From Spirochaetia bacterium (lineage in GTDB: Bacteria > Spirochaetota > Spirochaetia > SZUA-6 > Bin103), in assembly GCA_965203905.1 (NCBI GenBank), contig CBDBDQ010000005.1:4768001-4832000 (forward strand): a stretch of DNA of 64,000 nt. Direction: 5' to 3'. Shown here one piece after another: positions 1 to 64,000 of the stretch. The notes below the pieces were generated by a model, which searched no databases, had not been told where the DNA came from, and worked only from the letters and a program-made list of their open reading frames with translations. Position 1 is the first letter of the stretch, and every line of letters starts with the position of its first letter. The translations under genes and the position numbers were made by a program.

Positions 1-771
1 CAGGCGCTGCATTACCGCATGGGCGGTCATGCCGCGATGCTGGATCTTCCCGCCCTTGGCGACTGGCACCAGGAGCGCACCCGGCCAGAAGCCGCGCCGG
101 GCGAGCCACGCATCGACGGCCTCGCGGCCGCCGGTCGGTGCATAGACGATTCGTTCCTTGCGCCCCTTACCCCGGCGCACGGTAACCGCGCCGTCGTCGT
201 AGTCGTCGAGTTGGACGGTGACGACCTCGCTGCGGCGCAACCCGCAGCCGTAGAGCAGCGCCAGCATGGCGGCGTCACGGGCGCCGACAGGCGTGTCCTC
301 GCAGAACAGGAACAGCCGGCGCACGTCGCCGACGTCGACGTGGCGGCCAGCCGGCAGAGTGCTCGCCGGCACGTTCTTCACGTTGACGATGCGCGTCATG
401 GTATCGGCGTCGATCTGTTCGAGGTTGAAGGCTTCCCTGGCCACGCCGCGCAAGGCCGACAGCAGGTGGTTGATCGTGGCCGGCTTGGCACCATCCTCGA
501 TCAGCCGTGAGCGCAGCGCCGAGACATGCTGATAGCGTATCTGGGGCCAGTCCACGGCCAGGGCGTCGATGGTAAGGCCCGCGGTGAGGATCTCGGCCGC
601 GCGATTGAGTGCGCGCTCCAGGCCGCGGCGGCCGACCGCGGACGGCTTGCCGGCCAGGTAGACGGAGGCAGGGTTTTCGTCGAGCGGTCCCGGATCGGCC
701 AGGACCGGAACCGGCGCGGCCGCGGCCGGCGGTTGCGCCTGGGGAACGACAGCGGGCGGCAGCGCCTTCAT
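1..771 (-). CDS. Tyrosine recombinase/integrase (NPAxVYL-type N-terminus); runs off the left edge of the window
   Basis: Absent from the ORF track because it has no stop in the window. Hand translation of the minus frame from ATG 771: MKALPPA...ENPASVYLAGK...ATINHLLSALRGV...PVGARDAAMLALLYGCGLRRSEV...VRRGKGRKERIVY...GGKIQHRGMTAHAVMQRL, containing the catalytic R (LRRSE) and K (GKGRK). The ATG overlaps the upstream stop (ATGA). Confidence 0.92.
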   Translation of the reverse strand, partial: MKALPPAVVPQAQPPAAAAPVPVLADPGPLDENPASVYLAGKPSAVGRRGLERALNRAAEILTAGLTIDALAVDWPQIRYQHVSALRSRLIEDGAKPATINHLLSALRGVAREAFNLEQIDADTMTRIVNVKNVPASTLPAGRHVDVGDVRRLFLFCEDTPVGARDAAMLALLYGCGLRRSEVVTVQLDDYDDGAVTVRRGKGRKERIVYAPTGGREAVDAWLARRGFWPGALLVPVAKGGKIQHRGMTAHAVMQRL

Positions 772-1070
772 GCCGCACCCCGCCGTCGCGGCCGCGGCTC
801 GGCGGGCGCACGGCGCCGCTGGATGATGCCGACCATGGTACCCTGCGTGGTGCGGGCGGTAGCGATCGCCGCCGTCGTCATTCCGTCCAGTGTAGCATCG
901 ACCGGCAGGCCCGCACTCAGATAGCCGGCGCGCAAGTGGCTCCACCAGCGATCGCCGCGCGCCTCGCGGTGCGCGTACAGCGCGTTGACGCGCCCGATCT
1001 GGTGCGCCAACTGGAGTGCGGTCGGCATCCAGGGTACCCGCTCGGAGTACCGTAGTCTCTTGGTGCTCAT
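768..1070 (-). CDS. Hypothetical protein (~100 aa, MSTKRLRYSERV...)
   Basis: Internal ATG of ORF 768..1316 preceded by AGGAGG; stop overlaps the recombinase start. Confidence 0.65.
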   Translation of the reverse strand: MSTKRLRYSERVPWMPTALQLAHQIGRVNALYAHREARGDRWWSHLRAGYLSAGLPVDATLDGMTTAAIATARTTQGTMVGIIQRRRAPAEPRPRRRGAA

Positions 1071-1127
1071 GTGTGAAAACTTCCTCCTGTAGATGTTTTC
1101 GGCACCCCGGCTGGGGCGCAAGGGTAG

Positions 1128-1195
1128 GGCGAGCGGGCAGGGCTCGAACCTGCCGGCGGGGTCATTGACCCGTCTCTCCAGCAGAACCTCTCGCC
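1128..1195 (-). ncRNA. tRNA-like element 1 (cloverleaf with T-loop; no canonical anticodon loop)
   Basis: Minus strand GGCGAGAG-GTTCTGCTGGAGAGAC-GGGTC AAT GACCC-CGCC-GGCAGG TTCGAGC CCTGCC-CGCTCGCC; intergenic. Confidence 0.55.
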
Positions 1196-1222
1196 AAGGG
1201 AACGGGGGCGCGTCCTGGCCTG

Positions 1223-1528
1223 CTACCGGAACGCACGATCCCAGCGCCGTGCGGCGATGCGGGCGCGCTGTACGCGGCGCCAGCCCCAGCCATAGGTGCG
1301 GTGCCAGCGGCGGCACGCGAAGTAGCCGCAGCCGACGACGATCGGCGTGGTCGGTGCCGCGCCTCTGGCGACGCGATCCCGGAGGATCATGCGCCAGCCG
1401 TCGAACTCGCGGTGCCAGCGCAGCCGCGTCACATCCCAGGCCATCACCTGCAGCAGCGCAGCCGCGTAGGCAGCCGTGGCGGCCACCAGCAGCACCGGCG
1501 GCGCCGCCCAGGTCAGATCAATCAGCAC
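1223..1528 (-). CDS. Hypothetical membrane protein
   Basis: GTG start after AGGAGG; N-terminal hydrophobic helix (PPVLLVAATAAYAAALLQVMAW). Confidence 0.6.
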   Translation of the reverse strand: MLIDLTWAAPPVLLVAATAAYAAALLQVMAWDVTRLRWHREFDGWRMILRDRVARGAAPTTPIVVGCGYFACRRWHRTYGWGWRRVQRARIAARRWDRAFR

Positions 1529-1617
1529 GGGTGTCCTCCTGCCGGCCCGGGCGGCCCGGGAACGGGACACGCGGTAACGGGCGCCTGCCGTGCGCGCCCG
1601 TGGTAGGGTGGGGTGGG

Positions 1618-1731
1618 TCATGACCTATCGCCTTCTGGACGAGTAAGCAGCCGCACCAGGAAGCGGACGGCGACCCACACCAGGAGGGCGGCAGCCGCGA
1701 TGGCTGCCGCCCCCAGGAACAACTCCGCCAC
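1618..1731 (-). CDS. Small single-TM protein (37 aa)
   Basis: Hand translation MAELFLGAAAIAAAALLVWVAVRFLVRLLTRPEGDRS*; starts 3 nt after the lipoprotein stop; below the ORF track cutoff. Confidence 0.5.
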   Translation of the reverse strand: MAELFLGAAAIAAAALLVWVAVRFLVRLLTRPEGDRS

Positions 1732-1734
1732 CGG

Positions 1735-2214
1735 CTACTTGGCGTCCAGCGGCGGCGCCTCCCAGCCTTCCGGGAGCTGCTGCGTCTCCGGTCCGCGCTC
1801 CCACACCACCGGCTGGCTGTCGGCGGCCGCGGCGGCGATGGCCGCGGCGAAGTGGGCGTCGAGGTCGACGTGCACCGGCAGCGGCACGGCATCCGAAGCC
1901 GCCAGATCCAGGCCCAGGTCCGCGAACGGCGCGCCCCAGGGATCCACGGACGGCAGCACCAGCTCGGCGGCGTAGCCGTAGCCGTAGAAGGGATCGAACG
2001 GCAAGGCGTCCGGCCCCACGATGTCGGCCTGCACGTCGGCGACGGTGACGAAAGCGACGTCGGCCGGTGCTGCGTACAGCGCGGCGAGCGGGTCCCCGTT
2101 CCCCGGCGCCGGCGCGGCGTCCGACGTGGCCGGCGCGATCTCGTTGCCGGTGCAACCCATGACGAGGATCGCCACCAGGGCGATCACGATGAACGGTACT
2201 CCAAGCTTCACCAT
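1735..2214 (-). CDS. Putative lipoprotein
   Basis: Signal peptide with a lipobox-like VMG-C; AAGGAG RBS. Confidence 0.65.
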   Translation of the reverse strand: MVKLGVPFIVIALVAILVMGCTGNEIAPATSDAAPAPGNGDPLAALYAAPADVAFVTVADVQADIVGPDALPFDPFYGYGYAAELVLPSVDPWGAPFADLGLDLAASDAVPLPVHVDLDAHFAAAIAAAAADSQPVVWERGPETQQLPEGWEAPPLDAK

Positions 2215-2241
2215 GGAGCTCCTTGGCCGCAGTAGCGGCTA

Positions 2242-2291
2242 CGGACGGCGGGGGGAGTCGAACCCCCCGCTCGGGACCAACCCGGCGTCCG
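2242..2291 (-). ncRNA. tRNA-like mini element 2
   Basis: Minus strand CGGACG-C-CGGG TTGGT CCCG-A-GCGGGGGG TTCGACT CCCCCCGC-CGTCCG: canonical T-loop stacked on a closing stem. Confidence 0.55.
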
Positions 2292-2390
2292 GACACAGGC
2301 AGGGCGCCCCCGGTGTGCCTGAGGGCGCCCTGCAGGCGCGTGTCGTGCGGTGTGTGTGGTAGGTGCCGGCTGCCGGCCGGCGCGGTCTCT

Positions 2391-3308
2391 CTAACTCGGC
2401 TCCGCTTCCAGGTAGGCCACCACGTCCGACCAGCGGCGGGTCACGACCGAAAGCTGCTCGCGCTCGTCGTTCTCGCGGTCGGTCATGGCCAGCCACGCAT
2501 CCTCGTCGCGGTACTCGGTCACGGCCTCCCCGATCGGGTCCTGAATCACGCGCGGGTCGAGCGCATCCAACTCCCACGACTCCGCGCCGTAGCGGGCGAA
2601 GTACATCTCGTAGCGCGAATCACTGAGCTTCGCCGGGTTCGGCGGTGGCTGAAAGGTCTCGATCTGGTCGAAGTTGAGGGCCAGCCCGGAGCACCGTCAC
2701 GTCCTCGCGGGCGAACAGGCCCAGCCGCACGTCGTTGTCGCGGGTCATGTCGATGCCGCTGGGATCGTGGTCGCCCAGGTGCAGCACCACCACGTCCTGG
2801 CCGGCCTCGCGGTACTCGGCGAAGCGCTTGCCGGCCGCCCACTGCTCTGACTGGCTGACGTAGCCGCGGCAGGCGAAGAAATCCTCGTCCAGCCGGCGGC
2901 AGATCCGCTCACCACGCCGATCAGCGCTTCCTTCTCGATCCAGACCTCGACCCGGCAGGGCTGATTCTCCCACTTGTCGATGCGGAAGCTGCGCGCCGCG
3001 GCCTCGATGATGGCGGCGGGATCGTCCCAGTGTGGGTTGCTCTCCAGGTTCCTGGTGCGGTCCTCGATGGCGTTCCAGTCGACCCGGCCGGCCATGCGCG
3101 CCTCGCTGATGATGTTGCCCAAGCGCTTGTAGGAGCGCTGGGTGTTGGCGATCAGGTCGCGGGCCACGAACTGGTAATAGAGCTGGCGCAGGGTCAGCTT
3201 GAAGCCCTGCGCCGCGTACTCACCGATGATGGTGTTCGCCTGCTCGATGATGGCCAGCGACGAGGCGGCGAACTTCTTGTCGATGAATGCCTCGAATGCC
3301 GCGGTCAC
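2391..3308 (-). pseudogene. Toprim-domain protein (Topo VI-A/Spo11-like fold, phage type), two frameshifts
   Basis: Joined from ORFs 2745..3626, 2620..2973 and 2391..2606: TLRQLYY...VEVWIEKEAL...CRGYVS...LHLGDHDPSG...WELDAL. Shifts near 2907 and 2685, which could be real decay or assembly indels. Confidence 0.75.
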
Positions 3309-3718
3309 TCGTCGCCCTCCTGCTTCGGCGTGAAGGTGAAGCGGCAGACCTCGCCGAACGTGTGGCTCAGCTCGCACCTGCCTGTGAAAGAATTGCCGGC
3401 GTCCTCGGCGCGGCCGTAGGCTTCGAGTACTTCGCCGATCAGGCGCCGGTCGCGGTTCGAGTACTCGATACCCTGCTCGGCGGCGGCCTCGATCCCCTCG
3501 ACCAGGGCGTAGCTGTAGTCGGCCTTGGTCTGGATCGTAACCGGGCAGTCGTAGGGAAGCTGGTCGGCCATCGCCAGCTTGCCGCGGCGCGCCGCCTCGG
3601 CTTCCATGCCGTCGGCGTAGCGCCACGCCAGCTCGATCTCGCCGGCTATGTCGAAGTTGGTGCGGGCGGCGATGATCCCCTGCAGGGCAGCCGCGGCGAA
3701 CGTCTCATGTCTTTCCAA
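3305..3718 (-). CDS. Phage-type hypothetical protein
   Basis: TTG start after CAGGAGAG; FAAAALQGIIA...AWRYADGM pattern typical of small phage proteins. Confidence 0.6.
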   Translation of the reverse strand: MERHETFAAAALQGIIAARTNFDIAGEIELAWRYADGMEAEAARRGKLAMADQLPYDCPVTIQTKADYSYALVEGIEAAAEQGIEYSNRDRRLIGEVLEAYGRAEDAGNSFTGRCELSHTFGEVCRFTFTPKQEGDE

Positions 3719-3753
3719 AGTGTCTCTCCTGGTGGTGGTAGGTAGGTTCGGTC

Positions 3754-4021
3754 TCAGCCCCGCCGCAGATCGCGCAGCCGAAACACGCCGTCGGCGTTGA
3801 TGCGCCCCCGGTCCGCTGCCTCGGCGTAGTGCAACTCGCCATCGCTGGCCAGCACCTGCAGCGGGTAGCCGGGGGGCGATGTCAGGGGCGCGAAGCGCCG
3901 GGTTGCGCTGCGCATAGCGCGACGGGTAGCTGGCGGTCTCCAGGTCGGCGGCGTGGTAGACCAGGCGGAAGATGGCGACCTTGCCATCCTTGGTGCGCCA
4001 CAGGTCCTCAGGCGCGCTCAT
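3754..4021 (-). CDS. Hypothetical protein (probable frameshift at the G run near 3875)
   Basis: MSAPEDLWRTKDG... continues sensibly into PPGYPLQVLASDGELHY... of ORF 3754..3987. Confidence 0.45.
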
Positions 4022-4221
4022 GGGCAGCCCCGCAGCGCCAGCGCGGCGCGGTAGCCGTCCAGGTACGCATGGGTCTCAGCCGCGGTGCCCTGGTAGAGCC
4101 ACTGGCCGCCTCGGGAAACGGTGTAGCCGGCGATCCCGGCGCCGGCGCCGTGCGGTTCGGTCTCGTCCCGGAGCCGGAGCTTGGCGGCCTTGTCGGCCAG
4201 GGTCCTGGTGCCGCCGGTCAT
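4018..4221 (-). CDS. Hypothetical protein, paralog of 6464..6760
   Basis: AAKLRLRDETEP...GIA...RGGQWLYQG...YLDGY; ATGA coupling on both sides. Confidence 0.65.
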   Translation of the reverse strand: MTGGTRTLADKAAKLRLRDETEPHGAGAGIAGYTVSRGGQWLYQGTAAETHAYLDGYRAALALRGCP

Positions 4222-4553
4222 TCTCGATGCTCCTCTTCCAGCAGCGCGGCGCGCGCGAGGCGGCGCGACTCGCGCAGCCGTTCCGCGCGCTCTGCGTGGG
4301 CGACCTTGAGCGCGTAGCCGATGTCGCTGAAGGCGAGCTCTGCGCACTGCAAGCACATCGGGCCGTACAGCCAGCCGTTGACCAGCTCGGCCGTGGCGAG
4401 GTTGCAGCGTACGCAGCGGGTCGTGTTCGCGGCGATCGCCCGGGCGTAGGCCTCGACGACCTCGAAGGCGCAGTCGCGCACCCGGTCGTTGCCGGCAAGC
4501 TCGTCGTGCAGCGCGCTGCGCAGGTCTCGGATGGTGCTCGCCAGATCAGTCAT
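4218..4553 (-). CDS. Hypothetical protein with a CxxC...CxxC zinc-binding motif
   Basis: CVRC...CLQC; coupled to its neighbours. Confidence 0.6.
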   Translation of the reverse strand: MTDLASTIRDLRSALHDELAGNDRVRDCAFEVVEAYARAIAANTTRCVRCNLATAELVNGWLYGPMCLQCAELAFSDIGYALKVAHAERAERLRESRRLARAALLEEEHRE

Positions 4554-4737
4554 CCGACAGCCCCCACACGTCCCGCTGCCACTGCTCGGTGGGCATGTTG
4601 GCCATGGGCGCGGTCTCGACCATGGCGCGCTCGCGGGCGGCGCGCAGCGCGTTCGCATCGGTCAGCAGCTCGCGCTCGACCCGCTTGTTCTCGCGGCGCT
4701 CCTGGCGCCACCGTTGCGATCCTCTCGGGTTTGGCAT
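4546..4737 (-). CDS. Small basic hypothetical protein (63 aa)
   Basis: GGAGGAG RBS; arginine-rich N-terminus MPNPRGSQRWRQERRENKR. Confidence 0.55.
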   Translation of the reverse strand: MPNPRGSQRWRQERRENKRVERELLTDANALRAARERAMVETAPMANMPTEQWQRDVWGLSDD

Positions 4738-4802
4738 AGGTTGTCTCCTCCGATCTTTCTGCGGCGGTCCTGGGAACCTTTGGAACGTGTCGCAGGAAGT
4801 AG

Positions 4803-4828
4803 GGCGGGCACCCCGAAGGGCACCCGCC
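4803..4828 (-). terminator. cUUCGg stem-loop after ssb (processing or termination signal)
   Basis: GGCGGGTGCCC TTCG GGGTGCCCGCC; no U-tract. Confidence 0.35.
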
Positions 4829-4838
4829 TTTGTGGGAT

Positions 4839-5240
4839 CTAGCTGGCAGCGGCTGCCGGCTCCGCGCCGACGGAGTGGACCCCGGCGGCTTCGCGGGGCC
4901 GGTGCCGCACCGGCTGGAACTCCACCTGCTCGGCGACGATCACGACCTTGGCGCGCGCGTTGCCCTCGGTGTCCTCCCAGCGCTCTTGCTTCAGGCGCCC
5001 GACCACGCGGATGCCGCGCCCCTTGGCGAGGTGCTCGTGGCACACTTCGGCGAGCTTGCCCCAGGTCGTGGTCTCGATGAACGAGACTTCCTCGGTGCGC
5101 TCGCCCTGGCGTTCCGGGTCCCTGTAGGAACGGTTCGACGCCAGCACCAGCGTGCAGGTCGGCGTGCCCTTCGGCGTGTAGCGGAGCTCGGGATCTCGGG
5201 CGAGATTGCCCTCCAAGAGGACCGAATTGAGGTTGTTCAC
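4839..5240 (-). CDS. ssb: Single-stranded DNA-binding protein
   Basis: NSVLLEGNLARDPELRYTPKG...WGKLAEVC...KGRGIRVVGRLKQERW; GTG start after AGGAGG; lacks the acidic DDIPF tail. Confidence 0.93.
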   Translation of the reverse strand: MNNLNSVLLEGNLARDPELRYTPKGTPTCTLVLASNRSYRDPERQGERTEEVSFIETTTWGKLAEVCHEHLAKGRGIRVVGRLKQERWEDTEGNARAKVVIVAEQVEFQPVRHRPREAAGVHSVGAEPAAAAS

Positions 5241-5328
5241 GTACAACCCTCCTGTGGCCATGGCTCATTCAGGCACCGGGCGGCCAATCCCGGCACGATA
5301 CGGGCCAGCTACGGCCCGTATTTCGCCA

Positions 5329-5604
5329 CTATTCGGCGATGGCTACCGTGACCCAGCCGCGCGCCGTATCGAGCGCAGCAGGCACGGTGCGGTGAGATTC
5401 GGTGCGGCAGTCGCCGCCGTCGCTGCGCAGCAGCATCACGGTGTACGGCCGGCGGTGCCGGCCCATCAGCAGTAGGTCGCTGCGCCACACCACGGCGCGC
5501 CGGTTGCCCTGGCGGTACACCAGGACCCGGCGCGGCGCGCGGGTGAAGCGCGCGGGTTCGCGGGAGAATTGCAGGCTCATGCCGTTGCGGATGGCGACCC
5601 GCAT
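5329..5604 (-). CDS. Hypothetical protein
   Basis: ORF abutting the upstream stop (TGAATG). Confidence 0.55.
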   Translation of the reverse strand: MRVAIRNGMSLQFSREPARFTRAPRRVLVYRQGNRRAVVWRSDLLLMGRHRRPYTVMLLRSDGGDCRTESHRTVPAALDTARGWVTVAIAE

Positions 5605-6021
5605 TCAGGCTGCCTCCGGCTGCCGCAGCAGCGCGCCGGCGCGGCGCAGCCGCTCGGTCACGGTCGTAGGCCCGATCTCCGCGTGGTCGTTCCAGGACGC
5701 GATCGCGTTCATCGGCAGCGTGCCCGGGTCGAAGTAATCCGGATGCGTCTCCAGGATTGCGTCGACCATCGCGCGTTGCGCGGTCTCGGTGATGGTTCCC
5801 AGCAGTTGCGGCGGCGCGCTGCGCCGCGCGGCGACGTGGATCGCCCCGGATGCGCACCAGCACACGGCGTCGTCACTGGTCGGTGCGCAGGGCACGTTGT
5901 CGGCGCCGCGCGCCGTGGAGAAGCGGCACCACCCGGTCTCGATGTACCGGGCGGCGCCGTCCAGGACCTCCGCTGCCGCTTCGCGGATTGTCTGAGGCTG
6001 CGGTTGCGCTACCATCACCAT
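5605..6021 (-). CDS. DUF6197-like phage protein
   Basis: VLDGAARYIETGWC...VCWCASGAI...IASWND; paralog of 8103..8594. Confidence 0.65.
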   Translation of the reverse strand: MVMVAQPQPQTIREAAAEVLDGAARYIETGWCRFSTARGADNVPCAPTSDDAVCWCASGAIHVAARRSAPPQLLGTITETAQRAMVDAILETHPDYFDPGTLPMNAIASWNDHAEIGPTTVTERLRRAGALLRQPEAA

Positions 6022-6467
6022 CAAGCAGCCCTCCGCGCCACGTAGGCGCCGAGCGGGTAGTCGGTGACCGCTGGGCGCCCCTGGCGCAGCCGGATCAGCT
6101 CGCGAAGGTGCCGGCGGATGTCGGCCTCGGTGTGGAACCGGGCCATGACCCATTCCGCTGCCGCGGCCTCCCAGGCGGCGCCGCCGGTGCGCTTGGCGCG
6201 CAGCCGCGCCTGCGCCTCGCAGCGCCGGAAGTACACCACGGTCTCGCGGTCCGCCTTCAGGGTGCGCTCGATCATGGTGACCAAGCTCGGCAGGGTGCCG
6301 TAGGCGGCCACGCCACGGGCGCAGCCGCGCTCGACCCGGCTGCCGTCGCGCATGGTCCAGACGGTGCTGTAGGTGCGGTCCTCGACCGTGACGGCCGCAG
6401 CGCGCAGCCGCGCCATGCGCTGCGCATCATCCAGGTCCTGCCTGATGAATCGCTGTGCCGCGGTCAC
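6021..6467 (-). CDS. Hypothetical protein
   Basis: GTGA/TGATG coupling on both sides. Confidence 0.6.
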   Translation of the reverse strand: MTAAQRFIRQDLDDAQRMARLRAAAVTVEDRTYSTVWTMRDGSRVERGCARGVAAYGTLPSLVTMIERTLKADRETVVYFRRCEAQARLRAKRTGGAAWEAAAAEWVMARFHTEADIRRHLRELIRLRQGRPAVTDYPLGAYVARRAA

Positions 6468-6760
6468 GACAGCGACTCCGCTGCGTCGGCGTCGCCGCCG
6501 AGCGACCATATCGCGCTCGACAGGTTCTCGACGTCCTGATTGCGGTCCTCCAGGATCGACCGTGCCGCGCGCAGGATGTCCACGTCGCTCAGGCGCGTGT
6601 CGCCGCCGGCCTCGTAGCCGTCCAGGAACGGGCGCACCCCGGCAACCTCGCCGTGGTAGATGCGCTCATCGCCCCGGTACACGGCGCGCGCCGCGATCCC
6701 GTTCGGGTACGGCTCGGTCTCGACCCTCAGCCCAAGGCGGGCTGCCACGTCGTCACTCAT
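6464..6760 (-). CDS. Hypothetical protein, paralog of 4018..4221
   Basis: AARLGLRVETEP...GIAARAVYRGDERIYHG...FLDGY; GGAGG RBS. Confidence 0.65.
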   Translation of the reverse strand: MSDDVAARLGLRVETEPYPNGIAARAVYRGDERIYHGEVAGVRPFLDGYEAGGDTRLSDVDILRAARSILEDRNQDVENLSSAIWSLGGDADAAESLS

Positions 6761-6810
6761 CGATATCCCTCCAGATCGCTCCGGCGCCCTGTAGCGCCTG
6801 CGAGCTATCG

Positions 6811-6855
6811 GCCGGCGGGGTGGTGTTGAACCACGCTCACGCTTGTCCCGCCGGC
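6811..6855 (-). ncRNA. tRNA-like mini element 3
   Basis: Minus strand GCCGGCGGG-ACAAGCGTGAGC-GTGG TTCAACA CCAC-CCCGCCGGC; begins 4 nt after the radC stop. Confidence 0.5.
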
Positions 6856-6859
6856 GTTC

Positions 6860-7333
6860 TCATGCAAACCCTCCCAGCTTGCGCTCGGCCATGCTCACGA
6901 ATCCACGTCGCGCCACGATCACGTGGTCGTAGACGTCGATCTCCAGGGATTCGGCGCCGCCCAACAGCTTGCGGTTGATCCGCAGGTCGGCAGGGGAAGG
7001 CGCCGGGTCTCCGCTCGGGTGGTTGTGGACGACGATCATGTGCGGCGCCCCGGCAACCACTGCCGGGCGCAGGATCTCGGCGATACGGGTTGAGGCGGCG
7101 TTGACGGTGCCCTGGTAGACGGTCACTGCCTCGATCAGCTCTGACTTGTTGGTCAGCAGCAGCACCCGGAGTTGCTCTTGCAGCAGCCCCGTCATGTCTG
7201 CGCAGAACGCGGCGACACTCTCAGGGGTCATCAACACCGTGTCGCTGTTCTCCGCTCCCTTGGCCACGCCGTAGCGCAACGCGATCTCCCGCAGCAGCGC
7301 TTGGTTGTCCCTGAGAACTCCCAGCAGCTCCAT
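6860..7333 (-). CDS. radC: RadC-like JAB/MPN domain protein
   Basis: QEQLRVLLL...HNHPSGDPAPSPAD...DHVIV JAMM motif; short mobile-element type. Confidence 0.92.
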   Translation of the reverse strand: MELLGVLRDNQALLREIALRYGVAKGAENSDTVLMTPESVAAFCADMTGLLQEQLRVLLLTNKSELIEAVTVYQGTVNAASTRIAEILRPAVVAGAPHMIVVHNHPSGDPAPSPADLRINRKLLGGAESLEIDVYDHVIVARRGFVSMAERKLGGFA

Positions 7334-8103
7334 CAGTCCAGCTTCTCGCTTGGCAGCCGGATCTCGCTGCTCATGCACTCGCGCATTCCCATGACTCCGC
7401 CGTCCGCCATGTAGACTTGATCGCCCTCGATCCGGGTGACGGTGCGCCACTGGTGACCGTTCATCGTGTCCAGCACGCGGTCACCAACCGCCACCACCAC
7501 CTCACGCTCGTCAACGACCTCGGGCGGCGCGTCGCGCTCATCGCGCTCCGGGCTCGCCTCGCTCGCGTTCCACTCGCCGCTGCGCGTCCAGGTATCGGCG
7601 GCGCGCTCCGCATCGGTGTAGTGGGAGAACTGCTTGGTATGGCGATGCTCTGGCAGCGTGTTGCGGTCCAGTACGTAGGCTTCCACGGTGTAGGTCCGCG
7701 CGACCATCGCCGGCGACAGGCGCCGCTCGTTGGTCGCGAGCGTAGCGTTGCGCCCGGTCTCCCATGAGTCCGACACCCACCGGACGCGCGGCGCAGTAAG
7801 GTCGCTCATCACGTGGCCCGGCACGAACGTCTCGTCGGCAGTGTCGCCGCAGTACAGCTCGATCATGTTGGCGATCTGCTTCACCACGCCGTGGCACTCA
7901 TGCTCGGCTGCGATCGCCTGCGCCGCCTGTAGGACGTGCAGGTCCTTGATTCGCGGGTCCAACACCAGATCCTCGATGCGCTCCGGGAGCGCTGCGTTGA
8001 GCGCATCCCGGAGTCCCTCTGCCTCGCGCCGAGCCACCAGGATCGACACGTTCGGTACGTTCAGGTTCACCCGCCCGTTGCCGTGTACCGTTGCCGTTGC
8101 CAT
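7333..8103 (-). CDS. Hypothetical protein (256 aa)
   Basis: Coupled by TGATG overlaps. Confidence 0.65.
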   Translation of the reverse strand: MATATVHGNGRVNLNVPNVSILVARREAEGLRDALNAALPERIEDLVLDPRIKDLHVLQAAQAIAAEHECHGVVKQIANMIELYCGDTADETFVPGHVMSDLTAPRVRWVSDSWETGRNATLATNERRLSPAMVARTYTVEAYVLDRNTLPEHRHTKQFSHYTDAERAADTWTRSGEWNASEASPERDERDAPPEVVDEREVVVAVGDRVLDTMNGHQWRTVTRIEGDQVYMADGGVMGMRECMSSEIRLPSEKLD

Positions 8104-8594
8104 CAGCGCCCCTCCTTCAGTCCGCGCTTCACCTCCGCGATGCGCTGCCGGATGTGGCGCGCTCCCTGGCGCAGCTTCCGCGCCGCCTGGCGCCCGTTCA
8201 CGGCCGTGTTGTCGTTCCAGTGACTCACGATGCGGGGCAGGTTGCTCATGGGGTCAGGCACCTGCCCCAGGATCACGTGTGCCGCGGCCCCGATCGCTCG
8301 CGCCCGTACCCGCGATGCGTCGGCCGTGCCGTCGGTCACCTCAGGCTCGCCGTCCTCGTCGATGTCCAGCTTGGTGTGCCCAAGGTCCAGCAGCGCGCGC
8401 TGGATGCCGCCACGCATGCAGAACCGCATCGCATCGGGCGACCAATAGTCGACCGCGCGGTTGCCCATCTGCGCCTCGACGCCGTGTGTCCACCCGCGCT
8501 CAACGCGGAAGGCGGCGCGTTCGAGAACCTGCGCCGCCTCCGTATCCCTGAGGATGCTGTCTTTGATCCCGTCGATGGTCTCTGCGCTCAGCAT
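8103..8594 (-). CDS. DUF6197-like phage protein
   Basis: VLERAAFRVERGWT...MRFCMRGGI...IVSHWND. Confidence 0.65.
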   Translation of the reverse strand: MLSAETIDGIKDSILRDTEAAQVLERAAFRVERGWTHGVEAQMGNRAVDYWSPDAMRFCMRGGIQRALLDLGHTKLDIDEDGEPEVTDGTADASRVRARAIGAAAHVILGQVPDPMSNLPRIVSHWNDNTAVNGRQAARKLRQGARHIRQRIAEVKRGLKEGR

Positions 8595-9019
8595 CAGCAG
8601 TACCCCTCATGCGGTTCCCGCGAGTGCACGCACCCCGTCTCCTGGCACACCGGGCATTCCCAATCCTCTGGCGTTACGCCTGCGGCGCAGGTCGGGCACT
8701 GCGGGTCGTCCTCGGTGTGGTCGTAGTGGTAGGTGCACACCGGGAAGCCGAAGCGCTCGCCCGTCGCATCGCACCCACACAGGGTGCAGCGGCGCGGCTT
8801 CTCTTCCTCGCCGGTGTCGGTGTCGGTCGCCGTCACGGGTGGCGCGCTGCCGTAGCAGGCCGTTCCCATCACTGCGATGCGATGCACGCGGCTACCGTCC
8901 GCGAGCCGCCATGTCTGTTGACCGTCGACCGTGCCGAGCCGCTCCCCGTTCGCGTTCAACCACGCGATCCGCTGCTTGTCGTCAAGGTCCGTCCTGTTGA
9001 AGGTCTGCGCCGCCGTCAC
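8594..9019 (-). CDS. Cys-rich hypothetical protein (multiple CxxC)
   Basis: CTLCGC, CPTC, CPVC motifs; coupled. Confidence 0.6.
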   Translation of the reverse strand: MTAAQTFNRTDLDDKQRIAWLNANGERLGTVDGQQTWRLADGSRVHRIAVMGTACYGSAPPVTATDTDTGEEEKPRRCTLCGCDATGERFGFPVCTYHYDHTEDDPQCPTCAAGVTPEDWECPVCQETGCVHSREPHEGYC

Positions 9020-9291
9020 GCTGCCACCCCCAGGTCGACGTGGAAGCAGAACGGCTCGACGTGCTCAGCGCTGTCGTAGGCGACGATGAAGCGCTGCGCC
9101 ACGGGCGGCAGCATCGCGTACCGCGTCGTGCCCTTGGCGTCCTCATAGGTCAGCATGTCGTGGGTCACGCGCGGCGCGTACAGCCCAGCGTCCCGCGCTG
9201 CAAGGGCGATGGGGCAACGGCAAGCCGTCACCCCATGTCTGTACCTGTTGGCGTCGTCGATGTGCTCCTGCCGTACTTCGATGGTCAGCAT
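9016..9291 (-). CDS. Phage-type hypothetical protein
   Basis: IEVRQEHID...CPIALA; coupled. Confidence 0.6.
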   Translation of the reverse strand: MLTIEVRQEHIDDANRYRHGVTACRCPIALAARDAGLYAPRVTHDMLTYEDAKGTTRYAMLPPVAQRFIVAYDSAEHVEPFCFHVDLGVAA

Positions 9292-9545
9292 GCCGGCAGC
9301 CCCGCAGCCTCACGGCCTTCCGGGAACCATCGCACCCGGCGCCCCTTGCCACGGGCGAGCATCGTGCCTGCGGTGTTGGACCGACAGGCCGGCAGGAACA
9401 CCGCCCACTCGCCCACCTGCACGCGGTCCGTGCCGGGTACACGTGCCGTTGCCATGCGCTGCGCGGCAGCCACGGCGTAGTCAAGCGCGCCGTAGACGGG
9501 GAGGTTGCGCCCCCCGCCTACGATCACGTGGTCGCCGATCCTCAT
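9285..9545 (-). CDS. Hypothetical protein
   Basis: Overlaps both neighbours in the operon. Confidence 0.5.
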   Translation of the reverse strand: MRIGDHVIVGGGRNLPVYGALDYAVAAAQRMATARVPGTDRVQVGEWAVFLPACRSNTAGTMLARGKGRRVRWFPEGREAAGLPAC

Positions 9546-9916
9546 GAAGCCGTCGCCCGTACCGCGCGCTCGACCAACCTGATGTCGCCGTCCGCCGTCA
9601 TCTCAGGCACGGTCTCCGTCACCACGAACAGGCCAAGCTCCTGAAGCTCCAACCCCGCCTGCACCCATGCGTCCGCGTCCCGCGCCGCACTCTCATCGTC
9701 CGATGCCTCGCTCAGCGCCGGCAGTTCCTCCGCCATCGCCGCGCCCCATCCGCGCGTCTCCACGATCTGCAGGGCTGCCCCTGCCTCGATGGGAGCGCTG
9801 TCGTCGTCTCCGCGCAGGCACCACGAATCGAGTGCGCGCGTTGCCGTCACCACGTTGCCGGCCTCGATGCGCCCGTCCACGTCGCCGGGCTGCACCCATA
9901 CCGTCCGTCCGTCCAT
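9542..9916 (-). CDS. Hypothetical protein; first gene of the leftward operon
   Basis: CAGGAGGT RBS before ATG (MDGRTVWVQPG). Confidence 0.65.
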   Translation of the reverse strand: MDGRTVWVQPGDVDGRIEAGNVVTATRALDSWCLRGDDDSAPIEAGAALQIVETRGWGAAMAEELPALSEASDDESAARDADAWVQAGLELQELGLFVVTETVPEMTADGDIRLVERAVRATAS

Positions 9917-9949
9917 CGTTACCTCCTGTCCCCTTCTGCGGGGAGGAAT

Positions 9950-10004
9950 GCGGCGCGCCGTGGGGTTGAACCACGTCGCTACTGCGAGCACCGGCGCGCG
10001 CCGC
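9950..10004 (-). ncRNA. tRNA-like mini element 4
   Basis: Minus strand GCGGCGCGC-GCCGGTGC-TCGC AGTA GCGA-CGTGG TTCAACC CCACG-GCGCGCCGC. Confidence 0.55.
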
Positions 10005-10229
10005 TGTCGGTCGATCTGTCTGCACCCCGTCACCCCTTCCGGTGTCGCGCTCTATCGGTCGGCACGTGGTGCGCCGCTCGCCGTCCGAAGTCGCATCGCG
10101 CGGATCGAAGTGAGGTCACGTCCCCGCCGTGCTCGGTTGGTGGTGGCGCGCGCTGCCGTTGCGCGCCTGCTGATTAGCCCTCCTGCGGAGACCCATACTA
10201 TGATCCCCACAATGCACATTGTCATAACT

Positions 10230-10258
10230 AAATTAAGGGTACTCAGGGACAAGATCAA
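10230..10258 (-). promoter_or_regulatory. Candidate sigma70-type promoter for the leftward operon
   Basis: TTGATC-N17-TAATTT in an AT-rich patch upstream of the operon. Confidence 0.35.
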
Positions 10259-11362
10259 CTCCTTCAGGTGATTTTTTGAACAATCGGTCCAATTTCTGCG
10301 ATACGGGGCCGAGAACAGCGTTCACGCGGTCCATTCGCCCTGAATCGGCCTCGCGGTCCGCCTCGACGCGCGCCCCGCGGCGTCAGGATCTCGCGCTGCG
10401 CGCTGTGCTGTTGGTTGTACTACTGCTCCTGTGTAGGCCGGCGACGGCACGGCGCGGGTCACGGTCGGTCGTGCACCGGCACGCCGCCAGCAAGGCGCAG
10501 ATCGCCGGCGACGGCGGCGCTTCCGCTCGCGGCGCGGCTTGACGTGTATGCGTCAACCGACCCTCGATGCTCCCGGTGCCGGTGCCGGTGCCGGGGGCGC
10601 GGCACTCCCCTGCCGGAAAGCGAGTGCGCGCTCGGTAGCACGGTACCCGTGGTTGCTCGACCATGACCCTTCGCCGGCGCACGGTGCGGCGCGCCCCGCT
10701 CCCCTCACCCGCCTGTCGGCCAGTGCCGGCGGCGCTTCACTCCCGCCGGCAGCCCGGCGCGCCCTCGATGTCGTCCTCAGCGCCGCCTGGGTCACTGAAA
10801 ACCTGCGCCGCGACCCGCCAGTCGGCCGTGCAGCCGGCCTCCGACAACCCGGCAGCCGCTCGCCGACGCACTGCGGCAGCTCCCGGCAGGCCAACGTCGA
10901 CCGCCGGATCGGGTCTCGAACCGGCTCTGAACCGCCGGGATCGCCTCCTGAACCGGCCTCGACACGCCGTCGGCGCCCGTTACCGGGTCTCGACGGGCCA
11001 TCCGCAGCCCGATCGGCCGTGCTCAGGGCGACCAACGCCGTGCAGGCGCCCTTACGGCACGCTGTTCAGCGCTCCCGAGCGCCTTCACCGGCGCCCGATC
11101 CGGCCCGCGACCCTGTGTTTTGCGTGTGTGTGGAGGAAATCCGCATATCCAGCAGGGACCCCCGGCCCCCCACCCCGGCCCCCCTGTGAGTTCCCGCCCA
11201 CGGGCGGGAGGGAGTGGAACCCTCCACGTGCCCCTGCGACCGCCATTGCAGAATCGAGGGACCCATCCCATCCCGGCCGCGGACTGGGGCCCCACCTACG
11301 CCAGCAGAAAATCTTCAGGTGAAATCAGGGGTGGTTCGCGGGGCGTCTTGCGCGGGAACAGC

Positions 11363-12460
11363 TCAGCGGTGCGGCGTGGGCTGGCACTGCGCCAGTTGAT
11401 CCGCATGTTTCCGAAACGCGGTGAGGCGGTCGAGCCCTTCGGCACCCGATTCTATGGCGGCGTTCAGCGCCTTCATGCCTACTCCGGAGTCTGTAGAAGG
11501 TTCCGCTTGCGGTTCTACTATATTCCTACTATCCCTCCCGGAGGGAGGCAGTCCACATTCCCGCTGGGGTGGAGTACACTCTTCTGCCGGGGTACGCAGG
11601 CAGAGCTTCCAGCGACACACCGCCCGCCGGATCGGGCGAACGCTGGCCCAAACTATCCGGCGGGACAGCCAGCCATGCTCCCGCAGCCAGCGCAACGCCT
11701 TCGCGACCGCGGTACGGCCGCGGCCAGATAAGCGCTGTATGGTCGCCCACGCCACCTGGGTGAAGGCTGTCGCGCACTTCAGTGCTGAACGGCCGCGGCC
11801 GAGCATGGTGCGCAGAGCTGCCCACACCGCGCACACGGCGCAGCTACCGAGCAAGACGAGCATCAGCGGCAGTTCGACATAGGTACGCTCCAGCAGGAGT
11901 CGGTACTGTGACTCCTGCCCAGGGCGCCGTTCGACTTCGAGCACTCCCGCGTCCTTCAGTTCGTTGACCCGCTCTCGCGCTGATCGCTCGGAGCATTTCA
12001 GCGCGACGGCGATTGTCGAGACTGGCCCTGTCCAGGTGCGCGAGCTGCCGAAATCGTTGAACAGCAACGAGTACGCGCGCAGCAGCTTCGGTTTGTTGCG
12101 GAGCGACGCCGGGGCGTAGGTCTGCTTCGCAAGCACCCCTCGCCGCTCGCCAGAGAGCCAGCGCTTGGGCTCGGCATCCGGCGGCGCCTGCACGGCGTGA
12201 TTGCGCTCTCTCCTGGGAACATCCTCTCGCGGACCTTCTCGCAAGATGCGATCGATCTTCTTCTTCTCTACGCGCTCCCTGTGAAAAAACTTTCGCTTCC
12301 AGCGATCGATATTCCGACTCTTGAGAAGGCGCCGAACGTCTACCTCGGACCAGTCCTCGGTCACTGTATCGCGGTCACCGCCATCCAGCAGGCCGCTTCT
12401 GATAAGGAAATCACGGTAAGGCTCGATGAGGTAGATTTTGGGTATACTGAGACTCGTCAT
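11363..12460 (-). CDS. Protein with two HTH domains (replication initiator or regulator-like)
   Basis: TIAVALKCSERSARERVNELKDAGVLEV and TIQRLSGRGRTAVAKALRWLREHGWL are two wHTH-like segments. Confidence 0.7.
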   Translation of the reverse strand: MTSLSIPKIYLIEPYRDFLIRSGLLDGGDRDTVTEDWSEVDVRRLLKSRNIDRWKRKFFHRERVEKKKIDRILREGPREDVPRRERNHAVQAPPDAEPKRWLSGERRGVLAKQTYAPASLRNKPKLLRAYSLLFNDFGSSRTWTGPVSTIAVALKCSERSARERVNELKDAGVLEVERRPGQESQYRLLLERTYVELPLMLVLLGSCAVCAVWAALRTMLGRGRSALKCATAFTQVAWATIQRLSGRGRTAVAKALRWLREHGWLSRRIVWASVRPIRRAVCRWKLCLRTPAEECTPPQRECGLPPSGRDSRNIVEPQAEPSTDSGVGMKALNAAIESGAEGLDRLTAFRKHADQLAQCQPTPHR

Positions 12461-12555
12461 CGGGGAACTCCTTGGATGACTACACGGCTACCCGTCCCGC
12501 GAAGACTTCACAGTCCTGGTGGGGTCGGTAACCATTCACACTTCTGGGCCGTCGG

Positions 12556-12749
12556 TGAACGCTCCACAGCCCGCGCCGATCTCCCTTCAGCGGATGCAGG
12601 GTGGTAGCCAAGCACGTCCATGTTGCCAGGCCGCTTCGCGCCCTAGAGGCAACAGAACCCGCCGCTGCCGCGGAACCAGGTCTGCAGACAGCCGTGAAGC
12701 CATCGGCGCGCTTATGCAGTGACCGCAGCGCGCTGTGCTTGATCCTCAC
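12556..12749 (-). pseudogene. higB: HigB-type (plasmid maintenance killer) toxin remnant
   Basis: RIKHSALRSLH...LSADLVPR.RRVLL...MDVLGY...LHPLKGDRRGLWSV spread across shifted frames. Confidence 0.7.
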
Positions 12750-13389
12750 GCCAATCGATTGTAACGAGAGACGATACAACTGCCCAGCCTATACTGGCGC
12801 AAGGAATTGCAGCCGGCGAATCGTCCAGAGTCGACGGCCAGTCGACGCCGCGCGACCCAGGGACCGATTGCCCGGCCACATCTGGTCTAATCGCGGCCGC
12901 GGCGGTCGACCGCAAGTCGATACGCCCGTCGAACCAAGCCGCAACTGACAAACGCTGGGAGCCGAAACCAGGGGCTCGGCGTGCGTGGTGGCGGGCACTT
13001 GGTCACGTTGCGCGGCAAGCGCTGGGAGCCGGCCGACGCGGATCCGCCCGGCCGCGAAGCTGCTTGGGTGCACGACATCCAGTCACGACATGGTTTGAGC
13101 ACCTGGAGCGGAGCCCGTCCGGCGTTTTAGGAAAGCGCGCTATGGTTCCAGTCTCACTGCTTTCGGAACAGCGCACGACGACGATACCAAGTCGCCCGTG
13201 ACACGCCCCGTCGCATTATGGAGCCGTCCAAGATGGCCCACTCATCGCTACGCCCTTGACCCGGCGCTCCAGCGGCTGCTAACGTTTAGGCGGTATGAAT
13301 GAATACTACCACGACGATAACGGCAGTTCCCGCATACTACTAGCTTTCGCTCCGCCCCGTATGGGCCGTTCGCCACAAGGCGGTTAACC

Positions 13390-14043
13390 ATGAGCCAGCC
13401 AGACGTAACCGCCCTCGTCGATAGTTTCATTGACTATGTGACGAAGATACGTGACCTAAATCAAATTATAGACGAACTGTTCCAGAATCCCTCCGCCCAA
13501 GACATCATGAACAACACCGCACCTAAATTCATGATGAAGATGAATGGGTTGGTCCTCAATTCCGTGATTGGAGCGATGAGTCGGATCACGGAACCCGCGA
13601 CGTCCCACGGGCACCAGAATCTCACTGTTCGAACAGTCGTGAAACGGCTAATATGGACCGATGGTCGAGGCTCTCAAGCGGAGCGAATAGCACAACGGTG
13701 CGACTGCTTTCATCAACAACTTAAGAAGGGCCGGGACAAACTGCTCGCCCATAATGATCTCCAGACCGCTCTTGCCGGTAAGCTGTTTCCGTTCCCACTC
13801 CCGCCAAGTATCGGCAAGGACGTAATCGTACAATTGGAGCTTCTCATCGAGCTAGCATCCGAGCAGTATGGATTATCCAAGGGACGTGTCGTCTTATGCG
13901 GTGACGAGCGGCAATTCATTAAAGCCCTGAATGATTCGTTGCTCTTTGAGCGCACTCTCAAGGATTGCAGACTACCGAGAGAGCTACGAAGCGACATGCT
14001 GGTGTGGAGATTAGAATCCGGCGAAAAACTTTTCGAAGCTTAG
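13390..14043 (+). CDS. HEPN domain protein, AbiU2-like
   Basis: Helical protein with RDKLLAH (Rx5H, HEPN-type) and SRITEP...NLTV; lower GC. Confidence 0.7.
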   Translation: MSQPDVTALVDSFIDYVTKIRDLNQIIDELFQNPSAQDIMNNTAPKFMMKMNGLVLNSVIGAMSRITEPATSHGHQNLTVRTVVKRLIWTDGRGSQAERIAQRCDCFHQQLKKGRDKLLAHNDLQTALAGKLFPFPLPPSIGKDVIVQLELLIELASEQYGLSKGRVVLCGDERQFIKALNDSLLFERTLKDCRLPRELRSDMLVWRLESGEKLFEA

Positions 14044-14202
14044 CGTACCGGGGCGCTCGCACGTCCGAGATGAACGAGTGGTGGCAGGAGTTCTTACTTC
14101 ACGCACGGCATGACCTTGGGCCTAACTCGGAGAGCCCAGTACTGATCGCCGTCGCCTTGGGCGGGAGGGGCGCGGTGGCTGGAGCTTTTCGAGTATTAGT
14201 AG

Positions 14203-15451
14203 GAGGTTCTTGCAAAAACTCTGTGAGCGTTGATGAGGAGTTGGGGACGCGATACCAGAGGACTGGATGGTAACCCGGCTTCGGCCGGGACGCCTTCAGA
14301 GCGTCGGCGGCGCCGCGAATCGGCCAGAATCGGCAGGTCATGCCACCTCCGTGACTGGGTGCGGACAGTACTGTGGCCTGTCTCCGGGAGATCAGCTTGG
14401 TCTCGCGCTACCGGATCGGAACGAGGATCGAGTTCAGTTCACCAGACGTAACAACTGATCCACGGTCAACGCCAGGACCCCGAACATCAGGTGGCACAGC
14501 ACCTTGCTGTGGCCGCGCACGCGTACCTGCCGGGCGCCGAACTCGTCCTTCAGCCGACCGTTGACGCGCTCCACCGTCGACCGCTCCCGGTAGCGCACCT
14601 CCTTGGCGTACGGTTGGCCGAGGGTGCGCTTCGCTTTCGCCTCCTGCTTCAGTGCCTGCTTGAATGCGGCACTGTTGTTGCGCGGATTGACACCTGCGGC
14701 AGATCGTCGAGTATCTCCGGCAGCGTCATGGTCTGCTGACGCTCAAGACGGCTCGGTTCCTTGGGCCGTTCCTCGCCCTTGCGCGGGCGTCCGCGCTTGC
14801 GCTTCGGCTTGGCTGGCTGCTTGGGCTTCGGCGTCGCTTTCTCGCGCCCCTCGATCGCCGTCGCATCGCGTGACACGTGGCCGACCAACTGCTCGGCCAT
14901 GGTGTCCTCGATCAGCGCCTGGTACAGGCGACTCGGCAAGGCACCCTCGGCAAACCCGGCAAAGGCCCGCGAGAAGGTCGCCTCGCTGGGCAGCGCGCCT
15001 CTATTCTCCCAGCCGCACAGACGGCGCAGCGCCTGGTCGTTGCCCAGCCGCTCGCGCAGCGCCCTGGTAGTGTCGATCCCGAACACCGCCTTGGCGATGA
15101 AGGCGCGCGCCAACGCCGCCCGATCCTGGCGCGGGCGCCCGCGCAGGGTACGACCGCACGACAGATGTCGTTCCACCCGGACGAACTCAAGCACGGTGAT
15201 GAACGACTGGTAGCGTTCTCCCAGGGGACCGAGGTCTTGCTCGAGGCTCGGGAACAGACACTCTTGAATGGTGCACCAGTAACTGGATAGTCTTGCGCGC
15301 AGGGACATGGCCGCTCCTCGCTCCCATCATGTGGGTTTGTGGTGAAACACATGGTATTACGGAGTGAGCCGGCCCGTCCCTGTTGAAGTCAGCCTCTGAC
15401 AGCCTCCCTCATCTCCAATTCCCGCTCTCTTGGGAATTTTGCAGGAGCCTC
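14203..15451 (-). mobile_element. Internally deleted IS (IS5/IS1182-like DDE transposase)
   Basis: Imperfect terminal IRs GAGGTTCTTGCAAAAACTC (14203) and, on the reverse strand, GAGGCTCCTGCAAAATTCC (15451), 14/19 identical. Confidence 0.75.
14434..15308 (-). pseudogene. Transposase with central deletion
   Basis: N-terminal part (GRPRQDRAALARAF...LRRLCGW...SRDATAIE) joined near 14690 to an out-of-frame C-terminal part (YRERSTVERVNGRLKDEFG...HLMFG). Confidence 0.8.
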
Positions 15452-16243
15452 AGGGGAAACCAGGGGGTTCAGCGTGGGGCTTCCGCGCTTGTTGACACGG
15501 ATCGAGGCGCATTGTGCATTGAGAGCGTAGGAACCTGGGCCGAAGGAAGCGCACCGATGTCAGATGAACAGAAAGAGCGCAGTACCCTGGGTGTAACGGC
15601 CTTTGGGGCGCGGAGGTTGGAGTCGGCATGGGCGTAGCTGTCGCTGGCACCCTACCGGTTGCACTGGCTGCGGGGACTGTCGGCATAGTTGGCGGCGGCG
15701 TGGTAGCACACGCCGTCCGGAGACGGCGGAATAGCAGGAAGAAGCGCCGGACCTCGGTCGTCGTTGCGCCGGAATCCCCGGAGCAGCGGCAGTTACAGAG
15801 ACAGCCTCCGACGAACCAGACTTTGGTAGCGTGGTCGGGATACCAGCTTAGACCTCGCAAGCGGCGCCGAACGGGTGACGATGACTACTTGCAGCGCGGC
15901 GAGAATCACGAGCCGTAATGCCCATGTTGCGAGCTCCCGAGTAGCGACGGTTCGTTCTCGAAGCGCTCTGTGATGGCCGTTCAGGAGTGAAGGCGCTGCA
16001 CTCCGGCACACGGCTTATCAGCTCAGCCCTTCGGCAACTGTAGCCGCGTACCCGCACGGGTGGTTCGCATTCCTTCCGTCTTCACCAACCTCCATTGCGA
16101 AGTGACCTGGAAGTCGTCCGTGGCGAACTTCCGGGCGTCGTAGGCAGAACGTCCGGAAGAGGGCGGTAGCCCCGGGCGCCACAGGCCCCTACTTACGCCG
16201 GGGTGAGAGCCTGGCAGTGCACCAACGCCCTCTGTGGGTTGCA

Positions 16244-16353
16244 GCGGTTTACGGTTTACGCCGATCCCCCTCTTCCCCAGTTCGTGCGCAATGTGTACGG
16301 ATACGTCGTTGACGAACTGGGGAAGACGTAAGAAACTGTAAACCGTAAACTGC
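16244..16353. repeat. Nested inverted repeats; candidate replication origin
   Basis: Outer GCGGTTTACGGTTTAC / GTAAACCGTAAACTGC (15/16). Inner TCTTCCCCAGTTCGT / ACGAACTGGGGAAGA (15/15). Lies 45 bp upstream of the helicase gene. Confidence 0.7.
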
Positions 16354-16398
16354 CTAAGTCCGCCGTCCGGGGAATGGTTGCGGTGGCAAGGAGCCCCA

Positions 16399-18468
16399 AT
16401 GGGGAAGGGCCGACACGCCGAGACCCTGGACCGCGAAGCTCTCTACGACGTGACCCCGCACGGGAATGCCAGCTACCTGCTGATGCAGTACGGCCGCCAG
16501 TTGCTCGTGGTGCGCAACGAGCAACTCTCGCACTCCGATCTGTACGTCCTGGACGACACCGGGATATGGCGCCGGGGTGACGAAGTGCTGCACGGATGGT
16601 TGCTCGAACGGGGCGACAGCCTGCGCAGGCAAGCGCTGCAGGAGGCACAGGACCAAAATAGGGACGAGAAGTCGCTGATAGGGGCGTTGCGCAGCATCCG
16701 CCCGCTGTTCGACCCGAGAGAGCTTCTGCCGCTGCGGAAGATCGCCGCCGCCTCGTATGCAGTGCTGCGCAAGAAGTACCAGAGCATTTCCGGGGGTGAT
16801 AATGACTTCGGCGTTACCCGATGCTTCGACCCCGCCCTGGACGCCGACCTGCAGTTTTTCGGGTGCGAGTCCGGGGTGATCGATCTGCACACCGGGAAGC
16901 TGCTCGCGCCCGAGGAAGGCAGGAAGCACCTGATCACCAAGCGAGCGCCGGTCAGGTACGCACTTGGCGCGAGCCACCCGGACGTCGACCGTCTGTTCGC
17001 GCACCTCCCGCCCGATCAACGTGACTGGTGGTGGCGGGCGCTTGGCTTCGCGCTCCGCGGCGTTCCATCCCGGCGTTTCTATGAGCTGAAGGGCCCGCCG
17101 GGCGGCGGCAAGAATGGCTTGATGCGGGCGTTGACTGGCACCCTCGGCCCCTACGCCAGCATCACCCAGGCGTCGCTCCTGGAGATGCGCCGGGGTGGTA
17201 GCAACGAAAGCGAGACGGGGCTTTCGCCGCAAGTCGTACACATCGTGCCACCGGTTCGCCTCGCCTTTGTCAACGAGGTGAAACCTACCAGGTTGAACCA
17301 CAGGATCCTGAAGGACTACTCCGGCGACGGGTTGGTCTCGTGGCAGCCAAAGAACAAGGACCCGCGCACCGACCCGGTGAGCGCCACACTGATCCTGCTG
17401 TGCAACCCCGGATCGCAGGCGCAGCTCGGCGGACACGACGAAGGCATTCGCGTTCGCCTCCGGGCGCTGCCGTACCCGGCGATCCCAAAGGACGCCGTGA
17501 TCGACGACTTCAACGACGTGCGGATCAAGGACCCTACCTTCAAGGAGGCCCTGTTCGCGCGCCTGGTCGCGGCCGCGGCGCATCAGCCGGTGGGCAAGCC
17601 CCCGGAGGAGCCGATCTCCATCAAGAAGGCTACGACCCAGCGCATCGTGGAAGACGTGGGCGAGATCGGTGTCTTCGCGGCACGGGTCGTTCGCGGAAGC
17701 GGCGTGCTCACCTCGCCGGATGTGTGGGCGGCTTGGTGCGAGCACAACGACGAGCCGACGGACGCCACGGAAGCCGGCGGCATCAGCCGCAACCGCCTCG
17801 GTGCACGTCTTCGCGAACACGTGACCGGCTTTCCGGAAAGGGCGTCGCCGTTGAAGCAAGGCGGCAAGAACGTGCGCGGCTGGCGTGGCTGGCGGCTGTT
17901 GACGGTGGAAGAGGCGGAAAACGAGACCGCCGCCCGACAGATTGTCGCCGATCTCCTGGCGGCCGTCCGGAAATGGGACCCGGACCAGATCGACAAGTGG
18001 ATTGCCCTGCTGCGCAGATTCGCGGAAGGCGAGATCATGGAATTCGATGGCCGCTTCTATATAAGTGCGCCGGCGTACTCGTACATGGAGAATGAAGAGG
18101 AACCGCCCGCCGCGTTCGAGCAAGCTTACAAGCGGTTGCTGCCGATGAGAGTGAGAACCGACAGTCATTCTATCGACTTAGAGACCGAAATCGCCATCGT
18201 GTTGGCCGAAAATTATCTGGTACAGGCGGCCTATAGGCTTCCTAACGATGCCACGGCTGAAGTTCTGGCCTCTGAGGCAGTCCGCCTGATGAAGGTCGGC
18301 ATGAGCACTACATCGGTGGAGTTCAGGTCAGCGGCGAAACTTCTCACGTCCGAACTTGAGAAGATTATCCAGAGGGTATGCAACGTTTCCGACAACGCCA
18401 TGCCCGACACGAAGGCAGGAGACCTGTTCAACGGCCAGCCGGCGCCAGCGGAACGCCTCGAACCGTGA
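16399..18468 (+). CDS. P4/D5-family SF3 helicase (no recognisable primase domain)
   Basis: D5_N-like SGVIDLHTGKL; Walker A GPPGGGKN; RLAFVNE; LKDYSGD; LCN; AAGGAG RBS. Confidence 0.85.
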   Translation: MGKGRHAETLDREALYDVTPHGNASYLLMQYGRQLLVVRNEQLSHSDLYVLDDTGIWRRGDEVLHGWLLERGDSLRRQALQEAQDQNRDEKSLIGALRSIRPLFDPRELLPLRKIAAASYAVLRKKYQSISGGDNDFGVTRCFDPALDADLQFFGCESGVIDLHTGKLLAPEEGRKHLITKRAPVRYALGASHPDVDRLFAHLPPDQRDWWWRALGFALRGVPSRRFYELKGPPGGGKNGLMRALTGTLGPYASITQASLLEMRRGGSNESETGLSPQVVHIVPPVRLAFVNEVKPTRLNHRILKDYSGDGLVSWQPKNKDPRTDPVSATLILLCNPGSQAQLGGHDEGIRVRLRALPYPAIPKDAVIDDFNDVRIKDPTFKEALFARLVAAAAHQPVGKPPEEPISIKKATTQRIVEDVGEIGVFAARVVRGSGVLTSPDVWAAWCEHNDEPTDATEAGGISRNRLGARLREHVTGFPERASPLKQGGKNVRGWRGWRLLTVEEAENETAARQIVADLLAAVRKWDPDQIDKWIALLRRFAEGEIMEFDGRFYISAPAYSYMENEEEPPAAFEQAYKRLLPMRVRTDSHSIDLETEIAIVLAENYLVQAAYRLPNDATAEVLASEAVRLMKVGMSTTSVEFRSAAKLLTSELEKIIQRVCNVSDNAMPDTKAGDLFNGQPAPAERLEP

Positions 18469-18716
18469 GCCGTCGCCTGCCTCGCCTGCGTCTGTGCTGC
18501 CCGGCTTGCGGTGGCGCGCCGCTCCTGCCGCACGACCTGCGCCAAAGGGTCCGATGCTCCTGCGGCACTGCACTGCGCGTAGCGTTGGTGTACGCGCACC
18601 CGCCCGTCGTCAGGCAGCAGCCAGCCGGCACCAGTGATCGCAACGCCCGTAGCGTCGGCCCGCGCGCGGCCGACGCGCTGGCAGCGGGACCGCCGATTGC
18701 CCGGCCCCGTACTTAG
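18465..18716 (+). CDS. Small zinc-ribbon protein
   Basis: GTGA coupling to the helicase; CPACG...CSCG. Confidence 0.5.
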   Translation: MSRRLPRLRLCCPACGGAPLLPHDLRQRVRCSCGTALRVALVYAHPPVVRQQPAGTSDRNARSVGPRAADALAAGPPIARPRT

Positions 18717-18927
18717 CCTATCGTGGCATCGGCGACGCCCGTGAGCACCTGGGTTGCTGTCGTCGATACGCCCATCCGGCCCGACAATGCCACGGTGCAT
18801 GAACACCCTCCGGCGTCGCCGCGGTAAAGTAGGTCACCTGCCGAGGGATCGCTGCGTGTGGCTCTGCATAACTAGCCGGTTTGACTTCCGGAGGGAACCA
18901 TTGTAGGCATTCCACAATAAACGTGGC

Positions 18928-18961
18928 ACGGTCTCGTCAGTTCCTAGGCTGACGAGACCGT
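18928..18961. repeat. Perfect 13-8-13 inverted repeat
   Basis: ACGGTCTCGTCAG-TTCCTAGG-CTGACGAGACCGT. Confidence 0.75.
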
Positions 18962-19042
18962 AATCTAAGTCACTTGTACAGGAAGCGCCCGAATGACTGC
19001 CGTACGAACCCGTATGCAATCAGATGGGGTGCTTTCCTGTCG

Positions 19043-20197
19043 ATGGGAGCGCCCGTGTCAGACGTAAGACTCGTCTACTACATCGGTGCCGGTGCAAGCG
19101 CTAAGTCTCTACCGACGGCAGCAGATATTCCCTCCCGTATGAGAAAACTCGCAAACGCGCTCAGCACCGGCAACTACGAACCTGACTCTCAATACAAACA
19201 TTTGCTTGGGCGATTGTGCGACGAAATGAAAAGCTTGGCTACTCGTGCCGCAGCGTATCCATCTATCGATGTACTTGCACGAATCCTCCATCTTCAAGGA
19301 AAAGACGCCGAGCTACGTAAGCTCAAAGCTACATTATCCACCTATTTGCTACTCGAACAATCTAATAAGCCCTCCGATCCTCGCTACGGTTCATTCTTCG
19401 CATACCTTGCTGATAAAGATGCTAATGGAACACTCGCAATGCCGACTGACTTACGTATTGTATCGTGGAACTACGATATGCAATTCGAAAAATCATTTGC
19501 AGAGTTTATTCCCGACCATCTCTACGAAAAGAAAAGTGATGTCGGCAGGATGTTACAAATTGTACCTACAGGGGTTGAATCTCGTGATCATTACGACGGT
19601 ATCTTTTCGATATACAAACTTAATGGCGCGGCTGGCGTACGAGACCCCTCGGACCGGGGCCACTTTCACAACAACAGAATGATGATCAAGTCCTATGACG
19701 TTGTTATCTTCGGCCAGACCGACAAATTCGACTGTAGTAGCCTTAATCTAGCTCTACACTTCTATGAAAAGGTCATGGGAAATGACGATCCTTACCTGCA
19801 ATTCGCTTGGGAGGACGACAATCGCCGTGCTAGCGTACTTGAACTCATTGACCAATTCTCCCCCGTTGAAATCGTTGTGGTAATAGGCTATTCGTTTCCA
19901 CTGTTCAACCGGGAACTTGATCGTAAGGTGTTCGAATTACTTGGCCCGAGGAAGGTATTCTTGCAAGTCGCCGCGGGAGACGAAGCTGTGAAGGATAGGC
20001 TCGGAGGGCTAGGGGTGGATTCGGAAATCGTCAGGGTCGTTCGTGACGAGGACCAGTATTACATTCCGCCCGCGTACTCACCTTCGGCGTGGCTGTCACG
20101 GGAGAGTCGCGCTGAACGGGACCTGACCTGTCCGCGTTCATCGGGAATGCGGACCCTTCGACCCACCGCATACTGGCCGCCGGCGACCTCAACCTGA
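19043..20197 (+). CDS. SIR2-like (SIR2_2) protein, putative defence NADase
   Basis: YIGAGAS, VSWNYD, YKLNG and VIGYSF motifs; lower GC; the C-terminal tail runs into the EEP remnant. Confidence 0.82.
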   Translation: MGAPVSDVRLVYYIGAGASAKSLPTAADIPSRMRKLANALSTGNYEPDSQYKHLLGRLCDEMKSLATRAAAYPSIDVLARILHLQGKDAELRKLKATLSTYLLLEQSNKPSDPRYGSFFAYLADKDANGTLAMPTDLRIVSWNYDMQFEKSFAEFIPDHLYEKKSDVGRMLQIVPTGVESRDHYDGIFSIYKLNGAAGVRDPSDRGHFHNNRMMIKSYDVVIFGQTDKFDCSSLNLALHFYEKVMGNDDPYLQFAWEDDNRRASVLELIDQFSPVEIVVVIGYSFPLFNRELDRKVFELLGPRKVFLQVAAGDEAVKDRLGGLGVDSEIVRVVRDEDQYYIPPAYSPSAWLSRESRAERDLTCPRSSGMRTLRPTAYWPPATST

Positions 20198-20543
20198 TCT
20201 ATGACGGCAAGACCGGTTGCGCGCAGGACCTGGACGAGCGAAATAGCGGCGTCTTCGAGAGGATGAAGACAATCGGCCTTGAGCTGATAGGGCCACGTTA
20301 CCCGGCAGGGAGAAAGGCCAGCCCCACGCCGAACTACCTACCGCCATGCACCAACAACGTGCCGACCTTCCACACCACGGCCGAAACGCGGGCGAGTGCC
20401 AGTCGGCAGCTTGACTATGTGTTCGCATCGCGGGGGTTTCATGAGCAGGTGCGAGCCAGCGCTCTCAACAAGAAGCTCAATGGGGCCCGAGCGACCACTG
20501 CCGCGTCATGATCGAGGTCGATACGACACCGAGCGACGTGTGA
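20128..20543 (+). pseudogene. Endonuclease/exonuclease/phosphatase C-terminal remnant
   Basis: ILAAGDLN...PTFH...QLDYVFAS...WGPSDHC across frameshifts. Confidence 0.7.
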
Positions 20544-20882
20544 TTACGGCCGCCCCAGTTCCCCCGCTGACGCGCGTGGGAAGGTTGTGCAGGGCGCTTC
20601 CGGGAATGCCCAGTTCCGTCGCCCTCCCCGGTGCTGCCTGGTGAAGGAGGGCCGGTGCGCACGGCCGTATCTAACCGTCCAAGGATCCGTCCTCGGTATG
20701 GGGGTCACCACCCAGTCGAAGTCGCTGCTATAACCATCGGGTGCCGCCAACCGTTCTCGCCTCCTCGTCGGTCAGCGGTCGATTCCCATCAACGCCCCGT
20801 TCTGGACCTCGGAGACCCCTGCCGAGACCGGTGACGTGGCCCCGCCCGCCGCGCCTGTTCCGCAAATGACAGTCTACAGCGG

Positions 20883-21713
20883 TCACAACGAGCTCGACTC
20901 GGGTTCGTTCTGCTTCTTGCTTGCCGCTTGATGATGCTCGGCCCGTGCGTCTATCGCGTCCATGACCAATTCCCGACAGTCCACAAGGGCAGCGATAACG
21001 TCGCTCTCGAAATTCAGTCTGTGGTGCTTGTACCGAAGAATCGACGACTGAACGAAATCTGGCTGATTGAAAATCGTCAGTGCGTCCGCGTCAAACCTTC
21101 CTCCTCCGACCTTCCCCTCGGCGCGTTCATCGATGTGCTCGAACGCATTGCGCATCTCGATTACGGCTTCCCGTGTCTTTGTCACGCTGTCCTGCACCCG
21201 CAATTCTGGGCAGTGTTTCTCCACGAGAGCATTCACCATCCGGTAGCATCGGCCGAGAGCTACAATGGCCACCTCTGCCGCCGCGAGTGCGTTGAAATGT
21301 GCCAATCGCTGAGGGATTCCGCCTTCTGTCCTTGCCTTATCCCGCGCTTCGATGGCCAACACCCACAACGCATGGGCAGCGTCCGTACGCCGGGAAAAGG
21401 CGAATAAGAAAAGGAAGAATCCCAGTTGTTCTGTTGCAATCCGGTACCATGACCAGACGGTATTCGCTACGGGTCGGTACCCGCCAGTACGCTTGGGGTT
21501 GTAGTGTTCGTCAATGTCCCGTGAATCGATTACAAGCTCTCCCGCCGGAAATACAATCCTATCTCCGGGCTCCAGGTGGACGACCTCACCAGTGTCTTCT
21601 TCACCACGCCGGAGGGTTCGAGCGTAGACGATGTTGCCCTCGCGCCTGATTGGGACGACTCTCCCACTGAATAGAAAGGATCCTTGATCTTGATTGTCGT
21701 TTTCGGAAGTCAT
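20883..21713 (-). CDS. HEPN-like protein
   Basis: MRNAFEHIDER (Rx4H) in a helical C-terminal domain; beta-rich N-terminus. Confidence 0.6.
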   Translation of the reverse strand: MTSENDNQDQGSFLFSGRVVPIRREGNIVYARTLRRGEEDTGEVVHLEPGDRIVFPAGELVIDSRDIDEHYNPKRTGGYRPVANTVWSWYRIATEQLGFFLFLFAFSRRTDAAHALWVLAIEARDKARTEGGIPQRLAHFNALAAAEVAIVALGRCYRMVNALVEKHCPELRVQDSVTKTREAVIEMRNAFEHIDERAEGKVGGGRFDADALTIFNQPDFVQSSILRYKHHRLNFESDVIAALVDCRELVMDAIDARAEHHQAASKKQNEPESSSL

Positions 21714-22537
21714 TTCGTGTCCAGCGTCCCATGATGCGTCAGCAGCGCAGCGAGCGTCAAGTGAGCGGAGGCCGCGGTGTCATGACGGACGGGAGTTACC
21801 GTGTTGTTCGGTGCGGTGGTCGGTGGGCGCGATACTGGCCGTCCTGGATACCGCTGATCCGTGCGCAAGGGAGCATGGCAGGAGCCGGCCCGGAGGGTTT
21901 ATGGACCGGCACAGGCTGTTTGGTGCGGGTGTCGAAAGCGGCCATTAAGGACGCGGGATCGGTCGACGCCGCCCTCGCCCGGCGGTAACTGGGACATGCG
22001 TTTACGAGTGCCGTCATCTATACAGTTACAGTTGTAGTCGAACTCATCGTGAAGCACATCTGGGAACGAGAGCACCTTTCCGAACTTCGCCATCGAACTG
22101 ACACGCTGGGCAGCCGGTCGAAGGGTTATCAGGGATGGCCCGGCCTCGAACCGCAGATGAAATCCAGTTCGCGCGGGCAGTGAAGCCGGGAGCCGGTAGC
22201 TTCCGGGAACGGGTGCTCTGTCGCCTCCCGCCTCTCCCGCAAGATGGACTGGGGCTGCTCGACCCCGCTTGACGCCGCGGCGCCAGTCGAGGATGGTGGC
22301 GCCTGTGAGTGCCGAGGCAATCGCCATAGCTGGGGTCGGCGTGGCCCTGTTGGCCGTGCTGGTACCGCTGATCCGCTGATCCTGACCTTGCATGGCCGTG
22401 TAGTCGCCGAGTTGGGCGTGCTACGCCGCGACCTGCACGCCCTGGCGGAGCGGTTGCCCGCATCGGGGGTGCGGTTGACTGGCTCCTGACTGCCAGCTTG
22501 GCAGGGTGCCGGCGACCCCTAAATCTGAGGAGATACT

Positions 22538-22795
22538 TTGATGTCTGATCTATGCAAACGAGTCCTCTTTGCACTTGCCGACGGTGAGCATGCTAAGCGT
22601 GAATTGGTTATCGGCCGTATGATTACGGAAGGGTTGCCTGTTGCTGGTGCCAAGATCATGGGTGGCTGGCCGTTCAAAGAAGGCTTGCGTCGCGGGCTCG
22701 TTCGACGACCGCAACGAGGCATCTACCAGATTACCGATGCAGGCCGCGCGGCTCTGAATCAAATGGGACCCGCCGGCGGTCACAGCCAAAGGTAG
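22538..22795 (+). CDS. Stand-alone winged-helix protein (Mrr N-terminal-like)
   Basis: GLVRRPQRGIYQITDAGRAAL; GAGGAG RBS. Confidence 0.6.
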   Translation: MMSDLCKRVLFALADGEHAKRELVIGRMITEGLPVAGAKIMGGWPFKEGLRRGLVRRPQRGIYQITDAGRAALNQMGPAGGHSQR

Positions 22796-23000
22796 TCCGC
22801 TCTTTCGTTCCATCAAACCAGGTGCCGGCACGCCCCCTGGGAGGCCACCGCCGAGCGACCTGCCACTACCGATAAGGGCGCTTCTGTCTCCCGTAGGCAT
22901 GGCCGGCGCCGCCTTTCACTACGCTCGCTGGACACGCTGCCCTGCGTGGGGATACAGTGTTTGGCCGTCGGGGTGACTCGCGAATAGAGCTCAATGGAAA

Positions 23001-23201
23001 ATGATCGAGGACGCTATCGTAACTGAGGACGAGGAAGAGGCCAGCGACATGATTCGCCGGGCGAACGAAGAGAGCCAGCAGCAACTTCGTGCCGACGGCT
23101 TGGAGCCCACACGCAAGATCGTGGTCATTGACCAGTACCGTCATAACGTAGAGATCGACTCGGATATGCCGTGGCTGGTCCGGACACGGCCCATTAGCTA
23201 G
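23001..23201 (+). CDS. Hypothetical protein (66 aa)
   Basis: ORF track; ends at the IS terminus. Confidence 0.35.
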   Translation: MIEDAIVTEDEEEASDMIRRANEESQQQLRADGLEPTRKIVVIDQYRHNVEIDSDMPWLVRTRPIS

Positions 23202-24160
23202 TTCCTGTCCGATAATCCCGAATTGAGAGAAGGCATGCCAACGGCGAGGCTAGTGGAGCGTGTTCAGGGCCTTTAACAACTCACGAATCGGCGACCCCTC
23301 ACGTGATCGTGACGCGTCCGGGGCTCAGTTTTGACATTTCAACGGACGCAGAGCCCGCCGGGCAGCCCGATTACGACACAGCGAGCCGTCGAAGGCGCCC
23401 GAGAAACCGTCAGATGAGAGGAGCCGCGCCCGGTGGCGGGCGTCAGGTGGGCAGTAAGCGAACGAACCGCAGCAGGTTGTGGGCGAACACTGCCGAGTGT
23501 ACGTAGGCCTGGAAATGTTCCCAGCCGCGCCAGTGGCAGCGATCCAGCCCGAAGCAGCGCTTCAGATAGGAAACGCCTGCTTCAACGCCCGCCCGAAAGC
23601 GCTTGAGTTGGCCGTAAATCCACGCCGAAGGCGTCATCTCGGTCGGCTCCAGCCCGCTTTTCTTGTGGAACACCACGTGTTCGACTCCCAACTCCTTGGC
23701 GGCTGCCAGATTCGCCTGCGACGCATAGCCGCCATCGAAAGCCGCTCGTTGCGGTGCCTCGCCGTAGATTGCCACGTGCCGCTCCAGCATCGGCAGGCAG
23801 CGTTCGCTGTCGGCCGGGTTGCCGCTCTCCACCACCACGTCAAGCACCAGCGCACTGCGCCCCGTGGTCAGGTTGATCTTGTGTCCGTAGTGGGTCGCAC
23901 GCCCGCCCTTGCGGATGATGTCGGTGTGCGGCTCGAACAGACTCACCACCTTCCCGCTCGCTGGCACCGTTTCCCCGGCGAACACGCGGCGCTTGGTCTG
24001 ATCCACCACCCGCTCGAGCAGCTCAAGGTACGAGCGCACCTCGCTGCACCACCTCTCGGTCCACGGCGCAGCTTCGCAGGCCACCACCGGCAGCGCTGCC
24101 TCGACGTAGCCGATGGTCCGCTTCACCACCCGCAGCAACTTCCGGTAGGTGGCCGCGCGC
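23201..24160 (-). mobile_element. ISNCY-type IS remnant (3' half of the transposase at 23443..~24150 plus right end)
   Basis: SLFEPHTDII.KG...YGHK...GNPAD...FDGGYAS...FRAGVEAGVSYLKR; terminus GTTCCTGTCC at 23201; 5' half missing. Confidence 0.8.
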
Positions 24161-24522
24161 GCAGATCCAGCAGGGGCTTCCCCCGCTTGGGTTCGATGTC
24201 GGAAACGAGTCTACCAGACTGTGCGGGCCGTAGTTGTTATCGGCAGAGTGGTCGGATGGGTACTTCCGAGACACCGAGGGGCGTGTCCGTGCGTGGGACG
24301 GTGGAAAGACGAAGGAGGAATGCAGCTCCTGATAGTTGCAGGCCAGCGACGGGGCCGGGCAGCTTGGTCAGCGGCCGTCGTTCTGAGGCCCCGGACGGGC
24401 GTCAGAAACCCGTTCCAAGAAGCTGTATGGGCGGCCGGAGCAACCACCGTCTCGACTGAACGGGTTTGTACGGAAGTGAACACAGAGGTGGCATCGGCAC
24501 GCGATCTAGCGAGGGTGATCGG

Positions 24523-24867
24523 ATGAGCAACACGTCGTCGGAACCTGATGCTCTCCGTTGGCGCGCGGGCATGGTAGAGCTGAAAAAAGATGCGGTGGCG
24601 GTGGCGCGCAAACTGGAACGGCGGTTGGAACACGCTGAGATCATAGGTCGGTACCTTTGGAAGACACATGACAACGGTGTTTATTTCCTCTGCGCAAGTG
24701 CCGTTGTGGCACTCTTTCTCATCGTAGTGCCGGCAGTAGCTCAGAACCTGATCATCACCGATCGGAAATTGCCGCCGAACTACACTAACTTGAAGCAAAT
24801 AGTTGGACCCGCGGCGTATCGGGCCCATAAAGTATATTTTGGCCGCTTTGGAGGGCTATGGTCGTGA
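24523..24867 (+). CDS. Small membrane protein (first gene of the WD40-STAND operon)
   Basis: One hydrophobic helix (VYFLCASAVVALFLIVVPAVA); overlaps the WD40 gene start. Confidence 0.55.
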   Translation: MSNTSSEPDALRWRAGMVELKKDAVAVARKLERRLEHAEIIGRYLWKTHDNGVYFLCASAVVALFLIVVPAVAQNLIITDRKLPPNYTNLKQIVGPAAYRAHKVYFGRFGGLWS

Positions 24868-27800
24868 AACTCAATACGTTGAAATGTAAGTTATTGAAGC
24901 CGTTATCCATTGCATTCTTGCTAATCGTATCCCCATTGTACTCCGACGATATTCGCTTTGTTCCCGTCCACGAATTAACCAATTTTAGGCCAATGGATGC
25001 CATCTACCACCCGCGTGACAACCACCGGTTGATGGTTCTCAATCAAGGTGGGCGAGTTGACATTTTTGACATCAATATCTGGAGCGAGCCTAAGAAGATC
25101 TTAGAAATCCCAACTGGAGCATATACTGTTGCGTTTAGTCCCGACGGGAAGCAGATCGTATCTGGAGCGGACGACGGAACTGTACGTATATGGAATGTGA
25201 ACGAAGCCGGAGGCATGCCTAACACGCTTGGTACCCATGATGGATGGATCTTTACTGTCGCGTTTAGTCCCGACGGGAAAAAGATCGTATCCGGAGGGCA
25301 AGACGGCAATGTACGTCTATGGAATGTGAACGACACTGTAGGAGTGCCTTACACGCTTGGTACTCATGACGGATGGGTCTCTACTGTTGCGTTCAGCCCA
25401 AGTGGCAGCCACATCGTGTCAGGCGGTTACGACAAGACGATGAGGATCTGGCACTTAGATTCCCCTAACACCGTAAGTGCGCCGTTAGCCGCACATGATA
25501 GCACTGTCCACAGTGTCGAGTTTAGTCCCGACGGAAACTTTGTCGTATCAGGTGATGCTTTCGGAGTCCTACAGTTGTGGGATGTTACCGACCTTGCTCG
25601 ACCTACGCTCGTAGGAATCCCCATCGAGGCTCATCGAGACGAATTATGGGATGTATCCTTCAGTCAAAATGGAGAATATATCGTCTCCGGAGGCAGCGAC
25701 GGAGCTATCCGATTCTGGTCTGTTGCCGATATCAGGAGCGGCAAAAAGGTAGTCGGTACGTTGATTGAGGGTCACAGATTCGGGGTCGGAAGTGTCCGCT
25801 TCAGCCCCGATGGAAACCGAATTATAACGAGCGGCGAGGATCGTACCGTGAGAGCCTGGGACGTCCATGGTATTGTCTCGATGCCCGGTTTTCTTGAGCA
25901 TGGTAGTTGGGCGACAACTGTCTCGTTTAGTCCGACTGGTGGATATATCGCGTCAGGTGGATACGACAACATAGTTAGACTGTGGGATGTCTCGGATTTT
26001 GCCGATGCTAGGCTAAAAGGAGAGTTGGAAGGGCACGAAGACGTGATAAACAGTCTTGCGTATAGCCCAAGCAGCAGCATAATTGCATCGGGCAGCAACG
26101 ACGGGTCGATCATTCTTTGGAACATCGAAGACATTGAGAAACCGAGAGCTATGGGCGAACCGATTTCAGGAGATAAGTTTTACGTAAACGCTGTTGCGTT
26201 CAATCCGGATGGAACGCACCTTGCATCAGGAGGAACTGCCGGTATTCGACTGTGGCATGTGGACGAGGGCCGATTGACCGAGACGTGGCGCGATGCGCAT
26301 GACGCCTGGATAACGGCCGTCGCATTTAGTTCTGACGGAAAGTATCTTGTGTCGGGATGCGACGAAGGGCTCCTGCGACTGTGGAGCGTAGAGGACGTCC
26401 ATAATATTAGGCAAATTGGCACTCCTTTGTCGGCGCATTTTGGAGTTCGGAGCGTGGCCTTCCATCCCGATGGAAAGCACTTCGTGTCTGGTGGAGATGA
26501 CGACCAAGTGTTGATGTGGAACGTTGACAAGATTGAAGCCGGAGATGGCCGTGGCAGCCCAATCCCGGGACATGGAGGCGAGATTCTTAGTCTGTCGTTT
26601 GATCGGCAGGGTACGTATCTCTTGTCAGGTGGTTATCAGGGTGATCTGGGATTATGGGACTTCAAAAAAGGACGGAAGATCAGCGTACCAACCGAGGGAC
26701 ATAGAAGTTGGATTCAGAGTGTCGCGTTCAGCCCAGACGGACGTCATATGGCCTCGGCCGGAGGAGATGGTACGATACGATTGTGGCGATTGGGTAACGG
26801 CACCAGTGCTGGCGGCCCACTGAAGAACCTCAGCGGACTGATGAGGAACGTGGTGCTAAGTTCGACCGGTGATCAAATTGTTTCAATTAGCGAGCGTGGT
26901 GTCGCTCGCCTATGGCGTTCGGACGGCGTTAGGTTGCTAGGTGCCACCAAAGTGACTAGCGCGGAGTTTAGCCACGACGACACGAGGTTGTTTTTGGGAC
27001 GAGACAACGGTGCGGTGGAGATCTGGGACACAGATAGTGCGACGTACGTGGGCGAGGCACTGGGCGGTCCGAGGAGCGCCGTGAACAGCATAGCCGTGGG
27101 CCCGGAAGGGAAGCACGTTGTGTCAGTGCGCCGTGATGGTTTAGCGATACTCTGGGACGTGGACAGCCTCTCATCTACGGATCACGAGGCCGCCATCGAA
27201 AGCGCCGCGTTCAGTCCAGATGGCACGCGTGTCGTCCTAGGCACCAACGACGGCACGGTACGGCTGTGGGACGTCAGAGTCCGAGATCGAGTAGGCGGAG
27301 CCGGCGAGGGACATCATGGTCCCGTTGAGAGCGTGGCGTTCAGCCCGGATGGAAACCACGTCGTGTCAGGGGGCGAGGACGGGACAGTCCGTTTATGGGA
27401 GGTCAATGATTTGCGCCTCTCAGGCGGCCTACCGATCGGAAACCACTTCAGGAGCGTTTGGAGTGTCGACTTTAGTATCGACGGGGAACGGGTGGTTTCA
27501 GCCGGCCATGACGGGAACGTTAGAATATGGGAGCGAGATGGTGAACAGATGGTACAATCAGCAGTTATTTGCGGGAGTGGATATCGTGAAATACGCTCTG
27601 TGAATTGGATAGCGCCTAGTGCGATCATAGTGGGCTGCCGCGATAGGACCGTGCTCTTGAACTCTAGTCTTGGACGTACGGGAGAGGTTTTTGTACTCCG
27701 AGAGGGGCTTGTAGCGACGATTGAGGGGCACGGTGTGTATGCATCACCGCCGAACCTAAAAGACAAGATAACTGCTTTCATCGGATCCGAAGATCAGGGC

Positions 27801-29336
27801 GTCGCAGACGTTATATCAGATCGACAAATGCAGCACTATCTGTTTGGGAGGTCAGACCCATGGTTGATCATCGGCACGACCACGGAAAGGGCAATAAACA
27901 AAGTCGTTGAGTTTCATAGGAGACTTGGAGTCTATTCGGTAGGCCTGTGGCTCCTGCTGGCGGAAATTATCGGAGTGTTGGCAGTAGTCACCGCGTGGCT
28001 ATTTTGGCCCGCGAAGTTGGCTTGGTGGTCGATGCCAAAGGCTGGCAGCAGACATGCGGTACTTGAGATCTTTGAAGATAGCAGTAATCCGGTAACTGCG
28101 CGGCTGTCTGGTGTCGTTAGATTGCTTACTTTATTCCATGTACTAGGTCGCACGAAACGTCCCTTGGTAAAGTGGCTACAAGAGAGTCGTCCGGAGATCG
28201 AAGAAAGATGTTTCACTGACCGAACTCAGGTGCGCGAGCGTGCCAATTATTGCTCCGTTGGAAATGAGGACGATACAGCAAGATTCTTAAGCCATCTCGA
28301 CGCCAATGAACGTGGGCTAATTTGGATATTGGGTGCTGGTGGCACTGGCAAGAGTGCGCTAGCTATTCACGTAGCCGGTGAGACCCTCGTGGGGAACACC
28401 AACAGACCGATTCCGTTATATATTGGTGAGGACTGGAAGGGATCACTTGCTGCGCAAGTGGCCCGCTACTTGCGAGGTCCCAATTGGACCAGAGGGCCGA
28501 CTGAAAATATGGTCAAGACGCTCGGGGCTTTGGGTCTAGTCTGCCCATTGGTAGATTCATTGAGCGAGCGGAGCGACGAGGCTGGAACATCGGTGAAGAG
28601 TGCGGTGTTGGAGCACGACTTCAGACACGTTATAGTGACGTCTAGGAGAGAAGTGCACGATGAGCAGTTGGAACAGATAGTGGAGTCCATTGAAGTTCAT
28701 CAACTAAAACGTGCTAACATACTACCGTTTATTGAGTCATACCGAGATTACTACCGCATCGATGTAGGATCGGAGGAGGTGAGGCGAAGAATTCAACCGC
28801 TCTTCGACGACGGTAGGAACATGCCTAGCCCTCTATTTCTTCGCTTCGCCATTGCGGAGGCCACGGCGGGGCCGGTGGGTGTGATAGATAATATGACCCT
28901 CGTGTTGAGGTATATGGAGGCGCTGCGCGCTGATAAGATAGATATTCGTAGCGAGGACATGGAGCGAGCGGCGGGAGTGGCAGCGATTAGGGCCGTTCAA
29001 GACAGGTTGATACCGGGTGAAGTCTCCGTGTCGGAATTACGAGAGACGCTAATGGCTGAGATCAACTCAGATGAGTTCTACGACGTGGCGGGAAAGGAGT
29101 CAATACGTCCACCGGAGGTTGTTAACTTGTTGGTGGAATCGGGGCTCTTGGTGCGTTGGTCAAATACCCTTCAGTTTACATACGATCCAGTAGCGGAATA
29201 CCTTGCCGCGTGGTGGGTGAGAAGAACACGCCGTGGCAATCTTGAAGGCCTGCGCAGTCGCATAGAGCGTGCGGCTAATACGGGTGTGGGGCGCGCTTAT
29301 CAGGAGGTAGCGGTGGCACCGCGACAGGCTATCTAG
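24858..29336 (+). CDS. Signal peptide-WD40 (~21 repeats)-TM-STAND/NACHT NTPase
   Basis: Repeats of GH...VAFSPDG..IVSG.D..VRLWD; TM GLWLLLAEIIGVLAVVTAWLFW; Walker A GAGGTGKS; Walker B LVDSLSE; VTSR; SPLFL; FTYDPVAEYLAA. Confidence 0.9.
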   Translation: MVVKLNTLKCKLLKPLSIAFLLIVSPLYSDDIRFVPVHELTNFRPMDAIYHPRDNHRLMVLNQGGRVDIFDINIWSEPKKILEIPTGAYTVAFSPDGKQIVSGADDGTVRIWNVNEAGGMPNTLGTHDGWIFTVAFSPDGKKIVSGGQDGNVRLWNVNDTVGVPYTLGTHDGWVSTVAFSPSGSHIVSGGYDKTMRIWHLDSPNTVSAPLAAHDSTVHSVEFSPDGNFVVSGDAFGVLQLWDVTDLARPTLVGIPIEAHRDELWDVSFSQNGEYIVSGGSDGAIRFWSVADIRSGKKVVGTLIEGHRFGVGSVRFSPDGNRIITSGEDRTVRAWDVHGIVSMPGFLEHGSWATTVSFSPTGGYIASGGYDNIVRLWDVSDFADARLKGELEGHEDVINSLAYSPSSSIIASGSNDGSIILWNIEDIEKPRAMGEPISGDKFYVNAVAFNPDGTHLASGGTAGIRLWHVDEGRLTETWRDAHDAWITAVAFSSDGKYLVSGCDEGLLRLWSVEDVHNIRQIGTPLSAHFGVRSVAFHPDGKHFVSGGDDDQVLMWNVDKIEAGDGRGSPIPGHGGEILSLSFDRQGTYLLSGGYQGDLGLWDFKKGRKISVPTEGHRSWIQSVAFSPDGRHMASAGGDGTIRLWRLGNGTSAGGPLKNLSGLMRNVVLSSTGDQIVSISERGVARLWRSDGVRLLGATKVTSAEFSHDDTRLFLGRDNGAVEIWDTDSATYVGEALGGPRSAVNSIAVGPEGKHVVSVRRDGLAILWDVDSLSSTDHEAAIESAAFSPDGTRVVLGTNDGTVRLWDVRVRDRVGGAGEGHHGPVESVAFSPDGNHVVSGGEDGTVRLWEVNDLRLSGGLPIGNHFRSVWSVDFSIDGERVVSAGHDGNVRIWERDGEQMVQSAVICGSGYREIRSVNWIAPSAIIVGCRDRTVLLNSSLGRTGEVFVLREGLVATIEGHGVYASPPNLKDKITAFIGSEDQGVADVISDRQMQHYLFGRSDPWLIIGTTTERAINKVVEFHRRLGVYSVGLWLLLAEIIGVLAVVTAWLFWPAKLAWWSMPKAGSRHAVLEIFEDSSNPVTARLSGVVRLLTLFHVLGRTKRPLVKWLQESRPEIEERCFTDRTQVRERANYCSVGNEDDTARFLSHLDANERGLIWILGAGGTGKSALAIHVAGETLVGNTNRPIPLYIGEDWKGSLAAQVARYLRGPNWTRGPTENMVKTLGALGLVCPLVDSLSERSDEAGTSVKSAVLEHDFRHVIVTSRREVHDEQLEQIVESIEVHQLKRANILPFIESYRDYYRIDVGSEEVRRRIQPLFDDGRNMPSPLFLRFAIAEATAGPVGVIDNMTLVLRYMEALRADKIDIRSEDMERAAGVAAIRAVQDRLIPGEVSVSELRETLMAEINSDEFYDVAGKESIRPPEVVNLLVESGLLVRWSNTLQFTYDPVAEYLAAWWVRRTRRGNLEGLRSRIERAANTGVGRAYQEVAVAPRQAI

Positions 29337-29338
29337 CT

Positions 29339-30337
29339 ATGCAGTCCACCATACCGGACCTACTTGTGCAGATCTGCAAGCTCGGTGGAGTCTTATGGAC
29401 TGCGGCTTTTGGCATAATGGGTCTGCTGGTGACGTTTCGCGATGAGAGAACGCAACGAGTCACCAAATGGGGCCGCATAGCACTATCAGGTATTGTCGTT
29501 TCGACCACTCTTGGTGTCGTGGGTCAGCTTCTTGAACACACCCTTGAAATAGAGAGCCTTTCCGAGAGTGTTGGACGGCAGGAGAAAATACTTCTCGAGA
29601 TCAATCGCCAGAATCACTCGTTCACTGCTGACGCCCAGATCATTACAGCTCTTCGGTTTCCTAAAGACCATCCGGTGACCAAGGAATATCTTGATGACTG
29701 TCTTGATAACTGCCTCATGCCGCTCTTTAACGACATCATAGAGGAGTACGGTAATCGAGGTAGTTGGTACAATCCGAAATATTCGCAGATCTACGTTGAT
29801 GGACATACTGGTCCCGAAGGAAATCAAGTAGATAAAATCTGGCTGCCAGTTCCTCATGACATATTATTTCCGAAGGAAGCCATTAAAGTGTCGCTAGAAG
29901 TTGGAGTCTACGAAGGATCTGTATCCGTCAATGACGTGGACCTTTCGCTCCCTGCCTCTGCTGGTAAACCATACTCTGAGGTTTCTTTCGCGCTGTCCTC
30001 AAATCGTCTCGAAGCAGGCCGCCTACACTACTTTCCGAGCCGCGAGATCTTCGTGTTCGAATTCCGAGCACCTCCAGGCCATATACGCACGGCATTCGCC
30101 CCGATGAGCATCCTAGATCTTCAGGATAAATTGCTCGTCGTCGGCATCCTCGGAGAGGAAAATGCGACGATTTCATTAGTCGGCATACAGTTCAGGCTTT
30201 CTTCTGGAGTTGCCGTGACAATTGGAAGTGAGGCATTCGAAGCTACCTCGAATTCCTGGCCGGATGTGTCGCACTTCGCGGTTATTGACGATCTCGATCA
30301 AACGGGGCAATGGCCGGTCGAGTACATACTGCCATGA
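29339..30337 (+). CDS. Hypothetical protein with two N-terminal TM helices
   Basis: Two hydrophobic helices flanking RVTKWGR; starts 2 nt after the STAND stop. Confidence 0.8.
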   Translation: MQSTIPDLLVQICKLGGVLWTAAFGIMGLLVTFRDERTQRVTKWGRIALSGIVVSTTLGVVGQLLEHTLEIESLSESVGRQEKILLEINRQNHSFTADAQIITALRFPKDHPVTKEYLDDCLDNCLMPLFNDIIEEYGNRGSWYNPKYSQIYVDGHTGPEGNQVDKIWLPVPHDILFPKEAIKVSLEVGVYEGSVSVNDVDLSLPASAGKPYSEVSFALSSNRLEAGRLHYFPSREIFVFEFRAPPGHIRTAFAPMSILDLQDKLLVVGILGEENATISLVGIQFRLSSGVAVTIGSEAFEATSNSWPDVSHFAVIDDLDQTGQWPVEYILP

Positions 30338-30400
30338 ACCCCTGATCACTTATTAAAATCGCTCTGCGGGAGCGTCGGACGGAAGCCAGACGGTCACCCC

Positions 30401-30429
30401 ACTTCCGATAATACCGCCATCTGTCAACC
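30401..30429 (+). promoter_or_regulatory. dif-like recombination site candidate
   Basis: ACTTCCGATAA-TACCGCC-ATCTGTCAACC; related copies at 20596, 22199, 22865, 31327, 32350 and 35761. Confidence 0.55.
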
Positions 30430-30784
30430 CGGCGCCGGCTCGCCCGCGTGCTCCCACACTTCAAGCCTTCGACCCGGCACCCTATCAAATCTGCATACTA
30501 CATTTGGAGTGGATGTACTATGGAATATTCGTGTATTTTGGCGGGCAAAGACTGTCTTTATGACGAATCATGGTTCCGCGCGCATGATGTCGGCGCAAAG
30601 GCCCTTCCGGCACCGAGCACGGCCGGCGTATGACGGGTCCGTATTGCTCGCCGTGCCGCCGATCTCATACTATTTGAGGACCATGCGAGATACTAATGAA
30701 ACCGCCGTCGAGCTATGCTTGAATGCGCTACATGCCGCTGTAGCGCAAGCCCTTGATACGAGAACTGCGGATGGTAGTCGCCGG

Positions 30785-31261
30785 ATGCACCGTCTACTCG
30801 CCGTGGCCGCGCTACTGATGGTTCTGGCCGTCGCTTCGCCCGCCTACAACCCGCCACCAGAGGGTTGGTTAGTAACGATCCGCGAGTACAGCGACCCGGA
30901 TTCGGTGTCCTATTGGATTGACGTAACCGGAGACTGCATCGATCAGGATACAGCCAACGATTTGGTTGAGTCCGAGATGGTGCGCAACCGTATCACGAAC
31001 GAGTACACCGGGCTTGCTCTGAACGTGGATGTGATGTGCCTGGCAACGGGGGACGGTTCGTGGGTGTACCACGTGAGGCCCTTTCTCCGGCGTTGGGAGC
31101 GGTTCGGCGAGCTTTTCGTTTTCTGGGACATATCTCTCAACCGAGCCACGATCGGGATAGCGGACACGGTCAAGACCATTGAGGATACCGTTACAGAAGC
31201 CGTGCGAATCGCGCTCACCGACTTCATCTACGCCCACAGTCAAGGGGTAGATTCAAACTGA
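30785..31261 (+). CDS. Secreted hypothetical protein
   Basis: Signal peptide MHRLLAVAALLMVLAVASPA. Confidence 0.65.
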   Translation: MHRLLAVAALLMVLAVASPAYNPPPEGWLVTIREYSDPDSVSYWIDVTGDCIDQDTANDLVESEMVRNRITNEYTGLALNVDVMCLATGDGSWVYHVRPFLRRWERFGELFVFWDISLNRATIGIADTVKTIEDTVTEAVRIALTDFIYAHSQGVDSN

Positions 31262-31326
31262 AGCACTACCGGTAAGTTGCATGCATCCCCGTCTCCGGAC
31301 AAAATTGAAACCAGTAGGGCAACGCC

Positions 31327-31355
31327 ACGTCCGAGAACCGGGCACTCTGTCGCCT
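31327..31355 (+). promoter_or_regulatory. dif-like recombination site candidate
   Basis: ACGTCCGAGAA-CCGGGCA-CTCTGTCGCCT, just past the stop of the dead recombinase. Confidence 0.5.
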
Positions 31356-31373
31356 GGGAGCACCGGCTCCGAA

Positions 31374-32236
31374 TCAGGGCGCCTGGTACGGAACGGTCAT
31401 CACGGGTGCCGGTACCTCGGGCCTGCCCTTCGTCTGGGCGGCGAGTTGCTGCCTCTCCAGCTCGGTCAAGTACGTCCGGCGTAGATCGTTCGGGGTCACC
31501 GGGTCGACGCCTGCCTGCTTGGCGATGGTGCATACCCGCAGCATCACGGCTTGGTCGGTCATGGCCTTCGTCTGGATGCGCCCGCCCCTGACCGGGCACA
31601 GCAGGGCCCCTGACCAGTCGCCGCGGATCGCGATCCAGGCGTCGATCGCTTCCTTGCCACCGTCTGTCGCGTAAATCTGCCGCACGTCGTGGCGTACGGT
31701 GATGGCCCCGGACATCTGGTCGTAGTCCGCGAGCAAGAGCGCGGCTGCTTCCGAGCGCCGCAGGCCGGCGCCGTAGAGCAAAGCGAGCATGGCTACATCC
31801 CGTGCGCCGACAGGATCGGTACCGGGCGCCGCGAACAAACGCCGAACCTCGCCCCGTTTGACGTATCGTCCTCCACGTCGGCGCTGTTGCGGCTTCTCGT
31901 TCCGCTCGTCCTCGACAGCGATCCGCGTCTTGTCGTCTACCAGCCCGAGTTCCTATGCTATGCGCACCGTACTCCGGACCCCGAAAGCATGTGGTTGACG
32001 GTGCCGGCCGCGACGCCGCGGTCGACTATTACCGAGCGCAGCTTCTGGACCTGCTGCAGGTCTATCTGCGACCAGTCGAACACCGTCGCATCTGTGATGG
32101 CCTCGTCAGTGAAGATTGCGACCGCGCGGTCGAGTTCCCGGCGCATGCTGCGGCTCCCGGACGGGAGGAGGCCGTCGAGATAAACGGCGGCGGGATTCTG
32201 GTCGCTGGGCGCGTCCGACTCGTCCGTGGCTTTCAC
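31374..32236 (-). pseudogene. Inactivated tyrosine recombinase, paralog of 1..771
   Basis: NPAAVYL...TVNHMLS; PVGARDVAMLALLYGAGLRRSE; frameshift near 31980; in-frame TAG near 31953; GKG-K loop missing; HxxR changed to NDLR. Confidence 0.85.
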
Positions 32237-32349
32237 TTCGGCAGCTCCAGAAGCTCGCTACCGTGGCGCTCGATAGGCTCTGCCACCGTCTCAGTATCGC
32301 CCCGTTTTCGCGAAAGCACCAGGCCAATCCCCCCAGCCCACCCAGCCCG

Positions 32350-32378
32350 ACCTCCGATAAACTGCCCTACTGTCAACT
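32350..32378 (+). promoter_or_regulatory. dif-like recombination site candidate
   Basis: ACCTCCGATAA-ACTGCCC-TACTGTCAACT, abutting the MTase stop and upstream of the dead recombinase. Confidence 0.55.
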
Positions 32379-32379
32379 A

Positions 32380-33888
32380 CTAGAGTCTCGGTCTCGGGCG
32401 GCGTCGATCACGCAAGAACGCCGACGCTCTGTCGTCGGCGCCTATCTCTTGAGCAACTGCTAACAGGTCTAGCCGGCCGAGTAACCCCACCGTGATCGGT
32501 CGCTTCGAGTCCCAGAACACGAAGGCGCGCAGCAGCTCCTGGGCAGGCCCACAGTGTAGTAAGCTCTGTACGTAGACCGCCTCGGCTTTCGACTCACAGG
32601 GTACAAAGTAGCATGTGTCGTCCAATACAATCGGCTTGCCCTTAAACGAGCCGACCACTCGGAAGTTAAGGTTCTTGTAGAAGCCGGAGATGGCAACCCG
32701 CCAAGGCGCGAAAGTGTATGCTCCCACGCCAAACACCGAGAAGCGGGGTCGACCCCGATAGATCGTGCTACCGCGACGGTCTAGCCGATCAGCATGCCCA
32801 CAGAGGTACTTCCAAGTCTGGGGAGCTTCAGATTTGATCCGATTGGTGTCGCCCCCGATCGCCGACTGAGTGACCAGCATCCATCGCTTAGGCTCGACCA
32901 CAGTTCCGTTCGCTACTTCGGAACTCTTCAACATCGGATATAGGAACCGACGCTCAAGGTGCACCTCTTCTCGGAAGCCATTCACGTACGTGTTTGGACC
33001 GCAACGGCGTAGCTCCATGACCTTCGAGCAATCGTGCTTCACGCCGGAGCGCCACTGGTAGCGCTGCGAGCCAGTCAAATGCTTCCACGTCTCATAAAGC
33101 TGTAGGTCCGCCACGAGCTCTCCGCCCCGAAGCCCGAACCGTGATGAAGGGGCGGCAGCTTCAAGAGAGTCGTAGACCGCACATTCGACTTCTCCATGCC
33201 GACGTGAACCCGAGACGACGAACAAGCACGCGTCGACCGATGCTCCAAAGTGCTTGAAGGCATCGATACAGCGCACTTCCGCACCTCTAAGCCGATGTCC
33301 GTGATTCCAAGCGTAGCGCAGGACCCTTCGAACCACCGCAACCTTACAGAGAATTGCGAGGCTGGCTTCCTGTCCCTGGATCCACTCCAAGGCGCGCAGA
33401 AGCATCCACTCGGAAATGTCGAAGTTGCTCTTTCCCGTGAGGGCATCGAGCCCGCGATGACCATGGAAGTTCGTCTTTTTGGGGAGATTAGAGCTTCCTA
33501 TGCGTGTAATCTCGGCGCTCGTAACCCAGGGCGGATTCCCGAGAACCAATAATGGTTTAGGGAGTCCTACGAGCACCTCATCCCAATCTGTTTGGAAAAA
33601 ATCGGCTTGGCGGATCTGCGTATCCGTAACAGAGTGGGACTCGCGGAGGAGACGCTGGGCCTTGGTAACATGCTGAGGATTGATTTCGAACCCAAGTAAC
33701 CTTTGCGCGGACGGGAACGCCCGAATGGCAGCATCTAGAAAGGCCCCTGTGCCGCACGTGGGCTCAAGGACGCTAGAAGGACGGAAACCGCGGCCGACCA
33801 GAAGCGAGCATACGCGGCTGGCCAGGGACCGCGGCGTCTGAAAATCGCCGAGCTCAGCTCTGACTCTTGAGTTTACCTCAGAAGCCAA
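32380..33888 (-). CDS. Type II N6-adenine DNA methyltransferase, NspV-like
   Basis: GDFQTP, LEPTCGTGAF, GNPPW; adjacent to a cognate endonuclease. Confidence 0.88.
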   Translation of the reverse strand: MASEVNSRVRAELGDFQTPRSLASRVCSLLVGRGFRPSSVLEPTCGTGAFLDAAIRAFPSAQRLLGFEINPQHVTKAQRLLRESHSVTDTQIRQADFFQTDWDEVLVGLPKPLLVLGNPPWVTSAEITRIGSSNLPKKTNFHGHRGLDALTGKSNFDISEWMLLRALEWIQGQEASLAILCKVAVVRRVLRYAWNHGHRLRGAEVRCIDAFKHFGASVDACLFVVSGSRRHGEVECAVYDSLEAAAPSSRFGLRGGELVADLQLYETWKHLTGSQRYQWRSGVKHDCSKVMELRRCGPNTYVNGFREEVHLERRFLYPMLKSSEVANGTVVEPKRWMLVTQSAIGGDTNRIKSEAPQTWKYLCGHADRLDRRGSTIYRGRPRFSVFGVGAYTFAPWRVAISGFYKNLNFRVVGSFKGKPIVLDDTCYFVPCESKAEAVYVQSLLHCGPAQELLRAFVFWDSKRPITVGLLGRLDLLAVAQEIGADDRASAFLRDRRRPRPRL

Positions 33889-33891
33889 GTG

Positions 33892-34608
33892 TCACCTCAC
33901 CCGCAAGATGCCGTCGACACTGCCGGCTTCTGTGATTACCCGACTATACTGCAGTCTCCACTGCAGTGCATTCGAGATCGTAAGATATCCGATGTCGGGG
34001 GGACACGCGAGAACTTCTTCGGCGAGACGGTTCGCCTCGATCTCGTCCACGGGGAGCATCCGTTCAGAGAAGAAAGCCAGGACGTCATCTGCGTTCCCGT
34101 TATTCGCGACGATCCGCCGGATGCCTGTAGTGGTCTGGAAATCCGCAGTGCGCTCGGCCTTTACGAAAATCGTGTGGAGGATGTTGAGCCGGGCGGTGCG
34201 AGTCTCGCCGTCATCCGTCTTGTTGTACACGAATACGAGCAGTGAGTAGCCGAGCCCATAAAGCTTCTGTCGCGCAGACTCGTAGGGACAGGAAGATTGC
34301 GGCTGCCGATAACTGGTGACCTTGAGGTCCACACATATCTCCGGGAAGTCGATTCCTTTCGCCGAACTCCCCTCTTTGTAAGTGTAGCGGCGGTTAAGAA
34401 CCTCTTGGAACTTGTGCTCTAGGTAGGTCCCGACGGCCTTGCCGTCAGTTACTCCAAACAGCGACGGTTCTTGGTGATCAGATTCGCTCTCAGCGAAAGC
34501 GCGGGCCTCCCGGCAGAGCAGATCAACAGTCAACTCTTGTTTGGTCAGAACAACTCCTCCGCGTGTATCGTCGCAGACGACTTGTGTTGTCGAGTTCTCC
34601 GGTGCCAC
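33892..34608 (-). CDS. Type II restriction endonuclease, NspV-like (true start probably ~34550)
   Basis: GVTDGKAVGTYLEHKF...GIDFP...DLKVTS.RQPQSSCP...LTISNALQWRLQY, recalled from memory as close to R.NspV. The TTCGAA specificity is an inference. Confidence 0.85.
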   Translation of the reverse strand: MAPENSTTQVVCDDTRGGVVLTKQELTVDLLCREARAFAESESDHQEPSLFGVTDGKAVGTYLEHKFQEVLNRRYTYKEGSSAKGIDFPEICVDLKVTSYRQPQSSCPYESARQKLYGLGYSLLVFVYNKTDDGETRTARLNILHTIFVKAERTADFQTTTGIRRIVANNGNADDVLAFFSERMLPVDEIEANRLAEEVLACPPDIGYLTISNALQWRLQYSRVITEAGSVDGILRVR

Positions 34609-34789
34609 GCACGACGATCATACTGTTTTCAGCAGTCGGCGTAAAGAGGGTGCGAATCGCTGGAATTCGTGAGCCCCACCGGGGCGCGGTCATAGCAAGT
34701 CCACGACATTACGTCCAGCGGCTTCGCGAGGCCACTCCGAGCGCCGGTAGCGCGGAGGCGCCGCGACCGGAACGTCTAGGTTCTGCGAG

Positions 34790-35601
34790 GTGGCAGTATG
34801 GGGACGACGCTAAAGGACGGGCCGAGACCTACCGGCGAGACGGCTCGTGTTCCCGATCGATGTGCTCAGTGACGCTGAGGTACGGTTAGTCTACGCCTAC
34901 CTGGAGGCGGCAGAGGCAGAATCGGCTACCGATCCAGAGGGCGCGCGCGCGTTCCTGCGCACTATCTGTTGCCATCGCTCGATGCGTTGGTACGCAACGA
35001 GAAGTTGCTGGCGGCCGCCTCCCTGTTGCTCGGTCCCCGATCTGCTCGTGTGGAGCGCGGACCTGTTCATCAAGAAGGCGCATTCGCCCATGACTGTAAC
35101 CTTGCATCAGGACCTAACCTACTGGGGGCTGGACGACACTGAGGAGACTACCGGACGGGTGCCGCTGTCACCGTCGAGGGTCGACAGCGGCTGCATGCGT
35201 TTCGTCCCAAGGTAGTCACCGGCGCCGAATCTTGCCGCATGTCGATACGTTAGCGGCCGACAACCTGCTCAGCCGCGGCCAGGAGGTCGCCGTAGAGGTT
35301 GACGGACACGATGCAGTTGCAGTCAAGCTGCAGACTGGGCAAGCCTCACTGCACCACGACCATCTGTTTCATGCGTCCAGACCCGACAGCACCGGTGATC
35401 GCCGCATCGGTGTGGCGATTCGCTTATCAAGCCTTCGATGAGCCAGCGTACCGGGGAGCGCCGGATGGTCAGACTGGCGAGCGGATCGGACCGCTACGGG
35501 CACTTCGATCTCGCCGGTCCACCGCGGGGGCGATTGGACGAGGCGGACTTCGAGCGTTGTCGGCACGACGTCGAGGTCAGGCGTCGGCAATTCTACGCTT
35601 A
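34790..35601 (+). pseudogene. Phytanoyl-CoA dioxygenase (PhyH) family pseudogene
   Basis: HQDLTYW, GCMRFVP, HDHLFHAS...DRRIG with stops and frameshifts. Confidence 0.8.
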
Positions 35602-36461
35602 GAGAGGGTGGTTCTGTCGGCCCCGTGGCGTCCGCGGTGTGGGAGACTCCGGCTTGACGCCGCAGCGCCAGTCGGCGGTGTGGTACCGGCGGTGGTAGTG
35701 TAACCGCCCCGGATCACGACCGGAGCGCGGCGTTCGCCGAGGCGGCACACGCCAGCCGGGACTTACGGTAAAGGCGGTTCCTGCCGCTCCAGGGCGCAAG
35801 CTGCCGATGATAACAACTGAACGCGCACTACATGCTCTCGATTCGCTCCTGCGATAGCTTGATGAGGTCGTACAAGATGGGTCGTAGATCTGTTTTCCGC
35901 CGATCCGTGTACGTTGATTGAGTAGCGTTGGAGGGCGGCTATTATGACCTCCGGCGATTCGCCGTTCTTCAACCTTAGCAACGCCGCGTGCAATAGAGTC
36001 AATAGCTTGATCAGGGGAGCCTCGAAGTACTAAGTCTGATCGGGTATGGCGCGTGCATCGCTTTGACTTCCCGGGACTGGCCGCCGTCCTTGTAACGGCT
36101 GTCGTGGCTTTCGTCGCCTGCGCCCAGAAGTCCAGGTAGGAACGAGACGAGATTCTGCGATCGCTCGCCGGAAGGCTCGATAGCATTGAGTTGAAGGTCG
36201 AGGCGCTGGATGACGCGATGCCCCAAGGGTTTTGTGAGATCGGGCAACGGGTTTGATCGCTTGGGTACCAAGGTGAATCGCCTGGATGCCAAGGTGGATG
36301 CTGTCAGCGACGGCTTGCAGGACCTACGCCGCGACCTCGAGTCGCACGGCATGCTTCCGCCGTCCGAGGCAGTCGGATGATCGCGGCTGGGGCGCGGTGG
36401 GCGACCGGGAGAACCTAGTAGAATCGACCCCTGCGCCGGCCAAACAACTCAGTCTGCGCCA

Positions 36462-37280
36462 TCATACAGAATCTGCTTTATACCAGGGATTCCCTGCTTC
36501 GCTATACTTCACCTCAATACCCGTCACACTATACGGCGTACAGGAAATCACCTCGGCGTCTTCGATATCAAAGATGGCCGTATTGGACCCATCACCAAAC
36601 TGACTACCATAAATTACCGCTTCATAGCCAGCGTCTCGGAATAGTTCAGACAATATCTGCGTGGGGACGTATCTACCCGACCAATCCTCCGACGTGACCG
36701 GCCGTGAAAATGCGTTATCTACATCCGTCCAGACTGCCCGTTCCTTCGTTTCGGCATCTACCGGTGCATCTCCAAATACTTGCGGCAACGTAAGGCAACG
36801 CATGGCTGATTTACCACTCCCCGAGGACAAATCAATTGCAATTAGATCACGAATCACTATAAGTCGAGCCACTGATATTTCTGAACCAATCCAAGGACGC
36901 ACTTCTGAAATCGCTGTCCGCACACTAGACGCGACGTATAGTACCGGGATTCCTGCGGAGTTCACTCTCCCTTCCGAACCGCGATGAGTTCGAGGTTTCA
37001 TCCGCTCCTCGGAAAATCCGGTTGGTACCTCATCATACTGCTCGCCTTCGGGATCGTACCGAGGATGATACTCTACTCCGACCTGCGCGCGCCAAAACGT
37101 TGAACCGTTTGGAATCTTTGCCTCTCGTCCTTGTCGGGTACTAAGAATAGCGTCTAGAAACTGACGAGTTTCATGGCCCCATACATAGCGCCGGTCTTTC
37201 CTCACATCCTGAGCGAAGTCACGATAGCTCGTCCAAGAACGAAACTCTGGCCCTCTCTGATCACTTGCGTCCATAGGCAT
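36462..37280 (-). CDS. RES domain protein
   Basis: GRVNSAGIPVLY, AISEVRP, YVPTQ...YGS. Confidence 0.88.
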   Translation of the reverse strand: MPMDASDQRGPEFRSWTSYRDFAQDVRKDRRYVWGHETRQFLDAILSTRQGREAKIPNGSTFWRAQVGVEYHPRYDPEGEQYDEVPTGFSEERMKPRTHRGSEGRVNSAGIPVLYVASSVRTAISEVRPWIGSEISVARLIVIRDLIAIDLSSGSGKSAMRCLTLPQVFGDAPVDAETKERAVWTDVDNAFSRPVTSEDWSGRYVPTQILSELFRDAGYEAVIYGSQFGDGSNTAIFDIEDAEVISCTPYSVTGIEVKYSEAGNPWYKADSV

Positions 37281-37349
37281 CGTTATGTTCAGGCCCAGTG
37301 TAGATCACCTAGATCCACGTAGTCCATCCATACATCAAGTCTTGGTGAG

Positions 37350-40300
37350 TTACAGCTCCAGAATGTCCTTGAGAGTCCGGCTCGGTGGCAACTGGTCTGA
37401 GGGAGGTAGGAACTCTGGTGGCTTGAACAGGGGATTGCCGGGGGACCATAGCTCTACGCTTTCGGGGTGCTCCTCGTAGTAGGTCGGGTCGGTGGTGGCA
37501 CGCACCGGTTCGGTCATGCCGGGCGCCAGCAGCCCGTATTCACGGTGGCCGAGCGGTTGTACCCCGGTGCCCTGGGGCAACAGGTTGGGATCGGATATTA
37601 CACGGTCGAGGTCGTCCATCGTGATCGGCGACCGGGGACGCTCCGGTATGGTGAGATCGTCACTCACGACGGCGTCGATGTTGAAGCCGGCGCCGGCGTG
37701 GGCTTCACTAGCGCGGCGCTCGATGGCAGCCACGATGTCAGCGCTGCTTTCCCCTTGACGCGCGGCGGGCGGCAGAACCGCCTTGGTGATCGCCTGCGGC
37801 AGCTCGGCCAGGATCGGCTGCAGGCGACCAACCACCGTCTCGAACAAGCCGATGCGGCTTCGGAGAGCACGGTATACGTCCGTCTCGACCGTACCCTCGT
37901 AATGCAGATTGACGACGCGGATCGTGGCATGGGCCTGACCGACGCGGTCGATGCGGCCGATGCGCTGCTCGACCCGCATCGGATTCCACGGCATGTCGTA
38001 GTTGATCACCGCGCCGCAGAACTGGAAGTTCAGGCCCTCCGCTGCGGCATCGGTACACAACAGAATGTCGGCCTCGCTATCGCGGAAGCGACGCTTCACT
38101 TCGTCGCGATCAACGGGACGCCACGTGCCGTCAGCGGAGGGAATCTCGCCGCCGCGGCCTGAGAAACACATCAGCCGTCCGCTGCCGCCCTTACTCAGTT
38201 GGTCACGCAGGAAGTCCATAGTGTCGGTGTACTGTGTGAACACCATCACTTGGTCGTAACCGTCGCCGTGCAACTCGGCGAGCGCCTCTTTCAGGCGTCC
38301 GCACTTGCTGTCTGGCGGGAGCGGCCGGATGCGCGCAAGCAGATGCTCGATGTCTGCCCGTTCCTCCGCAGCCAGAGCCTGCCTCTCGTGCTCCGCGATC
38401 TCATCAGCATCTAGCAGCTCGTCCGCTGTCTCGTCGTCAGGTGCGTCTTCGTCGAATCCCTTGTCGCGCGATCGGTCGCTGGCGTTGATCATTGCAAGGT
38501 GCCGCTCAAGAGTCGTACGCAGCGCTTGGAAGCTGCTCGCCAGCCGACGCCGGTATATCGTCATCACGAATCCGACCGCGGATCGTTCCGCTGCCGCCGC
38601 CTGGTTCCAGGTTCCGGTAATGTAGGTTTCCACTGCCGCATAGAGCTGTTGCTCGGCCGCGGTCATCTTGAGGAAATGATCGTCGACCCGCCGCCGCGCG
38701 ATGGGCGTGGAGAGCATGCCGGCTTCGTAGTAGCGGCGCAGAAGCGCGCGCGTATGGCGAGAGATCAGATAACGAATCGGCGTATATGCGCGCAGGATCT
38801 CCAGGGCCGCACGGCGCTCGGGCGTTTCCAGTCGTCGGCGCGGGATCGCCGCCTGGTCGCGCAAGGCGCGAAGCACCGTGTTGGTCTTCAGCCGCGACAA
38901 GCTGGTGAGGCGGCGCGCCTCCTCGGGTGCAGTGTCGCCATATGCGCGCTCGGTTGCCTGGAACAACCGTGCCATGCGGTCCAACGACGCCGGCGGTGGG
39001 TTGGGCTGTTCGAGCTCGCGGAAGAAGCTCAGAAACGCCGTGTCCGTCCACTCCGGCGGCAACCCGAGCAGACTCAACAGGTCCCAAACCTCGACGGGGT
39101 GTACCTGCATCGGGGTGGCGGTCAGCAGGACGAGGCCCGAGGCCCGCTCCTTGAGTTTCTGCATGAGGCGCAACAGTGCGTTGGGGCCGCCCTCGCGGGC
39201 TGATCCTGCCGCACGGCGGCGGGCATGGTGAGCTTCGTCAAGCACCACCAGATCCCACGGTTCCGCCTCATGCAGGAGTACGTCCGCCCGGTCGCGGCGG
39301 CGCAGCAGTTGGCTGGAAGCAATCACGATCGGCTCGCGGTGCCAGTCGCGCGGTCCGACCTCGCGCTCGTGCGCCATCCCAAGTGACCACGAGCGATACC
39401 ACGACAGCTTGCGGCCGTCGTAGATCGGCCAGTTGAGGTTGAACTTCTCACGCAACTCGATCTGCCACTGGCGCAGCACCGCCTTTGGCGCCAGGATCAG
39501 AATCCGCCTCGCCCGCCCGGCGAGCCACGCTTGGCGCAGCAGCATGCCCGCCTGAATGGTCTTGCCCAGTCCCACCTCGTCGGCGATCAGGAGCTTCGGC
39601 GGCCACTGCGCGTACAGCCGGTCGAAGGCCCGCACCTGATGCGGCCACGGGTTCACGGCGGCAGTCGCCTCGCCGACACAAATGCCGTAACTCTGGGCAG
39701 GAGCTTCCCGAATGAAGGCCCAGACCAGCCCGCGCCGATCGGCCGCCGGCGGGGGACCAGACCCCGCGCCGGCTGGAACTGCGGGTAGCGCGCCAGCCCC
39801 ATGACTCGGCAGCTTTGATTCCTGCGCCTTCAGGCGAGCGGGCAAATCGTCGCCCGGCATGAACCGCATCAGGTCGCGGCGCGCCGCCTCCGGGACATCA
39901 AGCACGATCACGCGTGCGGATTGCCCGGCCCACAGCCGCGCGAAGTTCTCCTCTTCATGGATGACACGTTCAGGCTCGGTTCCCCAACTGGTATAGACGT
40001 TGATGCTCTCCCAGTTGTGTCGCCAACCGGCCGCAGTCTCGTTCAGGCTCCCATTCCAGGCGATCCGATGGCCGCCCTGGTCCTGAATGATGCCAGCCTT
40101 CTCGTGGAAGATCCCGTCACTGGGAATCGGAGTACGGTCGGCCGCACAGGGAACTGCCACCTTTACCGAGAGATGGCCGCGCTCAATCATCCAGGAGAGC
40201 AGCTCGAGAGCGCCGTTCGCTACCGCGTCGAACGCCGTGAGCGGCGCCGCCGACAGGCGGCGCTCTACCGTATCGCGCAGCCTCTCACCGCGTTCGATGG

Positions 40301-40529
40301 CATCGATTTCGGACTGTTCGAGGGTGCAGCCGACGACCAGCCGCATGTGGCCATCGTTGCGCACCAGTCCTTCGATGCCGCGCGCCGCAAGGGTGAGTGC
40401 ACCGGCGCTGAAGTAACCGGTGAGCCGATCGTAGCACACGGCGTCCTGTAGCGCCGGCACGTAGAACAGATCGACCAGGTCGCCGTCGTCAGGAGTGTAC
40501 TTCAGCCGCCACGGGCGATCGGTCAGCAT
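37350..40529 (-). CDS. PLD-fused SNF2-family helicase
   Basis: HEKAGIIQD plus GSLNET (HKD/PLD); DEVGLGKT, DEAH, LTATP, QRIGRIDR. Confidence 0.92.
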   Translation of the reverse strand: MLTDRPWRLKYTPDDGDLVDLFYVPALQDAVCYDRLTGYFSAGALTLAARGIEGLVRNDGHMRLVVGCTLEQSEIDAIERGERLRDTVERRLSAAPLTAFDAVANGALELLSWMIERGHLSVKVAVPCAADRTPIPSDGIFHEKAGIIQDQGGHRIAWNGSLNETAAGWRHNWESINVYTSWGTEPERVIHEEENFARLWAGQSARVIVLDVPEAARRDLMRFMPGDDLPARLKAQESKLPSHGAGALPAVPAGAGSGPPPAADRRGLVWAFIREAPAQSYGICVGEATAAVNPWPHQVRAFDRLYAQWPPKLLIADEVGLGKTIQAGMLLRQAWLAGRARRILILAPKAVLRQWQIELREKFNLNWPIYDGRKLSWYRSWSLGMAHEREVGPRDWHREPIVIASSQLLRRRDRADVLLHEAEPWDLVVLDEAHHARRRAAGSAREGGPNALLRLMQKLKERASGLVLLTATPMQVHPVEVWDLLSLLGLPPEWTDTAFLSFFRELEQPNPPPASLDRMARLFQATERAYGDTAPEEARRLTSLSRLKTNTVLRALRDQAAIPRRRLETPERRAALEILRAYTPIRYLISRHTRALLRRYYEAGMLSTPIARRRVDDHFLKMTAAEQQLYAAVETYITGTWNQAAAAERSAVGFVMTIYRRRLASSFQALRTTLERHLAMINASDRSRDKGFDEDAPDDETADELLDADEIAEHERQALAAEERADIEHLLARIRPLPPDSKCGRLKEALAELHGDGYDQVMVFTQYTDTMDFLRDQLSKGGSGRLMCFSGRGGEIPSADGTWRPVDRDEVKRRFRDSEADILLCTDAAAEGLNFQFCGAVINYDMPWNPMRVEQRIGRIDRVGQAHATIRVVNLHYEGTVETDVYRALRSRIGLFETVVGRLQPILAELPQAITKAVLPPAARQGESSADIVAAIERRASEAHAGAGFNIDAVVSDDLTIPERPRSPITMDDLDRVISDPNLLPQGTGVQPLGHREYGLLAPGMTEPVRATTDPTYYEEHPESVELWSPGNPLFKPPEFLPPSDQLPPSRTLKDILEL

Positions 40530-40531
40530 GT

Positions 40532-43507
40532 TCAGGCAAGGTCATCCTGCCACAGCTTGAGCTGCTCCGGTTCGTCGATGCGGTCACGATACGCCAAGCG
40601 GTACAGGTTGTAGAGCGCTTCGAAATCGTTGCCGGCTGCGGCCGCGTCGTCGCCGAGTGCTACACTCGTGAAGTTCTGCGAGAGCGGCAACACTTCCAGT
40701 ACCGCCTCGAAGGCGGCGAAGAAGCGCGGATCCTGTTCGATCAGGGACTCGCCGAGCATTTCGCGAGCGGCGGCCAGCGAGCGCGTCCGTGCCCGGTGGG
40801 CGGTGTGGTGCAAGGCATCGATCATGCCGCGGGAACCATCCACCGGCCCGAGTGCCCCGGTGGCTGCCCGCCGCTCGCTGTCCCACAGCCGCAGGTCGCT
40901 GCCCTTCTTGTCGGCGAGACGACCAACAACGTCGTGATCCGGGTCGACGCCCACCGCGCGCGCCAGCCGTAGCGCTTCGTCGTAGGGGAATACCGGGGCC
41001 CGAAACGCGTCCCATGCCAGCACGAAGAACGCCGTGGCCGGGTCGAGATCCGCGTTTGCCTTCAGGTGGGTCAACTGCTCAAGGCGCCAGCGCTTCACCT
41101 GGCGGCGGGCAACGTTGAGCGCGTCCTCCGGCGTCACCGAATAGGGATCCCATCCCTCGTCGTGGGTCGCCCGTCGCGTACGGCGACGGGGCGCAGGTCG
41201 CTCCCGCGGGGTGCCTCGCCGCAATGGCCAGTCACGGGAGAACTCCTCCAATGCCGGCCCGAAGGACGCAAGGTAGAGGTCAACCCCGGTGATGCCGGCC
41301 GCCTGGAACTCTTCAACACGTGTGCGTACAGCACCCGCAACCCGTGGCTCTAATTCTTCCCAATACTGCGCGGGTGTCTCACTGATTGCCGAGCCACCAG
41401 CTCCTTTCCCGTCTGCCGATCCGCCGGACGAGCCGCGCGGACGGCACACCAGGAAGATCGTGCTCTTGGCCGCCGCCTTGTCCTTGATGTGCATACTGCC
41501 CTCGGCCTCGGTGTTGATCGGCCAGGACGCAGTTATCACGAAGCCGGCATCCATCAGCCCCTTGGTGAGAGCGTCCCAGGCGCCGGTGGCCTTGTGGGTG
41601 AACATCAGGGTCATCACGCCGTCTGGCTTCAGCGCCCGCCGACACTCGGCGAAGATCGATGCCATGCGCTCCTGGTAGTCGCGCTCCGCGAGCGCCTTCG
41701 CCCCCTTCTGTCCACGGAACCGTGCCGGACTGGCTACGGCCTCGTTGTCCTTGTCGGTAAGGTGGCTGCGGAACAGTTCTGGAAACACGTGACCGGCGGT
41801 ACGTTTGAGCCATACGTAGAAGAAATCGGACAGCTCAGCGTACATCACGTTGTCGTAATAGGGCGGGTCCATCACCACCAGGTCGATGCTTCCGTCAGCG
41901 ATGTGGTCCAGGCTGTCGCCCGGCTTGCATGTGATCGTGACGGGTACGCTTGCAGGCGCGGCGGCTGCGGAGTGGCGGAACAACCCATCGGCGTCTGCAT
42001 CGCCTTGAGGGCGGACCAGCGCTATCAGTTCGCCGATGCACTTGGCAGTCTGCTCGAACGCCCAATCGTAGCCCAAGCCCACGATCAGCGGCGCCATCTC
42101 GGCATGTGACCAGCAGAATGCAAAGTCGTGCCGGTTGAATGTATTGGCAACGACTTGCCGGGTCGGCATCCACACCGACATGCGAGAGTTGTAGTTCAGC
42201 AGCTTGTCCAGCGACAGCGCCAGGTATCCGTATGCTGCCTCGCGCACCTCGGTGAGCTTTCCCGCCTCTCGGTCGGCTTCGAGCATCTCGCGGAAAACCT
42301 CGACGCTGGTGCCGTGGCACAGCAGTTGGCGCGGCGAAAACAAGCCACGCCAGATAGTCATGCCGTAACGGTGCGGCTCTGTCGTCTTGTTCCCGTCGGG
42401 GATGCGCTCACTCGGGACGATGTCGAAGGCCTCCCACTCCGGCAGCTTCTCGTCCAGCCGGGCGCGGACCTCGGCGCTGTTGTCATCCTCCGGCCGCGAC
42501 GCCCGGTAACGGCGCACCCACTTCTCCCGCGTCCTCCCAGTCTTCGTCGTGGTCAACACGCGTTCCTTGTAGACGACCGCGAAAAGCTGCTCCCCCATAC
42601 GACCGGCCTGTGCCTGCTCCTTGACCTCGTCACCGTCGATTACGCGTCGGCAGTCCGGATAGGGACAGGTTCCATCGCCGCGCGCCACCGTGCCCGCTGA
42701 CTGCTCCCGCGCCGAAGTGACAACCTCGAAAGTACAGATCCGGCCCTCCGTCCCCGGCCCTCCACCGAGATGCGGCTTTAGCCGTACCCCGGTCCCATCC
42801 GACGCCAGCCGCCAATTCGGCGACAATGGCACCAACCCATCACAATATGGGCACAGAACCGTCCGAGCCCAGAGATACCCATCCGGACGCGTACCCTGAA
42901 CGGGCTCATCAGAAAAAGCCCACGTTAGTCGACCTCGGACGCGCTCGGCGAACTTCGCGCCAATCTCTTCGAACACTGTCTTGATCGCAACACCGTGAAT
43001 AAGCGGCCAATCTATGGTCGCGCGCTCAATCAATGCTGCGACTGGGTTCAGGTCATTTGCCAGCGTTTCGAGCCCGAAGCGGGCCGCTTCAAACGGTACA
43101 CTGCCGCCGCCAGCCGTTGGATCTAGAACTGTGGCGCCACACAACGAATGCTCCTTGAGCAACCAAGCCCGTTCCGAGCTGTTCGGTGCATATCCGAAAG
43201 CACGCGTATACCCATAGGCCTCGGCGCCTAACCGCTCGCCGGTTCGATTCGCGGCCGCAATCCGCTTCTTTGCTGCAACCGGGTCACCGTGGATGCCGAG
43301 GATGTGCAGGAACTTCTGCCGGTCAGCGTCCGCAGGCAATAGCGATGCGAGGATCGCCGCGCGGGAGGCCACTAGCGGTCGCCGCGCCCACCACACGTGA
43401 AGCCGGTTCGGGGCCGGAAATGGGGTCATCGGAGTCCTTTCGCGCGTACTCTCGATGCCAATCTCCGCAATCGGGAGCCAACGCTCGATCAGCCGTGTAT
43501 AGGACAT
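40532..43507 (-). CDS. DUF1156 adenine DNA methyltransferase
   Basis: LHVWWARRPL, DPTAGGGS, CPYC zinc ribbon, DPPYYDN. Confidence 0.92.
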   Translation of the reverse strand: MSYTRLIERWLPIAEIGIESTRERTPMTPFPAPNRLHVWWARRPLVASRAAILASLLPADADRQKFLHILGIHGDPVAAKKRIAAANRTGERLGAEAYGYTRAFGYAPNSSERAWLLKEHSLCGATVLDPTAGGGSVPFEAARFGLETLANDLNPVAALIERATIDWPLIHGVAIKTVFEEIGAKFAERVRGRLTWAFSDEPVQGTRPDGYLWARTVLCPYCDGLVPLSPNWRLASDGTGVRLKPHLGGGPGTEGRICTFEVVTSAREQSAGTVARGDGTCPYPDCRRVIDGDEVKEQAQAGRMGEQLFAVVYKERVLTTTKTGRTREKWVRRYRASRPEDDNSAEVRARLDEKLPEWEAFDIVPSERIPDGNKTTEPHRYGMTIWRGLFSPRQLLCHGTSVEVFREMLEADREAGKLTEVREAAYGYLALSLDKLLNYNSRMSVWMPTRQVVANTFNRHDFAFCWSHAEMAPLIVGLGYDWAFEQTAKCIGELIALVRPQGDADADGLFRHSAAAAPASVPVTITCKPGDSLDHIADGSIDLVVMDPPYYDNVMYAELSDFFYVWLKRTAGHVFPELFRSHLTDKDNEAVASPARFRGQKGAKALAERDYQERMASIFAECRRALKPDGVMTLMFTHKATGAWDALTKGLMDAGFVITASWPINTEAEGSMHIKDKAAAKSTIFLVCRPRGSSGGSADGKGAGGSAISETPAQYWEELEPRVAGAVRTRVEEFQAAGITGVDLYLASFGPALEEFSRDWPLRRGTPRERPAPRRRTRRATHDEGWDPYSVTPEDALNVARRQVKRWRLEQLTHLKANADLDPATAFFVLAWDAFRAPVFPYDEALRLARAVGVDPDHDVVGRLADKKGSDLRLWDSERRAATGALGPVDGSRGMIDALHHTAHRARTRSLAAAREMLGESLIEQDPRFFAAFEAVLEVLPLSQNFTSVALGDDAAAAGNDFEALYNLYRLAYRDRIDEPEQLKLWQDDLA

Positions 43508-44776
43508 CTAGCCGTGGTCTCCTTCACTTTCCCAAGAACGTAGTTGCGCCGCCAACCACTTGTAGTGGTCATGTTTCTGGATGTTATTCAAAGAACCTAT
43601 CGAAACACCACACTCTCGCAGGATCGTGAGTACAACAAGAATGTAGATCGACTCGGAAAGCAGATACAGTTGCTGTCCACGAATGTTTCCTCGCAGTCCT
43701 GGATGTACTACGTACTTCTTTCGAACCTGCACAACCTCCGAACTCCACGTGTCGATGTCTCCGACAAGTGGCTCGAACAGATCCTTGATATCACGTGCGA
43801 TATCCCTAAGTTCAAGATGTAGCTTGATGTTCTGTTTGTTCCTTCGAATACGGACAAACATCTCCGCCGCAACGACAGAATTGAAATACCGTTGTTCTTC
43901 GTAGAGTGTCGGTGCGTACCAGTGGCTCACCAGCATGGCTACCAACTCTGAGTATCTATCCGAGGAGTCCAACCACGACCGAATGCCATCTACACCACCA
44001 ATGTGGTCAAAGGTAAATGCCATCTTAGCTCTCGGGACGGTATCCTGCTTAGCCGTAGAGCCGATTCCGGTCCATTTCGTATACAAGTCTATAGGGCGAT
44101 CAAGGTCCGGATGAGTCAACTTGACATCGAGAACGGTAGCAGGAGCATGCACACAGGTCGTCACTAGGTTCCGCAGCGATGCGCTCACTCCCAGCAACTT
44201 CATAAGAGGTTGAGGTTCATGGAACCGGTACTCGATTGCACACCCTTGCTCAAGCATAATGCGTTCGAGACTGCGTCTGCATTTCCATGGAAAGGTAACC
44301 GCAATCGCACCATCGTCGACGTTAGTCTCTATTGAGGACACTGGCTCGTATTTGATTCCAAAGAATTTCCCGGAATCTTCGTTGAGCCGATCGTTGACAC
44401 TCAAGCCGTAGCGTCCCACCCACTGTACAAGATTTCCCAACTGCACGGTAACGGAACGGAAATCGATGGGCTCATACAGCTCAAAGTGCGCTCCTGATAA
44501 AATGATTGCAACTTTGTATCGACGCTGAAACATACCGGTGAGTTGCTGCGATACATCAAATAGGTAGCACTGCTCCAAGGTGAGGACCTGCGATCCGGCG
44601 ATTCCGAGGAGGCGTACCGCATCACCATCAAGTCGTACATCCAGAGAATCGAGACTGAGGGAGGGTTCAATGATCGACAGTATTGCGCCATCGGTTGGAT
44701 CGAACCGCAAACGTCCGGCCATCTTTCGATCAGGTCTGTCAGGGCGCCAAAAGTGTCCCTCAACATCAAGCTTCAT
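43508..44776 (-). CDS. ApeA-like N-terminal domain plus HEPN protein
   Basis: EGHFWRP...GRLRFDP N-terminus; AAEMFVR; VRKKYVVH (Rx5H); lower GC than the flanking genes. Confidence 0.72.
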   Translation of the reverse strand: MKLDVEGHFWRPDRPDRKMAGRLRFDPTDGAILSIIEPSLSLDSLDVRLDGDAVRLLGIAGSQVLTLEQCYLFDVSQQLTGMFQRRYKVAIILSGAHFELYEPIDFRSVTVQLGNLVQWVGRYGLSVNDRLNEDSGKFFGIKYEPVSSIETNVDDGAIAVTFPWKCRRSLERIMLEQGCAIEYRFHEPQPLMKLLGVSASLRNLVTTCVHAPATVLDVKLTHPDLDRPIDLYTKWTGIGSTAKQDTVPRAKMAFTFDHIGGVDGIRSWLDSSDRYSELVAMLVSHWYAPTLYEEQRYFNSVVAAEMFVRIRRNKQNIKLHLELRDIARDIKDLFEPLVGDIDTWSSEVVQVRKKYVVHPGLRGNIRGQQLYLLSESIYILVVLTILRECGVSIGSLNNIQKHDHYKWLAAQLRSWESEGDHG

Positions 44777-44929
44777 TCACCGGTAACCTACTACAGAGAT
44801 AATCGTCGGCCGTCAACAGAGCGTCTTCATTCTGTCCAGGGTGGCAACTCCTCGTGAGGACAGTCGAAATCGATTGAGGACCATTCCTGACGTGGTATCG
44901 GTTCGTCGGCTTGGTTTACGCTCCATTCG

Positions 44930-45432
44930 TCAATCTGAATGCACGTAACCCGAGCCGTGTTTGGCGTCGGTCAGCAGGATACGCAGCGCCATCAGTACGC
45001 GACGCGGGTGTCGGCGATGGATCGCCATTCCTGCCCAGTACGCCGCTTCCTCGTGCTTCATGGTCTCGATGCCCTCGACTACGGCACGCATGTTGGGGCG
45101 GTTGCGCATCGGCGCGAGGGCGCGGAACAGCAAACCCAGTACGAGTGCGACATCTTCGGGCACCGCATAGCCGGCCCTCCGATCTTCAGCGATAGGACCA
45201 AGGCGCACGCCCGATTGCGCGAGCCGGCGTAGCACCCGATGTTCGATCAGGTCCAGGTTTGAACCGCGGAGCCGCGCGACACGTCGGGGGCGAGGCAGGT
45301 TCGGCGTCGCCGATGAAGGAACCTGCCAAATCGCGTACTCGGTGTCGGCTGGGCCGTAACGGCGAACGCGCAACTCATAAAGAGGGGCCGACGCCGAATC
45401 AGTCTCGTCAAGGATGGGCATGACACTCGCGA

Positions 45433-45436
<4 letters not shown>
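44930..45436 (-). CDS. Small accessory protein (DUF3780-like position)
   Basis: ATGA-coupled to DUF499; EEAAYW motif; positional equivalent of DUF3780. Confidence 0.7.
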
Positions 45437-48405
<2,969 letters not shown>

Positions 48406-48779
48406 CTATGCGTGCTGTCGGGTGCCTGGGAGTGTTGCTCAGCCGCTACGCACCGCTTCGCCGTGGCAAACGAATCCGCAAATCAATCGGCCACTCTGCT
48501 GGCGGAGGATAGCTCGTTTCCGTCACCCGCGTACAGGGGCTGGACCGAAATCAACTCAACCTTCGTGGGCGCCTCGGAAGCATGGTGGGCACGAATGGCG
48601 ACCCTTCGCACTTCGCTCCGGGCCGAACGGGCCCGCTTCCGACCGGCGCGCTATTGGGCAACAGACGGTCTGGAACGTAGGATTCCACTCGTCCACGTTG
48701 CTGAATCACCCTGTTATGGGGAGTTGACACGTGTCTTCACAGTTCCATTCCGGTGCATCACGACAACCGGTCCTGGATG

Positions 48780-48969
48780 GCTACCCTGTAATCCTACGAA
48801 CGCGAGCGGTTCTGTGGAGTTGATGGGTCTATCGTGCACTACGTTGTGGCGACGCCGTAAGGCCGGCGACTTCCCCGCACCAGTTAGGCTCGAGGGCCCT
48901 GGGTCACGTGCCGTCGGCTGGCGGTGCTCGGACGTGGAGCGATGGTTGGCGGATCTGTCCAAGGCCTAG
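48780..48969 (+). pseudogene. alpA: AlpA-family regulator/excisionase (frameshift near 48811)
   Basis: YPVILRTRAV / VELMGLSCTTLWRRRKAGDFPAPVRL...RAVGWRCSDVERW. Confidence 0.75.
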
Positions 48970-49206
48970 TAGCTGCCGTCTTTGACGGTGTCGCAAGTCG
49001 CGTGCGAGAAGGTGAGGGACATGGGCGCGGCGGTGGCGGAGCCGCGGTCGACGCCGTCCCCAGTTACCATGACCGGCTCCGCGCGCGTCTCGGCGCTAGA
49101 CCGAAGCGAGTCAGGGATGGTCGGATACCACCAAGGGGTTGCGAAAGCAATAACGGGATATTGGTGTAACGCGTAAACCATTATCACATTTACAAATAGG
49201 CGCAAC

Positions 49207-49401
49207 ATTGGTGTAGTCGAACAGGCTGGAGAACCCGAGGCGCAGGTGGAGGTGGCGCGCGTGGATCTCGCGCAGGTGGTCGAGGACGGCGAGCTGCAGC
49301 GCCTGCTCGTGCAGGACGAGGGACCTGGTGTGCGCCAGCAGCACTTGGTCGGGGAGCCCGGAGAGCGAGGAGGAGAAGCCGGGAGCGGTCGCGGCAGCCA
49401 T
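49207..49401 (-). pseudogene. Truncated N-terminus of a DUF222/HNH-type protein (island junction)
   Basis: LPDQVLLAHTRSLV..EQ...VLDHLREI..RHLHLRLGFSSLFDY, followed by an abrupt change to AT-rich sequence. Confidence 0.6.
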
Positions 49402-49922
49402 GGCGTAAATATAATCATGGCTGAGAAATGACCGGTTTCGGCAAGTCCCGGGACCGGCCCCCGGAAGGGCGCAGGCCGGCGCTGGCGGGGTGCTGGAGGG
49501 CCTGGAGGGCGTGGCGGGATGTTCGAAGGGTCGGAGGGGCCGGAACGCGCGGCAGGGGGCCGTTACGAGCAGCGCCAAACCCGTCAAGTGCTCAGCGCAC
49601 TTTTTGGCACTTTCGCAGAATCCTGCGAGTCCTGCACCGCGGCTCCGGCGTGGCAGCAATGCAGCGGTGGAGACCGGCGTTGCGGGTGGGCGGCAACCCA
49701 TTCATTCCTGGACACATCGTACAGCGAACGAACCACGCACCCTGAAGGCGGCGATCTGGCAGGGCGCCAGGGGCCATCACCGCCGCTCGGCCACGACTGC
49801 CAGAACATCCCTTGCCCACACGGGATTCAGACGTCGTTGAGCATGGGATGGCCCTGGCGCGGTGGGGCGGGTGGTCGCGTCAGTGCGCGCCGTCGGGTAT
49901 CATGGCGCCCGAGGTGTCGCAG

Positions 49923-51137
49923 ATGAACGGTAACAGGTCCGGTTTCGACGAGGATCTTCTGGCCGACGGGTCGCCGCCCGGAGCGGTCTCCCTCACGGCC
50001 CATCCGGGGGCGCGCTACGATTTCGGCGTGGCCTATCCCGATCCCGACTCGCTGCCGCTGCAGCAGCTCGTGGAGTGCCTGGGAGAGGAGCTGCAGCGGG
50101 AGGGACGCAGCCTGGCGCGCTACCCGCACCCGCTCGGCTATCCGCCGCTGCGCGAGTGGCTGGCGGCGCGTCTGGCCGCCAGGCGCGGGTTCTCGGTGGA
50201 GCCCGACGCCATCATGCTCGGCTCCGGGTCGAACGAGCCCAACTTCCTGGTGGCCCAGGCGCTGGTCGATCCCGGTGACGTGGTGCTGGCGGAGGAGTTC
50301 ACCTACGCCGGCACGCTCGGATTCCTGCGCCGCTTCGGGGCCGACGTCCGCGGCGTGGAGTGCGACCACGAGGGCATGCTGCCCGATTCGCTGGAGTACC
50401 GGATTCGGGCTGCGATCGACGAGGGCAGGCGGCCCAAGGCGGTATACACCATCCCGACGTTCCAGAATCCGCTCGGCTTCGTGGCGTCGCTGCCGCGCCG
50501 CGCCGAGGTCACCGAGATCACCGCGCGCTACGGCGTCCCGGTGTGGGAGGACGACTGCTACGTCGACCTGAACTTCGACCATCCCGACCTGCCGCCGGCC
50601 ATCCGCTCCCTCGATGACAGCGGGCGCACGATCTACGTCGCCTCGTTCTCCAAGAACATCGCTCCCGGCATGAGGCTGGGCTACGTCACCGCCGCGCCGG
50701 CGCTCATGGAGCGGATCGCCGCCATCAAGGGCACCGGCGGCGTCAGCCAGTTCACGGCGATGGCCGTGCATCGCTTCGCCCAGACCGGCCTGGACGGCCA
50801 CATCGAACGGTCGCGCATCCGCCTGCGGGCCAAGCGCGACGCGCTGCTGGCGGCGCTGGAGGCGCACCTGGGCGGCCGCGCGCGCTGGACCCGTCCCCTT
50901 GGCGGGCTGTTCCTGTTCGTGCAGATGCGCGACGGCAGCGACACGGTGGCCGCCGCCGAGCGCGCCGCCGCCCGCGGCGTGCTGTTCGCTCCCGGGACGC
51001 ACACCTCCGCGGACGGCGTCTCCGGCCGCGACCGTATGCGCCTGTGCTACGGCTGGAACCGCCCCGACGAGATGGCCCCCGCCATCGCGGAGCTGGCCGC
51101 CGTGCTGACGCCGGAGCCGGCCCTCGCCAGCCGCTGA
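49923..51137 (+). CDS. PLP-dependent aminotransferase class I/II (MocR/ARO8-like)
   Basis: YTIPTFQNP, EDDCY, SFSKNIAPGMRLG. Confidence 0.92.
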   Translation: MNGNRSGFDEDLLADGSPPGAVSLTAHPGARYDFGVAYPDPDSLPLQQLVECLGEELQREGRSLARYPHPLGYPPLREWLAARLAARRGFSVEPDAIMLGSGSNEPNFLVAQALVDPGDVVLAEEFTYAGTLGFLRRFGADVRGVECDHEGMLPDSLEYRIRAAIDEGRRPKAVYTIPTFQNPLGFVASLPRRAEVTEITARYGVPVWEDDCYVDLNFDHPDLPPAIRSLDDSGRTIYVASFSKNIAPGMRLGYVTAAPALMERIAAIKGTGGVSQFTAMAVHRFAQTGLDGHIERSRIRLRAKRDALLAALEAHLGGRARWTRPLGGLFLFVQMRDGSDTVAAAERAAARGVLFAPGTHTSADGVSGRDRMRLCYGWNRPDEMAPAIAELAAVLTPEPALASR

Positions 51138-51181
51138 TCGCCTTACGTCGCCGTCAGGCCCACAGCGGCTCTCACGGCTGC

Positions 51182-51400
51182 TCAGCCGGCTGCTGCTGCT
51201 TTGTTCGCCACCTCGACGAGCGCGCGGAGGGCTTGGTTTACCGACTTCGAGTCACGAAACACTTTGGCGACGTCAGGATCGAGGACAACGATGTTCGCAC
51301 CGTCGGCGTAGCGCTCTGCATACTTGCCGCGGACTCCACGTGAGAAGTCGTACTCCTCGCGCAACTCGTCAATCCGCACGGTTTCAGGCTCCTTCTTCAT
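51182..51400 (-). CDS. BrnA-like antitoxin (BrnT-like 3' remnant upstream)
   Basis: LREEYDFSRGVRGKY...VVLDPDVAKVF..SKSVNQALR; upstream remnant RLATARERRGYE. Confidence 0.75.
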   Translation of the reverse strand: MKKEPETVRIDELREEYDFSRGVRGKYAERYADGANIVVLDPDVAKVFRDSKSVNQALRALVEVANKAAAAG

Positions 51401-51478
51401 ACCCCCGCCGTTCTCTGGCCGTCGCCAGCCGATGCGTTGATCAGACTAATGGTGTCGCCATGGTTATCATAGCGACGA

Positions 51479-52237
51479 ATGATAGCAGAGCGCAGCATTG
51501 CCGTCGCCAGGAAGTGCATCGAGCACCTGCGGGGCGAACTTCCCGGCATGGAACTCGAGGGAGTGCGCAGCGTGTTCGTGAGTGGGAGCTACGTGCGGGG
51601 AGACTGGCTCGACGGGCGCAGCGACCTCGACATCGGGCTGGTGACCGATTGCGATTGGGAGCGAGGCTTCGCTGACGTGCGGCGCGTGGTATCCGATGTC
51701 GTTGGCGAGGACGGGTTCGACTCACACGAGGAGGGCGGCATCGACTGGAATCTGATCGCTGCCGCTTCGCTGCCGCGGACCACGCAGCAGGCGATCGATT
51801 CGCCGTATCCCTACTTCAGCGGGTTCCGTTTCGATCTGGATGCTCACTGCGACATTCTGTGGGGAGATGACTTTCGCGCTCCACTGCCGCCGGTGCCGAC
51901 GCCCCATGAAATCGCCCATCGTTTCCTGCGGCAGCGGGCGCAACGCATCGCGCTCCTCCAGGACTCCCCGCTGGGTCGCAAGCGGGCGCTGTACGCGGCA
52001 TACAAGGCAGCCATCGTGCTTCAACTCGTCCACGGCGACTTGACTCTCGACAAGCATCGGATGCCGGGGCTCTTCGAGCACAACGTCCCGGAGTTTCCCG
52101 ACAAGCGGAGTTGCGCCGCCATCATCGCCAACTATGCACGCGGCGGCTTGGCTGCCCCCGAACCGGTGGCGTTCTATCGCGCTCTGATCGATTCCTGCGG
52201 CGACCTGATCTGGTCGATGTCTTCTCGCTCAAGATAA
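51479..52237 (+). CDS. Nucleotidyltransferase-fold protein
   Basis: GSYVRGD...SDLDI. Confidence 0.75.
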   Translation: MIAERSIAVARKCIEHLRGELPGMELEGVRSVFVSGSYVRGDWLDGRSDLDIGLVTDCDWERGFADVRRVVSDVVGEDGFDSHEEGGIDWNLIAAASLPRTTQQAIDSPYPYFSGFRFDLDAHCDILWGDDFRAPLPPVPTPHEIAHRFLRQRAQRIALLQDSPLGRKRALYAAYKAAIVLQLVHGDLTLDKHRMPGLFEHNVPEFPDKRSCAAIIANYARGGLAAPEPVAFYRALIDSCGDLIWSMSSRSR

Positions 52238-52380
52238 GGGTAGGCGGCCAGGATCTCGTTCGCCGATCTACCGGCAGCCAAGAGCCCCACTACTGTTGCA
52301 ACGGTTACCCGGAGTCCCCGGATACACGCCTCTCCGCCCATGACATCAGGATCAAGAGTGATTCGAGGGAATCTTTGCAT
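52174..52380 (-). CDS. DUF433 domain antitoxin
   Basis: RITLDPDVMGGEACIRGLRVTV...EILAAYPYLEREDI. Confidence 0.8.
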   Translation of the reverse strand: MQRFPRITLDPDVMGGEACIRGLRVTVATVVGLLAAGRSANEILAAYPYLEREDIDQIRSPQESIRAR

Positions 52381-52518
52381 AGTCATTCTCCTACCGATTA
52401 TAGCGTGGATTGCGTGCTCGTATTTCCTCATGCATGCTATACGCATGCTATCGCTCTCAGGGCCTGCCCAAGCACGGGTGGGTATTGTTCTCGCCACGGT
52501 TGACGTTTGGGTCTTTGG

Positions 52519-53364
52519 ATGAATCCGCTGACGAATGGCGAGATCCGGTTTTTCAAGCGCGAGGGGTACCTGGTCAAGCGCGGCGTGCTCGCCCCGGAGT
52601 TGATGGCGCGCGCCCGCGAGCGCAAGTGGGCAGGTGCGCCGGCGCGCATGAAGCGGGACGATCCCACCACCTGGTGCGGTCCGTTTCCGCCCGACGAGGA
52701 ACAGGGAGAGGCAAGCGAGAACTGTCGCATCGGATTCACCTGGAAGTACCGGGAGCCGGCGCGCGAGCCGTGGATCGTCGCCATGCTGGCCACCAACCCG
52801 GTGATCTTCGGGTGGGTTGAGCAGCTCCTCGGCCGGGACGAGGTGGAGATTCCGGAGCGGATCCGTGGCATCTACTGCCGACTGCCGATGGGCGACCTGC
52901 CGCCGCGCCCGACCGAGTGCCACTGTGACGTGACTCCCGATCGCCTGCACGACACACCGCTGGAGGAACTGCTCGCCCCCGGCCTCGGCGTGGTCGGCCT
53001 GATCGCCGACATTCCCCCGTCAGGCGGGGCGTTCACCGTATGGCCCGGCACCCACCGGATCATCCATGACCTGGTGCTCAACACCGAGGGCCTGGCACGC
53101 AACGAGGCGTACAAGAGGCGTATAATCGAGTTCAACGCCGACCCTCACGTGGAGGGCCACGGGGCCGCCGGCGACATCCTCATCTGGCATCGCCTGCTGG
53201 CGCACACCGCGGGCTGGAACCGGTCGCCGCGGATCCAGCTTCGCGAATCGGTCCTGTGCGACTACCGGAAACGCGAGGGCTCGGTCCCCGATCGCGAACA
53301 ATCCTCCGCGGATATGTGGCAGAGCTGGTCGCACGAGGTGTGCTCGCTGCGAACCTCCCCATGA
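52519..53364 (+). CDS. Phytanoyl-CoA dioxygenase (PhyH) family protein
   Basis: FFKREGYLV, HCD, GAFTVWPGTH, GDILIWH..LAH. Confidence 0.85.
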   Translation: MNPLTNGEIRFFKREGYLVKRGVLAPELMARARERKWAGAPARMKRDDPTTWCGPFPPDEEQGEASENCRIGFTWKYREPAREPWIVAMLATNPVIFGWVEQLLGRDEVEIPERIRGIYCRLPMGDLPPRPTECHCDVTPDRLHDTPLEELLAPGLGVVGLIADIPPSGGAFTVWPGTHRIIHDLVLNTEGLARNEAYKRRIIEFNADPHVEGHGAAGDILIWHRLLAHTAGWNRSPRIQLRESVLCDYRKREGSVPDREQSSADMWQSWSHEVCSLRTSP

Positions 53365-53399
53365 CTCATTTTCTCCGGGTACGGCCAGTCGTTCTGCGC

Positions 53400-53520
53400 G
53401 GTCTGCTGCCACAGGATGTTCAGGTTGACACTGAAGTAGGCGTGAACCAGTCGATTGCGTCTGGCTGTCACAACGCTTGACAATATCCCTCCGGCGGGGT
53501 ACCAAAGGCGCTGAGGAGCC
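53400..53520 (-). pseudogene. DUF86/HepT-like RNase remnant
   Basis: RNRLVHAYFSVNLNILWQ. Confidence 0.65.
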
Positions 53521-53641
53521 TCCAAGGTGACCAAACCGGGCGAGGAACACCGCCATGGACAAGCGCCATGAAGCGGCGGGTCACGTCAACGCCGGAGTGG
53601 AACGAGTCGGAGGAGCGGTCCAGAGGGCGCAGGTTTATTGA

Positions 53642-54493
53642 TTGGTACGTAACGCGAGTCCAAAGAAGTTAGCCGGCGACAGGATTTTTGACGCAGCTTC
53701 CAACACGATCCTTGTGGTTGCTCTGATTGCCGGACTGTTTCCCCTCCTGTGGATGATCACGAACTCTTTCAAGACCTCGGAAGAGATATTTCTGAGATCC
53801 CTTCATCTGCCAAGCACGGTGAGTTTCGGCGTTTTCCCGCGCGCCTGGGACATAGCCAAGTTTTCGTTAGCTGTTCCTAACAGCGTTTATCTTACCGTGG
53901 CCAATGTTCTCTACATTATTGCTTTGTCTTCGCTTGCCGCGTACCCAATTGCCCGAATGAAATTCCTGGGACGTAGTTTCCTCAACTGGCTGCTCATCGC
54001 GTCAATAATAATCTCGCCACAGATTCTCTTGATCCCATCGTTCTTTCAAATGAGAAAACTCGGGCTGATCAATAATCTTCTCAGCGTGGTTTTCGTGTTT
54101 GGAACGCTGGTGGTTCCCTTTGCAGCATACCTGCTTATCAGTTTTTTTAAGGAAATCCCAATTGATATTGAAGAATCGACCAAGATGGATGGCTGCTCGA
54201 GTTTTCGTTTTTTTGTTTCATTCATGCTTCCATTGTCAATGCCGGTGCTGTCGAGTTTGGTCATTTTGACCTCCCTCTGGTCGTGGAATGAGTATCTGTT
54301 CTCGCTGACGTTTCTACAAACGAGCGCCGCCAAGACAATTCCCCCTCAACTGTCCTGGTTCTTTGGAAGATATTACACCGATTGGGGCGGTCTGTTTGCG
54401 GCGTTGACTATCGCAGTCGTACCCTTGGTCATATTGTACCTATTCTTGCAGAGGTACTTTATCAGAGGGCTAACGGCGGGGTCTATCAGATAG
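53642..54493 (+). CDS. Carbohydrate ABC transporter permease (MalG-like)
   Basis: EAA-like loop IEESTKMDG; WNEY; FLQRYFIRGLTAGS. Confidence 0.92.
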   Translation: MVRNASPKKLAGDRIFDAASNTILVVALIAGLFPLLWMITNSFKTSEEIFLRSLHLPSTVSFGVFPRAWDIAKFSLAVPNSVYLTVANVLYIIALSSLAAYPIARMKFLGRSFLNWLLIASIIISPQILLIPSFFQMRKLGLINNLLSVVFVFGTLVVPFAAYLLISFFKEIPIDIEESTKMDGCSSFRFFVSFMLPLSMPVLSSLVILTSLWSWNEYLFSLTFLQTSAAKTIPPQLSWFFGRYYTDWGGLFAALTIAVVPLVILYLFLQRYFIRGLTAGSIR

Positions 54494-55419
54494 TGGTAGC
54501 AGTAAGCCTGTTGAAAACAAGAAAGCTCAGAAGGTTTTCAATCACTCCCTATCTATACCTCCTTCCGGCTTTTTTTATGTTGTTTGTGTTCATTTACTAC
54601 TCCATAGTTACGGGTTTCGGCTATTCTTTCAGCAAGTTCAGGGACTTTGCCCCAGCGGGATTCGTAGGCTTTCAGAACTATGTTGACGCGTTCAACAATG
54701 ATGATTTCATAAACTCGATCAGATCAACCCTGATCTGGGTTCTCCTGACGGCAACGATTCCCACTTTTGCAGGACTATTGCTGGCAATTCTTGTCTATTA
54801 TCAGACCACAGGACGGGTTGTGTCCGGAGTAGCCCGCACCATACTGTTCATGCCGATGATGATGTCGGCCGTTGCCGTGGGTCTGCTGTGGTCGCTCATT
54901 TACAACCCTCTGTTGGGCTTGCTGAACCAGTTGCTGCACTTGATCGGGGCGATCCCGGCTGGTACCTATGTTGGATTCTTGGAGAATCCGAAGACCGCGC
55001 TGTATGAGGCTTTTGTCCCGATGGTGTGGCAAAGCGCCGGATTTTCGATGGTTATTTTTTCGGCCGCGCTGCAGGGCATCCCAATCGATATACGCGAAGC
55101 GGCTGTTTTGGATGGGGCCAGCAAAGCCAAGGAAATCAGGCATGTGGTGATACCGTTCATCGTTCCGACGATCGTATCTCTGGTTACCGTAAACATGATC
55201 AGCGGATTCAAGGCCTTTGACCTCCTCAACGTACTGACTCATGGCGGCCCCGCGGACTCGACGATGATCGTCTCCCTGTACATGTACAAGCAGGCGTTCT
55301 CGGCCTGGAAATACGGTTATTCGTCAGCAGTCGCAGTGGTCCTGTTCATGTCGATATTGGTTAGTGTTTTCTTGTTTAGTTTGGTGGCAAAGAGATTGTT
55401 AGAAAGGAGTAGCAAATGA
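54493..55419 (+). CDS. Carbohydrate ABC transporter permease (MalF-like)
   Basis: FVGFQNY, EAAVLDGA, TxGGP. Confidence 0.92.
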   Translation: MVAVSLLKTRKLRRFSITPYLYLLPAFFMLFVFIYYSIVTGFGYSFSKFRDFAPAGFVGFQNYVDAFNNDDFINSIRSTLIWVLLTATIPTFAGLLLAILVYYQTTGRVVSGVARTILFMPMMMSAVAVGLLWSLIYNPLLGLLNQLLHLIGAIPAGTYVGFLENPKTALYEAFVPMVWQSAGFSMVIFSAALQGIPIDIREAAVLDGASKAKEIRHVVIPFIVPTIVSLVTVNMISGFKAFDLLNVLTHGGPADSTMIVSLYMYKQAFSAWKYGYSSAVAVVLFMSILVSVFLFSLVAKRLLERSSK

Positions 55420-55490
55420 AAAATGTACCCTGATTGAGTCTTCGTGGTGTAGGTTTCGAGAAAATCATGCTTTTTCATAAGGAGTAAGAG

Positions 55491-56750
55491 ATGAAGAGAG
55501 CTGGAGTATTTGTCGTATTGGCAACTTTGGTGGTTGCTGGCGTGATGGCTGGCGCGGCCGATGAGGCGGCAGGCGAACCGGTCACGCTGCAGTATATGAC
55601 GTGGATAAAGAGTAGCGCGGATAATGCCGCAGCGTTCGATGCGGCCAACCCTGGCATCAATGTTGATGTGGAGTTTCTTGGTGGGGTTGCAGATTATCAG
55701 ACCCCGCTACGGGTCAGGTTGGCGTCTGGAGACCATCCTGATGTGTGGGATTCAAGTTCAGGATCCTTTTACACCCAGCGGGTCGAGGGTGGTGGAGCAA
55801 TGGATATCACCGATCTGTACCATGACCGAGGCTGGAATGAGTATTACTCACAGGGGGCCACCGATGCGGTCACCCGGGACGGACGGATCTATGGTATCGT
55901 GGTCGGCGGTGTATTCCCCTGGCAGATGATTTTTGTAAATGTAGACGTCTTCAAAAGGCTTGGCCTGGAATACCCGAAGACTATCGATGATATGGTTGAC
56001 CTGGTGCCAAAGCTGCGAGCAGACGGTATTGAACCTTTTGGCTTCGTTAATGCTGACGGCTGGATGGGGCAAATCATCTTTGGTGATTATATGATGCAGC
56101 TGGTGGAGCATGACACCGACGAGAAGTTGAATTCTGGTGAGCTCAAGTGGAATGAAGTACCGGAAATGGTGGACGGCTTTGAGGCAGTAAAAAAATTGGT
56201 AGACGCAGATGCTTTCATGGTGGGATGGCAGTCAGGCGGTATCGACGACATGAGACATGCTTTTCTGTCACAAAAAGTAGCAACCATGTATGTGGGAACT
56301 TGGTGGGTCTTGGGAGATTGGGGCGGACCTTATGATTTCGAGATTGATAGTATCCCTCTCCCGCTGATTGATATCAATCAACCGCCTAAAGCCTATCAGA
56401 CGTATCCGGATGGAATCGCAGTGATTTCACCGAACACCAAGCATGAGCAAGAGTCCATCGCTTTTCTGTCTTCATTTGTAACGGATGATTTCCACAGAGA
56501 CATTCTTGGTGCCGGCGGCTCGCTTACTACTGTCCCGAGTGTAAACGAGCAACTTGACCTGCACCCGTTCATTGTCAACGAGCACATTCTGAACCAGTTC
56601 AATTTTCCTTTGACTAACTACTGGACGACATCTTTTCCGGTGCCTGTTGAAGAAGTGCTGGCAACCCAGTTCGACTTGATAATGGCGGGACAGACAACAA
56701 TTGAAAAAGCCCTGGATTTGATTGAGGCTGAGCACAAAGAGTACCGGTAG
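55491..56750 (+). CDS. Extracellular solute-binding protein (sugar ABC)
   Basis: Signal peptide; SBP family 1 features; AAGGAG RBS. Confidence 0.9.
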   Translation: MKRAGVFVVLATLVVAGVMAGAADEAAGEPVTLQYMTWIKSSADNAAAFDAANPGINVDVEFLGGVADYQTPLRVRLASGDHPDVWDSSSGSFYTQRVEGGGAMDITDLYHDRGWNEYYSQGATDAVTRDGRIYGIVVGGVFPWQMIFVNVDVFKRLGLEYPKTIDDMVDLVPKLRADGIEPFGFVNADGWMGQIIFGDYMMQLVEHDTDEKLNSGELKWNEVPEMVDGFEAVKKLVDADAFMVGWQSGGIDDMRHAFLSQKVATMYVGTWWVLGDWGGPYDFEIDSIPLPLIDINQPPKAYQTYPDGIAVISPNTKHEQESIAFLSSFVTDDFHRDILGAGGSLTTVPSVNEQLDLHPFIVNEHILNQFNFPLTNYWTTSFPVPVEEVLATQFDLIMAGQTTIEKALDLIEAEHKEYR

Positions 56751-56869
56751 TTTCTATCGCATGTAGCGAAAGGACTCTGGTCTATTACGATCCCTTATTG
56801 CCGGGTTAACATCATTTGTTAGTACGGTGGTAAGGGGTCTTTTTTTGCACCCCACAGAAGGAGAATGAC

Positions 56870-57883
56870 ATGAAGGAATGTGCCCTCATTGCATGGCAGG
56901 ACCAACATTTCTCATTGGAGGAAGTGGAGCTGCCTGATCCAGGACCTGATCAGGTTCGCATCAAGACCCACTACTCAGGGGTAAGCATTGGAACCGAATT
57001 TGCCTACATCACCGGAAAGGGCAAGATCGAGGGCAAGTCGCACCCGATGTGCACCGGGTATCAGGGAACCGGAGTCGTAGAAGCGGTCGGAAGTGATGTA
57101 GAAGACTTCAAAGAAGGAGACTTGACCTATTTCAGAGGCGGTGCAGGCATAAAGCTGTCGGACGGTACTTCAGTGTCCTCCCTGTTCGGTACCCACGCCT
57201 CGGCAGTGGTCCTCGATCCGCGTGGGGTTGATGGTGCATACCATTTGGTGCCTGGTGCGGACATGGAGTTGGCCAGTCTCTATGTCATGCCCGCGGTAGC
57301 ACTCAAAGGCGTAGATACCGCGAATCCTCGCATGGGCGAAACTGTTGTAGTGTTCGGCTGCGGACTGATCGGTCTCGGCGTCGTCGCGTTGCTGGTGCAC
57401 CGAGGGTGTAACGTCATCGCGGTAGATTTGCTCAGCGCCAGGTTGAAGGTCGCCGAAGATCTTGGCGCCGACCATCTCCTGGATGCATCGGCAGTGGACG
57501 TTAAAGAAGAGGTGCTGAAGTTGGCTCCCAAGGGTGCGGACGTGGTATTCGAATGCACGGGAAGCCCTGCCAGCATTGATCCTGCAATCGACTTGTGCAA
57601 ACAGAAGGGCTCATTCGTTTGGCAGGGATACTACGGGGTCGCTCCGCTTTCAATGCTCGTTCCTACTCCCCAGTACCGCGAAGTAACCATGCATTTCCCC
57701 TGCGGGGACGGACACGAGACGTGCCGCCGTGCGGTGATCAAAAATATGACGTTGGGGACGCTCCAGTGGGAGAAATGTATTACTCATCACGTTTCCTATA
57801 CTGAAGCGGCGGATATTTACACCCGGATCGGAAACAGGGACAAGGATGTCGTCGGCGTCACCATCAATTGGACAGACGCATAG
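56870..57883 (+). CDS. Zinc-type alcohol dehydrogenase-like (MDR) protein
   Basis: GVSIGTE, GY.G.GVV, GCGLIG, DVVFECTG. Confidence 0.9.
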   Translation: MKECALIAWQDQHFSLEEVELPDPGPDQVRIKTHYSGVSIGTEFAYITGKGKIEGKSHPMCTGYQGTGVVEAVGSDVEDFKEGDLTYFRGGAGIKLSDGTSVSSLFGTHASAVVLDPRGVDGAYHLVPGADMELASLYVMPAVALKGVDTANPRMGETVVVFGCGLIGLGVVALLVHRGCNVIAVDLLSARLKVAEDLGADHLLDASAVDVKEEVLKLAPKGADVVFECTGSPASIDPAIDLCKQKGSFVWQGYYGVAPLSMLVPTPQYREVTMHFPCGDGHETCRRAVIKNMTLGTLQWEKCITHHVSYTEAADIYTRIGNRDKDVVGVTINWTDA

Positions 57884-57892
57884 GAGCACTGT

Positions 57893-58741
57893 ATGAGCAC
57901 GATATTGGTTACTGGCGCCAGCGGTTTCATCGGCTCGGCGCTGTCCGCCGCGCTGGGAGCCGATCACGAGGTCATCGCCATGAGTCGGAGCACCGTCGAC
58001 ATTCCCGGCGTAACCTACGTCAAGGGTGAGTTTGGTTCTTTTGAAGCTCTCAGACAGCTGGACAAATGGGATTTCGATGCCGTGGTGCATCTTGCAGCGG
58101 AGTTACGGGGTCCGGAACGAGACTTTGTGATGGTGAATGGTGAGGGCTCCCGTTGCCTGATCCGCTACCTGATCGATCGGGGATGCAGAAAATTCGTCAT
58201 GGCAAGCTCGATTGCCGCGATCGGCTGTCAGAGTGTTCGGTTTCGTCCCGATGTACTTCCAATACCCGATGAACATCCCTGCTATGACCTCGATGGTTAC
58301 GGATTCAGCAAATTCATTATGGAAGAGATCACCAAGTACTATTGGCGACAGAATCCGGAGATCGATGTAATCAATATTAGGCTTTGCTCAGTCATACAGG
58401 GCGATGTTCCAAGACCGAGACCGGCGGGGATTAGACCGATTCTGGAGTGGACCGTGGGGAATGTCACCTTGATGTTTCTGTCGGATGCAATTCGCGCCTT
58501 TAGTCTGGCCGTTCTCGGCCCCCTCAAGCCAGGTGTACGTACCCTGAACACGGCCGCGGAGCGTATCTGGGCGACCGTGCCTACCGCCGATTTCCTCGAG
58601 AACTGGTGGGGGGATGCCGTGGACCTTTCTTACTTCCGAAGGCCGGGAAACGAGTTCCGTGGCGTTTACAGCGTCGACCGGTTGCGAGAAGAGTTGGATT
58701 TCACCGCTGTTGATACGCTCAACTATTTGGAAAGTGTGTAG
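57893..58741 (+). CDS. NAD-dependent epimerase/dehydratase
   Basis: TGASGFIG, VVHLAA, YGFSK. Confidence 0.9.
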   Translation: MSTILVTGASGFIGSALSAALGADHEVIAMSRSTVDIPGVTYVKGEFGSFEALRQLDKWDFDAVVHLAAELRGPERDFVMVNGEGSRCLIRYLIDRGCRKFVMASSIAAIGCQSVRFRPDVLPIPDEHPCYDLDGYGFSKFIMEEITKYYWRQNPEIDVINIRLCSVIQGDVPRPRPAGIRPILEWTVGNVTLMFLSDAIRAFSLAVLGPLKPGVRTLNTAAERIWATVPTADFLENWWGDAVDLSYFRRPGNEFRGVYSVDRLREELDFTAVDTLNYLESV

Positions 58742-58779
58742 CTGACGGGACGACACACGGCGTTTGGACGGGCGCGCCG

Positions 58780-59529
58780 TCACGATTCCGCTCTCGTCTC
58801 CGGCGTTGTCGGGGGGACTTCGTACCCGTACCGTTCCATTGCGGGTGCGAAGAAATCGTAGTAGTTGGGCCCGGGGTCGGTCTTCCAGCGCCCGACCGCC
58901 TCGGGGTTCACGGGAATCCGGGCCAGCTTGACTCCCAGGTAGGACTCCAGGCGGGCGAGCGTGTGGTCCTGGCGTTGGACGAAATCCTCGAACCGCACCT
59001 CGATCCAGTTCCGGGGTCGCGGGGTGGCGCGGACCAGGTCGTACTGGTACTTCCATGACATGGCCCGACGCAGGCGGATGTCTTCGGTTGACGGACAGGC
59101 GATACCCCAGTCGCTCAGGTTGTCCGTGATGTGCCTGCCGACGATGCAGTCGCGCGGGTTGCGGATCCAGAAGATGTACCTGACATCCGGGAACATCCTG
59201 ACGATCCAGGGAAAGGTGAGGGTGGTTTCGGGGATCTTCCATCCTCGGTGCGGCGCCGGGCTCGTCAACACGCTCCGGAGATACGACCGGATCAGCGACT
59301 CGAACTCGGGCGGAATGGGCATCGTGTGGAGGCGGCTGAAGTCCCACTCCAGCGCTCTCAGCCAGCGAACGTGCCGGGCGATCAGGCGGGAGGCCTCGTA
59401 CATCGCCTGCGGCGGCAGCAGGTCTCCCGAGCGGTTCAGCGGCTCGCCCATCCAGACGCCGCTGGCCGAGAGCGTGTGCGACATGGCCCGCGTGCCGGAA
59501 TGCCCCCGCCCGATGATGGTGGTCAGCAT
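58780..59529 (-). CDS. Sulfotransferase family protein
   Basis: GRGHSGT, GWKIP, RNPRD, VRFEDF. Confidence 0.85.
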   Translation of the reverse strand: MLTTIIGRGHSGTRAMSHTLSASGVWMGEPLNRSGDLLPPQAMYEASRLIARHVRWLRALEWDFSRLHTMPIPPEFESLIRSYLRSVLTSPAPHRGWKIPETTLTFPWIVRMFPDVRYIFWIRNPRDCIVGRHITDNLSDWGIACPSTEDIRLRRAMSWKYQYDLVRATPRPRNWIEVRFEDFVQRQDHTLARLESYLGVKLARIPVNPEAVGRWKTDPGPNYYDFFAPAMERYGYEVPPTTPETRAES

Positions 59530-59554
59530 CGGTGCCCACGAGGCCCAACACGAT

Positions 59555-61216
59555 TCATGTGCTCAACATCTCCAGGAGATCTCCCCGGCGGAACGTCGCA
59601 GAGAGCTGCTGCAACGAGATTTCCCGATCTCCATAACACTGCTTGAGCGCGACGCTTACCTTTGATATCGCCCGAGTTTGATAAGTGCCTCCGTGTTGCC
59701 TAAGGAGATTCAACAGTTCCGCAAAGTTTCGGTGTGAAACGTCGGCCAGCTCAATGCCTTGCTCGTGAAGCAATTCCCTTCCGACAAGCATGGAGACATA
59801 ATGGGCACTATAAGGAATGAATGGTGGCGGGGCGACTTCTGACGGTCGTTTCCGCGCATTTTCCACATCACGGAAGATCAGCACGGCAAGAATGGCCTGT
59901 GCCGCATTCAGATCTGTGAAAATGTCCAAATAGAGTTTGCCAAAGTGTTCCTTCCTCCGGAACTTGGCCTGGTGTGGCTTCTCCCTCCACACTGCAAGCG
60001 TTGCTTCCGCGACGATAGAGCTGGTGATGACGCTGGAGCCACCTCCCCCCTCTTCTCTTTGGCGCTTATAGCTGTAGCGGAGGTCCTTCATGCCAAGTTC
60101 CAGAGTCCTTTGAATCTCATCATTGGAACGCAGGTCGCGCAGATCAACTGGGTTCTGACTGTTGGTTGCATACGTGATTTCCTGAACAAAATCCTTTTTT
60201 TCATCGGCCAACTGATAGATTCGTACCATGACATAGGCCGACTGTCCAAACAGATTTGGCAACCCTGATTTCAGCGTCTCATGGATGGTCTTGCAGGTTT
60301 GGCCACCGTTTATGATCTGCATGTTCTTGAGTTGAACCTGGTGATCACTTTTCTGAAACGCATTGTAATCGAACTTGTCACACACCACGGTAATTCCGTT
60401 GTTGTAAAAATAGAACTTGTCTGCGCTGTCAGAAAGCAGCGTTTCATGAATTGCGGAATTCACCCGGTTGCTGTGCAGGCCGAGATAACGTCTGATGTTC
60501 CTTTGTAACAGTCGATCACCATGCCGTTCGAATAGATCGGCGATGTGTTGAACCGCCACACGCCCCAACAACACTCGCATGTAATTCATGTCCTCGACAA
60601 TCAATTGACCACTGAGCTGTAAGGCGGCATCCACTGCCTTCGTGCGCTGAAGGATTCGCACAATGGAATCGTGATTGAAGTGATAAAATTCTACTTTCTC
60701 AGGATAAGCCTTCGTCGTGTCATCTATCCATCCCTGAGCAATTGGGTTCCACTTCGCTCCATTATTGCAGAGCATGACACGAACCTTAGGTATGTACGTA
60801 TCACGAATGAGCGAACGGATCTCTTCAACCTTTGGCGCAAGTCGTTCATTCAAGGTCACGTGCCGGAAGGGATCGAATAGAATCTGAACTGTGCCCACGG
60901 CCTTCTGCACGCCGTTTTCTGGGAAGTTCGCGGTACCGTCGAGGTCATTGATCTTGTACTTTCCTTGAAAGATCGTCACTAAGAACTCACCATCTTCTAC
61001 CTCGTCGATATGCAACCCATCAACACCGGCATCATTGCCGCCATCGGTGAGCAGCTCCACGCAGTCTTCCAGTGGGATCTCGAGGCAGTTCGCCATGCAC
61101 AGCAACACGAACGCTGCAGAGCGCCTTTTGTTGTCGTCGCCGGTTGGCATCCAGTCGGCATGTTTTTCCAATAGTCCAGTTAACTGTTGATCTATGATAC
61201 TGGCGTTGATGTCCAT
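59555..61216 (-). CDS. AIPR family (abortive infection phage resistance) protein
   Basis: DGGNDAGVDG, NIRRYLG, FYFYNNGIT, IINGGQT, TNSQN. Confidence 0.92.
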   Translation of the reverse strand: MDINASIIDQQLTGLLEKHADWMPTGDDNKRRSAAFVLLCMANCLEIPLEDCVELLTDGGNDAGVDGLHIDEVEDGEFLVTIFQGKYKINDLDGTANFPENGVQKAVGTVQILFDPFRHVTLNERLAPKVEEIRSLIRDTYIPKVRVMLCNNGAKWNPIAQGWIDDTTKAYPEKVEFYHFNHDSIVRILQRTKAVDAALQLSGQLIVEDMNYMRVLLGRVAVQHIADLFERHGDRLLQRNIRRYLGLHSNRVNSAIHETLLSDSADKFYFYNNGITVVCDKFDYNAFQKSDHQVQLKNMQIINGGQTCKTIHETLKSGLPNLFGQSAYVMVRIYQLADEKKDFVQEITYATNSQNPVDLRDLRSNDEIQRTLELGMKDLRYSYKRQREEGGGGSSVITSSIVAEATLAVWREKPHQAKFRRKEHFGKLYLDIFTDLNAAQAILAVLIFRDVENARKRPSEVAPPPFIPYSAHYVSMLVGRELLHEQGIELADVSHRNFAELLNLLRQHGGTYQTRAISKVSVALKQCYGDREISLQQLSATFRRGDLLEMLST

Positions 61217-61513
61217 GACGCTACGTCTCCGGCCAACTGTGAGTCTGTGTCAATTTCGGTTCGAGTTCTCATTTCATGCTGATGCGGGATCATACCACAG
61301 AAACGGTTTGCGGATGAGCATCAACGCTACGCCGGCTCTTCGGGGCTGAACGGCAAGTCCGAGTGGTCCCCGTGCCGGACCGCGTCGGAGCGACCCTGGC
61401 CTGCGGAGCAGGCGAGTCTCGTCGGTGGGTGGGCAGGCAGTGCTTCGGTCGTTAGGGTAGGCTGTGGTGGGCCTGCCGCCGATGCAGTCGCGCGCGACGA
61501 GGTTAAGACCAGG

Positions 61514-62581
61514 TTGCGGGCGGGGGCGGCGAACAACGGCCGTTCCACGGAGGAGGATCGACCCTTGGACGGAAGCCCGAGGCCGACGAGATTGGAGGAA
61601 CCCGAGAGGCGCGGCAGGGTCGAAGCGCCGATTCCCGCACCCTTGGGCGGGGAGCTGCAGGAGTTCTGGGGGGACATTTTCGGGTTTTCCGCCGAGCACC
61701 CGCCCGATGTGGCGCCGGAGGTGTTCTTGGGCAGCGAGGTGGAGCACAACCGCCTGAACGTGTACCTGGAGCGCCGGGGCGACACGCTGGCCGGCACCTG
61801 CACGCTCACCGTCTCGCGGACGGTCCCTATCCTGGGCGGGTTCGGGGAGGTAGCGACGCAGCCGGCGCTGCGCCGGTCGGGCATCGCCACCCGGCTGTGC
61901 GGGCGGGCGGTGCAGGAGTTTCGCGCCGGCGGCGGCCAGGCGCTGTTCCTGGGCACCATCTCGCCGGCGGCGCGCAGGGTCTACCACCGCCTCGGCTGGC
62001 GCAAGCTGGCCGGTGCCGACGTGATGGCCAACGTCACCAGCCGCGAGACGCCGGAGGCGTTCCTGGTCGATTACTTCCGCAAGCCGGGGGAGGCCACCGT
62101 GGTGCCCGCCACTGCGGCGGTGCGGGTGCCGATGATCCCCCTGCTGCACGCTCCCCACGACTGGCTGGTGCTGGACGCCAACGCCGGCATGTACTCGACC
62201 CGGTACTGCGTCCAGTACTCCTGCATGGGGCTGTACCGGCGCTACCTGGCCGCGGTGGCCGGGGGCAAGGGCGACTGGTTCTGCGCCCGCACCGCCGATG
62301 GCCGCGTCGTGGGGCTGGCGACGGTGTGCAGCTCGGGGACCGCCTGCCAGGTCGACGGCTTCACGCACCCGTACTTCGCCGCGGCCTGGCCCGACCTGGT
62401 GGCGGCCGCCATGCAGCGGGCCGCGGTACGGGGGGCAAGCGAGTGCCGTGCGGTGGTGTGCGTGGAGGACGAGGAGAAGCGGGCGCTGTTCGAGGGGCTC
62501 GGCTTCCGCGAGGCGGGCGCGGACTCGGACTTCGTGCTGGACGGGCGCGCCGTGGGCGCGGTCAGGATGGTGGTTGCCTGA
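61514..62581 (+). CDS. GNAT acetyltransferase (tandem GNAT); start uncertain
   Basis: VATQPALRRSGIA...ARRVYHRLGW; second domain ending LFEGLGFRE. Confidence 0.8.
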   Translation: MRAGAANNGRSTEEDRPLDGSPRPTRLEEPERRGRVEAPIPAPLGGELQEFWGDIFGFSAEHPPDVAPEVFLGSEVEHNRLNVYLERRGDTLAGTCTLTVSRTVPILGGFGEVATQPALRRSGIATRLCGRAVQEFRAGGGQALFLGTISPAARRVYHRLGWRKLAGADVMANVTSRETPEAFLVDYFRKPGEATVVPATAAVRVPMIPLLHAPHDWLVLDANAGMYSTRYCVQYSCMGLYRRYLAAVAGGKGDWFCARTADGRVVGLATVCSSGTACQVDGFTHPYFAAAWPDLVAAAMQRAAVRGASECRAVVCVEDEEKRALFEGLGFREAGADSDFVLDGRAVGAVRMVVA

Positions 62582-62625
62582 AAAGAAGGCCGGGGCGAAC
62601 CGGAGGGTCCGCCCGCGGCCCGGCC
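62581..62625 (-). terminator. Intrinsic terminator between convergent genes
   Basis: GGCCGGG...CCCGGCC stem followed by TTCTTTT on the minus strand. Confidence 0.45.
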
Positions 62626-62641
62626 ACTTGGGGTTGGCTCT

Positions 62642-64000
62642 TTAGAAGAAGGGAGCGCGGTTCCAGGCTGCCTGGTAGACCCGCTCGTATTCCTCGAGCC
62701 CCGCCTTCTGGAGGGCGGTGATGTACGCCTCCCACTCGGCGTCCGAGTTGATGTCGTTCTGGCCGATCACGAACTTCAGGGTGTGCTCCTTGAAGGTGTC
62801 CTGCATCAGCGTCTCCAGGTCCACCTTGGCGTCGATCTCCTCGGGGGTGAAGCCGCCGTACACGAAGCCGACCGCCGGCAGGTGGTCGAAGTCGTCCTTG
62901 GCGGTGAGCATCGGCCGGTTGCGCACGTTCATCTCCAGGAACTCGGGGAAAAACCCGGCGTAACCGCCCAGACCGTAGTCGCGCGTCGAGTGCTCTGCGT
63001 CGGGGTGTCCGGACGCCTTGATGGCGTCGATGTACACCGGCTTGCCGTCCATCCAGTTGAACGTCTCGCCCTCGATGCCCGCGGTGATCGCCAGGGTGCC
63101 GTCATAGGTAAGCAGCCACTCGGAGAACTCGATCCAGCGCGCGAACTTCTCGCTGGAGATGTCCATCTTGGCGGTGAAGGTGGCCCCGAACGGCTGCCCG
63201 GCGGGGTTCTTGTAGGCCAGCATCTGCTTGTCGGCATAGGCCCGCACCTCGGTCTTCGGCACCACCCACTTGGCGTCGGGATACTGCGAGCGCTGGAGCT
63301 GGTCGAAGAACCCGGCCCAGCTCAGCCAGCCGCCGGCGATGAAGGACTGGTTGTTGGCGATGCGTGCCTCCCACTGCTCCAGGGTGATGGTGCCGGCCTC
63401 CTTCTCCATCAGCCCCTCCTTGTAGAGCGTGGCCAGATATTTGAGCAGGTCGCGGTACTTGTCGGTCGCCGGTCCGTACACCACGCCGCCGGCGTCCTGG
63501 TCGTAGATCGGACCGCCCCAGTCGTAGGTGCGGAACGACTCGCGCAGGCCCATGGTGGCCGATCCCGGCCAGCCCCACTTGTGGGTCCAGGGCACCGACT
63601 CGGGGTACTCCACCTTGAACGCCCGCAGCACCTCCAGCAACTCGTCGGTGGTGCTCGGGAACTCCAGCCCCAGCTTGTTGAACTCGGTCTCGTTGTACAT
63701 GTAGCCCCGGTCCAGCGGCCACGGGTACTTGGTCGGCAGCACGTACATCTTGCCGTCGCCGGCCGACATCAGGGAGCGCATGAACGCCCACTCGTCGTCG
63801 GTCCACTGCGCCTGGTAGTTGGGCAGCCGGTCGAGGTAGTCGTCGACGGCGACGAAGTAGCCGCCCGGGATGTGGTTCAGCATCATCACCCGCTGCGCCG
63901 ACACGTTCCAGTTCCAGTTCATGTGGAGCTGCTCGGGAAAGTCGCCGCTGGCGAACATCACCGGCAGCTTGGTGTCGGTCTCGTTCCTGGGTACGTACAC
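62642..64000 (-). CDS. Extracellular solute-binding protein (5' end outside the window)
   Basis: MFASGDFP, DGKMYVLP, PSTTDELLEVLRAFK, LYKEGLM. Confidence 0.9.
   Translation of the reverse strand: MYVPRNETDTKLPVMFASGDFPEQLHMNWNWNVSAQRVMMLNHIPGGYFVAVDDYLDRLPNYQAQWTDDEWAFMRSLMSAGDGKMYVLPTKYPWPLDRGYMYNETEFNKLGLEFPSTTDELLEVLRAFKVEYPESVPWTHKWGWPGSATMGLRESFRTYDWGGPIYDQDAGGVVYGPATDKYRDLLKYLATLYKEGLMEKEAGTITLEQWEARIANNQSFIAGGWLSWAGFFDQLQRSQYPDAKWVVPKTEVRAYADKQMLAYKNPAGQPFGATFTAKMDISSEKFARWIEFSEWLLTYDGTLAITAGIEGETFNWMDGKPVYIDAIKASGHPDAEHSTRDYGLGGYAGFFPEFLEMNVRNRPMLTAKDDFDHLPAVGFVYGGFTPEEIDAKVDLETLMQDTFKEHTLKFVIGQNDINSDAEWEAYITALQKAGLEEYERVYQAAWNRAPFF

Follow-up and report, generated by a model that had tools for sequence, protein, structure and literature searches.

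The stretch of DNA analyzed here (the window, 64,000 nucleotides) carries an array of seven dif-like sites, and across four related plasmid-like elements of the genome about 30 such sites are arranged in co-oriented arrays. We consider it reasonably probable that these are arrays of Xer-type recombination modules, whose sites are copies of the chromosomal dif with replaced centers. Those in the window occupy the accessory part of a plasmid-like integrative element, dividing that part into modules 0.7–7.5 kb long, and they fall between gene blocks irrespective of gene orientation. The dif-like sites fit two 11-bp arms around a 6–8-bp center, save for one 5-bp center among 28 strong sites.

An earlier note on this DNA had placed seven sites of one subtype in the window, and each was found in its place, on the plus strand. 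The "dyad" described there did not survive: read by eye, only 4 of the left arm's 11 positions agree with the reverse-complemented right arm, and the motif is an asymmetric 11 + 6/7 + 11 whose arms are not inverted repeats. As a chance test, a two-block weight matrix built from six sites was run over both strands of the 7.79-Mb contig (about 15.6 million positions). The held-out site ranked between 9 and 14 for six of the seven sites and 55 for the one at 35761. The seven plus-strand sites are real, far beyond chance. With a refined matrix, 32 matches scored at least 20 in the whole genome versus 1 in the genome read backwards, and 26 versus 0 scored at least 24; at a score of at least 12 the counts were 113 and 84, so the weak matches are noise. 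Because the training set of the refined matrix comprised 25 of the matches it counts, the leave-one-out ranking is the clean test.

The refined matrix finds seven matches in the window, all on the plus strand; the next best scores 15.8 (24423, minus strand). Site 1 (20596..20624, 11 + 7 + 11, center TGCCCAG) had a leave-one-out score of 23.5 at rank 14 and a refined score of 27.3, and site 2 (22199..22226, 11 + 6 + 11, center CGGGTG) ranked 9 with a refined score of 28.7. Site 3 (22865..22892, GGGCGC; rank 11, refined 35.4) has an identical 20-letter core in genome G001. Sites 4 (30401..30429, TACCGCC; rank 9, refined 34.4), 5 (31327..31355, CCGGGCA; rank 13, refined 29.0) and 6 (32350..32378, ACTGCCC; rank 14, refined 30.0) follow. 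Site 7 (35761..35789, AGGCGGT; rank 55, refined 22.5) is the weakest and has a decayed right arm; over the left flank and left arm it is 92% similar to C3:77838-77896.

A second subtype, proposed at 13310, 34610, 35803 and 24219-24247, turned out not to be dif-like. Its best dif-matrix scores are −6.8 to 3.0 versus at least 22 for real sites, and its copies agree with one another at 8–17 of 28 positions. A fair left arm occurs only at 24247 (minus strand, 12.0) and 35800 (plus strand, 8.8), the former being an orphan left arm (24237..24247) with a right-arm score of −16.4 and no full site. Two of the proposed cassette brackets therefore shift: the WD40 block spans 22865-30401 rather than 24219-30401, and the restriction-modification (R-M) block 32350-35761 rather than 32350-34610. 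The string CGATAA-N15-ACTACTAG is indeed common to 13310 and 32350, with two copies in the genome and none in a reversed control, for a pattern picked post hoc.

The 7.5-kb block holds a transposase remnant (23443..24138, minus strand; Pfam DDE_Tnp_1, E-value 1.8e-14) and cargo encoding a 1492-aa WD40-repeat protein with a 332-aa partner ORF (24858..30337, plus strand; Pfam WD40 families, PADLOC HEAT-ARM_XIII 5.1e-60). A 250-aa ORF of no known family (30509..31261, plus strand) had no matches in Pfam, NCBIfam, PHROGs or PADLOC. On the minus strand, 32380..34608 encodes a type II methyltransferase (32380-33888; PADLOC MTase_II 8.6e-150) and a restriction endonuclease (33892-34608; REase_II 9.6e-102), with an NCBIfam match to NF052465 at 1.5e-102. 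The labels "HEPN" (20883-21713) and "Mrr_N-like" (22199-22865) found no support in Pfam. "Defence cargo" is an apt description of the clear R-M pair in the window and not of the arrays as a rule, since the others carry peptidases, an exonuclease, pentapeptide and PEGA proteins and many unknowns. The backbone (1223..18468, no strand assigned) encodes SSB, RadC, two DUF6197 proteins, an HTH replication-initiator-like protein and a P4-type primase, and includes HTH_36; no Rep_3 match was found among the 69 window ORFs scanned. Its homologous part, up to about 10033, is common to three other copies in the genome, and all four arrays adjoin homologous backbone at 62–95% protein identity.

Site orientation is uniform in the window (7/7 plus), C3 (6/6 plus) and C4 (8/8 minus), while the array at C5:1.90-1.92 Mb has three sites on the minus strand and one on the plus strand. 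Among the 28 strong sites, the center is 6 bp in 16, 7 bp in 11 and 5 bp in one, with a mean G+C of 0.69. No center is repeated inside an array; identical centers occur only between arrays (GACTGC and GAGTGC) and at the two ends of the C3 recombinase block. That block (71645-72669) begins 15 nt ahead of site 71660 and ends at a left half-site, 72668, with the same center, GACTGC, as site 71660.

The sequences flanking the sites reveal how the arrays differ. When 37 sites were compared in 666 pairs, 71 pairs exceeded the 99.5th percentile of a left-against-right null and so shared a flank: 31 on the left only, 33 on the right only and 7 on both sides, so that 64 of 71 are alike on one side only. 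Flanks assort independently, and the sites mark junctions of flank exchange. The backbones of C3 and C5:1.9 Mb are 78–89% alike, and their arrays share only the recombinase block (96%) and a 495-nt block (97.8%). The latter starts about 330 nt past one site and ends about 150 nt short of another; block ends do not always coincide with sites, which counts against our preferred reading. Many sites also keep 30–60 nt of common left flank, or a common promoter-like right flank, around unrelated cargo, and simple core-to-core exchange does not explain this. C3 and C4, which show long 97–99% matches to the chromosome, may represent strain variants instead of plasmids, and the arrays therefore cannot be treated as fully independent.

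One junction was captured in both its intact and its interrupted form. At C3:71660 and C5:1916103, the end of a small ORF, a site and the 3′ end of a recombinase gene are contiguous. In the window the same junction is split, its left half ending at site 22865 and its right half beginning at site 31327, with 8.46 kb of cargo and one further site between them. The ancestral small-ORF/recombinase junction is split by inserted cargo. The left half is a 3′ remnant of the small ORF (22836..22864, plus strand) that abuts site 3 and has its TGA stop inside GAGCGACCTGCC. An alignment of eight copies, their translations and BLAST matches in C4, C5 and G001 describe the small ORF as an approximately 80-aa membrane/coiled-coil protein. 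A frameshifted copy, together with a promoter-like block (TTGACG, 17 nt, GATGGT, 7 nt, GTG), occupies 22261..22483 on the plus strand. The block is conserved, lies 34 nt after site 2 (22199..22226) and may act as a promoter.

The claim that the sites resemble dif was borne out, both arms matching C5:5579639, the best-scoring match in the genome (center TGTATA). The left-arm consensus of the sites equals its left arm exactly, and in the right arm the exact match covers the inner 7 nt; the array centers, 6–7 bp and G+C-rich, are unlike TGTATA. We read C5:5579639 as the chromosomal dif, the dimer-resolution site. Cumulative GC skew has its minimum at 1.51 Mb, with the opposite point near 5.40 Mb, and its maximum at 5.81 Mb; the putative dif falls between about 5.40 Mb and the maximum, 0.23 Mb from the latter, which fits the location near the replication terminus expected of a dif. 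The dif core pattern was present in 37 of 41 relatives in one search and 36 of 41 in another, with 0–2 matches per genome for a control pattern. By a hand count from two listings, a copy with an A+T-rich 6-bp center occurs in about 38 of 41 genomes, singly except in G009. Across the order, the putative dif thus occurs about once in each genome. In G009, a genome from the same genus, two co-oriented copies stand 36.5 kb apart and flank a helicase-encoding segment.

Two canonical Xer genes lie at C5:6458135-6461180, with XerD-model scores of 298.5 and 270.6 bits, under the cut-off of 329.6. Xer sites are described, in the cited section, as conserving ATAA-center-TTAT at the cleavage borders (PMC11705084). 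Most sites here retain the ATAA border, and the right border is TTCT, the same as in the organism's own dif. Judging from sequence, the match of both arms to the host dif makes host XerC/XerD the likeliest proteins to bind the sites.

The element also encodes its own canonical tyrosine recombinase, an Xer-like integrase (1..945, minus strand; the gene extends beyond the window start) that is 43% identical to a family of short Xer-like recombinases. As the earlier note held, the integrase family belongs to the same element, with copies in C3, C5:1.93 Mb and G001. The window copy of the short family (31377..32233, minus strand) is broken, with two frames and one TAG. That copy had been called a dead recombinase; it is not merely broken, since the entire family lacks the catalytic residues. 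An active tyrosine recombinase should have Arg-I, the Lys of the β-hairpin, His-x-x-Arg, His/Trp and Tyr. In all 12 aligned members, the catalytic Arg, Lys loop, His and Tyr are missing: the Arg-I position holds Q, K or L, a shortened or substituted GKGxK loop leaves no Lys at the hairpin position, His is N (K in one), and the segment with LAGH..TTQRY is deleted. Five of five canonical relatives retain Arg-I, the Lys loop, His and the LAGH..TTQRY residues. The short gene is encoded about 50–90 nt from a site, and the family is conserved and, by residue loss, predicted to be catalytically dead.

It is unlikely that the element's own recombinases rather than host XerCD use the sites. The canonical integrase (1-945) would then cleave, with the dead short paralogue as an architectural partner on the second arm, one strand pair being exchanged and unlike centers tolerated. 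A site does lie 18–57 nt before the short gene's conserved 3′-end block in six copies that keep that end (C3:71660, C3:73228, C5:614965, C5:1916103, C5:5362778 and window 31327), whereas no site follows the 3′ end of the copy at C5:5354351-5355165. The short family retains an invariant C-terminal L..VPY tail common to the active family, has dN/dS of 0.32–0.60 and forms about 50 metagenome clusters at 56–83% identity. The integrase is present in the backbone of three of the four G000 arrays, but the C4 array has no copy of either the integrase or the short family, and G005 has extra G+C-centered sites with a best family match of only E = 1.2e-4. Against this reading, both site arms equal the host dif arms, and the integrase is only 27–36% identical to the host Xer proteins. 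A search of 563 kb surrounding 80 metagenomic integrase relatives also turned up no site of this consensus, though dif may differ in their hosts.

That the sites now serve mainly as operators or segregation sites, bound by the dead recombinase-like protein or host Xer to control downstream promoters and immobile as relics of recombination, is very unlikely. The promoter-like block found after site 2 stands 5–34 nt after six sites but is absent at 22 of the 28 strong ones, and the window sites at 20596, 31327 and 32350 are at the 3′ ends of opposite-strand genes. Conservation of the short family despite the loss of catalytic residues would suit a binding role. So would the contigs of three runs from one study, in which no excision or circle junctions were seen, although contigs cannot reveal rare variants; every site was in the reference arrangement, and all traceable joints came from paralogous loci. 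Flank assortment and the split junction nevertheless require past recombination at the sites. An integron-like system, with folded single-stranded attC-type sites and an integron-type integrase serving a co-oriented cassette array, is scarcely credible. Co-oriented sites do occur every 0.7–7.5 kb or so beside a tyrosine recombinase gene family, but TIGR02249 gives the short recombinase 17.4 bits and the window integrase 32.4 against a cut-off of 265, and NF011946 gives the integrase 23.7 against 435. Single-strand folding compared with shuffles gave z-scores of −0.59 to +1.51, with no hairpin in any of the seven site regions; Rfam found nothing in the window. The lack of inverted repeats in the arms also argues against this reading, as do genes on both strands, some with their own promoter-like block. 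The "pdif-module- or integron-like platform" of the earlier note is therefore supported in part: flanks are exchanged at sites and a junction was split by cargo. The integron analogy is lost, there being neither an IntI-type integrase nor hairpins.

The closest parallels are the dif modules of Acinetobacter (pdif, Rep_3/OrfX plasmids). According to the cited sections, many 11 + 6 + 11 dif-like sites there split the accessory region into small modules, sites recombine when spacers match and modules move through cointegrates (PMC13141974, PMC11705084). As far as those sections go, the likeness extends to backbones that are alike while modules differ, and to neighboring spacers that differ, with exchange expected at matching ones. 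Unlike the alternating C/D and D/C sites of Acinetobacter, sites in the window, C3 and C4 are all co-oriented, 11 of the 28 centers are 7 bp, and the sites come with a dead recombinase family. The host, uncultured and high in G+C, belongs to the Spirochaetia; the element's backbone carries SSB, RadC, a P4-type primase and an Xer-like integrase of its own in place of Rep_3/OrfX, and the cargo includes an R-M pair, not antibiotic resistance genes. IMEX, for example of the VGJ type, are described in the cited section as double-stranded elements with one dif-like site, whose center is unlike dif, that insert to become flanked by two co-oriented sites and build arrays through successive insertions; the VGJ attachment site given there, 29 bp, has the length of the 11 + 7 + 11 sites (PMC5357621). 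IMEX have no recombinase of their own, whereas this element has an integrase, and its modules consist of individual genes or operons instead of phage genomes. The window array (4.79-4.80 Mb) also lies about 0.8 Mb from the putative dif (5.58 Mb), and is therefore not a classical insertion at dif, although G009 does carry its two dif copies 36.5 kb apart. In xerS-difSL and xerH-difH, as the same source outlines them, an Xer-like gene likewise sits directly beside its site as one unit (PMC5357621); here the adjacent gene product lacks the catalytic residues and the site has the arms of a two-recombinase host dif. Integrons share the co-oriented sites separating small, mostly uncharacterized cassettes beside a tyrosine recombinase, but the present arrays have no IntI-type integrase or folded attC, carry genes in both orientations and use sites derived from dif.

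Under the module-array reading that we prefer, the A+T-rich 6-bp dif center would have been replaced by varied G+C-rich centers of 6–7 bp. Circular or co-integrated DNA with one dif-like site would recombine with a resident site, inserting a module and leaving a site at each junction, and exchange would occur between arrays or replicons with a common center. The centers within an array all differ, so neighboring sites should not recombine and the array should be stable. Such a scheme follows what has been shown for the dif modules of Acinetobacter and for IMEX. The element's integrase and its dead short paralogue may take part or regulate. We infer that Xer proteins carried out the recombination, and likewise its direction and present activity, although the contigs gave no direct sign of the last.

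A bolder extension, which we regard as distinctly unlikely, is an integron-independent gene-capture platform that arose from the dimer-resolution system. Here the dead recombinase-like family, keeping its DNA-binding and partner-docking parts, and the small membrane/coiled-coil protein, each linked to a dif-like site, would steer host XerCD or the element integrase into one-strand, division-independent exchange. Circular modules would be inserted between sites with unlike centers, and defence genes along with other accessory genes would accumulate in stable, co-oriented arrays. On the module-array reading, what is new is a variant of dif modules or IMEX arrays, found in the mobile island of a spirochaete.

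All seven plus-strand dif-like strings that the earlier note had placed in the window are present at those positions (named here by their starts: 20596, 22199, 22865, 30401, 31327, 32350 and 35761). A site has a left and a right 11-bp arm around a 5–7 bp spacer, here called the centre. We built a weight matrix of two blocks (11 bp, a gap of 6 or 7, 11 bp) from six of the sites, held one out, and searched the 7.79-Mb contig on both strands. Six of the seven sites came out at ranks 9 to 14 when left out in this way; 35761 came 55th. A genome-wide scan returned about 30 further copies, clustered and co-oriented, in three arrays: six sites at C3:69868-80257 (all on the plus strand), eight at C4:42280-52656 (all minus) and four at C5:1902275-1916103 (three minus, one plus). 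A few lone sites lie elsewhere in the genome. With a refined matrix, which was trained on 25 of its own hits and leaves the leave-one-out scan as the unbiased test, 32 matches scored at least 20 (1 in the backward-read genome) and 26 scored at least 24 (0 in the backward-read genome); below a score of about 16, real and backward-read counts were close. The window beyond 35761 has no further site (best score 9.4).

The description of the sites as dyads did not hold, since the right arm, once reverse-complemented, agrees with the left at 4 of 11 positions. A proposed second subtype (13310, 34610, 35803 and 24219-24247) proved not to be dif-like: its members scored −6.8 to 3.0 with the dif matrix and matched one another at 8–17 of 28 positions, with a fair left arm only at 24247 (minus) and 35800 (plus). 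The string CGATAA-N15-ACTACTAG, said to be shared by two sites, does occur at 13310-13343 and 32355-32383 and nowhere else in the genome; the reversed control has none. The 13310 copy precedes the AbiU2 gene and may be a site that has decayed. The string GATAACAAC has 11 copies in the genome and 10 in the control.

The best match in the genome, at C5:5579639, has the arms of the array sites and the centre TGTATA. Across the order, the core pattern was present in 37 of 41 and 36 of 41 genomes in two listings, with 0–2 matches per genome in the backward-read control. By hand count over both listings, a copy whose 6-bp centre is A+T-rich (TGTATA, TCTATA, TATATA or something close to these) is present in about 38 of 41 genomes, and it is single in every carrier except the related genome G009. 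Cumulative GC skew is lowest at 1.51 Mb and highest at 5.81 Mb, and the 5.58-Mb site falls between the maximum and the point opposite the minimum. A pair of adjacent canonical Xer genes sits at C5:6458135-6461180. Given the shared arms, the near-single copy across the order, the skew position and the presence of canonical Xer genes, we take C5:5579639 to be the chromosomal dif and the array sites to be dif-like sites with altered centres. The centres of 28 strong sites are 6 bp (16/28), 7 bp (11/28) or 5 bp (1/28) long, with a mean G+C of 0.69. Additional copies with G+C-rich centres are many in the genome under study, few in G001, G003, G005, G006 and some others, and absent from most relatives.

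G009 has two co-oriented dif copies 36.5 kb apart (C1:845476-882033), both with the centre TGTATA and one with a single altered letter in the right arm. Between them lies an AAA_25 helicase ORF 62% like one in a G001 element, and the segment resembles an insertion of an element at dif. In G032, four dif-like sites with 7-bp centres form two inverted pairs within 500 bp (C286:7221-7722). On contig C1 of G012, the chromosomal dif (1803189) has a relative of the canonical integrase described below (1808692-1809528) at a distance of 5.5 kb; 60 kb of sequence contained no second site.

The assembly under study comprises 7.99 Mb in five contigs at 66% G+C. The window is C5:4768001-4832000 of it, and its first 49.8 kb or so form a mosaic island with a lower G+C, after which synteny with G007 and G001 picks up again at an aminotransferase gene (49.8 kb). 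In the 20 kb before the window, no match appeared to the region beside that gene in G007 or G001, and the left end of the island was not found. Direct repeats sought as marks of the island ends yielded matches of 12–18 nt only, which is chance level. At the right edge, a stretch of about 75 nt (49213-49290) with dozens of copies in relatives' genomes, above all in G010 and G004, may be a REP- or MITE-like repeat. By comparison with G007 and G001, the core genes (aminotransferase, PhyH, sulfotransferase and GNAT) are broken by a low-G+C ABC-transporter/dehydrogenase block at 53400-58800 and interrupted by an AIPR/AbiU gene at 59555-61216. An Rfam search of the whole window returned no matches.

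The element that holds the window array is plasmid-like. Its backbone includes a canonical Xer-like integrase (1-945, continuing beyond the window start), SSB, RadC, two DUF6197 proteins, an HTH replication-initiator-like protein and a P4-type primase. ORF-level BLASTP placed further backbone copies, 62–95% identical at the protein level, at C3:56-64 kb, C5:1.926-1.933 Mb and C4:2.5-6.5 kb (the last without the integrase), and every copy adjoins an array. In G001, three sites follow the primase of a related element. In the plasmid collection searched, only integrases were matched, at no more than 36% identity. The four small contigs, C1–C4, have long 97–99% matches to the main contig and may represent strain variants instead of plasmids. 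The assembly is probably a mixture of such variants, in agreement with its contamination figure of 7.9%.

In the window, the sites enclose an ORF of no family (20596-22199), a frameshifted small ORF (22199-22865), a transposase remnant with WD40 proteins (22865-30401), an ORF without a known family (30401-31327), a dead recombinase (31327-32350) and a type II methyltransferase with its endonuclease (32350-35761); a RES-domain gene and an Hma system lie to the right of 35761. The view that the cargo is defensive is borne out in part only: the window has the methyltransferase and endonuclease, and the other arrays encode an RNase T-like exonuclease, an M28 peptidase, pentapeptide and PEGA proteins and many unknowns. 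The Hma-like system (37350-48405) comprises an HmaA-like SNF2/PLD helicase, an HmaB-like DUF1156 methylase and an HmaC-like DUF499 ATPase, with an ApeA/PDC-S58 gene (43508-44776) and a DUF7680 gene (44930-45436) situated between its parts. The WD40 gene contains a 147-nt direct repeat of 84% identity (25124-25399).

Several observations speak for the sites as recombination junctions. We compared 100-nt flanks among 37 sites (28 from the genome under study and 9 from G001; 666 pairs), taking the 99.5th percentile of a left-against-right null as the threshold. A common flank was found in 71 of the 666 pairs, on the left only in 31, on the right only in 33 and on both sides in 7. The recurrent left module is the 3′ end and stop codon of an ORF of about 80 aa (membrane/coiled-coil). 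The right module takes two forms: a promoter-like block (TTGACG, 17 nt, GATGGT, 7 nt, GTG), and a short recombinase gene's 3′ end, lying on the opposite strand. Small-ORF end, site and recombinase end run unbroken at C3:71660 and C5:1916103. In the window, the small-ORF end abuts site 22865 and the recombinase end begins at the right arm of site 31327; the 8.46 kb between these split halves holds the transposase remnant, the WD40 operon, a 250-aa ORF and site 30401. Such a split junction is what insertion into a site would leave.

The C3 and C5:1.9-Mb elements have collinear backbones of 78–89% identity, and two blocks alone are common to their arrays, a recombinase block (96%) and one of 495 nt (97.8%). 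Since both blocks are more alike than the backbone, they point to recent exchange. On C3, the 96% block starts 15 nt upstream of site 71660 and ends at a left half-site at 72668, with the centre GACTGC at both. Every centre is unique within any array, and GACTGC and GAGTGC are shared between arrays. Xer sites in Acinetobacter recombine where the spacers match exactly or almost exactly, and modules travel via cointegrates (PMC13141974, PMC11705084). At C5:613400-613790, a frameshifted small-ORF copy has GAGTGACCCGCC and the first 7 left-arm letters as its end, with unrelated sequence beyond, a half-site as if left by a crossover or deletion inside a site. Exchange at sites leaves unexplained the 30–60-nt flanks conserved around unrelated cargo, as well as one shared block without sites at its ends. 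Contigs of three sequencing runs from one study covered all sites of window 18500-38000 in the reference order and contained no true excision or circle joint, a point against present activity that contigs, which conceal rare forms, do not decide. Three contig joints with intervening letters resemble other sites; two of the joints were assigned to C4 sites 45356 and 44124, and the third matched no site that we could place.

The canonical integrase has the motifs RRSE, GKGRKER, HDLRR and LAGH..TTQRY. Its short paralogue (294 aa, 43% identical) has one intact copy in the genome under study, at C3:71740-72621. In all 12 aligned members of this short family, the Arg-I position is Q, K or L, the lysine loop has been shortened or replaced and the hairpin position lacks Lys, the His is replaced by N (K in one), and a 16-residue stretch bearing His and the nucleophile Tyr is absent. 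The C-terminal L..VPY is invariant and common to the active family. About 50 metagenome clusters at 56–83% identity, together with dN/dS of 0.32–0.60 among the copies in this genome, establish that the short family is a real one. Among 92 genomes of the order, it was found in this genome only, and the canonical family in this genome, G001, G012, G018 and G020; the short recombinase as a query against genome contigs found no relative. In six short-gene copies with the 3′ end preserved, a site lies 18–57 nt before the conserved 3′-end block; the copy at C5:5354351-5355165 has a decayed site on its 5′ side and none at its 3′ side. The window copy is broken besides, with two frames and one TAG. 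Eighty metagenome loci, nearly all from canonical-integrase relatives of at most 50% identity, contained no site of this consensus in 563 kb, which says nothing either way, because dif may differ in those hosts and the arrays of our genome are 13–35 kb distant from the integrase.

We consider it fairly probable that Xer-type site-specific recombination inserts and exchanges modules at the dif-like sites. Host XerCD would be the likeliest binders, since both arms equal those of dif. The element's integrase might instead act with the dead paralogue found beside the sites as an architectural partner; with arms that equal dif, we hold this to be rather unlikely. Less likely still, the sites are relics that at present serve as operators. 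The integron analogy drawn by the earlier note fared worst: a single-strand system of that kind is highly improbable, since none of the seven site regions folds as a single strand beyond its shuffles and the recombinases scored below the cut-offs of integron-integrase models.

In the literature consulted, dif-bounded modules are known almost only from Acinetobacter plasmids, where they spread antibiotic resistance, and Xer-exploiting elements chiefly from Vibrio and a few other proteobacteria (PMC7399989, PMC13141974, PMC11705084, PMC5357621). Among the titles and abstracts found, dif modules come essentially from Acinetobacter and Xer-exploiting elements from Vibrio, Legionellales, Enterobacter and phages, and none of them concerned dif-like site arrays in Spirochaetia or arrays with a dead Xer-like family. 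Unlike the Acinetobacter modules, the arrays described here have sites in direct repeat, G+C-rich centres of 6 and 7 bp, and restriction-modification and other accessory cargo. If our reading is true, an unrelated phylum likewise borrows its host's universal dimer-resolution site for gene shuffling. The site-linked dead Xer-like family is a concrete candidate, open to test, for a factor in the control or redirection of Xer recombination.
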